51,414 nucleotides of DNA, from contig DAHVXI010000055.1 of the NCBI GenBank assembly GCA_027356795.1, forward strand, positions 1-51,414. The letters are read 5' to 3'. Shown here piece after piece: positions 1 to 51,414 of this stretch. Each line of letters starts with the position of its first letter. Within the stretch, counting starts at the first letter, position 1. A program made the position numbers and the translations under genes. The notes beneath the pieces were generated by a model, which worked only from the letters and a program-made list of their open reading frames with translations, did not search any database and had not been told where the DNA came from. The stretch is from Chloroflexota bacterium. GTDB lineage: Bacteria > Chloroflexota > UBA6077.

Positions 1-2
1 TC

Positions 3-218
3 CAGGTTGCGGGCCGTGGCCTGGAGCAGGGGGGTGGGGTCTTCCCCGCCGTGGAGCAGGGCCGCCGTGCGGTCGGGGATCCTGGGGTTGTTGTCTATGA
101 GTATCCGGAGGTGCTCCTGATCGATCCTGGCAGGGGTGGCCGCCACGATCTTCTGAAACAGGTCGATTGTTGCCTCCGGCCCCATGCCGCCCAGGATACC
201 GACAACCTTCTCTGCCAT
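3..218 (-). CDS. Aspartate/glutamate racemase family protein (N-terminal part; runs off the window edge)
   Basis: Manual translation from ATG 218 gives MAEKVVGILGGMGPEATIDLFQKIV...DQEHLRILIDNNPRIPDRTAALL, with the GILGGMGP and DQxH motifs. An AGGAGG SD lies upstream. Confidence 0.85.
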   Translation of the reverse strand, partial: MAEKVVGILGGMGPEATIDLFQKIVAATPARIDQEHLRILIDNNPRIPDRTAALLHGGEDPTPLLQATARNL

Positions 219-262
219 GGCAGCCTCCTATCGGCACGTTGATGGCCGCATTATAGTAGGGC

Positions 263-574
263 TCAGTAGGGGCAGCATCCACGCCACTCCACCGGCCCGA
301 TCAGGACCCTGCCCAGCGTGGCCGACCGGTTCCTGCGGTCGATGCCCAGTAGCTCGAGGTGACCCACCGTAGCCTCGCTATCGACATCCATCGCCTTGAA
401 GGGCATCACCGTTGGGTTCTTGGCAGCAGCCTGGTGGAGAAGATCCTCCAACTGGGCCTCGTCGAGAGGGTAGGAGAAGCCGGGGCCGGCCCACTGCATC
501 AGGAACTCCGCGGAGCCGCTCCATTCGACGAGGGTGGGGATGTCGGCCCGGGTGAAGGGCTGTAGCCGGATCAT
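263..574 (-). pseudogene. RimJ/RimL-type GNAT acetyltransferase, C-terminally truncated
   Basis: MIRLQPFTRAD...LMQWAGP...VGHLEL...ATLGRVLIGP.EWRG stops inside acetyl-CoA motif A after only 103 aa. Confidence 0.6.
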
Positions 575-608
575 GGTCTACATTCCTCGCGGTCAGATTG
601 GTCGACGA

Positions 609-632
609 TCGCCGGCAGGAGCCGGCTCCTGC
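609..632. repeat. REP-like palindrome, GTAGGAGCCGGCTCCTRC family
   Basis: tcgccggcaggagccggctcctgc; related copies at 15928-15950, 46041-46064 and 48144-48165. Confidence 0.75.
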
Positions 633-706
633 TGGACCCGCCATTCGCTGCCGGAACGCTGATGGACACGAGACCTGGTGCTCAGTCACACGGATTTCGA
701 CAGGGC

Positions 707-759
707 GTAGGGGCAGATCTGTGCGTCTGCCCTGGGCGCTCACGCAGCTGCGCCCCTAC
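707..759. repeat. GTAG-type REP-like inverted pair
   Basis: gtaggggcagatctgtgcgtctgccc ... gggcgctcacgcagctgcgcccctac. Confidence 0.7.
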
Positions 760-1085
760 CGGCGTCATCGGCAACTGTCAAATCCGGTGTGTCCGAGTAC
801 TGGTGCACGACCATGTAGAAGATGACGCCCACGCTCCCAGCCGTCAAGACCACCGTAGCGAAGGCCCAGGACTGTGGAGCTGCGGCTATTCTGCCGATCA
901 TACCACGTAGGGACTGGGTGCGCTTCTTGCTTCTGGCTGCCGGATCGGCGTCTGGTGGAGCCGATCCGAGGGCTTGAAGGGTTCACCCGGCCATTCGAGG
1001 CCCGCCGACAGGCCGGCAGGCTGCGACAACAAAGCTCGCCCCAGCGGGCTGGAGGCCGGCAAAGGGGCTGGCGAGCGATACCGAA

Positions 1086-2222
1086 ATGGACAGGACTTTG
1101 GAACCTTCTTTCGCGGCCGGCAGGCTGTTGGGCATACGGATAGGTCTGAGCGCCAGTTGGTTTGTCGTCTTTGCCCTGGTCACCTGGAGTCTGGGGGCGG
1201 CGTACTTCCCTGCGGAGTACCCCTGGTGGCCGGCGGAGATCCACTGGGCGATGGCGATCTCGGGGAGCGCGCTCTTCTTTGGCTCGGTGTTGATCCACGA
1301 GCTGGCCCACTCCGTGGTGGCGGTGCGCTGTGGCATCCCCGTGACCCGCATAACCCTATTCATCTTCGGCGGTCTGGCCCAGGTCGGTCGGGAGGCCCCT
1401 ACCCCCCGCATCGAAGCCTCCGTTGCGGCGGCGGGACCGGCCGCCAGCCTGATCCTGGGGATCATCTTCGGCTTTCTCTATCTGGCGAGCAGGACGTTGA
1501 GCTCACCGCTGGCCAGCCTGTCCCTCTGGCTGGCGATAGTCAACGGCAGCCTGGCGCTGTTCAACCTGATCCCGGCTTTCCCGCTGGACGGGGGTAGGCT
1601 GCTGCGGGCAGGGGTGTGGTCGGTAACGAGCGACCACGGTCTGGCTACCCGGCTCTCCTCGTGGGCAGGGCAGTTCACGGGGATCCTGCTCGTTCTGTAC
1701 GGACTGTACTCCGCCCTTGGCGCCGAGGGGGGCCTGCTGAACGGCGTGTGGGCCGTGCTGGTGGGATGGTTCCTCCACAACGCGGCTCTGGGCAGCTATC
1801 GGGCCTCGAAGGCGTCGGACGAGCTGAAGGCGGTAACCGCCGAGGACGTGATGGCGCGGGACGTGGTCCCGGTGCCGGTGAACGCCACCGTGGCGGAGTT
1901 CGTGAACGGCTACCTTATGCGGCGCCGGCACGGTCGTTTCCCGGTGGTGGATGGCATACAGCTGGTGGGGACCGTGGGTCTGGAGGAGGTGCGCAAGGTG
2001 TCCATGGGCCGGCGCACCACCACGTGGATCCAGAAGGTGATGCGGTCCGCCGAGCGGTACCCACCCCTGGGCCCCCGCGAGCCCGCAGACCAGGCCCTCC
2101 AGCGGCTGAACGAGATGGAGGCGGAGGAGCTTCCGGTGGTGGATGAGGGCCGGGTCATCGGCATGCTCAGCCGGGCGGATCTCCTGAAGTTGGTCCAGGT
2201 GCGGGGGATCCTCCGCAAGTAG
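1086..2222 (+). CDS. Site-2 protease (peptidase M50) with C-terminal CBS pair
   Basis: HELAH, AAAGP and FNLIPAFPLDGGR motifs, TM segments and two CBS domains. Confidence 0.92.
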   Translation: MDRTLEPSFAAGRLLGIRIGLSASWFVVFALVTWSLGAAYFPAEYPWWPAEIHWAMAISGSALFFGSVLIHELAHSVVAVRCGIPVTRITLFIFGGLAQVGREAPTPRIEASVAAAGPAASLILGIIFGFLYLASRTLSSPLASLSLWLAIVNGSLALFNLIPAFPLDGGRLLRAGVWSVTSDHGLATRLSSWAGQFTGILLVLYGLYSALGAEGGLLNGVWAVLVGWFLHNAALGSYRASKASDELKAVTAEDVMARDVVPVPVNATVAEFVNGYLMRRRHGRFPVVDGIQLVGTVGLEEVRKVSMGRRTTTWIQKVMRSAERYPPLGPREPADQALQRLNEMEAEELPVVDEGRVIGMLSRADLLKLVQVRGILRK

Positions 2223-2300
2223 GACTGAGCTACGAGTACTGAGTACTGAGTGGCCGACGGCCAGTCCGCAATCCAGAGTCCAGAGTGCTGAGTGCTGGGC
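2222..2300. repeat. Heptamer tandem repeats (GTACTGA/GTGCTGA/AGTCCAG type)
   Basis: ggactgagctacgagtactgagtactgag...gtccgcaatccagagtccagagtgctgagtgctgg directly after the stop codon. Confidence 0.7.
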
Positions 2301-2333
2301 ATGGTTCACCAGGGCGCGAGATCGGGTGACAGT

Positions 2334-2389
2334 TGCGGGAGGGCGAGCCTCCCGGCGAGCCGGCTCAGCAGGAGCTTCGCCCTCCCGCA
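2334..2389. repeat. GGGAGGGCGAG...CTCGCCCTCCC palindromic mini-element (family C)
   Basis: Near-identical copies at 6592-6665 and 9287-9356; halves at 44751-44856. Confidence 0.85.
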
Positions 2390-2428
2390 CTGTGACCGCG
2401 TTTGTGAACCATCCCGAGTGCTGAGTCC

Positions 2429-3421
2429 TCAGTTCTGGCGGAGGTGGGCTGCCCTCGCTCGGGGAAGCACCTCCGGGTTCACCGCGTTCCGGGGCCTCTG
2501 GCCGCTCAGAACCCGCACCACCTCCTCGACCGCCCTGGTCTGTAGCTCCACCAGCGACTGCTCCGAGTAGAAGGAGGCGTGGGGGGTGAGGACCAGGTTG
2601 TCCAGCGCCAGGAGCGGATCGTCGGTCGCGGGGGGTTCCTGCGGCATCACATCCAGGCCGGCGCCGGCGATCCACCCCTCCCGAAGGGCGCGTTCCAGAG
2701 CGACCGTGTCGATGATGGGCCCCCGGGATGTGTTCAGCAGGTAGGCCGTCCGCTTCATCTTGCGCAGTTGGGCTTCCCCCATCAGCCCCCTGGTCTCAGG
2801 TGTGAGGGGCAGGTGGAGGGAGATGAAGTCCGACTGTCCCAGCAGCGTGTCGAAGTCGACCACCTCCACCCCCTGGAGGCTCTGGTCCCCCGGCCTCAGG
2901 GCGGGATCGTGAACCAGGATCCGGAGGTCCATCCCCGACGCTTTGCGAGCCAAGCTTCTGCCGATCTTCCCGAAGCCCACGATGCCCAGGGTGCTGCCGC
3001 TGACCCGGAAGAGCGGTCTGCCCATCAGGTTATCCCACCGTCCGGAGTGGGTGGCTCGATCGTACAGGGGGATCCGGCGGGCGCAGGCCAGCAGCAGCCC
3101 CAGCGCGTGCTCCGCCACCTCGTCGACGCAGAAGTCCGGCACGTTGGTGACCACGATGCCCAGCTCCGTGGCCGTCTCCAGGGCGATGTTGTCCACCCCG
3201 ATGCCGTAGCGGGCCACCTGGAGGCAGCGGGGGGCTGCCCGCAGGACCGCGGGCGTCACCTGGGCGAAGCAGGTCATGATGGCGTCGCAGCCGGCGGCCA
3301 GGCGGGCCAGTTCCGCCTCGGAGCCGTTCGGGGAGACGATCACCTCGGCTCCCACGGTGGAGAGGATCCGGCGCTCTACGTCGACGTTGGGCCACACGTG
3401 GTCGGTGATGAGGACCTTCAT
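2429..3421 (-). CDS. D-isomer-specific 2-hydroxyacid dehydrogenase (CtBP/SerA-like)
   Basis: RYGIGVDNI, GIVGFGKIG, NTSRG, GLDV..EP and TPHASFYS motifs. Confidence 0.9.
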   Translation of the reverse strand: MKVLITDHVWPNVDVERRILSTVGAEVIVSPNGSEAELARLAAGCDAIMTCFAQVTPAVLRAAPRCLQVARYGIGVDNIALETATELGIVVTNVPDFCVDEVAEHALGLLLACARRIPLYDRATHSGRWDNLMGRPLFRVSGSTLGIVGFGKIGRSLARKASGMDLRILVHDPALRPGDQSLQGVEVVDFDTLLGQSDFISLHLPLTPETRGLMGEAQLRKMKRTAYLLNTSRGPIIDTVALERALREGWIAGAGLDVMPQEPPATDDPLLALDNLVLTPHASFYSEQSLVELQTRAVEEVVRVLSGQRPRNAVNPEVLPRARAAHLRQN

Positions 3422-3427
3422 CTGAAC

Positions 3428-3571
3428 TCACTTCCCCCCTGTCCCTGTTGCTATCGACATGATGTCCAGGTTGTCTCGCTTTTGCCACCCCAGGCGAGTC
3501 CAGAACTCGGAGCCCTCGTCGTTGCTCGTATGAACGAAGAGGTGGCACTTGGCGATTCCGGCTTCGCTCAG
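3428..3571 (-). pseudogene. C-terminal remnant of a GNAT acetyltransferase
   Basis: The open frame reads LSEAGIAKCHLFVHTSNDEGSEFWTRLGWQKRDNLDIMS...*. It has no start codon, and an in-frame TGA lies upstream inside the adjacent palindrome. Confidence 0.65.
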
Positions 3572-3577
3572 CCCTAC

Positions 3578-3712
3578 TCCTTTCCCTCTGGGAGAGGGAG
3601 ATTCGAGCCCTCACCCCGACCCTCTCCTCGAGAGGAAGTAGCTGCACACTGAGAACTCAGAACTCAGAACCTGGTGGGCGGGATGCCCGCGCTCCCGGCA
3701 GCACTCAGAACC
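3578..3712. repeat. CCCTCACCCCGACCCTCTCC...GGGAGAGGG palindromic element (family B) plus AGAACTC heptamers
   Basis: ttccctctgggagagggag...gccctcaccccgaccctctcc followed by gagaactcagaactcagaacc. Confidence 0.75.
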
Positions 3713-4745
3713 TCTCGTGCCGGTACTCCTCGACCGCCTCCACGATGGCGGCCAGGTTCTGGTTGGGCGTCACCAGAGGAACCGCGCACTCGGGGCCGAC
3801 GATGGGGACCCCGGCCTCCAGCAGCCGGCGCACCTGGGCCTTCACCAGCTCGGGCGTCCCCTGCAGCAGGGTCTCCGGATTGTTGACGTTCCCCACCAGG
3901 GTGATCCGGCCATCGACGATCTCCAGGGCCCTGGTAGCATCCACTTTGGAGTCGAAGTGGAAGGCATCGAAGCCGGCCTGGGCTATGTAGTCCAGCCGGT
4001 TGGTGGTGTTGCCGCAGATGTGCAGGATGGTGGGGCAACCCAGCCTGGCAGTGATCTCCTGGTGGATCGGCAGCAGGAGGTCTCGATAGCAGCCGGGGCT
4101 CACCAGGTCGCCGGTAGCGTGGTCCGCCACCACCAGAACGTCGGCTCCGGCCCTCATCTGGGCCTTGCCGAAGAGGACGGTCACCTCTTTCAGAACGTCG
4201 AGGAACTGCCCCACCCTGTCAGGGTTGTCGATGGTATCCACCAGGAAGGGCTGGATGCCGTGCAGATGGTAGGCGAGGGTCCAGGGCCCCATCACCTTGC
4301 CGACGAGGACTGCGTGGTCGCCGTGGTGCTGCCGGAGCAGCCGGAGCGCCTCCAGGACGGCTCGGATGGATGGGCGTTCCAGGAAGTCCTCGGGGATGGC
4401 GATCTCCTCGGGGTCGCGGTAGGGGGTGGTGGTGTTGACCGGCATGTTCTGCCGATCGCCCCAATCCACCTCGCATCCGAGGGCCGCGGCCTCCTGCTGG
4501 ACGCTGAAGATGGGGGCGATGGTGTCGTAGCCCAAGAGGTCGTGGCCCGCGGCCGCTAGGATCGCCATCTTCTCGCCGTCGAGATGGGCGTCGGGGAAGA
4601 AGGAGCCGCTTCTCTCCATCAGCTCCACGGTGGCGATGGAGGTGGGGTTCCCGACGGGAGTACGATCTACACGGCCGCCGAAAAGGGCGGCCAGGAAGCG
4701 CCGTTTCGGGGACATGGGCACCGGGGATGGTCTTGACGAGCCCAT
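3705..4745 (-). CDS. MtaA/CmuA-family methylcobamide methyltransferase (URO-D superfamily)
   Basis: EAAALGCEVDW, GKVMGPWTLA, Zn-binding LHICG, GNVN and GPECAVP motifs. Confidence 0.85.
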   Translation of the reverse strand: MGSSRPSPVPMSPKRRFLAALFGGRVDRTPVGNPTSIATVELMERSGSFFPDAHLDGEKMAILAAAGHDLLGYDTIAPIFSVQQEAAALGCEVDWGDRQNMPVNTTTPYRDPEEIAIPEDFLERPSIRAVLEALRLLRQHHGDHAVLVGKVMGPWTLAYHLHGIQPFLVDTIDNPDRVGQFLDVLKEVTVLFGKAQMRAGADVLVVADHATGDLVSPGCYRDLLLPIHQEITARLGCPTILHICGNTTNRLDYIAQAGFDAFHFDSKVDATRALEIVDGRITLVGNVNNPETLLQGTPELVKAQVRRLLEAGVPIVGPECAVPLVTPNQNLAAIVEAVEEYRHERF

Positions 4746-4785
4746 CGGCTCACCCTCCAGTCAGTAAGGGTCAGAGGATAGAGAA

Positions 4786-4813
4786 CGAGGGAGAGAACCC
4801 ATTCTCTCCCTCG
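4786..4813. terminator. GC hairpin after the SWIM gene (possible terminator)
   Basis: cgagggagagaa-ccca-ttctctccctcg; no clear U-tract. Confidence 0.4.
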
Positions 4814-4839
4814 GATCTGCGCAGGTCTGTGGGGGCCGG

Positions 4840-5118
4840 CTAGGCCTGCGCCACCGCCTCAACGGGCTCCTGGGCGGGCTGGGATTCCTGGCGGGGCAAC
4901 ATCACCCCGAGGATCTTCTGGATGGTCATGGTGTGGCTGCAGACGCCCCAGCTGGTGAAGAAGTTGCAGGTGCACTTCCAGGTGCCCTGATTATAGGATA
5001 CGGTGTACGAGTCGTGTTCGCCTCTGAAGGTGGCGGAGAACTGCTGAAAGTTGACTCGGTCCGGTTCCTGAGCGTAAAGGTTGGCTTTCTGGATCTTTCC
5101 AATCAGGCTTGAGTGCAT
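4840..5118 (-). CDS. Small SWIM zinc-finger protein (92 aa)
   Basis: MHSSLIGKIQKA...W-x-CxC-x8-CxH; GGGGAGG SD upstream of ATG 5118. Confidence 0.8.
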   Translation of the reverse strand: MHSSLIGKIQKANLYAQEPDRVNFQQFSATFRGEHDSYTVSYNQGTWKCTCNFFTSWGVCSHTMTIQKILGVMLPRQESQPAQEPVEAVAQA

Positions 5119-5171
5119 GTCAGCCGATACCTCCCCTTTAGTCTGCTCTCCGTCCGTCACAAAAGCTCCGC

Positions 5172-5211
5172 ACAAAACAGAACACCAGCGTGCGTGCGCA
5201 CACTGGTGTTC
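5172..5211 (-). terminator. Intrinsic terminator in the 5' leader of the SWIM gene
   Basis: 14-bp stem GAACACCAGTGTGC/GCACGCTGGTGTTC (one G-U pair on the - strand) followed by TGTTTTGT. Confidence 0.7.
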
Positions 5212-5299
5212 ACCGACTGGCCAGAACTACAATTGGTGTCTTGCGTGGCCTCTGCATTCGCTGCCCCGCGGCTGGTTTCACACCTGCTAACCTGCAATC

Positions 5300-5328
5300 A
5301 GTATACGGCCGCTACGTCCCTCTGTCAA
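5300..5328 (-). promoter_or_regulatory. Sigma70-type promoter
   Basis: TTGACA-N17-TATACT. Confidence 0.8.
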
Positions 5329-5359
5329 TGGAATTCGACAGCTGCGATAGGGGTTGCGA

Positions 5360-6502
5360 TCACGGAATCTCGGTGCCCCGCCCCTCCCTGGACGCGATCA
5401 GATGGCCTAGCTCCGAGTAGTTGGGATCGCCGCCCAACTGCACGACGTCGTCCGCCGGGACCCCCGCTCTCAGAAGGGGTCCGGCCACGTCCTTCAGCAG
5501 GTCCGGAACGTACGATTTCACCAGCTCGCATCGGTCCCCTAACGGACGGATGGCATATTCGGCAAGGCCACCGGGCACCAGGGCAGTCTCCAGCCTTTGC
5601 AGGATCAACTCCTCCGACTCGCCGCCGGTGGACCGCAGGGAAACGGCTCCTTCCAGCGCGGTGACGATGTGAAACCGCCCCCCGGGCTGCTGAAGGACGC
5701 GGGATTCCGTCGCCAGTAGCTCCGCGGCGAAGTAGCTGCAGGCGCACAAGAAGCGGCGACGGTAGCCCCCTTCGCGCAGCTCAACAGGCCGGATCTTGTG
5801 GGTGGAGAGGGGTGCCAGGCGGGCCACGTCCAGCGACTTGTCGACGTGAAGCTCTCGGGTGACTCCACCGGCCTCCTTCCTGCCCCAGTCGTACAGCCTG
5901 TAGGTCAGGTCCGAGGACTCCTGGAGCTCGTACACCATGAGCCCTTTGCCCAGGGCGTGGATCGTGCCGGCCGGAAGGAAGACCGTGTCGCCCTTGGCGA
6001 CCGGGACGTAGTCCAGCACGTCGGTCACGGTGCCCGCATCCAGGGCCCGTTGGAGCTCGGTCCGGTCCAGCGGGCGATTCAAACCGTGGACTATGCGGGC
6101 TCCGGGCTCCGCCTCGAGGACGTACCACACCTCCGTCTTGCCGAAGGGTTGGTGCTCTCGCGCCCGGGAGTATCCGTCGTCCGGGTGCACCTGCACGGAG
6201 AGGGTGTCGTGGGCGTCGATCAGTTTGACCAGCAGGGGGAAGATGGTGTCGGGCCCCTTCGGAACCGAGCTGCCGAGGATTTCGCGGGGGAACTCGTCGA
6301 CGAGGCTCTTCAGGGTTCTTCCCTGCCAGGAACCGTTGGCGACGGCAAGACCGTCCCACACCACCCACACTTCGCCGATATTGCCTTCGCCCTCAGCCTT
6401 CACCCCCGCCAGCCCCTTCAGCTTCTGGCCCCCCCACACCTTCTCCTTGGGAAGAAGCTCGAACTTGAGTGGGTAGAGCTGGTGGCGAGTCGATCGTCTC
6501 AT
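5360..6502 (-). CDS. manA: Type I mannose-6-phosphate isomerase (cupin)
   Basis: KVWGG, FPLLVKLIDA..LSVQVHPDD, GKTEVWY, AGTIHALG and SDLTYRLYDW motifs. Confidence 0.85.
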   Translation of the reverse strand: MRRSTRHQLYPLKFELLPKEKVWGGQKLKGLAGVKAEGEGNIGEVWVVWDGLAVANGSWQGRTLKSLVDEFPREILGSSVPKGPDTIFPLLVKLIDAHDTLSVQVHPDDGYSRAREHQPFGKTEVWYVLEAEPGARIVHGLNRPLDRTELQRALDAGTVTDVLDYVPVAKGDTVFLPAGTIHALGKGLMVYELQESSDLTYRLYDWGRKEAGGVTRELHVDKSLDVARLAPLSTHKIRPVELREGGYRRRFLCACSYFAAELLATESRVLQQPGGRFHIVTALEGAVSLRSTGGESEELILQRLETALVPGGLAEYAIRPLGDRCELVKSYVPDLLKDVAGPLLRAGVPADDVVQLGGDPNYSELGHLIASREGRGTEIP

Positions 6503-6591
6503 GGTGGGTGCATCCTCCCTTACGGTCGTCCATGGTCGGCCCGCGGCCCAGTCGTTTGTCTCGCCGGCAAGGTATGGACCAGACCGAGAAG

Positions 6592-6665
6592 TGCGGGAGG
6601 GCGAGGCTCCCGCCGAGCCATGTTCCGATGCATGGGTGGCTCGCCAGGAGGCTCGCCCTCCCGCA
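6592..6665. repeat. Family C palindromic mini-element
   Basis: tgcgggagggcgaggctcccgccgagcca...tggctcgccaggaggctcgccctcccgca. Confidence 0.85.
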
Positions 6666-6688
6666 GTGTCGCCGACGGTGCCAGCGGA

Positions 6689-8116
6689 CTATCGCACGCC
6701 CGCGATGGTTTCCCCCATGTCCAGCATGCGGTTGACCCGCGCCGGATCGGTGGTTTCGGTGTAGATCCGCATCACCGGCTCGGTGCCGGAGAAGCGGATC
6801 AGCAGCCAGCTCCCGTCCTCCAGGATGAACTTGCTGCCGTCGGTGGTGTTCACCTCCACCACCCGCATCATGTCCATCTCGCTGGGGCGGTGCTCGCTGA
6901 CACGGCGGATGATCTCGGCCTTCCTGGCGGGATCGAAGTGGAAGTCCCGCCGGTCGTAGTAGTGGGCGCCCACCTTCTCGTACAGGTAGTGGATCACCTC
7001 GGAGAGGGGCTTGGTCAGCTTGATCTTCAGATCCAGCAGGAAGAGACCGGCCACGAAGGCGTCGCGCTCGGGGATGTGCCCCTTGAAGGCGAAGCCGCCG
7101 CTCTCCTCGCCGCCGATCAGGGCGTCCGTCTCGAGCATCTTCGGGGCGACGTACTTGAACCCCACGCCGGTCTCGTACACCGGCACTCCATACAGCTTGC
7201 CCAGCTTGTCGGCCATCACCGTGCTGGTCACCGTTCGGACGGCCGGGCCCCGCATCCGCCTGACCTCAAGCAGGTAGAGGAACAGCAGGGCGTACATCTG
7301 GAGCTGGTTGACGAAGTTGCCGTTCTCGTCCACCGCCCCGATCCGGTCGGCGTCCCCATCGGTGGCAAGCCCCACGTCGGCCTTGTGGGTGCGCACGGCC
7401 TCCATAGTCTCCGCTACGTTGGGTGGGATGGGCTCCGGGTTGATGCCCGGGAAGATGGGGTTTCGCTGCGACCGGATGTTGTGGACTCGGGTGGTGCCTC
7501 CCCGCAGCAGCGCGTCGAAGTATCCCGCCCCGACCCCGTACATGGCATCGGCGACGACGTTCAAACCGGCATTCTTGATGGCGTTCACGTCGACCAGGCG
7601 GCCGATCTGCTCGAAGTAGGCGGGCTTCGGGTCGAAGTAGTTGACGGTCCCAGCCTTGACCAGCTCTTCGAGTCTCTTTCGCTGCACCCCACCGCCGGCC
7701 TGGACCTGCCGGACCTGGGCCTCGATCTTCTCCAGGATCTCGGGCGAGGCGGCTCCCGCGTACTCGGGCCGGAACTTGATCCCGTTCCACACCCCGGGGT
7801 TGTGGCTGGCGGTGACCATCACCGCCCCCGCGGCCTTCTGGGCGAGGATCGAGTAGGACACCGCGGGGGTCGGCGCCGCCTCCTGGCAGAGCCAGACCTT
7901 GATGCCGTTGGAGCCCACCACCTCCGCCACCGCTGCGGCGAAGCCCTCGGAGGCGAACCGGAAGTCGTAGCCCACCACCAGGCCGTTGGCGGCCTTGCCG
8001 CTGTCTTTGAGGTAGTTGGCGATGCCCTGGGCAACGATCCGCACGTTCTCGTAGGTGAAGTCGTCGGCGATGACCCCGCGCCAACCATCGGTGCCAAACT
8101 TGATCTCTGTTGCCAC
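6689..8116 (-). CDS. Phosphoglucomutase/phosphomannomutase
   Basis: FGTDGWRG, TASHNP, DGDADR, GGEESGG and RFSGTEP motifs. Confidence 0.93.
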   Translation of the reverse strand: MATEIKFGTDGWRGVIADDFTYENVRIVAQGIANYLKDSGKAANGLVVGYDFRFASEGFAAAVAEVVGSNGIKVWLCQEAAPTPAVSYSILAQKAAGAVMVTASHNPGVWNGIKFRPEYAGAASPEILEKIEAQVRQVQAGGGVQRKRLEELVKAGTVNYFDPKPAYFEQIGRLVDVNAIKNAGLNVVADAMYGVGAGYFDALLRGGTTRVHNIRSQRNPIFPGINPEPIPPNVAETMEAVRTHKADVGLATDGDADRIGAVDENGNFVNQLQMYALLFLYLLEVRRMRGPAVRTVTSTVMADKLGKLYGVPVYETGVGFKYVAPKMLETDALIGGEESGGFAFKGHIPERDAFVAGLFLLDLKIKLTKPLSEVIHYLYEKVGAHYYDRRDFHFDPARKAEIIRRVSEHRPSEMDMMRVVEVNTTDGSKFILEDGSWLLIRFSGTEPVMRIYTETTDPARVNRMLDMGETIAGVR

Positions 8117-8273
8117 CTGGCCCTCCTCAGCAAAACAGTGGGACGCCGTGGGCTGTGGCCAGCCTCCGAGGGTCCCCTCTCAGGTGCGGTCGCCCGCTGC
8201 TTAAACTCTCTTCAAGCCCTAGTTTAGCGAGTCTACAGGGGAATTATCAAACGTGGGAGGGGTAGGGGGGAAG

Positions 8274-9257
8274 CTACTTGTTGGCCGACAGGGTCTCCCG
8301 CCACCAGTTGAGGGTGTCCGTGAGGGTGCGTTCCAGGGGTATCTCCGCCTTCCAGCCCGTAAGCGACCGGAACTTGCCGCAGTCGGCGACTATCCGCGGG
8401 ATGTCGGAGGGGCGAAGCCGTTCGGGATCCTGTTCGATCCCCAGGGAGATCCGGCTCTGGGCCAGCAGCAGGTCGAGCAGCCGGCGTATCGATACCGCTC
8501 GCTCGCTCCCCAGGTTGTAGACGTCGCCGGGCACTCCCAGTGTCACCGCCAGGTGGTAGCCCCGGACGATGTCGCGGACGTCGGTGTAGTCCCGCTCGGC
8601 CTCCAGATTGCCCACCTTGAGAACGGCCGGCCTCAGGCCCAGCTCGGCCTCGGCTATCTGGCGCGCGAAGCTGGAGGCCACGAACCGGTCGCTCTGGCCG
8701 GGACCGATGTGGTTGAAGGGTCGGACGCGAACGATGGGTAGGTCGTAGGCCAGCTGGTACTGGTAGCCCAGCAGGTCCTGGCCCACCTTGCTGACGGCGT
8801 AGGGGTTGGCCGGACGGAAGGGGGTGGTCTCCTTGACGGGGAGATCCCCCGGCTCCACCATCCCGTATTCTTCGTTGGAGCCCACGACCATGATGGTAGG
8901 CCGTCCTCCCCAGGCCAGAACTGCCTGGAAGAGGTTCACCTGCCCGACGATGTTGTTGACGAGGGTGCCGGTTGGATCGGCGAAGGCGGTGGGTACGAAG
9001 GCCTGGGCAGCCAGATGAAAGATCCAGGTGGGCTGCACCCTTTCCACGATCTCGCGCATCCGGTCGGTCTCCATCAGGTTGCCGATCAGAACCTCGAGTC
9101 TGGGGCCCAGCTCTGCCTCGACGTCGGCCGTCGGTTCGCCCGGGCGGGCGATGCCGTAGATCTTGGCCGTGGTGGTGGTGGCCAGATACCTGGCCAGGTG
9201 CTTTCCCACGAAGCCGGCCATTCCTGTGATGAGGGCCCTGGGTTCAGTGTGCGTCAC
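8274..9257 (-). CDS. GDP-mannose 4,6-dehydratase / GDP-4-dehydro-6-deoxy-D-mannose reductase (Rmd-like) extended SDR
   Basis: GMAGFVG, HLAAQ, YAVSK, RPFNHIGPGQ and RDYTDVRD motifs. Confidence 0.85.
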   Translation of the reverse strand: MTHTEPRALITGMAGFVGKHLARYLATTTTAKIYGIARPGEPTADVEAELGPRLEVLIGNLMETDRMREIVERVQPTWIFHLAAQAFVPTAFADPTGTLVNNIVGQVNLFQAVLAWGGRPTIMVVGSNEEYGMVEPGDLPVKETTPFRPANPYAVSKVGQDLLGYQYQLAYDLPIVRVRPFNHIGPGQSDRFVASSFARQIAEAELGLRPAVLKVGNLEAERDYTDVRDIVRGYHLAVTLGVPGDVYNLGSERAVSIRRLLDLLLAQSRISLGIEQDPERLRPSDIPRIVADCGKFRSLTGWKAEIPLERTLTDTLNWWRETLSANK

Positions 9258-9286
9258 GCTTCAACCAATCCCCGATGTTGGGTGTC

Positions 9287-9356
9287 GGGAGGGCGAGCCT
9301 CCCGGCGAGCCACGTGTCCACCTCGTAAGGCGGCTCGGCAGGAGCCTCGCCCTCCC
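9287..9356. repeat. Family C palindromic mini-element
   Basis: gggagggcgagcctcccggcgagcc...ggctcggcaggagcctcgccctccc. Confidence 0.85.
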
Positions 9357-9392
9357 GCGGGACGTTCAACCGCCCCCAACCAATGGTAGCTG

Positions 9393-10670
9393 TTACGCCT
9401 CGGTTCCCGCAAGGGTCTTGCCGGCCTTGTGGCCGTTGCCGGACCGGTTCTCCATGGGGCCAAGCCCCGCCTCGGCCCGCAGGGCGGCCGCCTTGTCGGT
9501 GATCTCCCAGGGGGCGTCGATGTCGTTGCGACCGAAGTGGCCGTAGGCCGCGGTGGCCTTGTAGATGGGCCGGCGCAGCTGCAGGTGGTGGATGATGGCG
9601 GCCGGCCTCAGGTCGAAGTGCTTCTTGACCAGCTCCAGGATCTTGGCCGGGGCCACCTTCTCGGTGCCGAAGGTCTCGATCATGATGGACAGCGGCCTCG
9701 CCACGCCGATGGCGTAGGAGATCTGGATCTCGAACCGCTCGGCCAGGCTGGCGGCCACCACGTTCTTGGCCACGTATCGGGCCATGTATGCGCCGGATCG
9801 GTCCACCTTCGTCGGATCCTTGCCGGAGAAGGCGCCGCCACCGTGGCGGGCCATGCCGCCGTAGGTGTCCACGATGATCTTGCGGCCGGTCAGGCCCGCG
9901 TCGCCCATCGGGCCACCTATGACGAAGCGCCCGGTCGGGTTGACGTAATACTTGGTCTTGTCGTCCAGCATGTTGGCCGGGATGATCTGCCTGACGACCT
10001 CCTCCAGGATGTCGGTGCGGATCTTCTCGTAGTCGGTGACCGGGTCGTGCTGGGCGGCGATGACGACGGTGTCGACCCTCTTCGGCTTGCCCTGGGAGTA
10101 CTCCACCGTCACCTGGGACTTGCCGTCGGGCCTCAGGTAGGGGAGCACCTTCTCCTTGCGCACCAGCGACAGCTGCTTGCACAGCTTGTGGGCCAGGGAG
10201 ATGGGCAGCGGCATCAACTCCTCGGTCTCGTTGCAGGCGAAGCCGATCATCATGCCCTGGTCGCCGGCACCGGTGGCCTCGATCGCCCTGTCCCACGCCT
10301 CGCCGGATCTCACTTCCAGCGCCTTGTTCACGCCCTGGGCGATGTCCGGCGACTGCCCCTTGATGGAGACGATCACGCCGCAGGTCTCGGCGTCGAAGCC
10401 GTACTTGGCCCTAGTGTAGCCCACGTCCCTGACGGTGTTCCGAACGATCTCAGGGATGTCCACGTAGCAGTTGGTGGTGATCTCGCCGGCCACCAGAACC
10501 AGGCCGGTGGTAGCAGCGGTCTCGCAGGCGACCCGACCGTTGGGGTCCTGCTCGATGATCGCATCCAGCACGGCATCCGAGATCTGGTCGCACAGCTTAT
10601 CCGGATGCCCTTCGGTGACCGATTCCGAGGTGAAGAAGCTCTGCTCGGCCGACATGAAGGTGTTGCTCAT
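9393..10670 (-). CDS. metK: S-adenosylmethionine synthetase
   Basis: [19 protein letters not shown] and GGGAFSGKD motifs; true start is ATG 10670. Confidence 0.97.
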
Positions 10671-10690
10671 TCTCTCGCTCCTCTCTCTGC

Positions 10691-10729
10691 AGCCATCAGC
10701 TATCAGCCAGAAGCTGATGGCTGATGGCT
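10691..10729. repeat. Inverted heptamer hairpin (GCCATCA/GCTATCA)
   Basis: agccatcagctatcagc-cagaa-gctgatggctgatggct between ahcY and metK. Confidence 0.8.
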
Positions 10730-10732
10730 CAC

Positions 10733-12022
<1,290 letters not shown>

Positions 12023-12050
12023 TCACTAAGCTGTCGGTTACAACGTTGAG

Positions 12051-13055
12051 CTAGCTGCTCTGGTAACTACTCTGCCGGTGCCGACCTAACCCCCCCGCCC
12101 AGGAGAAAGCCAGCCGCTGGCAGTCGTCGGCGTGCTTGCAGCTGTGCTCGAAGAAGGTGAGCCGCTGGAACTCCTGGTATCTCTCCTCTATCTCCTCCCG
12201 TGTGGCGGAGAGAAGCCGGTTGACGCTGAAGTCCTCCACGGTGAAGGAGGCGATGACGCTGCCGTGAACCATCGCCTTGCGGATGCCGGTGGTGCTGAAG
12301 TCGCCGGTGCTGGCCAGGTAGCCCAGGAAGCCACCGGCGAAGGAGTCGCCTGCCCCCGTGGGGTCTTTCACGCTCTCCAGGGGATAGGCGGGGGCGATGA
12401 AGATCTCCTCGCCCACGTCCTGGGATATCATCAGCGCCCCATACTCACCCTTCTTGATGATGATCGCCTTTGGGCCAAGGGCCAGGATGCTGCGGGCCGC
12501 CGCCAGCAGACTGTAGTTCTGGGCGTACTGGCGCACCTCGGCCTCGTTCAGGAGGACGATGTCCACCCTCTGGATGACCCGGGTCAGATCCTCTTTCTTG
12601 CGCTCGATCCAGTAGTTCATGGAGTCGAGAACGGTCAGCCGGGGCGAGCCGGTCTGGGCCAGGACGTCCATCTGCAGGTTGGGATCGATGTTCCCCAGGA
12701 ACACCAGCTTGCTGGCCCGATAGTCCGCGGGCAGCGCGGGGTGGAAGTCCACCAGCACGTTCAGCTGGGTGTCCAGGGTGTGGGCCGTGTTGAGGTCGAA
12801 ATCGTACTGGCCCGCCCAGCGGAAGGTCCTGCCCGGCAGGGTCTGGAGCCCTGCCACCTCGACGTGGTGGCTCTTGAACAGCTGCCGGTACTTCTCCGGG
12901 AAATCCTGGCCGACCACGGCGACGATCTTGACGTCGGTGTAGTGCCGGGCGGCAAAGGCGAAGTAGGAGGCAGTCCCTCCGAGGGCCTCCTCCACCTTGC
13001 CGAAGGGGGTCTCCACGCTGTCCAGGGCGACGGTGCCCACGACCATCAGACTCAC
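12051..13055 (-). CDS. PfkB-family kinase (possible adenosine/nucleoside kinase)
   Basis: DPTGAGDSFAGG signature; the GTG start overlaps the mtnP stop (GTGA). Confidence 0.88.
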   Translation of the reverse strand: MSLMVVGTVALDSVETPFGKVEEALGGTASYFAFAARHYTDVKIVAVVGQDFPEKYRQLFKSHHVEVAGLQTLPGRTFRWAGQYDFDLNTAHTLDTQLNVLVDFHPALPADYRASKLVFLGNIDPNLQMDVLAQTGSPRLTVLDSMNYWIERKKEDLTRVIQRVDIVLLNEAEVRQYAQNYSLLAAARSILALGPKAIIIKKGEYGALMISQDVGEEIFIAPAYPLESVKDPTGAGDSFAGGFLGYLASTGDFSTTGIRKAMVHGSVIASFTVEDFSVNRLLSATREEIEERYQEFQRLTFFEHSCKHADDCQRLAFSWAGGLGRHRQSSYQSS

Positions 13056-13858
13056 GATATCACCGCCGATTGAAGCGCCGACCCGCAACCGCAATGCTGC
13101 CGTTCCGTCGGGATAGCCGGGATCAGCTTGAAGATCATGTCCCTGACCCGCCGGTTGTTGTCGCCGAAAACCCTCATCACCTCCTCGGCGGTCACCGGCT
13201 CGATCCCGGTTCCCTCCAGGCCGACGTCGTAGTCGGTGATCAAGGAGATGTTGACGTAGCAGATCTCCAACTCCCGAGCCAGAGCCACCTCCGGGTACTG
13301 GGTCATATTGATGATCTCCCACCCCATGCCGCTGAACCACTTGCTCTCGGCGCGGGTGCTGAAGCGAGGACCCTGGATCACCACGGCCGTCCCAGCGGGA
13401 TGGACGGTGATGCCCAGCCGCTGGCCGGCCTCGATGGTCAGCTCCCGCAGCTCCGAACAGTAGGGGTCGGCGGTGCTGATGTGGATGGAGACCGGGCCGT
13501 CGTAGAAGGTATCCTTACGACCGGTGGTTCGGTCGACGAACTGGTCGCAGATGACGAAGTCGCCGGGCTTGATGTGGCGCTGCAGGCTGCCCACGGCGCT
13601 GGGGGCGATGATGCGGGTGACCCCCAACGACTTCATGGCCCACAGGTTGGCCCGGTAGTTGATGGCGTGGGCCGGGTGCCTGTGGCCGTGCCCATGTCGG
13701 GGCAAAAAGGCCACCTTGCGGCCGCCGACCTCCCCCAGGGCGATCCTATCGCTGGGGGCGCCGTAGGGGGTGTTGATGGCCCTCTCCTCGACGTTCTCCA
13801 GCAGTTGGTAGAAGCCAGACCCTCCGAAGACGCCGATCTCTGCCACGGGTTGGTCCAT
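13052..13858 (-). CDS. mtnP: S-methyl-5'-thioadenosine phosphorylase
   Basis: IGVFGGSG, LPRHG, NYRANLWA, GPRFSTRAES, NMT..PE and TDYD motifs. Confidence 0.92.
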   Translation of the reverse strand: MDQPVAEIGVFGGSGFYQLLENVEERAINTPYGAPSDRIALGEVGGRKVAFLPRHGHGHRHPAHAINYRANLWAMKSLGVTRIIAPSAVGSLQRHIKPGDFVICDQFVDRTTGRKDTFYDGPVSIHISTADPYCSELRELTIEAGQRLGITVHPAGTAVVIQGPRFSTRAESKWFSGMGWEIINMTQYPEVALARELEICYVNISLITDYDVGLEGTGIEPVTAEEVMRVFGDNNRRVRDMIFKLIPAIPTERQHCGCGSALQSAVIS

Positions 13859-13877
13859 GCTGTTGTCCTCCGTGCTA

Positions 13878-14927
<1,050 letters not shown>

Positions 14928-15001
14928 CGGTGCGGGATACCTCGCTAGGTAGCCACCGGTTGGGCGAGAGGATGGAATCGGAGGGGTTCGTCCTGCGGAC
15001 A

Positions 15002-15032
15002 CAAAAAGGCTTCTCCATAGGAGAGAAGCCTT
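15002..15032 (-). terminator. Riboswitch expression-platform terminator
   Basis: AAGGCTTCTC-TCCTATG-GAGAAGCCTT-TTTGT. Confidence 0.85.
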
Positions 15033-15042
15033 GCATTACTCC

Positions 15043-15188
15043 CTCTCATCTTTCAGGACGGTGCCGTCCTGTCGGACTTGGCACCATGCCCACGCCGCCG
15101 CTGGATCGGTAACGGTCCAGCCCGTTCCCGCGGCAGGGCTGGTTGCCGGGCTTCATCGGGCCAGTCCCTCCACCACTCGCGATAAGAG
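15043..15188 (-). ncRNA. SAM-I (S-box) riboswitch
   Basis: CTCTTATC GCGAGTGGTGGAGGGACTGGCCCGATGAAGCCCGGCAACC...GGTGCCAAGTCC...GAAAGATGAGAG matches the SAM-I core and lies upstream of a SAM-cycle operon. Confidence 0.96.
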
Positions 15189-15269
15189 TGACCACCTATT
15201 CGATTTTCGCAGAAAAGTATATCAGATCCCTCCAGGGCTGCCAAGGCTGATGTTGATCCTTGCCTGGGG

Positions 15270-15782
15270 CTAGTACTGGACCTGGGCGTGGACTTCGTGG
15301 CCCCTCAGCTTGTCCCGCCCGTGGAGGAAGGTGAGCTCGATCAGGAACTCGACGCCGGCCACCACACCTCCCAGCATGTCCACCAGCTTGACGGTGGCAG
15401 CGGTGGTGCCGCCGGTGGCCAGCAGGTCGTCCACCACCAGCACCCGCTGTCCGGGCTGGATGGCGTCCTTGTGGATCTCCAGGGTGTTGGTGCCGTACTC
15501 CAGGGCGTACTCGCACTTCACGGTCTCCGCCGGCAGCTTGCCCAGCTTCCTCACAGGCACCAGACCGGCGCCCAGCAGGTAGGCCAGGGGAGCGGCGAAG
15601 ATGAAACCTCGAGATTCCATTCCCACTACGACGTCGATCTTGGCACCGCGATATCTCTGGGCCATGAGGTCGATGGACTGGTGGTAGGCATCCGGGTCTT
15701 TCAGCAGGGTCGTGATGTCCTTGAAGAGAACGCCCTTGATGGGGAAATCAGGAACGTCCCGGATCTTCTCCGCGAGCTTCAT
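15270..15782 (-). CDS. apt: Adenine phosphoribosyltransferase
   Basis: PDFP..GVLFKDIT, ESRGF, RKLGKLP, YALEYG and VDDLLATGGT motifs. Confidence 0.96.
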   Translation of the reverse strand: MKLAEKIRDVPDFPIKGVLFKDITTLLKDPDAYHQSIDLMAQRYRGAKIDVVVGMESRGFIFAAPLAYLLGAGLVPVRKLGKLPAETVKCEYALEYGTNTLEIHKDAIQPGQRVLVVDDLLATGGTTAATVKLVDMLGGVVAGVEFLIELTFLHGRDKLRGHEVHAQVQY

Positions 15783-15946
15783 ACCGTTTCCTCTCCTCCT
15801 TGAGCCTTCCTCGGCACAGGCCGGCGGGGATTCTACCACATGCGGCGCGGAATCCAACTACTTGTTTCTGCCACTTAGGGCTGCGTCTCGCCGGGGCCGC
15901 TCCGGCGGGCCACCGCCCGGCTGAAATCGCCGGCAGGAGCCGGCTC

Positions 15947-18900
15947 CTACAGGGTTCGGCTTCCCGCTGTTGTCGCTTGCTCCCGCGCACCATGCACAGC
16001 CTGGGCCTCTTGCCGCAGCTCCTCCAGCAGATCCTGAAGCAGCGGCATCCAGCCGTCGCCCCGACCGCGCTGAAGCCGGATCTGGTTGGGGAGGACCCTC
16101 AGCCGAGAGCCGTGATGGCGCTGCAGCCTTCCCCGCACCGTGAGGGGTATCCCCTCCAGCTTCACCAGGATCTCTCCCTCCAGGGTGGAGATGGACTTGA
16201 TCCCGATGCGGGACGCCAGCAGCTTGACGTTCAACAGGTAGAAGAGGTTCTGGGCTTCCACGGGCAGCGGGCCGAAGCGATCCTGCACCTCCTCCAGCAG
16301 CCCGCCCAGCTCCTCCTCCTTCGCCAGGGCTGCCAGCCGCTGGTAGAGGCTGAGCCTCGCGGCATCGTCCACCACGTACTCCTCCGGCAGGTGGGCCGGC
16401 AGCGGCAGATCGACGCTCACCTGCGGCTCCACCGGCGCGGACTGCTTGCCCTGGAGCTCGGCCACAGCCTCGGCCAGCAGCCGGGTGTACAGGTCGAACC
16501 CCACGGCGTTGACCTGTCCGTGCTGCTCCACCCCCAGCAGGTTGCCGGCACCTCGGATCTCCAGGTCCTTCATGGCGATCCGGAAGCCGGATCCGAGCTC
16601 GGTGTTCTCGAAGATGGTCTTCAGCCGCTTTTCGGCCGTTTCGGTCAGCTGCTTGCTCCGGTTGTACAAGAAGTAGCCGTAGGCGCGGTTGGCCCCTCGC
16701 CCCACACGGCCTCGCAGCTGATACAGCTGGGCTAGGCCGAAGCGGTCCGCCTGGTTCACCACTATGGTGTTCACGTTGGGGATGTCCAGACCCGACTCGA
16801 TGATGGTGGTGCACACCAGGACGTCGTGCTGTCCCTCGGCGAACTCCATCATCACCCTCTCCAGCTGCTCCTCCGGCATCTGGCCGTGGCCCACCACGAT
16901 GCGTGCCTCGGGCACCAGCCTCTGGATGTGACTCGCCACGAAGTGGATGTTGTGCACCCGGTTGTGCACGAGGTAAACCTGTCCGCCCCGGTCCATCTCC
17001 CGCAGGATTGCCTCCCGCACCAGGCTGTCGCTGTGCTCCGCCACGAAGGTGCGGATCGGTAGCCGGTCCTCGGGCGGCGTCTCCATGGTGCTCATGTCCC
17101 GGATCCCGGACAGCGCCATGTGGAGGGTCCGGGGGATAGGGGTGGCGCTCAGAGTCAGCACGTCCACTCGCTGGCGCAGCTGCTTCAGCCGCTCCTTGTG
17201 CATCACCCCGAAGCGCTGCTCCTCGTCCACGATCACCAGCCCCAGCTCTTTGAACTGGACGTCCTTCTGGATCAGCCGGTGGGTGCCGATGCATATGTCG
17301 ACGGCGCCCGCCCGCAGCCCCTCCACCACCTGCCTCTGCTCCCTATCGGAGCGGAAGCGGGAGAGCACCTCCACGTTGACCGGGAAGGGTCCCAGCCGCT
17401 CCCGGAAGGTGTTGTGGTGCTGCTGGGCCAGTACCGTGGTCGGCACGAGCACCGCCACCTGCTTGCCGTCCATCACCGCCTTGAAAGCAGCCCGCAGCGC
17501 CACCTCCGTCTTTCCGTAGCCGACGTCGCCGCAGATCAGCCGGTCCATGGGTCGGGCCGTCTCCATGTCGGCCTTCACCTCCTGGATCGCCTGAAGCTGG
17601 TCCGGCGTCTCCAGGTAGGGGAAGGAGGACTCCAGCTCCCCCTGCCAGGGCGAGTCCGGCGGGAAGGCGTAGCCCGACTGGGACTGGCGGGCCGAGTAGA
17701 TCGCCAGCAGCTCCTTGGCCACGTTCCGCACGGAGTTCCTGACCCGCTCCTTGGCCCGAGTCCAGTCGGAGGTGCCCAGCCTGCTGAGGGCCGGCCTCTC
17801 CTCGCCGGCCCCAACGTAGCGGGAGACCCGGTCCACCTGGTCGACGGGGACGTACAGCTTGTCGGCCTCAGCGTACTCCAGCAGCAGGTACTCCCGTTCG
17901 CCCGCCTCGGTGGACATCTTCTGGAGGCCCAGGAAGCGGCCGATGCCGTGCTCCACGTGGACGGCCATCTCCCCCTCCACCAGGTCGCTCAAGAAGGCTT
18001 CCCGCGGGGCGGCACGGCGGCGCACCACACGGTGGACCTTGGTCCAGCCGAAGATCTCGGCGTCCCCCAGCACCACGACCCCCAGCGCCTCGCTGGACCA
18101 GCCGTGGCGCAGGGAACCCTGGACCAGGTGGAGACCCGGCGCCGGTGTCTCCGAGATCGCCTGCTCCGGCACGATGGAGCGGTCCTTCTCCTCGGCCAGC
18201 AGGTCGGCCAGCCTCTCGCTCTGCTGGCTGACCAAGACAACCAGGTGCTGCGTGCTGCGTGCTGAGTGCTGGGTGCTGAGTGCTGGGTGCTGAGCAGCGG
18301 ACTTCTCACCCCACCCCTCTCCCCTCCCCGCTGCGGGGAGGGGCCGGGGGAGAGGTCTGCTCCCCGTCTCCCCGTCTCCCCGCCTCCCGCTCACCCCGTC
18401 GGCGAGGGCCAGAGCCTCGTCCAGGACGAGCGGCAGCCTGCCGCCGTAGCTGGGCGGCGCGGTGAAGGGGAGCTCCAGGGCCTCCGGGTCGTAACGCATC
18501 TCCATCAGAGGCCAACCGCCGGCCTGGGCGGAGGCGTAGAGGCTCCCCCACTCGTGGAGCGCCGGCGGCAAGCCGCTCGGGATCTCTGCCCGCTCCACGG
18601 CCTGCCACTGCAGGTGGGTTGCCTGCTCCAGCAGATCGTCCCCCACGGCCGCGATCTGGGCGGGATCGTCCAGCACGAGCAGCCCCCCTTCGGGCAGGTA
18701 GTCGAGGAGGGTGCTGTGGCCCAGGAACCCCCGGTAGAAGCCCAGGGAGGCGCAGGCCTGCCCCTCCACCAGCAGGTCCAGCTCCCTGGCGAGGGTCTCC
18801 TGCGAGGCGGGCGAGCAGGCGGACAGATCCAGCGCCCGCAGCCGCGATCGGGTCTCCTCGTCGGCGGGAGGGAGCACCTCGTGGGGTGGGGTGATCTCCA

Positions 18901-19708
18901 CCTCCTCCAGGCGATCCACCGAGCGCTGGGTGGCCGGATCGAAGGCGCGAATCGACTCGATCTCGTCTCCGAACAGCTCGATGCGGAAGGGAGTGGGGCT
19001 GCCCGGCGGGTATACGTCCAGGATGCCGCCCCGGCGGCTGAAGCTGCCCGGCGTCTCCACGACGCTCGCCGGTTCGTAGCCCATCTCCACCCACCGCTTC
19101 AGGGTAGCCTGGAGCGGGAGCCGCCGCCCGGCCCGCAGCCTTTGCACCGCCCGGCTCAGCTCCTCGGGGGACATCACCCGCTCCATCATCGCCCGCCCGC
19201 CGGCGACCACCACCAGGCCGGTGCTGGGTTCCAGCTCCCTCTCCCCCTGGGAGAGGGTCGGGGTGAGGGCTCGTGCGAACTGCCGAGTGCTGGGTGCTGA
19301 GTGCTGGGTGCCGGCGGCTGGTGGCTTATGGCCGATAGCTGACGGCTGATAGCTGATAGCTGATAGCTCGCGCATGGCGAACAGTCGTGCCGCCGTGGCG
19401 GTTGGGTCGGCGGGCATGCGCTCGTAGGGCAGGGAATCGGGCTCGGGGAACAGCAGCACCCGATCGGGATCGGCCGACCAGAGGGCGATCTGCTCCTGCA
19501 GCTCCCGGGCTCGGCCCGGCCGGGCCGTCACCACCAGGATGGGCACGCCCAGCCGCCGCTGGAGGGCGGCCAGCAGGTAGGGCTTGGCGCCCTCGGCTAC
19601 GGCCAGGGCAGCAGGATCCCTCCGGCCCAGCCGCTCCAACAGGGATGCAAGGCCGGGCCATCGGTCTATCAGGTCGAGCAGACCGTGCAGACGAAGTGTA
19701 GTTTCCAT
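15947..19708 (-). CDS. mfd: Transcription-repair coupling factor carrying two in-frame repeat insertions
   Basis: UvrB-homology region RGGILDVYP, RID HVEHGIG, GDVGYGKTE, DEEQRFG, ATPIPRT, QLRGRVGR and TRG motif DLEIRGAG. Confidence 0.96.
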   Translation of the reverse strand: METTLRLHGLLDLIDRWPGLASLLERLGRRDPAALAVAEGAKPYLLAALQRRLGVPILVVTARPGRARELQEQIALWSADPDRVLLFPEPDSLPYERMPADPTATAARLFAMRELSAISYQPSAIGHKPPAAGTQHSAPSTRQFARALTPTLSQGERELEPSTGLVVVAGGRAMMERVMSPEELSRAVQRLRAGRRLPLQATLKRWVEMGYEPASVVETPGSFSRRGGILDVYPPGSPTPFRIELFGDEIESIRAFDPATQRSVDRLEEVEITPPHEVLPPADEETRSRLRALDLSACSPASQETLARELDLLVEGQACASLGFYRGFLGHSTLLDYLPEGGLLVLDDPAQIAAVGDDLLEQATHLQWQAVERAEIPSGLPPALHEWGSLYASAQAGGWPLMEMRYDPEALELPFTAPPSYGGRLPLVLDEALALADGVSGRRGDGETGSRPLPRPLPAAGRGEGWGEKSAAQHPALSTQHSARSTQHLVVLVSQQSERLADLLAEEKDRSIVPEQAISETPAPGLHLVQGSLRHGWSSEALGVVVLGDAEIFGWTKVHRVVRRRAAPREAFLSDLVEGEMAVHVEHGIGRFLGLQKMSTEAGEREYLLLEYAEADKLYVPVDQVDRVSRYVGAGEERPALSRLGTSDWTRAKERVRNSVRNVAKELLAIYSARQSQSGYAFPPDSPWQGELESSFPYLETPDQLQAIQEVKADMETARPMDRLICGDVGYGKTEVALRAAFKAVMDGKQVAVLVPTTVLAQQHHNTFRERLGPFPVNVEVLSRFRSDREQRQVVEGLRAGAVDICIGTHRLIQKDVQFKELGLVIVDEEQRFGVMHKERLKQLRQRVDVLTLSATPIPRTLHMALSGIRDMSTMETPPEDRLPIRTFVAEHSDSLVREAILREMDRGGQVYLVHNRVHNIHFVASHIQRLVPEARIVVGHGQMPEEQLERVMMEFAEGQHDVLVCTTIIESGLDIPNVNTIVVNQADRFGLAQLYQLRGRVGRGANRAYGYFLYNRSKQLTETAEKRLKTIFENTELGSGFRIAMKDLEIRGAGNLLGVEQHGQVNAVGFDLYTRLLAEAVAELQGKQSAPVEPQVSVDLPLPAHLPEEYVVDDAARLSLYQRLAALAKEEELGGLLEEVQDRFGPLPVEAQNLFYLLNVKLLASRIGIKSISTLEGEILVKLEGIPLTVRGRLQRHHGSRLRVLPNQIRLQRGRGDGWMPLLQDLLEELRQEAQAVHGAREQATTAGSRTL
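18244..18400. repeat. Composite in-frame insert in mfd: GTGCTGA heptamers, family B-like palindrome and CTCCCCGT octamers
   Basis: Encodes GVSGRRGDGETGSRPLPRPLPAAGRGEGWGEKSAAQHPALSTQHSARSTQH. Confidence 0.85.
19235..19368. repeat. Composite in-frame insert in mfd: family B palindrome and GCTGATA/GTGCTGA heptamers
   Basis: Encodes ELSAISYQPSAIGHKPPAAGTQHSAPSTRQFARALTPTLSQGERE. Bases 19235-19270 match intergenic 22906-22941 at 35/36 nt. Confidence 0.88.
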
Positions 19709-19710
19709 CG

Positions 19711-19780
19711 ATCAGCTATCAGTTCTCAGCAGTCAGCAGTCAGCCACCGTGTTGAGGCTGACGGCTGACTGCTGACTGCT
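19711..19780. repeat. Inverted heptamer hairpin filling the pth-mfd spacer
   Basis: tcagctatcagttctcagcagtcagcagtcagcc...ggctgacggctgactgctgactgct. Confidence 0.8.
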
Positions 19781-19784
19781 CCCC

Positions 19785-20342
19785 CTACGCGTTGAACTCG
19801 TTCATGGCTGCTTCCATCCCCTCGGCCAGGGTAGCCTCGACGGCCTCCACCGCCCGGTTCAGTGCCTCCTCGATGAGGGGACGCTCCTCGGCGGAGAATC
19901 TGCCCAGGACGTGATCCACGGCCTCTATCTCCGCCGGCCGGCCGATGCCGATCCGAAGGCGGGGGACGTCGCTCGTTCCCAGCATCCCGATGATGGATTG
20001 CAGCCCCCGGTGGCCGCCCGCGCTCCCCCTCTCCCTGAGCCGGATCTTTCCCACCGGCAGGTCGCGCTCGTCGTAGACCACCAGCAGGTCCCTGGGAGAG
20101 AGCTTGTAGAAACGGACGAGGCATACCACCGCCTCGCCGCTCAGATTCATGAAAGTCTGGGGTTTGGCCAGACACACCCGGTGGCCGGCCAGGGTCCCTA
20201 GGGCCGTGAGGGCGTTGCACTGCTTCTTGGTAACGTCGACGCCGCAGCGCCGCGCCAGCCGGTCCAGCACCATGAACCCCACGTTGTGCCGGGTGTTGGC
20301 GTACCTGGAGCCGGGGTTGCCCAGTCCCACCACGAGCTTCAC
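19785..20342 (-). CDS. pth: Peptidyl-tRNA hydrolase
   Basis: VVGLGNPG..Y..TRHNVGF, KPQTFMNLSG, GSAGGHRG and RLRIGIGRP motifs. Confidence 0.95.
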   Translation of the reverse strand: MKLVVGLGNPGSRYANTRHNVGFMVLDRLARRCGVDVTKKQCNALTALGTLAGHRVCLAKPQTFMNLSGEAVVCLVRFYKLSPRDLLVVYDERDLPVGKIRLRERGSAGGHRGLQSIIGMLGTSDVPRLRIGIGRPAEIEAVDHVLGRFSAEERPLIEEALNRAVEAVEATLAEGMEAAMNEFNA

Positions 20343-20446
20343 GTTCCACTCCAAACACTCATAGGGGCTGGTCGCCGTGACCAGCCCCTGCGATCTCGCA
20401 GAAGCCCCCCTACTCTAGGCCGGGGCGCTATCGATATTGTACCAAA

Positions 20447-21847
20447 TCAGTAGGCGTTGCCGCCCGTAAAGACGGTGAAGATGGTGCGCAGCAGGATCTT
20501 GATGTCGAAGAAGGGCGACCAGTTCTCCACGTAGTAGAGGTCGTACTTGGTCCGCTCCTCGATGGAGGTGTTGCCCCGCAGGCCGTTCACCTGGGCCCAG
20601 CCGGTCATCCCGGCCCTCTCGTTGTGCCGCTCGGCGTAGCGCGGGATGATCTGGCTGAACTGCTCCACGAAGTAGGGCCGCTCCGGCCGGGGCCCCACCA
20701 GGCTCATCTCGCCCAGCAGAACGTTGATCAGCTGCGGCATCTCGTCAAAGGAGTAGCGCCGCATGAACCGGCCCAAACCGGTGGTGCGCTGGTCGCCGGG
20801 CTTGGCCCAGATGGGGCCGGACTCCTTCTCGGCGTCGGGCACCATGGAGCGGAACTTCAGCAGCTCGAAGGGCTTGCCGTCCAGCCCCACCCGGACCTGA
20901 CTGAAGAACACCGGCCCTTCGCGGGAGGTCAGCTTGATGGCCAGGGCGGCCAGCATCAGGATGGGGGAGAGCACCACCAGGCTGGCGGCGCTGATGGTGA
21001 GGTCCATGGCGCGTTTGATGGCCTGGTGCCACCACCGCAGCGAGACGTCCCGGATCCGCAGCAGCGGCAGTCCACCCAACTCGGCCACCGCCACCTCGCT
21101 AGACATGATCTGGAAGACGTCCGGGAACACCTTCACGTTGATCCGCAGCTTCCCGCAGGCGTGCACCAGGTGCAGGATCTGCTTGTGGGACAGGGAGGGC
21201 GAGGCGAACACCACCTCGTCGATGCGGTACTCGTTCACCACCTGGGCCAGGCAGGAGGTGGGACCCAGCACCGGCAGGTCGCCGGGCGGGATGACCGTGG
21301 GGTCGTCCTCCAGGTATCCGACGACGGTGTAGCCCAGCCCCGGCCAGTTGGAGATCCGGTCGTAGATGATGAGCCCCGGCTCGTCCGCCCCCACGATCAG
21401 CAGCCGCTCCTGGTTGATCCCCAGGCTCCGCAGGATGGACACCAGACCGTTCAGGATCAGCCGAGAGATCCAGAGCAGCACCACGGAGATCCCCCAGGCG
21501 TAGATCAGGACCCAGCGCGGGTAGTCGATCCCCTTGAACAGGATGGCGCTCACCCCCAGGGCCAGGAGGGTTCCCGCGGTGGTGGCCAGCAGGACCGAGT
21601 AGAACAGGTCTATTCGGGAAACCCCTCGCTGGGGGCTGTACAGGCGGGCGGCGAACAGGGCCGCCACCACGCCGAGAACCATCAGCAGAGCCAGTCCCTG
21701 GTAGGCGTAGAGCGGAGGCATGGTGATGCCGGCCCGGGGCTCCATCTCCAATCTCATGCGGTAGGCCAGGGCGAAGGAGGCGACCTGCAACAGGACGTCG
21801 GTCATCAGGAGGAAGAGACTGAAGATCAACTCGAAGAGCCGCTTCAT
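20447..21847 (-). CDS. Undecaprenyl-phosphate hexose phosphotransferase (WcaJ/WbaP-like)
   Basis: N-terminal TMs plus KFRSM, DEMPQLINV..GEMSLVGPRPE, GMTGWAQVNG and DLYYVENWS motifs. Confidence 0.92.
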   Translation of the reverse strand: MKRLFELIFSLFLLMTDVLLQVASFALAYRMRLEMEPRAGITMPPLYAYQGLALLMVLGVVAALFAARLYSPQRGVSRIDLFYSVLLATTAGTLLALGVSAILFKGIDYPRWVLIYAWGISVVLLWISRLILNGLVSILRSLGINQERLLIVGADEPGLIIYDRISNWPGLGYTVVGYLEDDPTVIPPGDLPVLGPTSCLAQVVNEYRIDEVVFASPSLSHKQILHLVHACGKLRINVKVFPDVFQIMSSEVAVAELGGLPLLRIRDVSLRWWHQAIKRAMDLTISAASLVVLSPILMLAALAIKLTSREGPVFFSQVRVGLDGKPFELLKFRSMVPDAEKESGPIWAKPGDQRTTGLGRFMRRYSFDEMPQLINVLLGEMSLVGPRPERPYFVEQFSQIIPRYAERHNERAGMTGWAQVNGLRGNTSIEERTKYDLYYVENWSPFFDIKILLRTIFTVFTGGNAY

Positions 21848-22740
21848 CAGGAGACCCTCCTTGCCTCCGGCGGGCGCAGGTAGTTCACGGCGAGGGAGAA
21901 GGCGCACTTGGCCCAGATGGCCGCGACGATCAGGAATCCCAGGAGGCCGTTGGTGCCCGCCGCGTAGTGCTTCTTATAGAAGAGGTGCATGGCCCGGTAG
22001 AACTCGACGATGGTCTTCCCGGGGTGCCGCCTGCTGCTGGCCCCCTTGTGGTGCAGCACCACCACCGCCGGGTTGTAGAGGACTCTCCACCCCTTCGCCT
22101 TGATCCGATATGCCCAATCCAGGTCCTCGCCGTACATGAAGAAAGACTCGTCCAGGAAGCCCACCTGTCGGGTCGCCGCAGCCCGAACCATCATGAAGGC
22201 CCCGACCACGGAGTCTACCTCTGCCGGTTGGTTGGGGTCCAGATAGGTCAGGTTGTACCGCCCGAAGCGACGGCTGTTGGGGAACAGGTTGCTCAGCCCC
22301 AGCATCCGGTAGAAGGACACCTCGGGGGTGGGGAAGCTGCGCCGGCAGGCCAGGTCCAGACTTCCGTTCTCCCGAACCAGCTTGGTGCCCGCTATCCCCG
22401 CCTCTGGGTGGGCATCCATGAAATCCACCATCTCCTTCAACGCGCGGGGGGGCAATTCCGTATCGGGATTGAGCAGCAGCAGGTACTCCCCCTGGCACCG
22501 GCGAAGGGCCAGGTTGTTGGCGAATGCGTAACCCCGGTTGGCGTCGCACTGGATCAGCTGAGCCTGAGGGAACTCCGCGGACACCATGGCGGCGCTGCCG
22601 TCCACGGAGGCGTTGTCCACCACGAACAGCTCCATGGCCGGGGCCTCCTGGCTCCTCGTTACCGATTGGAGGCAGGCCCGAAGCAGGTCGCGGGTGTCGA
22701 AGTTGACGATGACGATGGAGAGCCTAGGGGTCGTAGGCAA
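21847..22740 (-). CDS. Family 2 glycosyltransferase (WbbL-like)
   Basis: SIVIVNF, VVDNASVDGS, LLLNPD and FFMYGEDLDW motifs. TTG start inferred. Confidence 0.9.
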   Translation of the reverse strand: MPTTPRLSIVIVNFDTRDLLRACLQSVTRSQEAPAMELFVVDNASVDGSAAMVSAEFPQAQLIQCDANRGYAFANNLALRRCQGEYLLLLNPDTELPPRALKEMVDFMDAHPEAGIAGTKLVRENGSLDLACRRSFPTPEVSFYRMLGLSNLFPNSRRFGRYNLTYLDPNQPAEVDSVVGAFMMVRAAATRQVGFLDESFFMYGEDLDWAYRIKAKGWRVLYNPAVVVLHHKGASSRRHPGKTIVEFYRAMHLFYKKHYAAGTNGLLGFLIVAAIWAKCAFSLAVNYLRPPEARRVS

Positions 22741-22866
22741 GCCTGTCCTCGATAGCACGTCCACATTCCATGGGACACAGGCCGTCTCAAAGGAGCACTC
22801 CGGCAGAACGGCGTCGAGCGCGTAAAGCAGAACTACACCACAGCCACGATGGATGAAGCTGAGGCG

Positions 22867-22895
22867 ATTATAGTGGTGGCCGCAGAAGAGGTCAA
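22867..22895 (-). promoter_or_regulatory. Sigma70-type promoter for the GT2-phosphotransferase genes
   Basis: TTGACC-N17-TATAAT. Confidence 0.7.
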
Positions 22896-22905
22896 ACTCT
22901 GCCTT

Positions 22906-22941
22906 CTCCCTCTCCCCTTGGGAGAGGGTCGGGGTGAGGGC
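22906..22941. repeat. Family B palindromic element
   Basis: ctccctctccccttgggagagggtcggggtgagggc. Confidence 0.85.
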
Positions 22942-22964
22942 TGTAGCAGGGGTACCGGCGCTGA

Positions 22965-23948
22965 CTACGATTTTCGCGTCTGTCGCAGCCTCCACAGGAT
23001 CCCCACCGGGTAGCCGGCCATCTTGGCCAGATCCCCGACCATCCGGATTGCGGGCACCCAGGCTATGGCCTCCGCCTTTTCCAGAGGCGATAGCCCGCTC
23101 AGCCGTGGTGCCAGTCTCTGGTAGGGGGTCTTCAGGTGCAGGGCCGCACCCACGGCCAGGGGCAGCAGGAGGATCGGCCTCTTGCGGCTCGCCTGAAGCA
23201 GGGCCAGGCCCGCCTCGTAGCCGGCGTAGCGGATGGCGTGCCGCCAGGGCCAGAGGCCTGCTTTGCCGTCTCCTCGAGCGTACCGGAAGTACTGAGTACA
23301 GAAGGCGCGCAGGCTGCCCCGAGGGCGGAACTTGGCCACCGCCTCGGGGGCCCAGGCGAAGACGCAGCCGGACCGGCGCAGGGCCAGGTCGAACACCACG
23401 TCCTCGCAGTAGTCCAGCCATTCCGGGTAGCCTCCGGCCCGGCGCCAGGCCTCTTTGGTGAAGGCGACCGACCGGCTGGAGGGGAGGAAGCGGGCGGGGT
23501 TGATCTCCTCCCGTGTGGGAAGGACCGTGGCGCCCATGGCCAGCTCGAAGACGTTCTTCGGATCGGGCTCGAAGAAGCCGCTCACCACGTCGACCCGGCC
23601 GTGCCGTCTCTGAAAGGGTGTGACCAGCTGCTCCAGCCAGGTCGGCTTGAAGCGGACGCCGGCGTCGGTCACCGCTATCACGTCGCCCGTGGCCTGCCCC
23701 ACCGCGGCATTCCGGCCCTCCGAGATGTTGGAGCCGGGCAGCTGGAGAACCTGGAGGCTGAGGCGGTCGCCGGCTGTGGCCCGGATCCGCTCCACGGTGG
23801 CGTCGGTGGAGCCTCCGTCGGAGATGATCACCTCGTCCGGTCGCCGGGTTTGAGCCGCCAGCGACTCGACGAGATCGACCACGCTCGCCTCTTCGTTCAG
23901 GACGGTGGCGATGACGGTAACCTTCAGGGGTCGGGTTGCTTCAGCCAT
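22965..23948 (-). CDS. Family 2 glycosyltransferase
   Basis: ATVLNEE, DGGSTD, GRN, TDAG and CED motifs; ATG 23948 has a GAGG SD. Confidence 0.88.
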   Translation of the reverse strand: MAEATRPLKVTVIATVLNEEASVVDLVESLAAQTRRPDEVIISDGGSTDATVERIRATAGDRLSLQVLQLPGSNISEGRNAAVGQATGDVIAVTDAGVRFKPTWLEQLVTPFQRRHGRVDVVSGFFEPDPKNVFELAMGATVLPTREEINPARFLPSSRSVAFTKEAWRRAGGYPEWLDYCEDVVFDLALRRSGCVFAWAPEAVAKFRPRGSLRAFCTQYFRYARGDGKAGLWPWRHAIRYAGYEAGLALLQASRKRPILLLPLAVGAALHLKTPYQRLAPRLSGLSPLEKAEAIAWVPAIRMVGDLAKMAGYPVGILWRLRQTRKS

Positions 23949-24158
23949 GGTACCTCGCAGCAACGACTTCAGCCGTTCGGTCCCTCGCCGCGAGGAGCAG
24001 GACGAACGACCGACGTCTCTGCTACAGCCTTCTTCCTCCGCCGTACGCAGTCTGTCAGTCGGTGGCGATCGGCGGACTGCAGCTCCGCTTCGCTCAGCAC
24101 GACGGGTCCGGAGCCGCGCCAAGGTATGGAGCCGGCGTGTCGTTGCCGCAGCGCAGAG

Positions 24159-24187
24159 ATGATAGGTTCTGCTTCCAGTTGCGTCAA
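24159..24187 (-). promoter_or_regulatory. Sigma70-type promoter
   Basis: TTGACG-N17-TATCAT. Confidence 0.6.
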
Positions 24188-24273
24188 GCGGCGCCTTATG
24201 ATAGCGTTTCCCCAACAGAGCTTCGCGGGCCTGAACGGCTTTGCGCGGCTCTGCCTCGACCGGGGAGGTGGCG

Positions 24274-24648
24274 ATGCGCTGCGCCCATTGTGGGACCCGT
24301 TTTGACCTGGAGGACAACTACTGCCGGAATTGCGGAACGGCGCTGAATCGTCGGGAGCTGCCCACCGTCGTCTCCCGTTCTCTCCTGCCGGTGCCCTGGG
24401 CCATGGCGAGGGGCCCGGTCGTGCGGGGCGTGGTCGCGCTGGCGGTCGGCACGGTGATGGAGCTGGCGAGGAGGGAGGTCTCCCGCCGAGTCATTTCCCA
24501 GGATCCCTCCCAGGCGCTCGCTCTCCTGGCCGCGGGCAAGCCTGTCGAGGCGAAGCGCCGCTTCCCCTGGTCGAAACAACCCCCCAGGGGCGAGTACGAG
24601 GTCACCGAGACGGTGATCCAGCGCACCGTGCGCTTCTTCCGGAAGTAA
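24274..24648 (+). CDS. Zinc-ribbon domain protein with a hydrophobic segment
   Basis: CAHCG...YCRNCG; GGAGGT SD before ATG 24274. Confidence 0.75.
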   Translation: MRCAHCGTRFDLEDNYCRNCGTALNRRELPTVVSRSLLPVPWAMARGPVVRGVVALAVGTVMELARREVSRRVISQDPSQALALLAAGKPVEAKRRFPWSKQPPRGEYEVTETVIQRTVRFFRK

Positions 24649-24651
24649 CCG

Positions 24652-24750
24652 CCTCTCCCTCTGGGAGAGGCCGCCCGAAGGGCGGGTGAGGGCTGCTTCG
24701 ACGCTTGCGACCAAGCCCTCACCCTGACCCTCTCCCAGAGGGAGAGGGGA
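24652..24750. repeat. Inverted pair of family B elements between convergent genes
   Basis: ctctccctctgggagagg...ggtgagggc and gccctcaccctgaccctctcccagagggagagggg. Confidence 0.82.
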
Positions 24751-25347
24751 TCACGAACCTGCCAGCAGTCTCTCCAATACCCTCCGGGCGCAGCGGCCGG
24801 CCTTGCCCCGGTGGCTGATCCGGTCCTTCTCCTCGGGCGCCATCTCTGCCAGGGTGCGCCCTTCGGATGGCACGAAGAAGATGGGATCGAAGCCGAAGCC
24901 GCCCCGCCCCCGGGGCTCCGTCGCCACCTTCCCCTTCAGGATGCCCTGGCAGCGGTGGAGTCCACCTCTCTCGTCCACGATGGCCAGCTCGGCCACGTAC
25001 CGGCAGTCTCGTTTCTCCCAGGGCACCTCCTGCATCTGTCGAAGCAGCAGCCGGTTCTTGGTCTCACCGTCGGGGAGCCCGCCGTATCGGGCCGAGTACA
25101 CCCCCGGCGCGCCGTCCAGCGCCTCCACCTCCATCCCGGAGTCGTCGGCCAGGGAGAGGAGGCCGCTGGCCTCGTGGAAGGCCCGGGCCTTGAGGGCGGC
25201 GTTCTCGGCGAAGGTGGCGCCAGTCTCCTGCACCTCCAGCTTCAGCCCCAGGGATGCAGGGGTCACCAGCTCCAGGGGCAGGCCGGCGAGGATCTGGGTG
25301 AACTCGCGGACCTTGTCTGGGTTGTTGGTGGAGAGGAGCAGTTTCAA
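24751..25347 (-). CDS. rdgB: Non-canonical purine NTP pyrophosphatase (RdgB/Ham1)
   Basis: STNNPDK, ETGATFAENA..KA, ADDSG, PGVYSARY, GFGFDPIF and SHRG motifs. The TTG start overlaps the upstream stop. Confidence 0.92.
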   Translation of the reverse strand: MKLLLSTNNPDKVREFTQILAGLPLELVTPASLGLKLEVQETGATFAENAALKARAFHEASGLLSLADDSGMEVEALDGAPGVYSARYGGLPDGETKNRLLLRQMQEVPWEKRDCRYVAELAIVDERGGLHRCQGILKGKVATEPRGRGGFGFDPIFFVPSEGRTLAEMAPEEKDRISHRGKAGRCARRVLERLLAGS

Positions 25348-26573
25348 ACGATACCGTCGGCCTTCATCTGGGCCAGTTCCTCGGGGGAGTAGCCCAGGAG
25401 ATCGCAGTAGACCTCCTGGTTGTGGGCTCCCATCTCGGGTCCCGTCGACTCCACCCGTCCGGGGGTCAGGGAGAGCCTCGGCACCACCGAGCACATCTTG
25501 ATCTCCCCCTCCACAGGGTCGTCGACCGAGATGATGTTCTCCCGGGCCTGGTACTGCGGGTCCTGGAACATGTCCTCGACACTGTACAGCAGGCCGTTGG
25601 GGACCTCGTTCGCTTCCAGGATCTCCATGCCCTCTTTGGCCGTGTAGCTGCCGATCCACTCCTGGACCATGGCGTCGGTCTCCTCCCGATGGGCGACCCG
25701 CTGGGCGTTGGAGCAGAAGCGGGGATCGTCGGCCAGCTCCGGGCGGCCCATGGCCCCCATCAGCCGCTTGAACATGGTGTCGTTGGTGCAGGCGACGGCG
25801 ACGTGCCGGCCATCCTTGGTGGTGTAGTGGTTGTGGGGCACGGCGTTCACTGAGCCGGTGCCCAACCGCTCACGGACCAGGCCTATCTTGTGGAAGGCGG
25901 CCGGCACCTCCTCCAGGATCCGGAGCACCGGCTCGTAGAGGGCGATGTCCACGTACTGCCCCCGGCCGGTCTTGTCCCGGTGGTGGAGGGCCATCATGGC
26001 GCCCAGGGCCCCGTACACGCCGGTCAGGTAGTCCGGGATCGAGGCGGTGCCGGGGATGACGGGCGGACGGTCGGGGAAGCCGGCCAGGTTGCTGAGGCCG
26101 CCGTAGGCCGCCGCGATGCGGCCGAACCCCGGCTTGTCCTTGTAGGGACCGAACTGGCCGTAGCCGGTGACCCGCACCATCACCAGCCCCGGGTTGATCT
26201 CCTTCAGCTGCTCGTACCCCAGGTTCCATCGCTCCAGGGTCCCGGGCCGGAAGTTCTCCACCACCACGTCGGAGATCCCGACCAGCTTCTTGACGATCTC
26301 CTGGCCCTTGGACTTCCTCATGTCCAGGGTGATGCACCGCTTGTTGCGGGCCTCTACCCGCCAGATCAGCGCCGTGCCGTTGTGCTGAGGCCAGAACTTG
26401 CGTAGGGAGTCGCCGACACCGGGTAGCTCGACCTTGATGACGTCTGCGCCGAACTCGGCCAGGAGGGTGGCGCAGTGGGGGCCCGCGATGACGGTGGCAA
26501 GATCGATGACACGAACCCCGTCCAAGGGCCGTGCGCCTCGGTCGGAGGGGGACTTCTTTGTCGCGTCGGTCAT
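25344..26573 (-). CDS. Family III CoA-transferase (CaiB/BaiF)
   Basis: GVRVIDL, GADVIKVE, RNKR, DVVVENFRPG and TGYGQ.GPY motifs. Confidence 0.92.
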   Translation of the reverse strand: MTDATKKSPSDRGARPLDGVRVIDLATVIAGPHCATLLAEFGADVIKVELPGVGDSLRKFWPQHNGTALIWRVEARNKRCITLDMRKSKGQEIVKKLVGISDVVVENFRPGTLERWNLGYEQLKEINPGLVMVRVTGYGQFGPYKDKPGFGRIAAAYGGLSNLAGFPDRPPVIPGTASIPDYLTGVYGALGAMMALHHRDKTGRGQYVDIALYEPVLRILEEVPAAFHKIGLVRERLGTGSVNAVPHNHYTTKDGRHVAVACTNDTMFKRLMGAMGRPELADDPRFCSNAQRVAHREETDAMVQEWIGSYTAKEGMEILEANEVPNGLLYSVEDMFQDPQYQARENIISVDDPVEGEIKMCSVVPRLSLTPGRVESTGPEMGAHNQEVYCDLLGYSPEELAQMKADGIV

Positions 26574-26906
26574 CTGAACTCATACTCCTTTCGCGGCCGG
26601 GTTGAGGATCGGCCGCGGGGCGATTATACACGCCGCCGTAGGGGCGGGGGTACCGCCAGCTGTTTATCTTATTTCCTTTTCCCGGCTATCGGAGATTACC
26701 GGCCGGGCGCCAGCGCCTCCTCCAACAAGGTTAGAACGATTATTGCCTATAGGGGCGGGCGTTGGGAAGGGATCCGGCAATCGGAGGATGAAGGAGCATC
26801 TAGATGGCAGTTGCTGTTGAGGACTACCGGCAGGCCAGGAGGGACCAGTGGCCCTAGCAATGGGTTTCAATAGAGTAGATGCTGTTTCCGGCGGGGGCAG
26901 CATCTC

Positions 26907-27203
26907 ATGAGGGCCAGAGAGGCGGCAGCCGAAAACCGCAGGATATGGCTGTTCATAACCCAGTGCGCCTGGTGCCGGGGGATCAAGGTGTGGCGGTGGT
27001 ACTTCCGCAAGCCCAAACCGCCCCTCCTGCTGTGGCGGGAGCAGCTCAGCCTGCCTCATCTCCCCGTCCTGGTGGTCAGCATGACCCACGGGGCCTGCCC
27101 GGAGTGCGCCCGGCGAGTAAACGAGACCGCCCGGCTATCCCGCTTGCAGCGGATAACCCCCGCTCCGGTGTCGGTGGCCAACAGGGAGGACGTCTCCGCC
27201 TGA
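26907..27203 (+). CDS. Hypothetical protein with a CxxC...HGxCxxC putative Zn site
   Basis: CAWC and THGACPEC motifs. Confidence 0.55.
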   Translation: MRAREAAAENRRIWLFITQCAWCRGIKVWRWYFRKPKPPLLLWREQLSLPHLPVLVVSMTHGACPECARRVNETARLSRLQRITPAPVSVANREDVSA

Positions 27204-27352
27204 GGCTTCGCCCTTCGCTCCGGCTACCCCACCCCGACGGGTGCCCCAGCCGACCGGCTCCTCCGGCCTCTCCCGATCGAAGCCCACCACTGGCCGCATC
27301 TCGATCCTCATGGTTTTCCTTTCCCATGTGTTAGAATCCCGACTGCGGGAAT

Positions 27353-28591
27353 ATGGATAGTAGCTATTGCCCTCGATTGCGAGCCCTCGAGATGCAGTGG
27401 ATCGAACGATCGGGGCAGCCGGCCCTGCTGCTGCAGGATCGGCTGGCCATCGGCGCTCGCGGGGTCGTCGTGCCCCAGCTTCTCGTGCCCCTGCTGGCCC
27501 TCTGTGACGGCGCCCGAGACCTGGACACCCTCCGATCGGCCTATCAGCTGCGGACGGGGATTCCCCTCGATCCGGCTGTGGTGGAGAAGGTCTTCGCCCA
27601 CCTGGACGAGGCCCTGATGCTGGACAACGATCGCTTCGCGCAGGCCTACCGTCGGGCGCTGGAGGTCTACCGCGACTCCCCCTTCAGGCCGGCGGCCCTG
27701 GCAGGAGGCAGCTATCCGGCGGAAGCCCCGGAGCTGGCGGCGCTGCTGGAGGAATACCTTGCGGAGGCGGCGGCCCTGCGTGATGGGCAGCTCCCTCCGA
27801 CCGGCTCCGTCCAAGGGGTGATCTGCCCCCACATCGATTACGACCGGGGCGGCCTCGTCTACGCTCAGCTGTGGGACAGGGCGAGGGACGCGGTGGCCGA
27901 GGCCGACCTCTTCCTGATCCTGGGCACCGACCACGCCGGGGGGCCGGGGGCGCTCACCCTCACCCGCCAGAGCTACCACACCCCCTTCGGCCTCCTGCCC
28001 ACCGACATCGAGGCGGTAGAGGTGGTGGCCGAGGCCATGGGGACCGAGGCCGCCTACGCCCTGGAGCTGAACCACAAGGTCGAGCACTCCGTGGAGCTGG
28101 CGGCGGTGTGGCTTCGCTATCTGGCGGGCGAGCGGGACGTCAAGACGGTGCCGGTGCTGTGTGGCTCCTTCCACCCCTACACCCAGGGGGAGAGCCGCCC
28201 GACCGAGGACGCGCGGTGGCGGGCGGGGGCTGAGGCCCTCCGTCGCATCGCTCGGAGGGATCGAACCCTGGTGGTGGCCGCGGCGGACCTGGCCCACATG
28301 GGTCCCGCCTTCGGCGACCCGCAGCCCATGGGGGCGGTGGAGCGGGCATCCCTCTCGGTCTCCGATGCGGAGATGCTGGCGGCCGTTTGTCTGGGGGATG
28401 CCGAGGGGTTCCTCGACCTGCTGACCGGGGAGAGGGACCGCCGGAAGGTGTGCGGCCTTCCGCCCATCTACCTGATGCTGAAGCTTCTGGGCCGGGTGGT
28501 GGGAGAGAAGGTGGCCTACTCCATCTGTCCGGCACCGGGGGAATCGGTGGTATCCGTGACCGGGGTTCTGCTCTCCGAGCCTCCTGCCTAG
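27353..28591 (+). CDS. amrB: AmmeMemoRadiSam system protein B (MEMO1 family), long form
   Basis: RPAALAGGSYP, PHIDY.RGG, LGTDH, HKVEHSVE, ADLAHMG and VCG motifs. Confidence 0.85.
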   Translation: MDSSYCPRLRALEMQWIERSGQPALLLQDRLAIGARGVVVPQLLVPLLALCDGARDLDTLRSAYQLRTGIPLDPAVVEKVFAHLDEALMLDNDRFAQAYRRALEVYRDSPFRPAALAGGSYPAEAPELAALLEEYLAEAAALRDGQLPPTGSVQGVICPHIDYDRGGLVYAQLWDRARDAVAEADLFLILGTDHAGGPGALTLTRQSYHTPFGLLPTDIEAVEVVAEAMGTEAAYALELNHKVEHSVELAAVWLRYLAGERDVKTVPVLCGSFHPYTQGESRPTEDARWRAGAEALRRIARRDRTLVVAAADLAHMGPAFGDPQPMGAVERASLSVSDAEMLAAVCLGDAEGFLDLLTGERDRRKVCGLPPIYLMLKLLGRVVGEKVAYSICPAPGESVVSVTGVLLSEPPA

Positions 28592-28623
28592 GTGCGTCGT
28601 TCCTTAGGCCGCCTACGTAACCT

Positions 28624-28658
28624 ACGTAGGGCGGGGTCTTGTGTGCCCCGCCCTACGT
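28624..28658. repeat. GTAG REP-like hairpin between convergent genes
   Basis: acgtagggcgggg-tcttgtgtg-ccccgccctacgt. Confidence 0.75.
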
Positions 28659-28662
28659 TAGC

Positions 28663-29637
28663 CTACCTCCACGCCACGATCGCCACCACCGCCAGCAGGG
28701 CGAAGAGACTCGAGTGGCCGATCTCCGTTAGCCCCACCTGCTTCAGCGTAGGCCTGTACTCCGGCTTGGCCCAGGCCCAGGCGGCTTTGGCAATGGTAGG
28801 GAGCAGCGCCAGGCCCGCCAGGGGCGGCATCCACCCGAAGGCCGTGAGCCCCGCCACCGCCAGGGTGGCCACGGCCAGGTAAGCAGCCATCTGCCTCCCT
28901 GCCCGTGCGCGCAGCCGCTGGGGCGTTTCCAGCTTCAAGCGCGCCGGCGGCTGGTAGATCAGCCGCACGTAGAAGAGGCCGGCGGCGGAGTAGAGGAAGG
29001 CGAGCCCCCAGACCGCGGCGGCGTGGCGATCCAGCATCCCGGAGGCAGCGTAGTAGGCCGCCGGTCCCGTGGCCGACAGGGCGGCGATGGAGAGCAGTCG
29101 GGCCGGCCGGCCGCGATCCAGCCGCTGCCGCTTCAGGGGCAGTTGAAGGGCCAGGGCCGCTCCCGAGGCGAGCCCTAGGGCCAGCAGATCCCACCGCTGG
29201 AAAACAACGAGCAGGAGCAGTCCAGCGCCGCCACCGAGCCCCAGGTAGGCGGACAGGTGGACCAGGGCGCGATGGCTGCGCTCCCGCATCTCGCCACCGT
29301 AGTCGCCGGCTCGAGCGGGGCTCAGACCTGCCCCCGCACCCTTGGGTTCGCGGGGGCGAGCGGAGCTCTGCAGGGCGACCTCCAGTGGCCGGCTGGCGCT
29401 GAAGAGCAGGAGGACGGCCACGAGCAGGAGGAAGGAGGGCCATCCTCCCCAGCCCGCCGCCAGGGTGCCCACCAGGTAGGGCATCAGCAGCATGGCCCAG
29501 GCCCCGTGCTCCCTGGGGAGCATCAAGCCGGCTGCCAGCCTTCGGGGCCAGGGGATCCGGGGGGCGGTCTGGTCCTCCCTCTTTGCAGCATCTATCCCGG
29601 TTGTGTGGGCGGCCGGTGACGTCGCCATCGAACTCAC
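28663..29637 (-). CDS. YwiC-like membrane protein
   Basis: PREHGAWAMLLMP N-terminal motif, KQVGLTE C-terminal motif and multiple TMs. The start may be 29628. Confidence 0.85.
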   Translation of the reverse strand: MSSMATSPAAHTTGIDAAKREDQTAPRIPWPRRLAAGLMLPREHGAWAMLLMPYLVGTLAAGWGGWPSFLLLVAVLLLFSASRPLEVALQSSARPREPKGAGAGLSPARAGDYGGEMRERSHRALVHLSAYLGLGGGAGLLLLVVFQRWDLLALGLASGAALALQLPLKRQRLDRGRPARLLSIAALSATGPAAYYAASGMLDRHAAAVWGLAFLYSAAGLFYVRLIYQPPARLKLETPQRLRARAGRQMAAYLAVATLAVAGLTAFGWMPPLAGLALLPTIAKAAWAWAKPEYRPTLKQVGLTEIGHSSLFALLAVVAIVAWR

Positions 29638-29650
29638 CTGGTCCGTGAGG

Positions 29651-29884
29651 CTAAGCCTTCAGCCTGCGAAGGAGTTCGGGCCCCACGCAGCTCTCGGCGT
29701 ACTTGCACCACTCGATGCAGGAGGGCCCCCTCTTCTTGTAGGTGACGGCGCCGCATTTCTTGCAGCGAACCTTGAACTCGTCGGTCCAGATCTCCAGCTC
29801 CTCGCCGCAGCCGGAGCAGGTTATCGGCTCGGGGAGGGGGTTCTTGAGGGCCTTGCTGCCGGGACAGGAACTCATAAGGGCCAT
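29651..29884 (-). CDS. Small 8-Cys metal-binding protein (77 aa)
   Basis: CPG...CSGC...CKKC...CIEWC...C; AAAGGAG SD. Confidence 0.75.
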   Translation of the reverse strand: MALMSSCPGSKALKNPLPEPITCSGCGEELEIWTDEFKVRCKKCGAVTYKKRGPSCIEWCKYAESCVGPELLRRLKA

Positions 29885-29897
29885 GGCGGGACTCCTT

Positions 29898-30134
29898 TCA
29901 ATGGTTGCCTGTGGCGGCAGTCTCCGGTTCCCAGACGATCTCGAAGGGGCAGGCGATGGCGCCGGTGGGGCAGGCTGCTTCGCACTCGCCACAATAGTCG
30001 CAGTGGGTGTGGACCAGCCGCAGCTTGGCCTGCTCCACGCGAAGGGCTTGAGCCGGACAGACGGCCACGCACCGGCCGCAACCATTGCACTTGTCTAAAT
30101 ATATCACAGGTAAGATTGGCTTATCTGAGTCCAA
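29898..30134 (-). CDS. 2x[4Fe-4S] ferredoxin
   Basis: CNGCGRCVAVCP and CDYCGECEAACP motifs. Confidence 0.88.
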   Translation of the reverse strand: MDSDKPILPVIYLDKCNGCGRCVAVCPAQALRVEQAKLRLVHTHCDYCGECEAACPTGAIACPFEIVWEPETAATGNH

Positions 30135-30194
30135 TTCGGTACTCCCAGGGCAGGCAGGGTCGTGTCTCTACCGGAACTGTTTCACGGGAGACGT

Positions 30195-31454
30195 TCAGGC
30201 GGCCGACTGCTTCTTGGAGAGGGAGCCGCTTCCCTCCTCGGGGTGCTTCTCCCCCGGCTTCGTCGAAGGGGTCTCGCCCACCGAGGCTCCCCTCCCGTGT
30301 CTCAACAGCACCAGGTAGTCCACCGCCAGGCAGAGCAGGATGAAGGCGGCCAGTAGCAGCAGCCCCAGGGCGTAGGAGCCGGTGTGGTCCCGCACGTACC
30401 CCATGACCATGGGCGGGAAGAAGCCCCCAATGCCGCCGGCCGCCCCGACGACTCCGGTCACTATGCCGGTGTTGCGGGGGAAGTACTGGGCGACCAGCTT
30501 GAACACCGCGCCGTTGCCGAGACCCAGCAGCCCTGCCAGGGTCAGGCAGAAGACGGTCACGGTGGAGATGTTGGGACCCAGTGCCTGGACGGCCAGCCCT
30601 ATTGCCACGAGCGGGGCGATGCTGAACACCCCTGCCAACAGCCTGGCGCCACCGAAGCGATCCGACAGATAGCCGCCCAGGGGGCGCATAGCGGTGGCCA
30701 GGACGACGAAGCCGGCCATGCGCAACCCCGCATCGATCTTGGGCAGGTCGAACCAGTCCACCAGCAGCTTGGGCAGAAAAGCCGACGTGGCCACGAAGCC
30801 GCCGAAAGTGACGAAGTAGAAGAGGCTGAAGGCCCAGGAAAGCCGCTCCCGCTTCACCACCTCCAGGCTTTGAGAGATGGAGCCGGCCTTGGGGGCGCCC
30901 GGCGCATCCTCGGCCAGCAGCCAGAAGAGCAGCGCCGCCGTGGCCAGGAGTGGGGCAAAGGCCCAGAAGGCGTAGGGCCAGCCGAAGCTGCCGGCGATCC
31001 AGGGCACCAGGTAGGCCGCCACGGCCGTGCCGATGTTTCCCACACCGTAGATGCCCAGCGCGGTTCCCTGGTCGCGAGCGTTGAACCAGCGACTGACGAA
31101 AGGGACGCCGACGGCGAAGGAGCTACCGGCGATGCCCAGCCAGAAGCCCCAGAACAGCAGCATGGCGTAGGAGCTGATCGTCCCCATGAAGACGACCGGC
31201 ACGACGCTGAACAGCAGGAGGGCGGTGAACACTCTGCGACCGCCGTAGCGATCGGTCAGGATCCCCATCGGTATGCGGGCCACGGAGCCCAGCAGCACCG
31301 GCACCGCCAGCAGCACGCCGGTCTGGGTGTCGGTCAGCTGAAAGGTCTTCTGAAACTGGGGCGCCAGCGGCGACAGCAGGCTCCAAACGGCGAAGCTGAG
31401 GCCGAAAGCCATGGTCGCCAGCGCCAAGTTGACCCGAGACTTGACCCCTTCCAT
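30195..31454 (-). CDS. narK: NarK/NasA-type nitrate/nitrite MFS transporter
   Basis: VPVLLGSVARIPMG, GIAGSSFAVG, YFVTFGGFV, RPLGGYLSDR, GNGAVFKLV and GGIGGFFPP motifs. Confidence 0.9.
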   Translation of the reverse strand: MEGVKSRVNLALATMAFGLSFAVWSLLSPLAPQFQKTFQLTDTQTGVLLAVPVLLGSVARIPMGILTDRYGGRRVFTALLLFSVVPVVFMGTISSYAMLLFWGFWLGIAGSSFAVGVPFVSRWFNARDQGTALGIYGVGNIGTAVAAYLVPWIAGSFGWPYAFWAFAPLLATAALLFWLLAEDAPGAPKAGSISQSLEVVKRERLSWAFSLFYFVTFGGFVATSAFLPKLLVDWFDLPKIDAGLRMAGFVVLATAMRPLGGYLSDRFGGARLLAGVFSIAPLVAIGLAVQALGPNISTVTVFCLTLAGLLGLGNGAVFKLVAQYFPRNTGIVTGVVGAAGGIGGFFPPMVMGYVRDHTGSYALGLLLLAAFILLCLAVDYLVLLRHGRGASVGETPSTKPGEKHPEEGSGSLSKKQSAA

Positions 31455-31524
31455 TGACCCCTCCCCTTGAGGCTTCACCCTCAACCATTGGCACTCGTCA
31501 GTCCTGCTTCAGCCGTTGTGAAGG

Positions 31525-31567
31525 AGCTTATCGCTCCCCTAAGGCGGAAGCTGCGACTTTTGTCGCA
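31525..31567 (-). promoter_or_regulatory. Crp/Fnr-family box plus -10 element upstream of narK
   Basis: TGCGA-CAAAAG-TCGCA (31552-31567), 21 nt upstream of TAAGCT. Confidence 0.75.
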
Positions 31568-31580
31568 AAGGGGTCGTCTC

Positions 31581-32273
31581 TCAGAAGCGGGGGTCGTTCG
31601 ATGGATGGGCCCGCCGGTTCCAGATCACCTGCTGGTAGGGCCGCCACAGGTAGGTGATGGGCACCGTGAAGATGTGGGCCAGCCGGGAGAAGGGGAAGAT
31701 GGCCACGAGCAGAAAGGCGTTGAGCAGGTGCAGCTGGGCAATCAGCGGCATCGTCGTTGCGTACTGCACCTTGGGCTGCAGGGTGACCAGGGAGTTGAGG
31801 TAGGGGACGGCGTTGGAGAGGTACCACCAGGAGCCCCACCGCACCGTGAGGGCGGTGTAGAGCCCCGCCACCACCTGGAACAGCAGCAGGAGCAGCAGCA
31901 CCAGGTCCATGGTGGAGGTGACGGCCAGGGCTCTGGGAGATGAGGCCCTCCTACCCATTAGGACGAGGATCCCCAGCAGGGCGAACAGCCCCAAGCCGAA
32001 GGCGGTGATCTCCAGGATGTAGAGCCGGATCGGCGCGCCGTTGAAGGCGGCGACCCAGTTGGGGATGATCCAGCCGATCAGGTGGCCGATCAGCAGGATC
32101 ACGATGCCGTAGTGCCAGGGGACAGAGCCCCAGAACAGTTGGCGGCTCTCCAGCAGCTGCGAGGAGAGGCTGGTGAAGCTGAACCGGTCCGCGTAGTAGC
32201 GGTAGAGGCCGCCGGCGACCGCCACGGCCACCGCCAGGTAGGGCCAGACGGCGAAGAGGAAGAAGTCGAACAT
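31581..32273 (-). CDS. narI: Nitrate reductase gamma subunit (cytochrome b)
   Basis: SSQLLE, WHYGI...GH, LHL and PFSRLAH heme-ligand motifs. Confidence 0.92.
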   Translation of the reverse strand: MFDFFLFAVWPYLAVAVAVAGGLYRYYADRFSFTSLSSQLLESRQLFWGSVPWHYGIVILLIGHLIGWIIPNWVAAFNGAPIRLYILEITAFGLGLFALLGILVLMGRRASSPRALAVTSTMDLVLLLLLLFQVVAGLYTALTVRWGSWWYLSNAVPYLNSLVTLQPKVQYATTMPLIAQLHLLNAFLLVAIFPFSRLAHIFTVPITYLWRPYQQVIWNRRAHPSNDPRF

Positions 32274-32294
32274 CGGATGCAACCTCCCCGGTTG

Positions 32295-32355
32295 GTAGGG
32301 GCGATCCCTGCGATCGCCCTGGGGCGAAGGTGGCGGGCGGAAGGTTCGCCCCTGC
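32295..32355. repeat. GTAG REP-like element between narJ and narI
   Basis: gtaggggcgatccctgcgatcgccc...ttcgcccctgc. Confidence 0.65.
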
Positions 32356-32374
32356 ACCGGATCGCCAGGCGTGT

Positions 32375-32935
32375 CTAGGGCGCGGCCTCCCCGCCCAGCG
32401 GGGCGGCAGGGGCGCCGGCCACTACGTCGACGGGAGCGAGCAGGGCGGCCACGGCCCGGAGCAGCCTTCCGTATGGGTGGGTCTCCTCCAGGGTCGGGGC
32501 CATCTTCTGCAGCACCGGGAGCAGGGCGTTCTCCACCAGGTCGCGCTCCACGGCCCCGTCCCGCTGGTGGCCCAGGAAGCGAAGCATCACCGCCAGGTGG
32601 TCCGGCAGCTCGTTACCGGTCGCAAACCCGGCGGCGCGGTAGTCCTCCTGGAGCTTCAGCATCAGGGCCGCCCGCCTCAGGTCCTCCCCCACCAGTTGGT
32701 AGCCCACGTAGGGGCAGCAGGCCGGGTTCAGGTCGAAGGTGGCCGTGTAGGTTTCCTCCAGGGAGCCTGGGGACCTGTCTTCTATCGAGGCCAGGAACTG
32801 CTCCATCAGCCCCTGTGCCTCGGGTCGAAGGGCGGCCACGAGGCCCGCGCATTGGTGGGCCTTCTCCCGAAGGTCGCCCCTGGGATACTCCAGCAGCTTG
32901 CCAAGCAAGCGGTAAAGGCTGCCGTTCTCCTCCAA
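32375..32935 (-). CDS. narJ: Nitrate reductase molybdenum-cofactor assembly chaperone
   Basis: LLEYP, YTATFD and ELPDHL motifs. Confidence 0.9.
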   Translation of the reverse strand: MEENGSLYRLLGKLLEYPRGDLREKAHQCAGLVAALRPEAQGLMEQFLASIEDRSPGSLEETYTATFDLNPACCPYVGYQLVGEDLRRAALMLKLQEDYRAAGFATGNELPDHLAVMLRFLGHQRDGAVERDLVENALLPVLQKMAPTLEETHPYGRLLRAVAALLAPVDVVAGAPAAPLGGEAAP

Positions 32936-32936
32936 C

Positions 32937-34427
<1,491 letters not shown>

Positions 34428-34436
34428 GGCCGTCTC

Positions 34437-37400
34437 CTACCAGTTCAGCTTGCTCAGCTTCCGCACGTATGCGAAGGTGTCGCGGTTGACGCCGATGGGA
34501 CCCCAATAGTTGAAGGCGTAGGTGAACTGGGCATAGCCTCCTGCCATCAGCACCGGGTTCAACCGGATGCGGGTGAGGCTGTTGTGGGTGCCGGCCCGTT
34601 TGTTCCCCCGCAGCGGCGACTTGGGGACCGAGATGGTGCGCTCCGGCGCGTGGTAGAAGAAGGCCGTGCCCCTCGGTATGCGGGCGCTCACCACGCACCG
34701 CGTCACCACCACGCCGTTGTCGTTGTACACCTCCACCCAATCGTTGTCCCGCACCCTCAGCGCCTCGGCGTCTCGATCGTTCAGCCAGAATGGCTCCACC
34801 CCTCGGGACAGGGTCAGCATCCGGTGGTTGTCCATGTAGGTGGAGTGGATGTGCCACTTGCCGTGAGGGGTAAGCACGTTGACCAGGAGGGCGCTTCGGT
34901 CCACCTGGCTGTTCTCCATCTCGTTCAGAACCAGCGGGCTCGCCTTGGCCTTGTAGGTGGGCAGCTGCTCCCCGAACTCCAGGTACAGCTGGTGGTCCAG
35001 GTAGAACTGCTGCCGCCCCGTCAGGGTGCGCCAGGGGACCAGCCGGTCCACGTTGAGGGCGAAGCCGGTGTAGGCCCGGCCGTCGTTGACGATCCCCGAC
35101 CAGCAGGGGCTGGTGAGGAAGCGGCGGGGCTGGTCCACCAGGTCGGCGAAGCTGTACCGGACCCCCCGGTACTTCTCGGCCAGATCTGTGAGGGGCAGAC
35201 CCACCTTCGCCTCCTCCTCCTTGAAGGCCCGATAGGCCACCTCTCCGTTGGTCTCCGGGGCCAGCAGCAGGATTGCGTTGGCCGCGTCCACCACCTCCGA
35301 CAGGGAGGGGTATCGCCGCCCGTCCCACTCGACGGTGGGGGACTGGGCAAGCATCTGATCGTACAGATCGTCGACCTTCCAGCGGATCCCGTGGGCGCCG
35401 ATGCCCGCCGCCCGGACCGTCGGACCCAGGGAGATGAAGCGGTTGTAGAGGTTGGCGTAGTCCCGCTCCACCACCGACATCCAGGGCATGGTCTTGCCGG
35501 GGATGGGTGCGCACTCCCCCTTAGCCCACTCCCTGATCTCCGGCTGGGCGATCTCGTCGGGTGTGTCGTGGGCCAGGGGCGTGCACACCAGGTCCTTCAC
35601 CGGATCGGGCAGGTGGGTCTGGGCGAGCTCGGATACCTTCTTGGCGATGGCTTTGAAGATCTCCCAGTCGCTCTTGGACTCCCAACATGGGGGCACCGCC
35701 TCGCCCAGGTTGTGGACGTAGGAGTGGAGGTCGGTGGTGTTCAGGTCGTTCTTCTCGTACCAGGTGGCGGCCGGCAGGACGATGTCGGAGTAGAGGGCGG
35801 AGGTGTCCATCCGGAAGTTGAGGTCCACCACCAGGTCGATCTTCCCCTTGGGGGCCTCGGGCCGCCACACTACCTCCTCGACCTTCCCCTCGGCCTGCTC
35901 CCGGGCCATGGCGTTGGAGTTGGCGTCCAGGTAGTGGCGCATGAAGAACTCGTGGCCCTTGGCGCTGGCCATCAGGGCGTTGCCGCGCCAGATGAACCAG
36001 AGTCGGGGCCAGTTCTCCGGGGCGTCCGGGTCCTGGACCGCGAAGCGCAGCGGCGACGGGGAGACGGGATGACTGGGCGACGGGGAGACGGTTTCCTCTC
36101 GCCCCGTCTCCCCGTCGCTCTGTCGCCCCGTCTGGAGCTGCTGCACCACCCAATCCACGACCTCCTGGTCGGTCTGGGCGCCGGCCGCTGCCGCCTGCTG
36201 CACCAGCTCCAGGGGACTGCGGTCGAACTGGGGGTAGGAGGGCAGCCAGCCCATCTGCACCGCCTTCACCTGCACGTCCATGGTGTGCCCCCTGGCGTAC
36301 CGGCCGCCCGGCGGCACCGGGTGGTAGGCGGTGAAGTCGCCCTCGTAGCGCCACTGATCGCAGTTGACGTAATGGAAGGAAGGGGTGTTCTGCTGCCTGG
36401 GGGGCTTGACCCAGTCCAGGGCGAAGGCCAGGGTGGACCAGGACGCGAAGGGCGCCACCTTCTCCTGGCCGACGTAGTGGTTCATGCCGCCGCCGTTCTT
36501 GCCCTCGCAGCCGCACAGCATCAGGGCCGTCATGGCGGAGCGGTAGATCAGGTTGCTCTGGTACCACTGGTTCACGCCGGCGCCCACGATGATCATCGAC
36601 CGGCCCTCGGTGCGCTCGGCGTTGCCGGCGAACTCCCGGGCGAAGTGGATCACCGTCTGGCCGTCGATGCCGGTGAACTTCTCCTGCCAGGCGGGGGTGA
36701 AGGGGACGTCCTCCTCGTAGCCGGTCGGGTACTCCCCGGGCAACCCCCTGGAGACCCCGAACTGGGCCATCATCAGGTCCAGGACGGTGGCCACCGCCAC
36801 CCGACCCTGCTCCGTCTCCAGGTACTTCACCGGCACGCCCCGGGCCGGAGGCTCGCCGTCGCCGAACTCCGTGATCCGGACCGGCAGGATGGCGTCTTCA
36901 TGGCCCAGCAGCGACAGGGCGGGGTCTATGGGGGAGCCGTCGAGGCCGTCCTCGTGCTGGAGGTTCCAGCCGCCCTTCTCGTGGCCCCAGCGGAAGCCTA
37001 TGCTCCCCCTGGGCATTCGGAGGTCGCCGGAGAGGCGATCGTAGACCAGGAACTTCCAGTCGCCGTTCTCCGCATCCCGGTAGCGGGCCAGGGACTTTGC
37101 GCGGAGGAGCCGATCCGGTCGATAGGTGGCTCTGGCGCTCCAGCCCTCACCCCGACCCTCTCCCATGGGGAGAGGGAATCCGTCCCCACCCGCTCCCTCT
37201 GGGTGAGGGTGTTTGCTGTCTGCCGACCTCTCGGGTCGGAGAGTCACCAGGAAGCTGCAGTCGGTGTAGCGCTTCAGGTAGTCCAGGAAGTAGGGGACCT
37301 GCCGGTCGACGTAGAACTCCTTCAGGATGACGTGGTTCACGGCCATCCAGAAGGCGCCGTCCTGGCCGGCGCTCACCGGCAGCCACCAGTCGGCGTACTT

Positions 37401-38216
37401 GGACACCTGGCTGAAGTCGGGCGATAGCACCACCAGCTTGGTCCCGTTGTGGCGCGCCTCGGCCACGAAGTGGACGTCCGGCGTGCGGGTCATGCTCAGG
37501 TTGGCGCCCATCACCACGATGTACTTGGAGTTGTACCAGTCGGCGCTCTCGCAGACGTCGGTCTGCTCGCCCCACACCTCCGGAAAGGCGTTGGGCAGGT
37601 CGGCGTACCAGTCGTAGAAGCTGAGGACCGTCCCTCCGATCAGGCTGAGGAAGCGGGAGCCGGCGGCGTAGCTGAGCATCGACATGGCCGGGATGGGGGA
37701 GAAGCCCACCACTCTATCCGGGCCGTGGCGCCGGATGGTGTAAATGGTGGAGGCGGCGATCAGCTCCAGCACCTCGTCCCAGTCGGTCCGGCGGAAGCCG
37801 CCCTTGCCTCGGGCACGCTGGAAGCTGGACCGGGCCGCCTCGTCCTCCATGATGGAGGCCCAGGCCTCCACCGGGTCGGCGTGCCGGCTCCTCGCCTGCC
37901 GCCACAGATCCAGCAGAACGCCGCGAGCGTAGGGATACTTCACCCGAAGGGGGCTGTAGATGTACCAGGAGAAGGAGATGCCCCGCTGGCACCCCCTGGG
38001 CTCGTAGGGGGGAAGCCCGTCCCCCAGCTTGGGGTAATCCAGGGCCTGGTTCTCCCAGGTGACGATGCCGTCCTTGACGAAGACGTTCCACGAGCAGCCT
38101 CCGGTGCAGTTCACCCCGTGGGTGCTGCGCACCGTCTTATCGTGCTGCCAGCGGTTCCGATAGAACTCCTCCCAGCTGCGCTCGCCGGGGCTCAGGATGT
38201 CCTTGATCCAGCTCAT
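34437..38216 (-). CDS. narG: Nitrate reductase/nitrite oxidoreductase alpha subunit (Mo-bisPGD, cytoplasmic type) with two in-frame repeat insertions
   Basis: [47 protein letters not shown] and FNYWGPIG motifs; no Tat signal. Confidence 0.93.
36052..36133. repeat. Inverted octamer-repeat hairpin in-frame in narG
   Basis: Five GGMGACGG-type units, a spacer and four CCCCGTCK-type units. Confidence 0.85.
37143..37211. repeat. Family B palindrome in-frame in narG
   Basis: gccctcaccccgaccctctcccatggggagaggga...gggtgagggtg. Confidence 0.88.
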
Positions 38217-39127
38217 CTCCCCCTCCTTCCGACCAGCCGTCGTCGAACGCCCTGGGATCGCCCTCGCTGGCCGACCTGCATCAGCCCCAGGAAGAGGGCG
38301 AAGGCCCCCAGTCCGACGAGGGGGAAGGCGTAGCTTGGGGCCGGTCCCTCCTGGGTGGTGTCGACCTGGGCGAGGAAAGCCGTCACGTCGGCGACCTCCT
38401 GGTCGGTGATGGGGTGCGAGGCGAAGGCCTCGGTCATGCCCGGGTAGGGCGGTGATTTCAGGATGGAGGCCAATCCGGCGACGCCGAACCTGGTGTGGGC
38501 GTGGGTCAGGTCGAGGCCCATGCTGCCGCCGCCCAGGGCCCCTACCCCCGCCACGTCGTGGCAGCCGATGCATGCGGAGCCGCCGTTGGCCGGCCGCTGC
38601 TCGCCGGCTACGAGGAGCCGGCCGGTGGCGGCGTTGCCGGGGGGCAGGACGGAGGCAGCGGCGCCCGCCGCGGCTGCGCCCCCACCCCCGCTCTGGGCCG
38701 CGACGTAGGACAGGATCGCCTCGGCGTCGGCCCTGGACACCCCCACGTTGGGCATCGGCATGCCGAACTCCTTGGCCAACTGGACGGCGGTGGGATCGCC
38801 GCCGGCGATCAGCCTGTCCGGTGCCGTGATGAAGTCCACCAGCCAGTCGTGGGGACGCTGTTCCGCCACCCCCTCGAGGTCAGGTCCGGCCAACTTGCCC
38901 CCGCCGATGGTGTGGCAGCCGGCGCACTTGGCGTCGAAGGTGGCCTTCCCCTTCGTCGAGTCGACGGCGAGGGAGGCGGTCGCCGCACCGGCTTTCTGGG
39001 CGGTAGGGGTGGTGCCCTGTCCAGGGAGGGTCTCCGTCTGCCAGCGGAAGGCCACGACGGAGAGCGTGGCACCGAGGGCGGTGGCCCCGACCAGGAGACC
39101 CAATCCGAGAAGGTGAACCGATCTCAT
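38213..39127 (-). CDS. Membrane-anchored diheme cytochrome c (NarC-like)
   Basis: N-terminal hydrophobic signal, CAGCH and CIGCH heme sites, C-terminal TM, and ATGA overlap with narG. Confidence 0.85.
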
Positions 39128-39396
39128 ACTCGACACTCCAGTATGCAGAGCAGGCGACTGCTCGTGGCTTAGCCGCGAACGTGGTGCTGCCAGGGACCGG
39201 GATCGCGCAGAGCTACGGAACGAAGGACCATATAGCTGGCTCTCGGAGAGCCCGGGGCCCCGAGAGAGTACCGCCCCGAAATGAACCGCTGGGGTGAGAC
39301 CAGCCGGGGGCTTTCGACCCGGGCCGGCTAACCATCCTATTTGCAAGGGACGTACCATCTGGAAGAAGGTCGCCTCTCCTCGTACAGGATGGTCCC

Positions 39397-39439
39397 AGGC
39401 TATTAGCACTCGTTGCCCGAGGCTGCGACTTTTGTCACA
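39397..39439 (-). promoter_or_regulatory. Crp/Fnr-family box plus -10 element upstream of the cytochrome c-nar operon
   Basis: TGTGA-CAAAAG-TCGCA (39424-39439), 21 nt upstream of TAGCCT. Confidence 0.78.
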
Positions 39440-39488
39440 GGGGGTTCCTGGGGGACCCGTTAGTACACGACCACAAGGTGATATGTAC

Positions 39489-39558
39489 TGTCATGCTGAG
39501 CGCAGCGAAGCATCTCCCCGTGGCGAGAGGAGATCCTTCGCTATCGCTCAGGATGACA
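39489..39558. repeat. TGTCAT.CTGAGCG.AGCGAAG...CTTCGCT..CGCTCAGGATGACA palindromic element (family E)
   Basis: Long inverted arms; second copy at 44765-44834. Confidence 0.82.
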
Positions 39559-39614
39559 CCTGTCAGAACCAATGTGGCGGAGTACTAGGTGCATCGTTCC
39601 TCAAATGCAATACT

Positions 39615-39751
39615 GTAGGGTGGGGTCTTGTGCCCCGCCGCTCGGTGTCAGATGTGCGGCCACCGGCGGGGATAGACCCCCGCCCTACTTAAGGGACGAC
39701 GCCCTTAGCTAATCTGGAAACGCCGCTGTAGCGTCGGGGCTTGTCCCCGAC
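39615..39751. repeat. Cluster of GTAG REP-like elements
   Basis: gtagggtggggtcttgtgccccgcc...ggcggggatagacccccgccctac and gtagcgtcggggcttgtccccgac, the latter identical to 46095-46118. Confidence 0.78.
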
Positions 39752-39835
39752 CAGGACTGCTGGGAATGGGAGATCTGCCTGAAGGGCCCGATCCGTGCAG
39801 GCAGGGGCATGAAGGAACCGGTGGAGGTGTGAGGG

Positions 39836-40600
39836 ATGGACGAGCGGGTGCCGCTCTACGATCAGTTCAGCGAGAGCTACGACGTCATGGTGGCCTGGGA
39901 GGAGCGGCTGGAGCGCGAGGAACCCTTCTTCCGGGAGATCTTCCAGCGGGCCAAGGCCCGGCGGGTGCTGGACGTGGGCAGCGCCACGGGCGGCCACGTC
40001 CTCCGCTTCGCGGAGATGGGCCTGGAAGCGGTGGGAGTGGATCCCTCGGCTGAGATGGTGCGCCGGGCCGAGGCTCGGGGCGCAGGCCGCCGGGGAGTAC
40101 GGTTCCTGCAGGCCGGCTTCGGCGAGTTGGCCCAGCGAGTGGGTGACGGCTTCGACGTGGTCACCTGCATTGGGAACACCCTTCCCCACGCCACCACTCG
40201 GCCCGATCTAAACCGCGCCCTAGCGGACATGGCCGCGGTTCTGCGACGCGGCGGGCTGCTGGTGATCCAGCAGCTCAACTACGACCGGATCCTGGCAGAG
40301 CAGCGCCGCTTCCTGGGGACATCCTCCGGGGTGCGGGGCGAGGTAGAGTATCTCTTCTTCCGCTTCTACGACTTCCACGGGGAGAAGCTCACCTTCAACG
40401 TCGTCACCTTCAGGAAAGAGGCCGGACAGTGGAGCTTCCAGGTGGGCTCGACCTCCTTGCGGGCGACCCGGCAGGGAGAGGTGGCCGAGGCCCTGGCACG
40501 CGCGGGCTTCGATTCGGTCCAGTGGTACGGTAGCTATGGCAAGGAGCCCTTCGACCCCGCCTCCTCGGGCGACCTGGTGGCGGTTGCTGCCCGGCGGTGA
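39836..40600 (+). CDS. Class I SAM-dependent methyltransferase
   Basis: VLDVGSATG, GVDPS, FDVVTCIGNTLPH and LNYDRIL motifs. Confidence 0.88.
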   Translation: MDERVPLYDQFSESYDVMVAWEERLEREEPFFREIFQRAKARRVLDVGSATGGHVLRFAEMGLEAVGVDPSAEMVRRAEARGAGRRGVRFLQAGFGELAQRVGDGFDVVTCIGNTLPHATTRPDLNRALADMAAVLRRGGLLVIQQLNYDRILAEQRRFLGTSSGVRGEVEYLFFRFYDFHGEKLTFNVVTFRKEAGQWSFQVGSTSLRATRQGEVAEALARAGFDSVQWYGSYGKEPFDPASSGDLVAVAARR

Positions 40601-40648
40601 ACCTCTCCCCGGCCCCCTCCCCGACACGGGGAGGGGGCCGGGGAGAGT
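40601..40648. repeat. Family B-like hairpin after the methyltransferase stop
   Basis: cctctccccggccccctccccg-aca-cggggagggggccggggagag; resembles the mfd insert at 18317-18356. Confidence 0.7.
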
Positions 40649-40813
40649 CAAGGGGGTGTATTGGGGAGCCCTCCTTGCCCGCCGGCCCCCTTCCAGGCTA
40701 TTATCAGGCACACTGACAATGTGGATACGAAGGTAATCCACCGGGATCCGATCCCCTGCCGGCGCTGGGAGATGGGTCCGCTCCCGAGAGACGCCGGTAG
40801 TCAGGTATTGTCG

Positions 40814-42079
40814 ATGCTGACCGAGAGATGGCAACGGAACCTGGCAGCGCTTGCCTTTGCCCAGGCGCTGACCATGGTGGCCTTCAGCTTTGTGTTCTCC
40901 TTCTTTCCCCTTTACGTCCAAACCCTGGGGGTTCACGGCACCGAAGAGGCCGCCCAGTGGGCGGGGGCCATCATCGCCTCCACGGCGCTAGCCATGGCTA
41001 TCTCCCAACCCATCTGGGGGAACCTGGCCGACCGCTGGGGCCGGAAGCCGATGCTGCTGCGCTCCATGGTGGGGGGCGCCTGCACCCTGACCCTGATGGG
41101 GATGGTCAGCGCGCCGGAGCACCTGGTCGTCCTGCGCTTCGTCCAGGGGCTGGTAACCGGTACCGTCGCCGCCGGAAACGCCCTGGTGGCCGCCTCGGCC
41201 CCCAAGCGGCGGCTGGGGTTCGCCCTGGGGCTGATGCAGGTGGCCTTCTTCTTCGGCTCCTCGGTGGGCCCGCTCCTGGGAGGGATCATGGCGGATCTGT
41301 GGGGCTTCAGGGTCCCCTTCTTCGCCGCCGGGGTCCTGATGGTGTTGGGCTTCTTTACCGTGCTGACCCTGGTCCACGAGGACTTCCAGCGTCCGGTGGC
41401 CACTGCGCAGGGGGCCAGTATCTGGAGACAGAGCCGGGCCCTATTGGCCATGCCCCTCTTCCCCGCCCTGCTGGTGGTGGTGTTCATGATCCAGCTTGGG
41501 AACGTGATCGTGAGCCCGGTGCTCAGCCTCTTTATCGCCGAGCTGAACGCCAGCGACAAGGCCGGCACCGCTGCCGGTCTCGTGCTGGCGGCCACCGGTG
41601 TGGCCAGCGCCATCTCCGCGCTGCTCCTCGGGCGGCTGGGTGACCGTGTGGGCCACGGCGTGATCCTGCCGGTGTGCCTGGTGGGGGCCGCGCTCAGCTA
41701 CTTTCCTCAGGCCATGGTCCAGCAGGTTTGGCAGCTGCTGCTGTTGAGGGCGCTGCTCGGGGCGTTCCTGGGCGGGCTGATGCCCAGCGCCAACGCCATG
41801 CTGGCGTCGCTGGTGCCCCGAGAGCGGCGGGGCGCCGCCTTCGGGATCAGCTCCAGCTTCCAGGCTATGGCCAACTTCGTGGGACCGCTGTCGGGGGCGG
41901 CCATCACCTCCAACTGGGGGCTGCGAGCGATCTTCGGCATCACGGGCAGCTTCTACCTGCTGGCCTACGGCTGGGTGGCGTTGGCGGTTCGGCGGCGACC
42001 GGCCGCGGCTCCCCAGCCGCAGGTGGAGCCCGCATCAGCGGTCCTCACCAAGACCCTATCGCAACGGGAGAGGGATTAG
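40814..42079 (+). CDS. MFS transporter (DHA1/MdtG-like)
   Basis: WGNLADRWGRKPMLLRS and GPLLGG motifs with about 12 TMs. The C-terminus VLTKTLSQRERD is encoded by a degenerate family B element. Confidence 0.88.
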   Translation: MLTERWQRNLAALAFAQALTMVAFSFVFSFFPLYVQTLGVHGTEEAAQWAGAIIASTALAMAISQPIWGNLADRWGRKPMLLRSMVGGACTLTLMGMVSAPEHLVVLRFVQGLVTGTVAAGNALVAASAPKRRLGFALGLMQVAFFFGSSVGPLLGGIMADLWGFRVPFFAAGVLMVLGFFTVLTLVHEDFQRPVATAQGASIWRQSRALLAMPLFPALLVVVFMIQLGNVIVSPVLSLFIAELNASDKAGTAAGLVLAATGVASAISALLLGRLGDRVGHGVILPVCLVGAALSYFPQAMVQQVWQLLLLRALLGAFLGGLMPSANAMLASLVPRERRGAAFGISSSFQAMANFVGPLSGAAITSNWGLRAIFGITGSFYLLAYGWVALAVRRRPAAAPQPQVEPASAVLTKTLSQRERD

Positions 42080-43458
42080 CAGCGTCCCGGCACCCACCGC
42101 ACCAGCCTCGGCGCGATCGCCCACATGGTCAGGATGCTGAGCAGGCTGCAGGCCGCTCCCGTGCCGAAGGCGGTCAGGTAGCTGCCGGTGAGGTCGAAGA
42201 CGTACCCCGCGAACCAGGCCCCAGTGGCGCTGCCCAGCCCGTTGGCGATCGCCAGGGTGCCGTAGATGGATCCGAATCGGCTGCCCGCGAAGAGGTCCGC
42301 CGAGACGGCCGGGGTGAGGGGCGCCGTGGCGCCGTAGCCCAGGGCGAAGACCATGGCGTAGAGGTAGGTCAGGGGCAGAGAGGGGGCGTAGCGGGTCATG
42401 CCGAGCAGGAAGATCGCCGCCAAGGTGGCGCTCAGCCCCAGACTCCAGGTTATCTCCCGCCCCAGCCGGTCGGAGATCCACCCCCAGCCGATCTTGGCCC
42501 CCACGCTGAACAGCCCCACCAGCCCCACTATGGAGGCCGCCAGCAGCTTGTCGTACCCCCCGTCCACCAGGAAGGCCACCTGGTGGACGAAGATCATTTG
42601 GGTGGCGATGTTGGCCAGTGCCATGGTGGCGAACAGCATCCAGTAGCGTCGGGTCCGCAGGGCGGTGGCCACCGTCCAGGGGGTGCCCGCCCACCTCTCG
42701 TCCACCACCCGCGACCGGCGGGCCGGTGCGTTCTGCCTGGGAGCCGGCTCGATCTCCGTGCGTCTGCCGTCCTTGGGCAATCCCAGATCCTCGGGCCTGC
42801 CCCGCATCAACAGCAGGGTGATGGGCAGCACCTCGGTCAGGACGATGCCGGCCAGGGCAACGTAGGCCATTCGCCACCCCAACTGGTTGATCAGCCACTG
42901 GCTGACGGGGACCATCACCAGGATCCCCATCCCGATCCCGGAGGATGCGATCCCCAGGGCTGCTCCCAGGCGAACGGAGAACCAGCGGTTGATCATGATG
43001 ACGCAGGGGACCCACCCCGTGGCGCTCAGGCCGATGCCCGTGATGACGCCGAAGAAGAGGTAGAACTGCCATAGGCTGGTGATTCGGCTGCAGGCCACCA
43101 GTCCCACGGCCAGGATCGTCACCGCCACCGAGATGATCCGCCCCGGGCCGAGCCGGTCGGCCAGGGCCCCCGCCCCCGCGCCGGCCACTCCCACCACTAT
43201 GACGAAGAGGGAGAACACCCCCGCCGAGGAGGCGCGGCTCCACCCGAACTCCTCCAGCAGCGCGACGTAGAACACCGCGAAGGAGTACCAGACGGTGTAG
43301 GTGAGCCCCAGGGAGACGAAGGCCGCGGCCACGATGAGCCAGCCGTAGAAGAAGGGCAGCCGGGCCCGCCAGTCCCGCCGGGCGGGCTTCGAGGCTGCCT
43401 CGATGGAGGATTCCTCCGAGGAAGATGTCTGCGATGGCACTTCTTTGGGCCGTCCCAT
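42076..43458 (-). CDS. MFS transporter (oxalate/formate antiporter-like)
   Basis: FFYGWLIV, FGWSRA, LADRLGP, GWRMAY and GWISDRLGRE motifs. Confidence 0.88.
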   Translation of the reverse strand: MGRPKEVPSQTSSSEESSIEAASKPARRDWRARLPFFYGWLIVAAAFVSLGLTYTVWYSFAVFYVALLEEFGWSRASSAGVFSLFVIVVGVAGAGAGALADRLGPGRIISVAVTILAVGLVACSRITSLWQFYLFFGVITGIGLSATGWVPCVIMINRWFSVRLGAALGIASSGIGMGILVMVPVSQWLINQLGWRMAYVALAGIVLTEVLPITLLLMRGRPEDLGLPKDGRRTEIEPAPRQNAPARRSRVVDERWAGTPWTVATALRTRRYWMLFATMALANIATQMIFVHQVAFLVDGGYDKLLAASIVGLVGLFSVGAKIGWGWISDRLGREITWSLGLSATLAAIFLLGMTRYAPSLPLTYLYAMVFALGYGATAPLTPAVSADLFAGSRFGSIYGTLAIANGLGSATGAWFAGYVFDLTGSYLTAFGTGAACSLLSILTMWAIAPRLVRWVPGRC

Positions 43459-43574
43459 CTACAGGTAGAATGTCGTGGGTGGCCGCCATTATAGCCCTTG
43501 CGGGGTGGCTCGGTCATCAGGATGGCGCACTTCGGGAGGGCTCGGCGGGGCGGGCACGAGGGGTGCCATCGCTC

Positions 43575-43769
43575 TCACCCCTCCAGCATCATCCTCATCT
43601 CGTTGGTCTGACGGAAGCCGATCCCCTCGTAGAGCGGCCGGCCCTGGTCGGAGGCGTGGAGCCGCACCTCGACGATCCCCTGCTCCCGCACCCAGCCGAT
43701 GGCCCTCTCTACCAGTGCCCGGGCGATCCCCCGCCGCCGGTGCTCCGGCTCCACGTTCCACGCGTTATT
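43575..43769 (-). pseudogene. C-terminal remnant of a GNAT acetyltransferase
   Basis: NVEPEHRRRGIARALVERAIGWVREQGIVEVRLHASDQGRPLYEGIGFRQTNEM...*; an in-frame TGA lies directly upstream. Confidence 0.7.
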
Positions 43770-44085
43770 TCAGCACCAGCGCCGTCAGCAGCGCCACCGA
43801 GATCCCCGCCGCCACCGCCTTGGAGAGGTTGCGGGTGGCCAGGGCCACGGCGAAGGTGGCCGCGCCCGCCCACAGCTGGCCGTTGGAGAGGGTGACGGCC
43901 GGCGACCCGTCCCGCAGCAGCAGCCCGGGGAACACCAGGGCGGCGAAGACGGCCGGCGGGACGTAGCGGAGCCACCGCACCAACGGCTCGGGGAGGTTCC
44001 TGGCCGAGAGGGCCAGCAGCGGGGCCAGCCGCACCGGATAGGTGGCCAGCATCATGGCCAGCACGAAGGCTACTTTGTCTGCCAT
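43765..44085 (-). CDS. azlD: AzlD-family branched-chain amino acid transporter subunit
   Basis: TYPVRLAPL, WLRYVPPAVFAALV and TRNL motifs. Confidence 0.8.
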   Translation of the reverse strand: MADKVAFVLAMMLATYPVRLAPLLALSARNLPEPLVRWLRYVPPAVFAALVFPGLLLRDGSPAVTLSNGQLWAGAATFAVALATRNLSKAVAAGISVALLTALVLK

Positions 44086-44540
44086 CGTTCCAACACCATC
44101 CCCAGGGTAGCGCCGGCCAGACCGACCAGGATCACGTTGCCGGAGTTGATCTGCCCCAGGTAGAGCCCCACCGACAGGGCAGAGGAGAAGAGGGCCACGG
44201 CCACGGTTATCCTGTCCCGGCAGGACATCACCAGCAGGGAGAGGAACACCGCCGGGAGGGCGAAGGTCATGGCGTCCCGCACCACCGGGGGCAGCAGCTC
44301 GCCCGCCTGGTAGCCCGCCAGGGTCCCCACGTTCCATGTGGTGTAGGTGACCAGGTTGGCCCCCAGCAGGTACCAGCGGTCGGCCTCGCCCCGGCGTACA
44401 CCAGCAGCGACATCAGGCCGGCCTCCAGGGCCGAGAAGCCATACTGCCGGGCGGCGATCCCGAAGGCCATCCCCAGGGGGAAGAAGCCCAGCAATAGGGA
44501 CACGGAGTCCCGCATCCCCCGCAGCAGGGCCGGGGTGATG
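44070..44540 (-). pseudogene. azlC: AzlC-family permease with internal deletion/frameshift
   Basis: The N-terminal frame (...GFFPLGMAFG...MSLLVYAG) is fused out of frame to the C-terminal frame (...WNVGTLAG...FALPAVF); the central region is missing. Confidence 0.75.
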
Positions 44541-44577
44541 CTCTCCTCCAGTAGACGTCAATAGACGTCGGGAACGA

Positions 44578-44655
44578 AACCACAAAGACCCTAAGACCCT
44601 AAGACCCTAAGGGGCACCAAGCTCTCCTGGTGGTTCTTCGTGTCCTGGTGTCCTG
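44578..44655. repeat. Inverted 8-9-mer repeat element (ACCACAAAGAC..AAG / CTTCGTGTC)
   Basis: aaccacaaagaccctaagaccctaagaccctaag...cttcgtgtcctggtgtcc; related half at 46240-46274. Confidence 0.65.
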
Positions 44656-44750
44656 CTAGTCTGGTCTCTCGGTGCCGGGCCTGGGTTGTGCCGCATTCTA
44701 CCGCAATCGCCGATTTCTTTCACAGGGAAAGCAGCTGGGGACAACCGAAA

Positions 44751-44856
44751 GGGCGAGCCGCCCCTGTCATCCTGAGCGAAGCGAAGGATCTCGGCCGTCG
44801 GTTCCGCGACGTGCTTGGCTTCGCTCGGCATGGCCGCCCAAGAGGCTCGCCCTCCC
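44751..44856. repeat. Family E element nested in family C arms
   Basis: gggcgagcc [tgtcatcctgagcgaagcgaaggatct...cttcgctcggcatggc] ggctcgccctccc. Confidence 0.75.
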
Positions 44857-44983
44857 GCGTTATCAGTTCTTGCGCGGAGGCAGTAAAATGGTCGCTGCCA
44901 ACCCACGACGGGAGCCGCGGGACGCGGCCTGGAAAAGGGGGCCGAGGGATCTCGGCCGCGGTGTAGGAGTAAGGAGGATCCTC

Positions 44984-45463
44984 ATGGCCACAGCAGTCGA
45001 ACGGCGGGAGATGATCGCCAGGATACGGGAGCTTCCGGCCAGGCTGGAGGCTGCCGTGGGGGGACTCAGCGACGCCCAGTTGGACGAGCCGGGGGGCGAG
45101 GGGGAGTGGTCGGTGCGGCAGGTGGTGCACCACCTGGCCGACGCCCACATGAACGGCTTCATCCGGATGAAGCTGGTCCTGACCGAGGAGAAGCCGATCC
45201 TGAAGCCCTACGACCAGGAGCGGTGGGCCCAGCTTCCCGACACCACTCGGGTCCCCATCGAGCCCTCCATGGAGATCCTGAAAGGGCTCCACGAGCGGTG
45301 GTCCGTCCTGTTGGAGGGACTGCCGGAGTCCGCCTGGCATCGGCCGGGCGTGCACCTGGAGGCCGGGCTGCTGACCCTGGACGGCCTGCTCTCCACCTTC
45401 GTCGGCCATGGGGAGAACCACCTGCAGCAGATCGCCAAGATCCGCTCCGCGAGCCGCCGGTGA
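44984..45463 (+). CDS. DinB/YfiT-family metal-dependent (thiol transferase-like) protein
   Basis: WSVRQVVHHLADAH, KPYDQ..WA and HGENHL motifs; AAGGAGG SD. Confidence 0.88.
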   Translation: MATAVERREMIARIRELPARLEAAVGGLSDAQLDEPGGEGEWSVRQVVHHLADAHMNGFIRMKLVLTEEKPILKPYDQERWAQLPDTTRVPIEPSMEILKGLHERWSVLLEGLPESAWHRPGVHLEAGLLTLDGLLSTFVGHGENHLQQIAKIRSASRR

Positions 45464-45477
45464 AGGGTGCTGAGGTC

Positions 45478-46044
45478 ATGGAGAGGTGTCCCTGGTGTGG
45501 TACCGAGGAGCTGTACGTCCGGTACCACGACGAGGAGTGGGGTGTCCCCGTTCACGACGACCGGAAGCAGTTCGAGTTCCTGGTGCTGGAGGCTGCCCAG
45601 GCGGGGCTCAGCTGGATCACCATCCTGCGGAAGCGGGAGGGGTACCGGAAGGCCTACGTGGGGTTCGATGCCCAGGCGGTCGCCCGCTATGGGGAGCAGC
45701 AGGTCGAGCGGCTGCTGGCCAACCCGGGCATCGTCAGAAACCGCCGGAAGGTCGAGGCCTCCGTCAACAACGCGGCGCGGTTCCTGGAGGTCCAGGGGGA
45801 GTTCGGCAGCTTCGACCGCTACCTCTGGCGCTTCGTGGACCATGAGCCGGTCCGGAACCGGTGGCACACCCTGGACGAGATCCCTGCCAGGACCCCCCTC
45901 TCGGAGGAGGTCAGCGAGGACCTCCGGCGCCGGGGCTTCACCTTCCTGGGCCCCACGGTGGTCTATTCCCATCTGCAGGCGGTAGGGCTGGTCAACGACC
46001 ACCTGGTGAGCTGCTTCCGGTACCGGCAGCTTTCGCAGCCGTAG
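45478..46044 (+). CDS. tag: DNA-3-methyladenine glycosylase I
   Basis: RCPW, YHDEEWG, LEAAQAGLSW..IL.KR, IVRNRRK and NDHLVSC motifs. Confidence 0.95.
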   Translation: MERCPWCGTEELYVRYHDEEWGVPVHDDRKQFEFLVLEAAQAGLSWITILRKREGYRKAYVGFDAQAVARYGEQQVERLLANPGIVRNRRKVEASVNNAARFLEVQGEFGSFDRYLWRFVDHEPVRNRWHTLDEIPARTPLSEEVSEDLRRRGFTFLGPTVVYSHLQAVGLVNDHLVSCFRYRQLSQP

Positions 46045-46196
46045 GAGCCGGCTCCTGCCGGCGACCCGTGACCGAGAGGTGAAAGGCCCATCCTGTAGCG
46101 TCGGGGCTTGTCCCCGACGAGGTACCCGTCGCCCACGAGGGGCGACGCTACGTAGAGACGTGGCACCACGTCGCCCACAAGAAGGGGCGACGCTAC
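46041..46196. repeat. Cluster of GTAG REP-like elements (BIME-like)
   Basis: gtaggagccggctcctgccggcga; gtagcgtcggggcttgtccccgacg; two gtcgccc...ggggcgacgctac units. Confidence 0.8.
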
Positions 46197-46293
46197 ATGG
46201 GGCCTTTCCGCGGCGGCCACAGGGCGTCACCAGGTAGGATTCGTGCATCCTCGTGTCTTGGTGCCTTCGTGGTCTTGAAGGAGGTTCTCCCTC

Positions 46294-47217
46294 ATGCGGT
46301 ACCGGTTCTACACTGTCGACGTCTTCACCGATCGGGTCTTCGGCGGCAATCCCCTGGCGGTGCTCCCGGACGCTCAGGGGCTGGAGCCGGAGCAGATGCT
46401 GCGGATCACACGGGAGTTCAACCTCTCCGAGACCGTCTTCGTGTTCCCTCCCCAGGAGCGCGGCCACACCCGGCAGGTGAGGATCTTCACACCCGCCCAG
46501 GAGCTCCCCTTCGCCGGCCATCCCACCGTCGGCACCGCCTTCCTGCTGGCCTCCATCGGGGAGGTGGACCTGGAGGGCGAGGTCACCACGGTGGTCCTGG
46601 AGGAGGGTGTGGGTCCGGTCTCCGTCGCCATCCAGGCCGAGCGAGGCGAACCGTTCTCGGCCATGCTCTCCGTCGCCAAGCTGCCGGAGTTCGGGCCTCC
46701 GCCTCCTCCCCTGGAGGCCATCGCCGAGACGCTGTCGCTGGACCCGGGGGATCTGCTCACCGGCGAAATCGGCCCTCAGGCGGTCTCCTGTGGAAACCCC
46801 TTCCTCTTCGTGCCGGTAAGGGACCGGTCGGTCCTGGCGAGGGTTCGGGTGAGCCCGACCGCCTGGGAGCGCCACCTGGCCCCCTACTGGGCGCCCAAAC
46901 CCTACATCTTCACCTTCGACGTCGAGTTGCCCGAATCGTCCGTGCGGGCTCGCATGTTCTCTCCCTCCATAGGCCTCAGGGAGGATCCCGCCACGGGATC
47001 GGCGTCCGCCGCCCTGGCCGGGTACCTGGGGGTCCGGGACCGCACCGAGGTGGGGACCCTTCGCTGGCAGGTGGAGCAGGGCTTCGAGATGGGGCGGCCC
47101 AGCCTGCTTCAGGTGGAAGCCGACAAGGCGCGGGGGCAGATCACCGCGGCCAGGGTGGGTGGTCGCTGCGTGCGGGTGAGCGAGGGGACCATGGAGGTCC
47201 CGATTCACACCAGGTGA
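46294..47217 (+). CDS. PhzF-family isomerase
   Basis: VDVFT..FGGNPLAV, NLSETVF, ELPFAGHPT and EDPATGSA motifs. Confidence 0.93.
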   Translation: MRYRFYTVDVFTDRVFGGNPLAVLPDAQGLEPEQMLRITREFNLSETVFVFPPQERGHTRQVRIFTPAQELPFAGHPTVGTAFLLASIGEVDLEGEVTTVVLEEGVGPVSVAIQAERGEPFSAMLSVAKLPEFGPPPPPLEAIAETLSLDPGDLLTGEIGPQAVSCGNPFLFVPVRDRSVLARVRVSPTAWERHLAPYWAPKPYIFTFDVELPESSVRARMFSPSIGLREDPATGSASAALAGYLGVRDRTEVGTLRWQVEQGFEMGRPSLLQVEADKARGQITAARVGGRCVRVSEGTMEVPIHTR

Positions 47218-48038
47218 TCCAGCCGGTATGGGTGGAAGATCTCGGGCAGGAAGACCCTGGTGGTGGGGGCGACCCGCCGGAGGGTGTGCTTGAAGTCCGC
47301 CAGATTCACGTGGTGCAGCGGCGGCACGGTCCAGCCGGGCGGCGCGAAGATGGGCCGCAGCGGCTTGGACAGCGGCCGGAAGAAGTCGTCCCAGTGGATC
47401 GGGATGACGATGCGGGGGCGCACCTGGCGCAGCAGGGCGTCGTAGTAGCGAGGCTTCCTCTGGGGGTCCACGAACAGCAGGTCCGCCTGGACGGCGGGCT
47501 CGGGGTCCTCACCGTTCCAGTCCAGCAGCCGATGGCCGCCCACCTCGATCAGGAAGCTGAAGTTGACGTCCATCCGGTAGTCTCGAACCCCCGGCGGTAG
47601 ATGCAGCTCCTGGGACGGCAGGCCGGAGAAGATCGGTTGGCTCGCGGCGGTGCCGTGGCGGGCCGAGAGGACCTGCAGCTGGAACTCTCCCACGACGAAG
47701 TCGTCTCCCGCTCGGATCTCGTGGACCTGCTCCTCGGGAACCCCCAGGATGGAGAGCAGCCTGCAGCTGTTGCGGGAGCCCAGCGCCACGGCGCCGGTGT
47801 TGCGCGCCACCTCGGGCACGTCCATCAGGTGGTCCCAGTGGGCGTGGGTGATCAGGACGAAATCGCAGCGCGGCAGCTTCGCCGCCACCAGGGGACGGTC
47901 GGGGACGACCCTCCCGAACCACATCCGGCGGAAGGGGGGACGGCTGAAGAAAGGGTCGATGGCCAGCACCTCGTCATCGGTGCTCAGCTCGATCCCGGCT
48001 ACCCCTAGCCAGCGAAAGTGGATCGGTTCTCCTATCAC
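47205..48038 (-). CDS. Metallo-beta-lactamase fold hydrolase (UlaG-like)
   Basis: WLGVAG, IDPF, THAHWDH and IPIHWD motifs. GTG start inferred. Confidence 0.85.
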   Translation of the reverse strand: MIGEPIHFRWLGVAGIELSTDDEVLAIDPFFSRPPFRRMWFGRVVPDRPLVAAKLPRCDFVLITHAHWDHLMDVPEVARNTGAVALGSRNSCRLLSILGVPEEQVHEIRAGDDFVVGEFQLQVLSARHGTAASQPIFSGLPSQELHLPPGVRDYRMDVNFSFLIEVGGHRLLDWNGEDPEPAVQADLLFVDPQRKPRYYDALLRQVRPRIVIPIHWDDFFRPLSKPLRPIFAPPGWTVPPLHHVNLADFKHTLRRVAPTTRVFLPEIFHPYRLDHLV

Positions 48039-48143
48039 CTTGCGTTGCTCCCCTGTCTGGCAATGAGCAGAAAGCCTGCCAGTCGGGGGACAGCGGCTCA
48101 CAAGAAAACGCCCTCTTCCCCATAGGAGGAGATGGTGTTTCCA

Positions 48144-48165
48144 CTGTAGGAGCCGGCTCCTACAG
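48144..48165. repeat. Perfect 22-bp REP-like palindrome overlapping the hemerythrin stop
   Basis: ctgtaggagccggctcctacag. Confidence 0.8.
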
Positions 48166-48564
48166 CCTGGTCTTCAGGTAGGCCCCCAGGGCCTTGTCGG
48201 ACTGGCGGATGTGCTTGTTCAGCCAGTCGATCACCCGACGCTGGATGGCGATCACCAGGGTGGTGGAGGCGCCCTGGGTCTCGTAGCTCTTGGCCAGATC
48301 GCCAAAGTCCCTCAAGAAGGCCAGATGTTCCCCCTTGTGGCCCGTGATCCCGCCGTAGCCATGCTGGACCATGGCCTTCTCTTCGGTGCCGAAATGGGTA
48401 ACCACGTAGTCGGACAGGAATTGGATCAGCTTGCCAACCTCGTCTTTGCCCCTGCCCTGGCTGCTTGCCTGCAGCAGCTGATCTATCCTCTTGAAGAGTT
48501 CTTTGTGCTGGTCGTCGATCAGGGATACCCCCACCGCTAGATCGGGCGTCCACTGTACTGCCAC
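48160..48564 (-). CDS. Bacteriohemerythrin
   Basis: IDDQH, HF..EE..M, H...H and WL..HI...D di-iron ligand motifs. Confidence 0.93.
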   Translation of the reverse strand: MAVQWTPDLAVGVSLIDDQHKELFKRIDQLLQASSQGRGKDEVGKLIQFLSDYVVTHFGTEEKAMVQHGYGGITGHKGEHLAFLRDFGDLAKSYETQGASTTLVIAIQRRVIDWLNKHIRQSDKALGAYLKTRL

Positions 48565-48720
48565 CTTGCTGCCTCCTGCCTTCTCTGTTGGGATCCGGAC
48601 CCTTCAAGGTGCTGGACAATGCGGGAGAAGGTCCGTTCCCTAGAGAGATTCATCGGCAGGAGCGAGGGCGTTCTGAAGATCAGGGGATGTCAAGATGGCT
48701 TCATGCCTTCTGAATGCCGC

Positions 48721-48754
48721 GATAGGGGACGGGCCTTCGCGCCCGCCCCCTATC
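48721..48754 (-). terminator. Hairpin after the YHS gene (possible terminator)
   Basis: gataggggacgggc...gcccgccccctatc; no strong U-tract. Confidence 0.4.
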
Positions 48755-48766
48755 TTGGTCAAGAGA

Positions 48767-48970
48767 CTAGTGATGGTGCTCGTGATGCTCGTGCTCGGGC
48801 ATCATGTGGGCGTGGCCGGCGGCGCTGTGGATGTACCTCTCCGGGTCCTTTTCGAAGGATTCCTTGCAGCTGCGGTTGCAGAAGTAAAAGGTTTCGCCGG
48901 CGTACTCCACCCTGTCGGCGGTCTTGGGATCGCACTCCATCCCGCAAACTGGATCTCTAGCCATGGCCAT
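48767..48970 (-). CDS. YHS/TRASH domain protein with His-rich tail
   Basis: DPVCGM, YFC..SC..F..DPERY and HEHHEHH tail. Confidence 0.88.
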   Translation of the reverse strand: MAMARDPVCGMECDPKTADRVEYAGETFYFCNRSCKESFEKDPERYIHSAAGHAHMMPEHEHHEHHH

Positions 48971-49099
48971 CTGGACGCTCCTTCCGTTCCAGCCCTAAGG
49001 CTGTCTTACCCTCTCTGGGACCCCCGCCAGAACCACGAAGGGGCGACCCGTCGGGTCGCCCCTTCGTTGATGATGCGCCGGCAGGAGGTTAAGGGCCTG

Positions 49100-49309
49100 C
49101 TAGTTCGAGGCGGGGTAGCCCTCGTCGGCCATGACCTGCTTGATCCGTGCCAGGTCTACCTTGGCAGGATCGAAGGTGACCTGGACGTCCTTGGTGCCAG
49201 GGTCAGCCTCCACGCCGGAGACTCCCTCCAGCTTGCCCACGGCATTCTTGACCGTCATGACGCAGTGCATGCAGGAGATGTCGGGGGCGTGCAGGGTCTT
49301 GGTTTCCAT
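49100..49309 (-). CDS. copZ: Copper chaperone (HMA domain)
   Basis: ISCMHC motif, 69 aa, next to a Cu-ATPase. Confidence 0.88.
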   Translation of the reverse strand: METKTLHAPDISCMHCVMTVKNAVGKLEGVSGVEADPGTKDVQVTFDPAKVDLARIKQVMADEGYPASN

Positions 49310-49334
49310 CGGTCTTCTCCTTACTCTTGGGTTA

Positions 49335-49370
49335 TCCCCTCTCCCTCTGGGAGAGGGTCAGGGTGAGGGC
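49335..49370. repeat. Family B palindromic element
   Basis: tcccctctccctctgggagagggtcagggtgagggc between copA and copZ. Confidence 0.85.
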
Positions 49371-49393
49371 TGTGACGAGTCCGAGCGCAGTAT

Positions 49394-51412
49394 CTACCAC
49401 CTGCCCGGTTGGAAGCGGCGGAGCCGCAGGGAGTTGCTCACCACCGACACCGACGAGGTGGCCATGGCAACACCCGCGAAGATCGGGTTTAGCAGGACCC
49501 CGAAGAAGGGGTACCAGAGCCCGGCCGCCAGCGGGATCAGCGCGACGTTGTAGAAGAAGGCCCAGAACAGGTTCTGCTTGATGGTGCGCATCGTCTGCTT
49601 GGACAGCCGGATGGCGGTAACCACCCCCCGCACGTCCCCGCTGATCAGGGTGACGTCGCTCGCTTCCATCGCAACGTCGGTGCCGGTGCCGATGGCGATC
49701 CCCACGTCGGCCTGGGCCAGCGCGGGGGCGTCGTTGATGCCGTCGCCCACCATGGCCACCACCTTGCCCTCGGCCTGGAGCTTCCTCACCTCCTCGGCCT
49801 TCTGCTCGGGGAGCACCTCGGCCAGCACCCGGTCGATCCCCAGCTGCTTGGCGATGGCGGCGGCCGTACGCCGGTTGTCTCCGGTCAGCATCGCCACCTC
49901 GATCCCCAGCTTCCGCAGCTCGGCCACGGCCTCCCCGGAGCCGGCCTTCACCGTGTCCGCCACGGCCACTATGCCCGCGACTCGGCCGTCCACCGCCACC
50001 AGCATGGCCGTCTTGCCCTGGTCGGAAAGGGCTGCAACTTTCTCGGCCAGCCCGTCCATGGGGTAGCCCCGGTCGCCCATCAGCTTCTCGTTCCCCAGCA
50101 CCACCCGCCGGCCGTCGACGGTGGCCTCGATCCCGTGACCGGGGACGGCTTGGAACTCCTTCGGATCGGCCAGCTCGAGGCTCTTCTCCCTGGCAGCAGC
50201 CACGATGGCCTCCCCCAGGGGGTGCTCCGAGCCCCTCTCCGCCGATGCCGCCATGAGCAGCAGCTCCTCCAACGTTCTGCCATCCGCCGGCAGCAGATCC
50301 GTGACCACCGGCTTGCCCTGGGTCAGGGTGCCGGTCTTGTCCAGGATGATGGCCGTGATCTTGTGCGCCGTCTCCAGCGCCTCGCCGCTACGGATCAGCA
50401 CCCCGTTCTCGGCTCCCTTGCCGGTGCCCACCATGATGGCCGTGGGGGTCGCCAGCCCGAGGGCGCAGGGGCAGGCGATGATCAGCACCGCCACCATGTT
50501 CAGCAGGGCGTGGGTGAAGGCGGGGGCGGGGCCGAACAGCCACCACACCCCGAAGGTGAGGAGGGCGACGCCGATCACCGCCGGCACGAAGTAGCCGGAG
50601 ATGACGTCGGCCAGCCTCTGGATGGGGGCCTTGGAGCCCTGGGCATCCTCCACCAGCCGTATGATCTGGGCCAGCACCGTGTCCTTGCCCACCTTGGTGG
50701 CTCGGAACCGGAAGCTGCCCGTCTTGTTGATCGTAGCCCCGATCACCTCGTCCTCGGGGCCCTTCTCCACCGGGATGCTCTCGCCGGTGATCATGCTCTC
50801 GTCTAGGGCGCTCCGGCCCTCCAGCACCACGCCGTCCACCGGCACCTTCTCGCCCGGCCGGACCACGATCACCTCGTCGATGCGGACCGCCTCTACCGGC
50901 AGGTCCAGCTCCTGGCCGTCCCGGATCACGCGGGCCGTCTTGGCCTGCATCCCCATCAGCTTCTTGATGGCCTCCCCTGTCTGCCCCTTGGCTCGGGCCT
51001 CCAGGTACTTGCCCATCAGGATGAGGCCGATGATGATGGCGGCGGAGTCGAAGTACAGCTCCGGCATCTGTCCTGCGCCGGCGAAGAGGCTGGGGAAGAG
51101 GATGGCGGCGACACTGTACAGGTAGGCGGCGCTGGTTCCCATGGCGATCAGGGTGTCCATGTTGGCGCTGAGGTGCCTGGCGTTCGCCCAGGCACCCTTG
51201 TAGAAGCGCCAGCCGGCCCAGAACTGGACCGGTGTGGCCAGGGCCCACAGCAGGTAGGGGTTGCCCAGGAGGGCGGGCACCCAGGGGAACAGATCCCGGA
51301 AGCTTCCCAGGAAGATGATGGCGCCCAGGGCCAGGGCGAAGATGGTCTTGTTTCGGGCCTGGGAGACCTCCCGGCGGGCGGCCAGGGTGGCGGCGTCCGG
51401 CCCCTCGCCCTC
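49394..51412 (-). CDS. copA: Cu(I)-exporting P1B-type ATPase (5' end outside the window)
   Basis: [33 protein letters not shown] and MxxSS motifs. Confidence 0.93.
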
Positions 51413-51414
51413 GG

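Follow-up and report, generated by a model that had tools for sequence, protein, structure and literature searches.

Six families of short mini-elements on a Chloroflexota contig, their in-frame copies in Mfd and NarG, and the pairing of some of them with small genes in related genomes

The window analysed here is the whole 51.4-kb contig DAHVXI010000055.1 (GCA_027356795.1) of a Chloroflexota bacterium (UBA6077) MAG. The source genome, G000, is 64% complete and has 66% GC; G001 is from the sister species, and the nearest comparison genome is ~82% identical. About 28 mini-element sites at ~22 loci belong to six families: heptamer arrays (A), triplex-type palindromes (B), a 73-nt palindrome (C), GTAG palindromes (D), a 128-nt MITE (E) and octamer hairpins (F). 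All six had been noticed in a first-pass annotation and were found at or near the positions it gave, and each of the seven spots it named as co-occupied holds at least two families. It also saw no mobiliser in the window, and a Pfam scan of 47 ORFs finds none. These short mini-repeats differ between close relatives and even occupy essential genes. In the list below, strands are given for the two host genes; the elements have none assigned.

607..632, D1, degenerate GTAGGAGCCGGCTCC-type palindrome (13-mers up to 52x in the genome; inverted match to 46043-46073)
707..759, GTAG...CTAC-tagged palindrome, family D (strict GTAG scan)
2224..2299, heptamer arrays ACTGAGT, TCCAGAG and GAGTGCT, flush with the stop of an M50 peptidase gene
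2335..2388, family C palindrome, copy 1 (inverted-repeat match)
2416..2435, heptamer remnant adjoining the stop of a 2-hydroxyacid dehydrogenase gene
3579..3639, triplex-type motif, a hairpin plus a second degenerate unit (hairpin detector); absent in G001
3648..3712, heptamer array (ACTCAGA) and remnant (Tandem Repeats Finder)
6592..6665, family C palindrome, copy 2; absent in G001
9286..9358, family C palindrome, copy 3; absent in G001
10690..10729, gene-free heptamer hairpin formed by two inverted arrays; in G001 at another length
13874..13890, heptamer array overlapping the stop of an IF-2B-family (MtnA-like) gene; G001 has a triplex motif and a GTAG repeat instead
15926..15952, D1 GTAG palindrome overlapping the Mfd stop (genome repeat count)
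15947..19708, minus strand, mfd gene of 1253 aa, which contains two in-frame composites (Pfam and orthologue alignment)
18244..18400, frame-keeping composite within Mfd (aa ~436-488), built of heptamers (18244-18294), a triplex-type palindrome (18305-18355) and octamers (18359-18400)
19225..19368, second frame-keeping composite within Mfd (aa ~114-160), with a triplex motif at 19236-19271 nested in heptamers 19281-19368; the site is empty in G003 (L003)
19711..19780, heptamer arrays on the upstream side of mfd, in inverted orientation to 19320-19362
22903..22944, triplex motif with a glycosyltransferase gene on either side; absent in G001
24652..24751, triplex motif pair filling the gap between two convergent stops; a different palindrome in G001
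28624..28660, GTAGGGCGGGGTCTTG-type REP (strict GTAG scan); RAYT-like genes in G001 and G002 are flanked by this family
34437..38216, minus strand, narG, which contains two in-frame inserts; it probably starts at MSWIKD, 119 codons inside the open frame
36052..36132, in-frame octamer hairpin of NarG; G021 empty, G003 with a different insert
37132..37211, in-frame triplex motif of NarG; G021 empty, G003 with a different insert
39461..39588, family E MITE of ~128 nt with a TGTCATGCTGAGCG... hairpin at its centre; the ends of other copies read CTAGTAC...GTACTAG
39615..39756, GTAG REPs (GTAGGGTGGGGTCTTG...CCCGCCCTAC and a GTAGCGTCGGGGCTTGTCCCCGAC half; strict GTAG scan)
40600..40646, triplex-type palindrome directly after a methyltransferase stop (hairpin detector)
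44585..44611, octamer array AAGACCCT, unit unlike GGGGAGAC (Tandem Repeats Finder)
44765..44858, family E arm with a degenerate partner, then a family C half copy
46039..46197, D1 palindrome and two GTAGCG/GTAGAG-type REPs (strict GTAG scan)
48144..48165, D1 palindrome CTGTAGGAGCCGGCTCCTACAG; a different GTAG REP here in G001
49334..49371, triplex motif; a heptamer hairpin at this spot in G001

The hairpin detector returned 15 triplex matches in the window. Ten palindromes at nine sites were judged real (3579, 18319, 18348, 19236, 22903, 24652, 24728, 37156, 40613, 49336), in line with the ~9 sites counted earlier; the other five lie in ordinary coding sequence and look like chance. The strict family-B core occurs 5x in the window and 48x in the genome, G000 as a whole has 246 triplex hairpins by the same detector, and the exact 22-mer of the family is common to many phyla. 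A unit comprises CCCTCTCCC, a loop, GGGAGAGGG, a 4-nt spacer and GGTGAGGG, ~34-37 nt in total. The first three form a homopyrimidine-homopurine hairpin and the last is a third, G-rich block, as in the intrastrand triplex motif BoxC/PIT/TM (Table 1 of PMC4666352). Judged by this architecture, family B evidently is that published motif, and the label "poorly described" given to the elements earlier does not fit it as a repeat. The passages of Holder et al. (2015; PMC4666352) on E. coli BoxC/PIT/TM_ECO report it as always intergenic and with no associated mobility gene; the copies described here are not always intergenic, as some lie in frame in Mfd, NarG and other ORFs.

Period-7 arrays of family A were located by Tandem Repeats Finder at 2224-2251, 2272-2297, 3648-3670, 10690-10729, 13874-13890, 18245-18294, 19287-19368 and 19726-19780 in the window, and G000 has 86 heptamer arrays overall. 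Inverted arrays occur at 10690-10729 and in 19320-19362 versus 19706-19748. Similar repeats in cyanobacteria are presumably those that carry the name STRR. In the passages of Rehm et al. (2015; PMC4692102) that treat cyanobacteria and Xanthomonas, heptameric tandem repeats are over-represented, intergenic and often arranged as convergent inverted pairs.

Family D consists of multi-copy palindromes tagged GTAG/CTAC, the feature of REP/RAYT systems. A strict scan found 159 in the genome and 8 in the window, where 0.55 are expected and no more than 4 appeared in any of 100 simulations; three of the eight lie inside coding sequence and look like chance. Adding four short GTAGGAGCCGGCTCC-type (D1) copies at 607, 15926, 46039 and 48144 and others read by eye brings the count to ~10, so the family stands and its earlier tally of more than ten sites is borderline. 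GTAG REPs are mobilised by RAYT/HUH transposases, and the link proposed from this precedent agrees with the RAYT-like genes of G001 (L278) and G002 (L274), which are flanked by the window's own GTAG repeat family. GTAG-tagged palindromic REP sequences are reportedly described in Di Nocera et al. 2013. No RAYT-like gene with its own REP family was found in the 64%-complete G000, whose sole Y1_Tnp gene is flanked by other hairpins.

The exact family-E 22-mer occurs once in the genome and the E core has 30 matches there, two of them in the window. A ~128-nt element with ~15-17 near-identical genome copies includes the one at 39461-39588; like MITEs it is short (<300 nt), multi-copy and bounded by terminal inverted repeats. 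Its inner arms match the flanks of small GIY-YIG genes; no transposase was found for it. Family C has the three full palindromes seen earlier (2335-2388, 6592-6665, 9286-9358) and a further half copy at 44831-44858. Family F comprises GGGGAGAC-type octamer arrays at 18359-18400 and 36055-36132 and a different octamer at 44585-44611.

The first-pass annotation had suggested that families A, B, E and F resemble the flanks of four-helix-bundle, DUF559, GIY-YIG and GxxExxY genes, respectively. Triplex hairpins, heptamer arrays and E motifs were scored within 300 nt of the domain match in relatives, and the first three of these four pairings hold and are near-exclusive. Triplex hairpins lie beside 16/16 DUF559 genes (heptamer array 1/16, E motif 0/16), heptamer arrays beside 23/27 four-helix-bundle genes (PF05635/TIGR02436; triplex hairpin 1/27, E motif 0/27) and E motifs beside 7/14 small GIY-YIG genes (heptamer array 1/14, triplex hairpin 0/14). 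UvrC control genes (n=14) score 0/14 for each. Triplex hairpin density is 2.98/kb beside DUF559, 0.093/kb distally and 0.123/kb across G000; heptamer array density is 3.40/kb beside four-helix-bundle genes and 0.11/kb further off. A further 25 DUF559 loci across the phylum (GC 44-70%) carry the hairpin in 20 cases, at 2.19/kb versus 0.16/kb, and 14 of 15 aligned DUF559 proteins keep an E-x-D-G motif. In E. coli K-12 a BoxC-like hairpin spans the stop codon of ycjD (DUF559), and the published TM_ECO no. 9 lies ~170 nt downstream. The repeat variant differs from gene to gene, yet matches across both flanks of one gene.

We consider it probable that the window holds solo and paired arms of several kinds of very small selfish cassette, the cassette genes lying outside it. 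A complete cassette in the related genomes is one small gene with a repeat of its particular family on each side: triplex-type palindromes around a DUF559 (Vsr-like PD-(D/E)XK nuclease) gene, inverted heptamer arrays around a four-helix-bundle gene, inverted TGTCATCCTGAGCG.AGCGAAGGATC arms around a small GIY-YIG nuclease gene, or GTAG repeats around a RAYT-like Y1 transposase gene. Gene-less copies would be non-autonomous derivatives or scars, spread in trans or left by cassettes now rare or lost. All the evidence that points to mobilisation is association and comparison. Alternatively, local host processes on structure-prone DNA (replication slippage, template switching, gene conversion of palindromes) might make most copies, with small genes merely accumulating in unstable spacers. 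Array lengths at one conserved site differ between G000 and G001, and such variation in place, which slippage would also produce, counts against cassettes; gene-sized indels adjoin repeat clusters in the window, and Holder et al. (2015; PMC4666352) tie the triplex motif, in the passages concerned, to local instability. We regard this explanation as improbable, as it leaves unexplained the one-to-one specificity of gene and repeat family with UvrC at 0/14, the exact 22-mer across many phyla and the near-identical 128-nt copies at ~15-17 places.

Comparison with relatives reveals that the same spots rapidly gain, lose and exchange elements. Twelve window loci can be compared with G001: the element is absent at six, belongs to another family at four, is retained at a different length at one and is unalignable at one; the whole cluster 2224-2435 is missing from the corresponding site. 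The gyrB-gyrA spacer carries DUF559 and triplex motifs in G000, G002 and G004, a four-helix-bundle gene and heptamers in G022 and G025, and neither combination in G003. Presence/absence polymorphism and shared hot spots, both anticipated earlier, are thus seen at genus level and also in Mfd, NarG and this spacer. Many copies lie exactly at gene ends (e.g. 2224, 13874, 15926, 24652-24751, 40600), as would be expected if the elements were terminators, mRNA stabilisers or protein-binding/supercoiling sites selected in place. We think such a host-serving role very improbable, since the family is kept in the sister species at only 1/12 comparable loci, copies occur within coding sequence, and an earlier study, as quoted in a passage of Holder et al. 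(2015; PMC4666352), did not find promoter or terminator activity of the motif.

Co-localisation of families had also been claimed. Genome-wide, 20/246 triplex hairpins have a heptamer array no more than 60 nt away (random mean 1.76, maximum 6 in 300 placements) and 11/246 are near an octamer array (random 0.45). This excess comes from the in-gene sites and the recurring octamer-triplex-heptamer composite; by rough arithmetic, the window's short intergenic spacers alone are not clearly above chance. In the cassette reading, a few permissive places (gene ends, operon spacers, surface loops, linkers) would be hit repeatedly, and families would thereby become nested into composites. Within genes, only frame-preserving copies would survive, giving new protein segments.

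Rickettsia palindromic elements are a precedent for in-frame repeat insertion and Coxiella MITEs another example. Four window sites are in frame, two in Mfd and two in NarG, and there, as expected of elements of the Rickettsia type, the host frame is open and orthologues have empty sites. The Mfd composite 18244..18400 is open in 1/6 frames, and the same peptide appears in other ORFs of G000 and G001. An insert occupies Mfd site 1 in 4/12 aligned orthologues and site 2 in 5/12, with a different sequence each time; the inserts align opposite 12 and 53 residues of the solved M. smegmatis Mfd. Among further host ORFs of G000, Pfam domains lie on both sides of the insert in 12/16. In-frame insertion, as first proposed, is therefore established for Mfd and NarG and supported for 12 more G000 proteins.

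Several results count against the cassette reading. The 64%-complete G000 has one DUF559 gene for 246 triplex hairpins, and neither a four-helix-bundle gene for its 86 heptamer arrays nor a small GIY-YIG gene for its 30 E cores was found there. No DUF559 protein is encoded at any of 80 loci (573 kb, many phyla) with the exact family-B 22-mer. In G003 (100% complete) neither DUF559 nor PF05635 has a match, yet its Mfd and NarG both contain inserts. No parent gene was found for family C, and none of 21 loci with inverted octamer arrays has a gene between them, which leaves family F without a parent. With the nearest comparison genome so divergent, no target-site duplication was defined. We know of no catalytic activity, nuclease activity included, in the four-helix-bundle family. 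The two triplex flanks of DUF559 have the same orientation, as direct repeats, in G000 and G002 and are inverted in G023, so that these cassettes have no single terminal-repeat geometry. The first interpretation is thus supported in part: most of its testable claims are borne out, and spread driven by nucleases is an inference, given the four-helix-bundle protein, the G003 inserts and the lack of a defined transposition signature.

It is also conceivable, though unlikely, that the repeats came first and spread otherwise, the small genes being homing-type parasites that cleave a palindromic repeat and enter it by copying, which would leave the repeat, split or duplicated, on either side of the gene. 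Gene-less copies far outnumber gene-bearing ones, paired gene-less palindromes (10690-10729, 24652-24751) resemble unoccupied targets, the DUF559 gene of G000 and G002 sits between direct copies of one triplex module like a duplicated target, and two of the three gene families are nucleases. Such an origin fits poorly with a four-helix-bundle protein that is not a known nuclease and with the G003 gyrB-gyrA spacer, which lacks gene and triplex motif alike; a repeat variant that changes with each gene copy fits a co-travelling unit better than entry into an existing family.

Returning to the cassettes, we tentatively suggest that the DUF559/triplex, four-helix-bundle/heptamer and small GIY-YIG/TGTCATCCTGAGCG types may be widespread bacterial mobile elements. 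Their shed arms would be the source of repeat classes that have long lacked an explanation, E. coli BoxC/PIT/TM motifs and over-represented heptamer arrays among them, and repeated hits at the same permissive sites would build composite inserts that become new loops in core proteins, e.g. Mfd, NarG, UvrC and Mur ligase. Few parts of bacterial genomes are as poorly explained as short interspersed repeats: the BoxC/PIT/TM motif is described in >260 genomes with no mobility gene found, and the over-representation of heptamer arrays is known and lacks an explanation. A specific, testable partner gene for three repeat families turns these observations into a question of mechanism, to which E. coli offers access, as ycjD adjoins such motifs. 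In-frame copies would be a route for selfish DNA to add segments to essential proteins, and turnover at fixed spots supplies natural filled and empty alleles. Because the elements inflate ORFs and create spurious peptides, recognising them should improve gene calls in high-GC genomes.

The elements resemble several known systems. Like Rickettsia palindromic elements and Coxiella MITEs, they are short, palindromic, persist in ORFs and add peptide segments; they have no sequence relation to them, and they differ in that several unrelated families are nested at identical codon positions and in having one-gene cassettes, not insertion sequences, as presumed parents. Family E shares terminal inverted ends and near-identical copies with MITEs. 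Family D resembles REP/RAYT systems in its GTAG/CTAC-tagged palindromes of 18-75 nt in tens of copies and in the Y1-transposase-like gene with family-D flanks in G001 and G002, and departs from them in that no RAYT-like gene flanked by its own REPs was found in the 64%-complete G000 itself. Free-standing homing endonuclease genes (GIY-YIG, PD-(D/E)XK) are small, stand-alone and patchy and lie in conserved operon spacers. The nuclease genes considered here have the same traits, with empty sites in relatives; unlike homing endonuclease genes, the cassettes would carry their own repeated arms, many gene-less arm copies exist, and the protein of one cassette type is not known as a nuclease. Family A matches the heptamers of cyanobacteria and Xanthomonas as over-represented intergenic arrays, often in convergent inverted pairs; the passages of Rehm et al. 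(2015; PMC4692102) name no gene partner, and here inverted heptamer arrays bracket four-helix-bundle genes at 23/27 loci. Family B shares with BoxC/PIT/TM its architecture, near-same sequence, many copies, many phyla, inverted pairs and variable flanks, and differs from the E. coli motif, as reported in the passages cited above, in its in-frame genic copies and in the DUF559 genes that it brackets.

The repeat families described here lie among genes that a Pfam scan of 47 candidate ORFs identifies as ordinary housekeeping functions, most of them encoded on the minus strand. The assembly to which the window belongs (G000, in which it is the whole of contig C74) comprises 1,991,934 bases in 97 contigs, is 64% complete and has a GC content of 66%. 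Methionine-salvage genes, metK and an AdoHcy hydrolase gene are also present in the window. None of the 47 ORFs is a transposase or a stand-alone GIY-YIG, DUF559 or four-helix-bundle gene, which agrees with the first-pass annotation, where no mobiliser had been seen. The only Rfam match in the window is a SAM riboswitch, so none of the repeat families is a curated RNA. The riboswitch lies upstream of a gene run that includes IF-2B-family (MtnA-like), PNP_UDP_1, PfkB, AdoHcy hydrolase and MetK genes.

15043-15188, minus strand: SAM riboswitch (RF00162, 82.9 bits)
15947-19708: mfd
31581-38573: narGHJI

Sixteen public runs from 5 studies (labeled as mine drainage, sediment, tailings and soil metagenomes) match part of window 16000-25900, and 6 of them contain at least half of its sampled words.

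Tandem Repeats Finder and a repeat finder both recovered the heptamer arrays (family A), the triplex-type palindrome (B), the 73-nt palindrome (C; three full copies and one half copy) and the octamer arrays and hairpins (F) that had been picked out by eye. A strict scan for GTAG palindromes (D, REP-like) found 8 in the window, where 0.55 are expected and no more than 4 turned up in any of 100 simulations; the total is about 10 once the short GTAGGAGCCGGCTCC type is added. The exact 22-mer first noted for family E occurs once in G000 and the core of the family 30 times; the copy at 39461-39588 is one of about 15-17 near-identical copies of a 128-nt MITE. All seven spots that were claimed to be shared hold at least two families. 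The same places were singled out, without prior knowledge, by a map of 13-mer multiplicity in the window against the whole of G000 (an 11-mer map was too noisy for this GC-rich genome), and a 14-mer census ranks the families of the window as the genome's most abundant repeats. The octamer GCGATCGC has 200 occurrences in G000 and 6 in the window, as raw counts.

Profile searches of G000 revealed one DUF559 gene (on contig C73), one Y1_Tnp gene, GIY-YIG domains in two UvrC-sized frames only, and no match to PF05635, the four-helix-bundle family. The DUF559 gene has gyrB on one side and gyrA on the other (Pfam), with triplex-type palindromes on both of its flanks. Looking for small ORFs that lie between adjacent repeat clusters of G000 yielded 55 intervals, one of which, the DUF559 interval, was examined further. 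A family-E pair 1.2 kb apart on contig C16 was rejected as a nuclease cassette, the bracketed gene being an ordinary NHL-repeat gene.

The gene partners that had been proposed for families A, B, D and E were all found beside them in related genomes. The tallies of DUF559, four-helix-bundle, GIY-YIG, octamers and RAYT over the 39 genomes of the window's order include one genome flagged as unpublished (G037), and the flank analyses were made without it. The repeat detectors were custom and strict, and a score of none often reflects a degenerate copy that is visible by eye. DUF559 was found in 21 of the 39 genomes. All 16 loci that score roughly 100 bits or higher have a triplex hairpin within 300 nt of the domain match (14 hits that were partial, weak or in long ORFs were left out). 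With a 350-nt flank, and one locus lost to the ORF filter, 15 loci remain, 10 of them with hairpins on both sides. Hairpin density is 2.98/kb beside DUF559, against 0.093/kb further off and 0.123/kb across G000. Elsewhere in the phylum, 25 new loci (27 less two with the domain in a long ORF) have the hairpin in 20 cases, on both sides in 9, at 2.19/kb beside the gene and 0.16/kb distally, over a GC range of 44-70%; this tally includes the unpublished-flagged G075, and the flank analysis was made without it. The geometry of the arms around DUF559 genes is not uniform.

Four-helix-bundle genes are present in 22 of the 39 genomes. Their product, named "four helix bundle protein" in NCBIfam (TIGR02436), is to our knowledge not a known enzyme. 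The strict detector found heptamer arrays at 23 of 27 loci (both sides 13, one side 10, none 4; three more loci, truncated or below threshold, were excluded), with a density of 3.40/kb beside the gene against 0.11/kb distally and 0.043/kb in G000. In the printed flanks nearly every gene has inverted heptamer arrays on both sides, and the unit varies from gene to gene. Inverted TGTCATCCTGAGCG.AGCGAAGGATC arms of family E, matched with up to 5 mismatches, occur at 7 of 14 small GIY-YIG loci (L209 was left out, its genome being flagged unpublished), and others have related or different palindromes. At L200-L203 these are of the GCTCATCCTGAGCCTGTCGAAGGATGAGC and GTCATTCCCGCGCATGCGGGAATC types, which suggests further arm families for the same GIY-YIG gene family. 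The GIY-YIG cassette at L210 (G013:C108), which has family-E arms, is enclosed by long heptamer arrays, an example of one cassette type nested within the arms of another.

The associations are specific. One of the 16 DUF559 genes has heptamers beside it and one of the 27 four-helix-bundle genes a triplex hairpin; neither type of gene has family E next to it, and 14 UvrC control loci have no triplex, heptamer or family-E repeats. The GTAGGGCGGGG.CTTG family of GTAG palindromes, present in the window at 28624-28660 and 39615-39688, flanks a RAYT-like gene of G002 and its counterpart in G001, the sister species. The sole Y1_Tnp gene of G000 (C4:7218-7850, L265) lies between inverted GGCTTTAGCC...CGGGCTGAAAA hairpins unlike any family of the window; similar hairpins flank the Y1_Tnp genes of G001, G002 and G004, and one is found in G001 as an insert opposite window 8167-8279. 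Arrays of the octamer GGGGAGAC are limited to the window's family and one neighboring family (G000 19, G001 14, G003 1, G004 5, G007 4, the other 34 genomes 0; reversed-pattern control 0), and no gene lies between inverted octamer arrays in 21 loci.

The repeats present at a given spot differ between close relatives. G001 belongs to the genus of G000, has about 82% nucleotide identity to it, and covers parts of the window with syntenic contigs. Pairwise alignment gave 12 comparable loci.

2224-2435: absent in G001
3579-3712: absent in G001
6592-6665: absent in G001
9286-9358: absent in G001
10690-10729: same family in G001, other length
13874-13890: triplex motif and GTAG REP in G001
22903-22944: absent in G001
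24652-24751: another palindrome in G001
28624-28660: not alignable with G001
46039-46274: absent in G001, as part of a larger deletion
48144-48165: another GTAG REP in G001
49334-49371: heptamer hairpin in G001

Thus 6 of the 12 are absent in G001, 4 are occupied by another family, 1 retains its family and 1 is not alignable. The reverse case is seen at 8167-8279, where G001 has inserts that are missing from G000. The compared relatives are not independent samples. Repeat clusters lie on either side of a 2-hydroxyacid dehydrogenase gene (2429-3421), and this gene and cluster 2224-2435 are missing at the site in G001 (window 2223-3430). The PhzF-family gene (46294-47217; window 46019-47141) is mostly deleted in G001, where all that is left of it is two short pieces from the 3' part, immediately behind the stop of the methyladenine glycosylase gene.

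Three genomes of the window's family (G000, G002 and G004) have DUF559 and triplex motifs in the gyrB-gyrA spacer (G000 C73:8946-9456, L143; also L144, L141, L171, L176 and L305), two of another family (G022 and G025) have heptamers and a four-helix-bundle gene there, and in G003 the spacer is 113 nt long and has neither cassette. The spacer is a landing place common to different cassettes.

Four observations are consistent with small one-gene cassettes that have arms which would persist singly or in pairs: the pairings are specific, the arms vary together with their gene, some sites are empty, and at fixed spots a relative has another family instead. Movement of such cassettes and any catalyst for it are putative. 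In G000 and G003, where arms are abundant, the paired genes are few or absent. The main rival is that the small genes home into pre-existing repeats. Judged from the alignments, local slippage clearly appears to contribute to variation in array length, since the retained locus 10690-10729 changed length in place.

Some repeats lie inside genes. The mfd gene is a single open frame of 1253 codons. Among 12 aligned orthologs, 4 have an insert at site 1 (after residue 113; G003 is empty) and 5 at site 2 (residues about 436-488), all different from one another. Residues 117-165 and 425-521 lie opposite 12 and 53 residues of the solved M. smegmatis Mfd. At site 1 heptamer arrays enclose a triplex motif, and site 2 combines heptamers, a triplex-type palindrome and octamers. 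NarG has two in-frame insert sites, both empty in G021 and differently filled in G003. Of the 335 repeat clusters in G000, 53 fall within long ORFs whose GC3 is coding-like on either side of the cluster; we read 24 of these as mini-elements and the others as codon-bias words. Pfam domains occur on each side of the insert in 12 of 16 host ORFs scanned, including UvrC, an ABC exporter, SAM hydroxide adenosyltransferase, a PurM-like protein, FTCD, an SMC_N protein, a Mur ligase, CobQ, an ABC-F protein and a DinG-like helicase. The Liv and Opp cases may be junctions of neighboring genes. In UvrC (C1:636-2618, L342) an octamer-triplex-heptamer composite lies within the RNase H-like endonuclease domain, 196 residues of which match a 159-position profile. 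The composite occurs repeatedly, and the peptide it encodes has matches in other ORFs of G000 and G001. Only one of its six frames is open; selection alone would therefore lead to the shared frame seen in different hosts.

Open-access literature, the scope of the search, yielded no paper that connects flanking repeats with genes of the DUF559, four-helix-bundle or GIY-YIG type; supplementary tables of Holder et al. 2015 (PMC4666352) and Rehm et al. 2015 (PMC4692102) may list gene contexts. A full-text search with the core words of family B led to the former paper, and by its sequence family B is the triplex motif published there. At least 118 stretches of a species-representative collection contain the exact 22-mer of the window, and the matches listed, all with this hairpin upstream of the 22-mer, are spread over Enterobacteriaceae, Myxococcota, Burkholderiales, Planctomycetota, Acidobacteriota, Chloroflexota and others, in line with the more than 260 genomes reported for the motif (PMC4666352). 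Among 80 cross-phylum loci holding the 22-mer, none has a DUF559 ORF. Holder et al. describe the E. coli motif as always intergenic, with variable flanks and no link to transposases or integrases. Its Table 1 gives 23 TM_ECO copies in E. coli K-12, which are identical to family B in architecture and nearly so in sequence. In the same strain, the stop codon of ycjD, a gene annotated as DUF559, is overlapped by a BoxC-like hairpin; the 3' end of the gene is partly duplicated, and TM_ECO no. 9 (PMC4666352) follows about 170 nt downstream.

Follow-up and report, generated by a model that had tools for sequence, protein, structure and literature searches.

Dispersed Short Repeats Form a Composite In-Frame Insert within mfd of a Chloroflexota Bacterium

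Introduction

How can the gene of a highly conserved enzyme carry, in frame, a stretch of DNA made of tandem repeats whose units of seven and eight nucleotides are not multiples of three? This question is raised by mfd of a Chloroflexota bacterium, which encodes the transcription-repair coupling factor, is known as an evolvability factor, and lies in a contig stretch of 51,414 nt that was analyzed as a whole and is referred to here as the window. A sequence-only reading of this DNA had described a composite insertion of about 52 residues within Mfd and had suggested that it reflects either repeated insertion at one permissive loop or removal at the RNA or protein level, and that changes in the number of repeat units might switch the gene on and off. 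This work describes the insert, the repeat families from which it is built, and its distribution among orthologues, and then weighs the explanations that have been, or can be, given for it.

The mfd Gene and the Make-Up of Its Second Insert

The mfd ORF contains no internal stop across its entire length (Table 1), and its predicted product has, in order, the parts by which Mfd is recognized, namely the UvrB-homology module, the RNA-polymerase-interacting domain, the SF2 translocase, and the C-terminal TRCF domain. The Pfam matches above cut-off are UvrB_inter (residues 191−275), CarD_TRCF_RID (577−632), DEAD (701−863), Helicase_C (900−1004), and TRCF (1101−1184). In a profile alignment, solved Mfd structures are matched over their full length. 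Mfd chains of the PDB match with E-values of 1.8e-241 to 9.4e-213, and the alignments to them are interrupted at insert 1 (query 116−157/166), and they skip residues 437−488, i.e., insert 2. Both inserts fall between a helix and a strand of the solved structures. Insert 1 consists of two heptamer arrays (19315−19368 and 19281−19313) and one 36-nt hairpin of a family named A here (19235−19271); it is common to the window Mfd and its closest orthologue, P0003, while more distant relatives are without it.

Table 1. Coordinates of mfd, narG, their inserts, and the related repeats in the window
Feature	Position	Strand	Description and source
mfd (transcription-repair coupling factor)	15947..19708	−	1253 aa, intact ORF; ORF list and translation
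Insert 1 in mfd	19220..19366	−	residues 115−163, 49 aa; TRF, blastn-short
Insert 2 in mfd, composite of three repeat families	18245..18400	−	residues 437−488, 52 aa, 156 nt
Octamer array	18360..18400	−	TRF, direct repeat family D1; protein stretch GRRGDGETG
Degraded palindrome	18305..18359	−	inverted repeat I5
Heptamer array	18245..18294	−	TRF; sense unit NCAGCAC, 7.1 copies; protein stretch QHPALSTQHSARSTQH
Intergenic heptamer arrays, inverted orientation	19711..19780	.	pth stop to mfd start; inverted repeats I6, I7
Hairpin family A, intergenic	22906..22942	.	blastn-short, 94−97% identity
Hairpin family A, further copies	24714−24748, 49337−49371, 37142−37177 (inside narG)		blastn-short
Hairpin family A, partial copy	3604−3627		blastn-short
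Intergenic palindrome, perfect 21-nt arms	40601..40647	.	inverted repeat I3, blastn-short; closest relative of mfd palindrome
narG-like nitrate reductase alpha subunit	34437..38216	−	1259 aa; translation
narG in-frame repeat inserts (two)	37140−37241 and 36054−36125	−	translation, coordinates

On the sense strand, insert 2 is read as octamers, then the palindrome, then the heptamers, after which the strand LVVLVSQQ follows, and the three-family, in-frame insertion that had been proposed was confirmed in its coordinates, content, and order. For the octamer array, Tandem Repeats Finder reports the unit CTCCCCGT (sense unit GGGGAGAC) with 5.1 copies, 78% matches, and a score of 54. The octamer repeats of the earlier description are therefore present in about five copies, but only two or three of these are well preserved. 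Other copies of the octamer in the window were found by blastn-short in narG only.

The palindrome has arms of 24 nt (18308−18331 and 18333−18356) that are 79% complementary in the repeat search. Its outer part resembles hairpin A, with a 19-nt flank that is 89% identical to this family. The similarity of its inner part is to the perfect intergenic palindrome at 40601, with 86% identity over 36 nt to positions 40601−40636. A search pattern with fixed spacing missed this latter copy owing to an indel, and blastn-short recovered it. As DNA, the mfd palindrome folds with a z-score of −2.54, only 4 of 200 shuffles folding as well or better, compared with −9.03 for its intergenic relative; the intergenic heptamer arrays next to mfd reach −5.87.

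The heptamer array is reported by the same program with the unit GTGCTGA (88% matches, score 72), and also as 3.6 copies of a 14-nt unit with a score of 88. The tract is imperfect, since three variants of the unit alternate, and by our own reading the longest perfect run consists of 2.6 copies of the 14-nt unit. A pattern of three heptamer units with at most one mismatch has seven matches in the window, all in mfd, against an expectation of 0.00 from 100 shuffles. For two octamer units, three matches were found with at most one mismatch (0.08 expected); with two mismatches allowed, the seven matches are not above chance (4.32 expected, 15 of the 100 shuffles reaching seven).

Repeat Families in the Window

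The components of insert 2 recur well beyond mfd. Hairpin A has five full copies in 51 kb that are 94−97% identical, and they align only over a core of some 36 nt, whose borders are sharp and whose flanks are unrelated; this core was found at none of 80 loci from other genomes. The spacers at 2223−2428 and 3570−3715 hold mixed repeat clusters of the same kind as insert 2, and 10 of 14 repeat loci of the 51-kb window are intergenic in our own compilation. These observations show that insert 2 is built from dispersed, multi-copy repeat families of its own genome.

In a six-frame motif scan of the window, in-frame inserts were limited to mfd and narG. By alignment, the narG insert A takes the place of a short gap that separates residue 343 from residue 349 of the E. 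coli NarG chain, and insert B sits between the adjacent residues 690 and 691. At least 19 extra residues are present at a NarG insert loop in seven of the eight closest NarG sequences, the one of the window counted, and in none of seven more distant ones. Both loops are variable among the relatives, with repeat mixtures that differ from one relative to the next. With two inserts in mfd, two in narG, and further clusters in spacers, the repeat inserts are not special to one site or gene.

Two G-quadruplex motifs occur on the sense strand of insert 2, and one in each copy of hairpin A, but a role for such structures was dropped because the window as a whole holds 15 motifs, fewer than expected by chance (20.05 ± 4.29 in shuffles). 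A scan of positions 17900−19900 for terminators and promoters returned no sites.

Reading Frame, Composition, and Loop Position

In the orientation in which they occur in mfd, the repeat units contain no stop in any of the three frames, which is enough to account for the open frame. The heptamer unit that ends in A is stop-free in this orientation only, and all three heptamer arrays of mfd adopt it; the octamer lacks stops whichever way it is turned. It follows from the sequence that only the total length of an insert would have to be a multiple of three, and that units of seven or eight nucleotides would be no obstacle.

Insert 2 has no coding signature. Its GC content at the three codon positions is 0.73/0.69/0.77, compared with 0.74/0.43/0.90 for the remainder of mfd, and the profile is flat in both mfd inserts. 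Disorder-promoting residues make up 0.75 of insert 2 and 0.54 of Mfd elsewhere, and hydrophobic residues 0.10 and 0.34, respectively. Judged from this composition and from the gaps in the alignments, insert 2 is probably a low-complexity, disordered surface loop. In the profile alignment, it lies opposite the motif TFDGP of E. coli Mfd, between a helix and a strand, at residues ∼380−384, which we take to be part of D3 (2006 crystal structure). This domain is described as mobile, with flexible linkers on either side (PMC7385628).

Distribution among Orthologues

The closest orthologue, P0003, has 8 residues at loop 2 in place of 53, and outside this loop it differs at about 27 residues (∼2%), with branch lengths of 0.0095 and 0.011. 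All four outgroups have 5−7 residues at this place, and insert 2 is therefore an insertion and not a conserved domain. More generally, Mfd orthologues without the repeats have 5−17 residues there, so that the equally long conserved segment that would have spoken against an insertion is absent.

The window Mfd belongs with its relatives to a clade of 13 members with a support of 100/100. Repeat-derived words are found at loop 1 in 10 of the 13 and at loop 2 in four, while two further members have long loops 2 of 32 and 38 residues; neither loop has such words in any of the four outgroups. From one Chloroflexota relative to another, the mixture of repeats at these Mfd loops differs, and hairpin A at loop 1 is read from opposite strands in P0001 and P0003, on the one hand, and P0005, on the other. 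These findings bear out the earlier proposal of a permissive loop that is hit repeatedly and of which the in-frame products survive, and they point to the two Mfd loops as hot spots for repeats.

A near-identical record, P0002, has the same insert 2 at the same length, its single residue difference, R484P, falling within the heptamer tract. P0006, of different origin, contains a homologue of insert 2 that likewise has three parts, and P0001 and P0006 share the order of the three parts and the residues flanking loop 2. Because P0003, P0004, and P0009 branch among P0001 and P0006 yet are without insert 2, a simple recent gain does not fit the tree. Its topology would call for parallel gain, for more than one loss, or for recombination that exchanged alleles.

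The Mfd of a Dehalococcoidia member (L061) carries the same type of heptamer in the linker between D6 and D7. Among the matches listed in a scan of genome contigs, the best loci are 61% (L039) and 58% (L056) identical and none is close. L056 has a long D3 insertion that is located elsewhere and does not consist of repeats, and its loop 2 is short. The sources label the relatives of the window proteins as Chloroflexota or Chloroflexi, except for one match, P0007, which is labeled Sphingomonadaceae.

Explanations for the Insert

The explanation that we regard as likely is that a permissive loop, which leads from a helix to a strand in the variable domain D3, accommodates clusters of genomic repeats, and that these would be translated there as a disordered segment. 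In this scheme, the repeats would spread mainly to intergenic DNA and now and then into genes, by slippage, template switching, or a hairpin-specific transposase as candidate routes, and selection would purge those insertions that disrupt the frame or the fold. The survivors would then be found only in stop-free orientation, with a total length that is a multiple of three, and in permissive loops, and their arrays would afterwards expand, contract, and decay. The 156-nt cluster inside the D3 loop, in which a REP-like hairpin stands between the octamer and heptamer arrays, would be one of them, kept in the mRNA and translated as 52 residues that Mfd tolerates.

A different view of the same loops is that the length of the insert has itself been selected, i.e., that a longer flexible loop is of benefit in D3 or D1a (and in NarG), for example through an adjustment of the large D3 movements in the Mfd cycle, and that the repeats provide only the raw material. 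Long loops do recur, at the Mfd loops and the NarG loops alike in the numbers given above, and their recurrence at the same two Mfd sites could mean that length is favored and not merely tolerated. Moreover, D3 travels ∼47 Å in a movement proposed to regulate repair (PMC7385628), and the tandem repeats of Borgs have been argued to be selected for creating disordered regions (PMC9879509). We nevertheless consider selection on length unlikely, given that the sequence, length, and repeat family of the loops vary freely among relatives, that the sister lineage P0003 copes without insert 2, and that the GC profile by codon position is without adaptation. A bolder version of the tolerance scheme pictures an active system of heptamers, octamers, and hairpins, whose members would land by preference side by side and turn the D1a and D3 loops of Mfd and the two NarG loops into self-renewing insertion nests, a steady source of new disordered segments throughout one lineage of Chloroflexota, with the side effect that frameshifting changes in unit number make mfd switchable; this we think quite improbable.

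The switch has also been proposed in its own right, with the heptamer tract as a contingency locus in which the gain or loss of 7 or 14 nt would shift the frame of mfd and thereby toggle transcription-coupled repair. The first half of this claim stands, as the unit length is not divisible by three and simulated changes of 7 or 14 nt lead to a stop at residues 571−616, before or within the polymerase-binding domain, whereas a change of 21 nt leaves mfd in frame. Heptanucleotide tracts are reported to drive phase variation in Haemophilus (PMC8262952, PMC12721329), and the one residue that distinguishes P0002 lies in this very tract. The second half, the phase-variable switch, found no support: the tract is imperfect, unlike the long perfect tracts of contingency loci, that of P0002 is of equal length, and those of other relatives have decayed and are not maintained. 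A search for shorter proteins, which by its nature does not reach rare variants within a population, gave 20 matches and no split Mfd among close relatives, the sole close short match, P0138, being full of frameshifts elsewhere. The same repeat families are also present in narG and in spacers. Taken together, a contingency locus seems very improbable.

Finally, the suggested removal of the insert could take place in an intron-like manner after transcription or in an intein-like manner after translation, and an assembly artefact is a further candidate. For removal, a hairpin might arise from the palindrome in the RNA, but otherwise only the oddity of the sequence can be cited. A scan of positions 17800−19900 with Rfam at E-values up to 1 gave eight weak hairpin-type matches and no intron family, and the best match, at 28.8 bits, is far from its gathering score of 100. 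The RNA fold of the whole 175-nt segment of insert 2 is not better than that of shuffles (z = −0.54), and relatives have unrelated sequences at the same place. Inteins are far longer than the 52 residues of insert 2, and its junction residues presumably do not fit the conserved junction residues of inteins. Overall, the chance of removal is close to negligible. An artefact appears only marginally more credible, even though short repeats are a recognized source of assembly errors (PMC9879509): the frame is intact, the flanks are colinear with orthologues, and the insert recurs, apart from one substitution, in P0002, a record distinct from the 51,414-nt window as its longest contig measures 39,377 nt, and as a homologue in P0006.

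Implications

If repeat clusters are indeed tolerated in this loop, noncoding repeats with a unit length that is not a multiple of three may enter highly conserved enzymes, where they form disordered loops peculiar to a lineage, and related species may be struck repeatedly at the same loops. The lineage would thus offer a natural system in which the birth of protein segments from junk-like DNA could be followed, although insert 2 alone gives no sign of a new function of Mfd. For annotators, the odd low-complexity stretches in Mfd and NarG of Chloroflexota are likely to be real, and the two Mfd and two NarG loops, being apparently tolerant of insertions, could be useful for tagging.

Comparison with Known Systems

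In their heptamer arrays, the repeats of the window are like the long simple-sequence repeats (SSR) of bacteria, among which no class is more abundant than the heptamers; arrays of these are frequent in spacers and depleted in coding DNA (PMC4679880, PMC4692102). Examples given in these reports are TAACTGA in Beggiatoaceae and G-rich heptamers in Xanthomonas and Nostoc (PMC4679880, PMC4692102). Their emphasis is on regulatory or G-quadruplex roles in spacers, whereas in the window arrays lie in ORFs and G-quadruplex motifs are not enriched. Our search for literature on heptanucleotide tandem repeats in Chloroflexi, or on Chloroflexota repeats within genes, was a limited one and returned none.

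The tandem repeats of Borgs are similar in that they evolve fast within ORFs and add low-complexity, disordered segments (PMC9879509). In the account given of them, the repeat units within Borg ORFs are all divisible by three (PMC9879509), while those of the window are 7 or 8 nt long and only their total length would be constrained. In addition, the Borg repeats reside in extracellular proteins, and those described here in housekeeping enzymes.

With REP/REPIN elements, the window shares the presence of numerous short palindromes that are rich in GC and imperfect, and by our own reading the hairpin A copies at 22906−22942 and 49337−49371 lie 23−59 nt past stop codons. Unlike REP/REPIN, some hairpin copies are intragenic, and no REP-associated (IS200/IS605-like) transposase was found among the 34 window ORFs scanned.

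The cyanobacterial STRR come close in other respects, being dispersed tandem heptamers that are mostly intergenic and have small hairpin-like repeats nested in them. Elhai et al. (2008) reportedly described these heptanucleotide tandem repeats of cyanobacteria along with very small mobile repeats. Heptanucleotide repeats of Calothrix are also mentioned elsewhere (PMC4692102). The window differs in belonging to another phylum, in having units drawn from its own sequence, and in having its repeats inside the loops of mfd and narG products.

The likeness extends to the Rickettsia palindromic elements (RPEs), which are dispersed and found both in intergenic DNA and in frame in unrelated conserved genes (PMC10969869), and whose translational fusions are thought, in the part of this MITE review that concerns them, to be compatible with the protein fold (PMC10969869). 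In the same manner, the window holds a dispersed multi-copy family whose members occur in frame in mfd and narG and are absent from orthologues. Compared by description, RPEs are single elements of about 100−150 bp that encode one conserved peptide, whereas the units of the window are of 36, 8, and 7 nt and their peptides change with orientation and frame. What sets the window apart from RPEs is the stacking of a 36-nt hairpin with 7- and 8-nt arrays, its occurrence in Chloroflexota, and the turnover of the loops from one species to another.

Repeat families within the mfd gene

The mfd gene of the window (G+C 66.7%) is intact, and its product has the complete Mfd domain set, with solved Mfd structures matching over the full length. 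The sequence-only reading had described an in-frame composite insertion of about 52 residues made of three repeat families, and the coordinates, content and order of insert 2 bear this out, with the strand LVVLVSQQ directly after its heptamer array. In the window, the heptamer pattern has seven matches against 0.00 expected and the octamer pattern three against 0.08, both far above chance; a looser octamer pattern showed no excess.

Coordinates of mfd, narG and their repeats in the window, with one array from L061, an Mfd-bearing locus from another genome
Feature	Position (nt)	Strand	Remarks
mfd	15947-19708	minus	intact; 1253 aa (ORF translation)
Insert 2, mfd	18245-18400	minus	residues 437-488
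Octamer array, insert 2	18360-18400	minus	first in protein order; 5.1 copies (TRF), 2-3 well preserved
Palindrome, insert 2	18308-18331 and 18333-18356 (arms)		second in protein order; 79% complementary
Heptamer array, insert 2	18245-18294	minus	third in protein order; 7.1 copies
Insert 1, mfd	19220-19366	minus	residues 115-163; two heptamer arrays and the 36-nt family A hairpin
Heptamer type, second mfd copy	19285-19313		by match to the insert 2 array
Heptamer type, spacer copy	2283-2299		intergenic
narG	34437-38216	minus	nitrate reductase alpha subunit; two repeat inserts, both in frame
narG insert with family A hairpin	37140-37241	minus	replaces a short gap, E. coli NarG chain residues 343-349
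narG insert with octamer pair	36054-36125	minus	between adjacent E. coli NarG residues 690 and 691
Octamer, only other copies in window	36055-36133		in narG; inverted pair
Heptamer array of the mfd type, CCAGCAC-like	L061:3176-3207		4.5 units; in frame, Mfd D6-D7 linker; Dehalococcoidia MAG

Judged from sequence matches, insert 2 is composed of repeats native to this genome. The inner part of its palindrome is 86% identical to a spacer palindrome with perfect 21-nt arms (40601-40647), and the outer flank is 89% identical to family A, a REP-like hairpin repeat. Five full copies of family A, 94-97% identical, occur in the window; their borders are sharp and their flanks unrelated, and three of them are intergenic, one is in mfd and one in narG. 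The family A core was found in none of the 80 Mfd loci retrieved from other genomes. Two NCAGCAC-type heptamer arrays of mfd, about 1 kb apart, are identical over 27 nt (18264-18290 and 19285-19311) and have the same 14-nt super-period, which suggests copying or conversion between them. By our own tally of 14 repeat loci in the window, 10 fall between genes and the other four are inside mfd and narG, its two longest genes. Because the spacers 2223-2428 and 3570-3715 carry mixed heptamer and hairpin clusters of the same kind as in mfd, the stacking of several families is the usual habit of these repeats, and not peculiar to mfd.

The 76-nt spacer between pth and mfd is nearly all inverted-orientation heptamer arrays, which form a strong hairpin (19711-19780; DNA fold z -5.87) and would fall within or close to the 5' leader of mfd. 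Two family A hairpins (22906-22942 and 49337-49371) lie 23-59 nt 3' of the stop codons of minus-strand glycosyltransferase and P-type ATPase genes, a terminator-like position. A spacer also holds a perfect octamer array (44585-44611; AAGACCCT x3.4), whose sequence has no relation to that of the G-rich octamers of mfd and narG. A run of methionine/S-adenosylmethionine cycle genes (9393-15035), encoding SAM synthetase, adenosylhomocysteinase, a PfkB kinase, a nucleoside phosphorylase and an IF-2B/MtnA-like isomerase, has heptamer arrays at two gene junctions (10690-10729 and 13874-13890).

Comparison with orthologues

Alignments with the Mfd proteins of M. smegmatis, M. tuberculosis and E. coli are interrupted around insert 2. 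Orthologues were aligned for 18 of 121 sequences (the query and 120 listed matches), namely all full-length matches of at least 53% identity among those listed and four more distant ones, the partial P0014 and P0015 being left out. Loop 2, the site of insert 2, counts 53 residues in the window's protein versus 8 in P0003, the closest orthologue in the alignment, and 5-7 in four outgroups; an equally long conserved segment is thus absent from these orthologues, and on this comparison insert 2 is an insertion. A maximum-likelihood tree that excluded P0002 and masked the two variable loops pairs P0003 with the window's Mfd as sisters (support 100/100, branch lengths 0.0095 and 0.011). Outside insert 2 the two proteins differ at about 27 residues. 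The three-part order and flanking residues of the loop 2 insert are common to the window's protein (P0001) and P0006 and missing from P0003, P0004 and P0009, which are interspersed with them in the tree, so that several losses, inter-lineage recombination or parallel gain would be needed.

In a 13-member Mfd clade, repeat-derived words of at least five residues occur at loop 1, the site of insert 1, in ten members and at loop 2 in four; in another two members the loops are long but degenerate, and such words were found in none of four outgroups. Insert 1 is common to the window's Mfd and P0003, and relatives carry other repeat mixtures at this loop. At loop 1, P0001 and P0003 read one strand of the family A hairpin and P0005 reads the opposite one, a difference that suggests either separate insertion events or an inversion at this loop. 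Both narG loops also vary among the closest relatives aligned (15 of 120 listed). At the second, at least 19 extra residues are present in seven of the eight closest sequences aligned, the window's own included, and in none of the seven more distant ones; some of the seven with extra residues show recognisable octamer or heptamer peptides.

By orthologue profile alignment with E. coli Mfd, loop 1 corresponds to a short turn that precedes a strand of the first domain, and loop 2 to the turn TFDGP, five residues that link a helix to a strand at about native residues 380-384 (21-residue chain offset applied). These residues we take to belong to D3, following the 2006 crystal-structure paper. Both inserts contain many disorder-promoting residues and few hydrophobic ones, and we infer that they are surface-exposed and disordered. 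D3 has been described as a domain that is not conserved, differs by lineage and has no known function (PMC7864632), and as a mobile unit with flexible linkers on its flanks (PMC7385628; PMC13453472).

Origin of the inserts and alternative explanations

A tandem array of 7- or 8-nt units passes through all three frames and stays open in each if the unit is stop-free in every phase. All units are so in the orientation read by mfd, and all three heptamer arrays of the gene have that orientation; read oppositely, three heptamer units contain stops. Only the total insert length must therefore be a multiple of three, which survival of a functional translocase ensures. The inserts have no coding signature, with G+C by codon position of 0.73/0.69/0.77 (insert 2) and 0.63/0.63/0.69 (insert 1) against 0.74/0.43/0.90 in the rest of mfd.

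We consider it probable that repeat clusters landed in, or expanded inside, permissive loops and would be read through as disordered segments, with selection doing no more than screening for frame, stops and fold. The repeated insertion at a permissive loop proposed earlier agrees with the different repeat mixtures at the same loops in relatives and with the opposite-strand hairpin at loop 1. That the segments were instead selected for, as adaptive linkers, seems unlikely. Nothing in the inserts points to a new role for Mfd. An assembly artefact is extremely unlikely, since the insert is present in independent records.

The sequence-only reading had also offered a phase-variable switch, and a 7- or 14-nt change in the heptamer tract would indeed truncate Mfd at residue 571-616. 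However, the tract is imperfect, the repeats are not limited to mfd, no split Mfd forms were found among the close relatives searched, and the near-identical P0002 has a tract of equal length, R484P within it (codon 484, 18256-18258) being the sole residue difference besides the called start; we regard such switching as very improbable. P0138, a 476-aa Mfd fragment of a close relative (808-kb contig), is out of frame at several places, which looks like long-read assembly indel errors rather than a split gene. Removal of insert 2 at the RNA or protein level, likewise suggested from the sequence, found no support in an Rfam scan or in the RNA fold of the whole insert, and is scarcely credible.

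Relation to known repeat systems

In our literature search, no account of such repeats within genes of Chloroflexota came up. Elhai et al. (2008) reportedly described small mobile repeats that lie nested in heptamers in cyanobacteria. Heptamer arrays are, according to two reports, the commonest long simple repeats of bacteria and mostly intergenic (PMC4679880; PMC4692102). The tandem repeats of Borgs create disordered regions, and their units are always divisible by three (PMC9879509), unlike the 7- and 8-nt units of mfd. The closest parallel is the Rickettsia palindromic element, which lies in frame in unrelated conserved genes (PMC10969869), as the repeats of mfd and narG do; it differs in being one element, about 150 bp long, whereas several short families are stacked here.

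Follow-up and report, generated by a model that had tools for sequence, protein, structure and literature searches.

How does an otherwise intact mfd gene come to be read straight through repeats of the type found between genes, and does its product gain anything from them? The question is raised by positions 19235-19369 of the window, meaning here the whole stretch of 51,414 nucleotides that was analysed. These positions add about 40 residues to one loop of the protein encoded by an ORF on the reverse strand (15947-19708), a full-length and intact Mfd of 1253 amino acids, the transcription-repair coupling factor, in which the Pfam domains UvrB_inter, CarD_TRCF_RID, DEAD, Helicase_C and TRCF are all present, and which matches the Mfd chains of the PDB with an E-value of 1.8e-241. 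The 49 residues 117-165 take the place of 6 residues in E. coli Mfd and of 12 in the M. smegmatis protein, and the interval between the anchor residues L115 and V167 measures 51 aa, compared to a median of 11 in the 76 homologue rows aligned. Linker lengths of 7-15 aa are the rule among the more distant homologues (62 of 63), while lengths above 20 aa occur in 8 of the 13 rows from the close clade, where the repeat-derived peptide differs from row to row. The alignments to homologues and to solved Mfd chains thus bear out the composite in-frame insertion in the N-terminal region of Mfd that had been proposed in an earlier note on this DNA, and the size given there, ~45 aa, was a fair one. A spliced insert (intein or intron) was not found, as no Rfam match reached its gathering score over 18000-25500 and Pfam returned Mfd domains only; since the frame is open through the insert, no removal by splicing is needed. 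Promoter- or terminator-like sites were not found in 19000-19900.

The coding strand of the insert begins with a heptamer array (19272-19369, reverse strand) of 14 units in a single, unbroken 7-nt register. Units of the CAGCTAT type, encoding SAISYQPSAI, are followed by degenerate units (GHKPPAAG), by units of the CAGCAC(T/C) type (TQHSAPST) and finally by two decayed units (RQFAR), the codon table placing SAISYQPSAI at residues 116-125 and TQHSAPST at residues 134-141. The match to CAGC at period 7 over 19272-19369 is 49 of 56, against a background mean of 16.3 (sd 3.5) and a best score elsewhere of 39 among 102,632 windows scanned. The two peptides reported earlier are therefore as described, but the two separate heptamer types inferred from them are the two ends of one 14-unit array. 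Such arrays are frequent in this DNA, with eight period-7 arrays in the window versus a mean of 1.36 in 50 shuffles (TRF rows also show head-to-tail units), and five of the eight are intergenic in a window that is ~84% coding. In both heptamers one strand is closed by stops in each of its three frames while the other has none, and the orientation found in mfd is the sole stop-free one. As 7 equals 1 modulo 3, the frame can be kept only by net changes of three units. Cyanobacterial STRR repeats are likewise heptanucleotide repeats.

The array is followed by a 36-nt element (19235-19270, forward strand), present as one copy in mfd codons 147-158. Positions 19237-19269 read CCCTCTCCC-CCT-GGGAGAGGG-TCG-GGGTGAGGG, to which flanking bases are added, and this copy is an exact fit to the pattern CCCTCNCCC N3-6 GGGNGAGGG N3 GGGNGAGGG published by Holder et al. 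2015. What had been labeled "family B" is hence no lineage-specific element but the named BoxC / PIT / TM_ECO motif of many phyla, an intrastrand-triplex motif according to the relevant passages of Holder et al. 2015 (PMC4666352) and Kaplan et al. 2016 (PMC5100583). Mfd reads the reverse complement of the element (19270 to 19235), and the codon table gives ALTPTLSQGERE as residues 147-158, in agreement with the translation offered before. Only one stop occurs in the six frames of the 36-mer (5 of 6 are open), and its length equals 12 codons, properties which together render it unusually compatible with coding sequence. As DNA it can form a hairpin with a 9-bp stem and a 3-nt loop (-9.9 kcal/mol), whose stability is no greater than that of shuffles of the same composition (z -1.2 and -1.8); folding of a 159-nt mRNA stretch gave z -2.2. 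Weak Rfam rows (whalefall-1, miRNA-like) merely reflect hairpins. On the far side of the 36-mer, a heptamer remnant (19220-19228, reverse strand; CCCAGCACC) encodes the PST of ELEPST, which suggests, at the level of sequence, that the 36-mer landed within an older CAGCACY array; the array without the 36-mer occurs in two relatives, P0008 (..QHSAPSTGLL) and P0004 (..QHSALRTQNPEPRTGPV).

An AlphaFold2 model of Mfd residues 1-640 (mean pLDDT 86.8) matches solved Mfd structures (6ac6, E 1.3e-36; 2b2n, target TM-score 0.81). The pLDDT of successive 10-residue blocks over residues 121-160 is 51, 44, 40 and 48, compared to 88-98 in the flanks, residues 133-157 fall below 50, and between residues 120 and 165 regular secondary structure is absent in the model save for three residues. 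The insert is thus predicted to be an unstructured surface loop that connects helix 102-119 with strand 166-170 of the UvrB-like N-terminal module, although low pLDDT can also stem from scarce homologous sequence in the alignment rather than from true disorder.

The explanation that we consider best, with a probability of roughly 0.8, is that heptamers and a stop-free 12-codon hairpin motif have accreted in a permissive loop of Mfd, where they are tolerated rather than functional. Repeat DNA of intergenic type would accumulate in this surface loop and be translated through. The CAGCNNT heptamer array would already have resided in the loop of the clade ancestor, its whole units most likely gained and lost by slippage in replication, and one copy of the BoxC / PIT / TM_ECO motif would later have been copied into the array, perhaps by template switching or repair, its arrival presumably bringing a few unrelated bases and no target-site duplication. 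Selection may act as a filter, sparing in genes only insertions that keep the frame, contain no stop and fall in a loop, and the encoded peptide would be a disordered, low-complexity linker, probably neutral and with no function of its own. The comparisons show the loop location, the variation in length, the unit-wise polymorphism, the constraints on frame and orientation and the phylogenetic distribution on which this account is built.

The distribution among relatives gives the order of events. On the Mfd tree, the motif and the CAGCTAT units are limited to the terminal clade P0001/P0122/P0002 (support 100/100); the sisters P0004 and P0008 carry the CAGCACY array and no motif, P0005 has at this site an inverted pair of motifs acquired independently, and the site is empty in P0006 and in the outgroups. 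It is this presence and absence, rather than the identity between copies, which shows, as far as Mfd sequences tell, that the motif was gained relatively recently. The gain nevertheless predates the split from P0002, whose Mfd is 97% identical to that of the window and differs from it at 2 of the ~45 residues of the insert, near the gene-wide 3%. P0004 has QNP where the Mfd of the window has 18 residues, and the insertion boundaries, like a putative mode of "replacement", are drawn from protein alignments of relatives. Two further relatives, P0123 and P0124 (97% identical), are devoid of exactly 7 aa, equivalent to three heptamers, at this first site. A second composite insertion in mfd (18245-18400, reverse strand; residues ~437-488) consists of an octamer array, a related G/C hairpin and seven CAGCACN heptamers; it is absent from P0002, and P0123 and P0124 have nine heptamers there instead of seven, as read at the protein level and checked versus frame 2 of the window. 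A search of longer proteins with the composite 50-aa peptide, whose scope was the composite rather than single-motif peptides, matched only two close relatives among 21 candidates. The turnover of repeats at the Mfd site is thus real, given the clade-limited motif, the independent pair in P0005 and the differences by whole heptamers.

The same motif recurs elsewhere in the window. A search with the 36-mer yielded three matches (the Mfd copy and those starting at 22906 and 37143), versus 0.00 expected from 100 shuffles. The copy at 22906-22941 (forward strand) lies 23 nt downstream of the stop of a glycosyltransferase gene (22965-24317, reverse strand) and differs from the Mfd copy by a single mismatch, so that the 35/36 identity claimed for the pair holds; it is also most likely intergenic, as claimed, since, where an ORF overlaps it, the GC pattern of that ORF is non-coding. 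The copy at 37143-37178 (reverse strand; 34/36, two mismatches) is within narG (34437-38573, reverse strand), where the other strand of the element is read and gives a 12-residue peptide. The view that both strands are translated in genes is upheld, since Mfd and NarG read opposite strands and the Mfd of P0005 reads an inverted pair. In NarG the motif stretch falls within a segment (query residues 447-483) that E. coli NarG lacks, the motif is present in one of the 24 NarG proteins aligned, and the protein encoded here contains two repeat insertions of this sort. An inverted motif pair (24649-24750) starts directly after the stop of a Ham1-family gene, its copy at 24715-24750 (reverse strand) having four mismatches, and the looser search that added this copy also gave one with four mismatches at 49335-49370 (forward strand), 23 nt downstream of the stop of a P-type ATPase gene. 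The 51-kb window thus contains five near-identical copies and two variants, seven motif-like copies in all, three of which are in genes and four intergenic. All four of the latter sit 0-23 nt past a stop codon, a position that counts against the preferred account in hinting at a role at mRNA 3' ends rather than mere junk.

The most serious alternative, which we nonetheless hold to be doubtful, regards the 36-mer as an active, non-autonomous mobile element of REP/REPIN or MITE type, served by a trans-acting enzyme, that jumped into mfd very recently. Its dispersal is broad, for a pattern scan of other genomes detected at least 126 loci and 129 copies with unrelated flanks, as would be expected of such an element, and the matches listed, none of which is from the source organism or a close relative, extend over Planctomycetota, Pseudomonadota, Chloroflexota, Myxococcota, Verrucomicrobiota, Cyanobacteria and others. 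The second loop in the 129 listed copies is TTG in 49, TTA in 41, TCG, as in the Mfd copy, in 23, TCA in 10 and otherwise in 6. In favor of a wider reach of the preferred account, five of the 129 fall in ORFs whose Pfam domains flank the motif or run through it, and three of the five are clear in-ORF cases (a DEAD helicase, HypF and LarC). The inverted pairs recall REPINs, the gain in P0005 at the same Mfd site was independent, and presence varies among the relatives as well as among E. coli strains, in which a query with the filled ppiC-ilvC allele was covered over at least 80% in 2963 of 5426 genomes.

The earlier note had taken near identity as a sign of recent mobility, and in this it failed: four of the 129 listed copies, from other phyla (Geomonas, an Enterobacteriaceae isolate with two, and Enterobacter soli), are likewise 35/36 identical to the Mfd copy, the core being nearly invariant, and the scan pattern itself fixed 28 of the 36 positions, so that identity is not a clock. 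An insertion older than the split between P0002 and the window also argues against a very recent jump. The filled E. coli ppiC-ilvC allele has 55 nt where the empty alleles have 14 unrelated nt, indicating a replaced spacer, and no target-site duplication was found in the comparison at this single locus. No transposase-like gene is present among the 39 ORFs scanned in the window, and the passages of Holder et al. (PMC4666352) that treat the matter report no association with transposons, phages or plasmids. Phages contributed just three weak matches in 50,697 records, and the one E. coli plasmid match examined is the ppiC-ilvC segment borne on a plasmid.

Phase variation classically rests on simple-sequence repeats, and a heptanucleotide example exists. 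In this lineage Mfd itself might be phase-variable, one or two heptamers gained or lost switching the full-length protein off or on, changes of three units restoring or keeping it, and the tracts being kept for that end; the nested BoxC motif could further promote instability, and, if all this were true, a transcription-repair coupling factor that affects mutation rates would switch in this lineage. We regard this as unlikely. The nine heptamers of P0123 and P0124 at the second site, after which the tail corresponds to frame 2 of the window mfd and ends at residue 570, speak for it, as does the difference of three units at the first site, yet the latter change stays in frame, and the former is known from two records only, with identical proteins on contigs of 2776 and 3632 nt, and errors of sequencing or of assembly induced by the repeats would account for it simply. 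The impurity of the units, whose last base is T, C or G, lowers slippage, and relatives that possess no tract (P0006 and the outgroups) have a normal Mfd.

Still less probable is an adaptive, functional linker, for example one that gives Mfd a new segment for interaction or regulation. The frame is intact in all six records that carry the insert, in which a useful segment would look alike, and many clade members have expansions at the two variable sites of Mfd. Lineages nevertheless differ in what they hold at the site (heptamer or octamer peptides, the motif in three frames or orientations, or nothing), the same DNA is found in intergenic spacers, the segment is predicted to be unstructured, and its divergence from P0002 is about that of the whole gene. 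That Mfd has long possessed the peptide as a structural part, or that the insert is an artefact of assembly, is hardly credible, as nothing besides the open frame speaks for either and both failed when tested: conservation of the peptide in Mfd, the contrary case raised earlier, was not found (2 of the 21 candidates matched, solved Mfd structures are devoid of it, and the linker is of 20 aa or less in 67 of the 76 homologues), and six separate records (the window, P0002, P0003, P0122, P0123 and P0124) carry the insert, which is thus no artefact.

Accretion of tolerated repeats in a permissive loop also carries consequences beyond this gene. To our knowledge, the function of BoxC / PIT / TM_ECO and the mechanism of its spread have, thirty years on, no accepted answer. 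Genic copies are of use in this respect, for protein alignments date their gains and give exact empty sites, while the reading frame records which orientations and phases have survived; two loops of Mfd and one of NarG are repeated landing places in a single clade. A 36-nt motif and heptamers open on one strand can add 40-50 residues to the loops of essential-type proteins with no breakage. Such repeat-derived peptides are not domains, which matters for annotation and bears on the interpretation of low-complexity inserts in proteins from metagenome-assembled genomes. A practical lesson is that near identity between BoxC copies is uninformative as to their age.

Among known systems, the BoxC / PIT / TM_ECO motif, which few short DNA motifs of bacteria match in breadth of conservation, is the closest to the 36-mer, with which it shares an order of blocks in which a C-rich one of 9 nt is followed by two G-rich ones, also of 9 nt, each preceded by a 3-nt loop. 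In the parts of its literature consulted here, it is further described as occurring in many copies, on both strands and at times paired in inverted orientation, its core extremely conserved and its flanks unrelated, with a presence that varies among close strains and no linked transposase. That literature describes intergenic copies, the 23 copies of E. coli K-12 being always so according to the main account (PMC4666352), whereas three of seven are in genes here, in both orientations; this is a difference of context and not of sequence family. No report of copies inside ORFs was found in the literature, where the original BoxC papers or the supplementary position tables of Holder et al. could hold such cases, and the peptide strings related to the insert found no match there. 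The host here is Chloroflexota-like, to judge by the names attached to the more distant Mfd and NarG matches, while the counts given in PMC4666352 are for proteobacterial genomes, and the purine-motif triplex of the single strand is, in that account, an in vitro trait of BoxC, of which the hairpin part was computed here.

REP/REPIN elements and MITEs, as outlined in portions of PMC2229807 and PMC10969869, are also short, G+C-rich, dispersed hairpin repeats, some of them in inverted doublets, and some members (of ERIC and of the 107-bp form of Correia) are fused in frame in genes. The 36-mer differs from them in that its conservation is cross-phylum rather than at the species level, no RAYT-type gene is present in the window, and no terminal inverted repeats were seen to bound the unit. 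Its assignment as a MITE was rejected, the E. coli ppiC-ilvC alleles showing no target-site duplication either.

The heptamers resemble the TAACTGA direct repeats of Beggiatoaceae, cyanobacteria and Bacteroidetes, which MacGregor 2015 (PMC4679880), in the sections drawn upon here, describes as tandem 7-nt units, mostly intergenic with a few sets inside ORFs, that vary between strains by indels in 7-nt steps and contain stops in one orientation while being translatable in the other (LSVISYQ there, LSAISYQ here). The TAGCTGA unit found here is one base apart from TAACTGA. The present units, TAGCTGA and CAGCACY, belong to another phylum, and the array resides with BoxC in a conserved, essential-type gene rather than in the small hypothetical ORFs of that account.

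In behavior, the nearest parallel is that of the Rickettsia palindromic elements (RPEs), palindromic repeats which, according to the passages concerned in PMC10969869 and PMC2229807, are inserted in frame in conserved housekeeping genes, translated and tolerated, and whose families also occur between genes. The Mfd insert likewise is an in-frame repeat in a conserved gene, absent from orthologues, in an mfd that is otherwise intact, and it is placed at the surface, outside the folded core, in the AlphaFold2 prediction. The same sources describe RPEs as 105-150 bp long, specific to Rickettsia and encoding a family-specific peptide, in contrast to a BoxC motif of 36 nt that is cross-phylum, is translated in various frames and from either strand, and is nested here in a simple-sequence array. 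Judged by description, the element is therefore not a member of the RPE family, being 36 nt long, in a Chloroflexota-like host and a fit to BoxC. The composite insert of Mfd is an instructive curiosity and no new system.

The in-frame insertion at 19235-19369 in mfd is probably (at about 80%) the product of heptamers prone to slippage and a hairpin motif compatible with coding, which built up in a disordered loop and would have no function for the protein. The host contig (51.4 kb, with a high G+C content of about 66%) carries genes that most strongly resemble those of uncultured Chloroflexota, judging by the names on the more distant Mfd and NarG relatives. Its mfd gene is complete (15947-19708, minus strand; 1253 residues). 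The encoded protein aligns with solved Mfd chains at E 1.8e-241 and includes the UvrB-interaction, RID, DEAD, Helicase_C and TRCF domains. Residues 43-116 align to residues 28-99 of E. coli Mfd and residues 166-282 to 106-219, so that 49 residues at this first site stand against six in E. coli (and twelve in M. smegmatis), which confirms the composite in-frame insertion described earlier. By published domain limits the loop would fall near the end of domain 1a and immediately precede the UvrA-binding domain 2. When the window protein is aligned with 75 of the 120 listed hits (76 Mfd rows), the median length of the linker from anchor L115 to anchor V167 is 11 residues; of the 63 more distant rows, 62 have a linker of 7-15 residues. 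The linker exceeds 20 residues in eight of the 13 close-clade rows, with a different content in each: heptamer peptides of the QHSALST and THHSSLI types, octamer peptides of the GRRGDGETG type or, in the relative P0005, the motif in other frames as an inverted pair (PHPDPLPRGE ... PLPLGEGKGEGE). AlphaFold2, run on residues 1-640 (mean pLDDT 86.8), models the insert as a segment that links helix 102-119 to strand 166-170, with a pLDDT of 40-51 and no regular structure; the second Mfd insertion (residues 441-488) behaves in the same way, and the remainder of the model superposes on solved Mfd structures.

The codon table of this first stretch (codons 114-158) yields the peptides SAISYQPSAI, TQHSAPST and ALTPTLSQGERE, as the earlier note had read them. 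Two heptamer types had been described beside a 36-nt element (the 36-mer, 19235-19270); heptamers are indeed present, but rather than separate blocks with filler they form a run of fourteen in a single register (coding strand: GAGCTAT, CAGCTAT, CAGCTAT, CAGCCGT, CAGCTAT, CGGCCAT, AAGCCAC, CAGCCGC, CGGCACC, CAGCACT, CAGCACC, CAGCACT, CGGCAGT, TCGCACG). CAGC at a period of 7 scores 49 matches out of 56 in this array, against a background mean of 16.3 (sd 3.5) and a next best of 39 in the window. The 36-mer directly adjoins the array, and six bases beyond it CCCAGCACC forms a further piece of the same heptamer, while the relatives P0008 (..QHSAPSTGLL..) and P0004 (..QHSALRTQNPEPRTGPV..) have a CAGCACY array without the 36-mer. 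On both grounds, the 36-mer appears to have landed inside a pre-existing, older heptamer array. About 18 nt accompanying the 36-mer match nothing else, and P0004 has three codons at that place.

Further copies of the 36-mer are found at 22906-22941, 3.6 kb from the mfd copy and with the 35/36 identity first reported, and on the opposite strand at 37143-37178, in narG, with 34/36; by chance, no such copies are expected in the window. Two others, at 49335 and 24715, have four mismatches each. The layout of the mfd element, CCCTCTCCC-CCT-GGGAGAGGG-TCG-GGGTGAGGG, is an exact fit to the TM_ECO pattern, CCCTCNCCC N3-6 GGGNGAGGG N3 GGGNGAGGG (Holder et al. 2015, PMC4666352), and on this sequence match the 36-mer can be identified as an already published motif, named earlier as BoxC or PIT element (PMC4666352). 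The portions of that paper drawn on here count 23 copies in E. coli K-12, all of them between genes, and 3610 across 262 proteobacterial genomes, with G/C-rich triplex motifs in high numbers in cyanobacteria; a triplex from a single strand formed in vitro and was undetected in vivo (PMC4666352). A pattern scan of one genome per species located at least 126 loci outside the window, with at least 129 copies; among the matches listed, the taxa include Planctomycetota, Pseudomonas, Enterobacter, Acinetobacter, Dehalococcoidia, Myxococcota, Verrucomicrobiota, Nostocaceae and others, and the flanks of the copies are unrelated to one another. The motif is matched in 4520 of 5426 complete E. coli genomes.

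The near identity of the window copies had been taken as a sign of recent mobility, an argument which does not survive the comparison with other genomes. Among the matches listed, four of the 129 foreign copies (Geomonas, an Enterobacteriaceae isolate twice, and Enterobacter soli) are also 35/36 identical to the mfd copy, equal to the window copy 3.6 kb away, in a scan whose pattern allowed only eight of the 36 positions to differ, the other 28 being fixed. The core of the motif stays constant wherever the motif occurs, and identity provides no clock.

Filled and empty alleles were compared at the nucleotide level at one site, the E. coli ppiC-ilvC spacer (loci L127, L129 and L130). The filled allele has 55 nt, comprising the motif and enterobacterial flanks; in the empty alleles this place is taken by 14 unrelated nt, and no target-site duplication was found between them at this single E. 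coli locus; the filled query is covered to at least 80% in 2963 of 5426 E. coli genomes. The Mfd site presents a similar picture at the protein level, and together these argue against classical cut-and-paste with target-site duplication. A templated patch insertion would fit, whether by template switching, ectopic conversion or repair at a structure-induced break. It is also possible that a hairpin-specific single-strand transposase inserts the motif; in the portions of Holder et al. used here, TM_ECO has no link to transposons, phages or plasmids, and local variability between strains is raised in its surroundings (PMC4666352).

On a tree of 17 Mfd proteins built by maximum likelihood, the motif and CAGCTAT units occur only in the terminal clade that unites the window protein with P0122 and P0002 (support 100/100); in the sisters P0004 and P0008 only the older array is present, P0005 gained its motif pair independently, and the site is empty in P0006 and the outgroups. 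At codon 152 (19253-19255), the reading TPTLSQ in the window protein and P0003 makes the 9-nt C-rich arm perfect, and the reading TPTPSQ in P0002, P0122, P0123 and P0124 puts a mismatch in the stem; judged by the tree, the window's lineage seems to have changed toward the motif consensus. In the second composite insertion in mfd (18245-18400, residues about 437-488), an octamer array (GRRGDGETG) is combined with a related G/C hairpin (RPLPRPLPAAGRGEGWGEK) and 7 CAGCACN heptamers; P0002, which is 97% identical, lacks this insertion entirely. A similar composite is present at this site in P0008. P0123 and P0124, near-identical relatives within the window protein's 90% cluster, lack exactly SAISYQP, or three heptamers, in frame at the first site (window 19334-19369), and at the second they have nine heptamers against seven in the window (18245-18294), which shifts the frame: their final 80 residues correspond to frame 2 of the window's mfd, and the protein ends at residue 570. 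These unit differences, together with the state of P0002, suggest either that the tracts change by whole units over very short times, through real slippage, or that the short contigs of P0123 and P0124 contain assembly errors. Phase variation of mfd via the heptamer tracts, the boldest of the readings, is considered unlikely.

The coding compatibility of the repeats would explain their persistence in a gene. Three heptamers make seven codons, and all three phases of one strand thus encode the same cyclic peptide; the opposite strand of both heptamer units has stops in every phase. The 36-mer makes twelve codons, with a stop in one of its six frames. Only three of the seven motif-like copies and three of the eight period-7 arrays are genic in a window that is about 84% coding, and the repeats are therefore depleted in genes, not excluded from them. 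In NarG, the motif copy lies in a loop of 4-6 residues in most of 24 aligned relatives, among which the window's protein alone has the motif. Relative to E. coli NarG, this insert (37125-37235) also contains a partial second copy, and another (36057-36125) holds a pair of inverted octamer arrays. The mfd and narG copies are read in opposite orientations; the earlier interpretation retains its composite in-frame insert, tolerated on both strands, and loses its argument for recency.

Such copies are found beyond this genome: among the matches listed, 29 of the 129 foreign copies are flanked on either side by 60 or more codons free of stops, and in five of these Pfam domains border the copy on both sides or extend across it. 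Three of the five (L066, L070 and L078) are clear genic cases, in a DEAD-box helicase (Tepidisphaeraceae MAG), HypF (Planctomycetaceae MAG) and LarC (Dehalococcoidia MAG), all reading PHP(N/D)PLPxGEG; the other two (L014, L040) may be read-through of neighbouring genes. In the literature covered, no published report of BoxC/TM copies inside genes was found, and the E. coli copies are described as intergenic only in the portions seen of Holder et al. (PMC4666352) and Kaplan et al. (PMC5100583).

Composite patches also occur between genes, as in a degenerate motif pair adjoining ACTCAGA heptamers downstream of a 2-hydroxyacid dehydrogenase gene (3578-3670) and mixed ACTGAGT, TCCAGAG and GAGTGCT heptamers after an M50 peptidase gene (2224-2297). 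The four intergenic motif-type copies (24715-24750, 40601-40649, 22906-22941 and 49335-49370) all lie 0 to 23 nt past a stop codon, two abutting TGA directly and two exactly 23 nt past TAG, a placement that could reflect an mRNA 3'-end role or a preferred landing place. The copy at 40601-40649, directly past a methyltransferase stop codon, is a long hairpin with a perfect 21-bp stem; it and the hairpin piece of the second mfd insertion belong to one family. Two short arrays of heptamers, TCAGCAG x2.7 and, in the opposite polarity, GGCTGAC x3.6, make up an inverted repeat in the spacer from the mfd start to the pth stop (19726-19780); weak miRNA-like Rfam rows stem from these arrays. An intergenic octamer array at 44581-44611 (AAGACCCT x3.4, 100% matches) is unrelated to the G/C-rich families.

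The translation of palindromic repeat DNA within conserved genes has parallels in the Rickettsia palindromic elements and in some ERIC and Correia copies, which behave in the same way in the portions of the reviews drawn on (PMC10969869, PMC2229807). The heptamers are similar to the TAACTGA repeats known from Beggiatoaceae and cyanobacteria, from which the unit here differs by one base; in the part of that account used here, the reverse strand of those repeats encodes LSVISYQ, 7-nt indels separate strains, and a few sets lie within small ORFs (PMC4679880).
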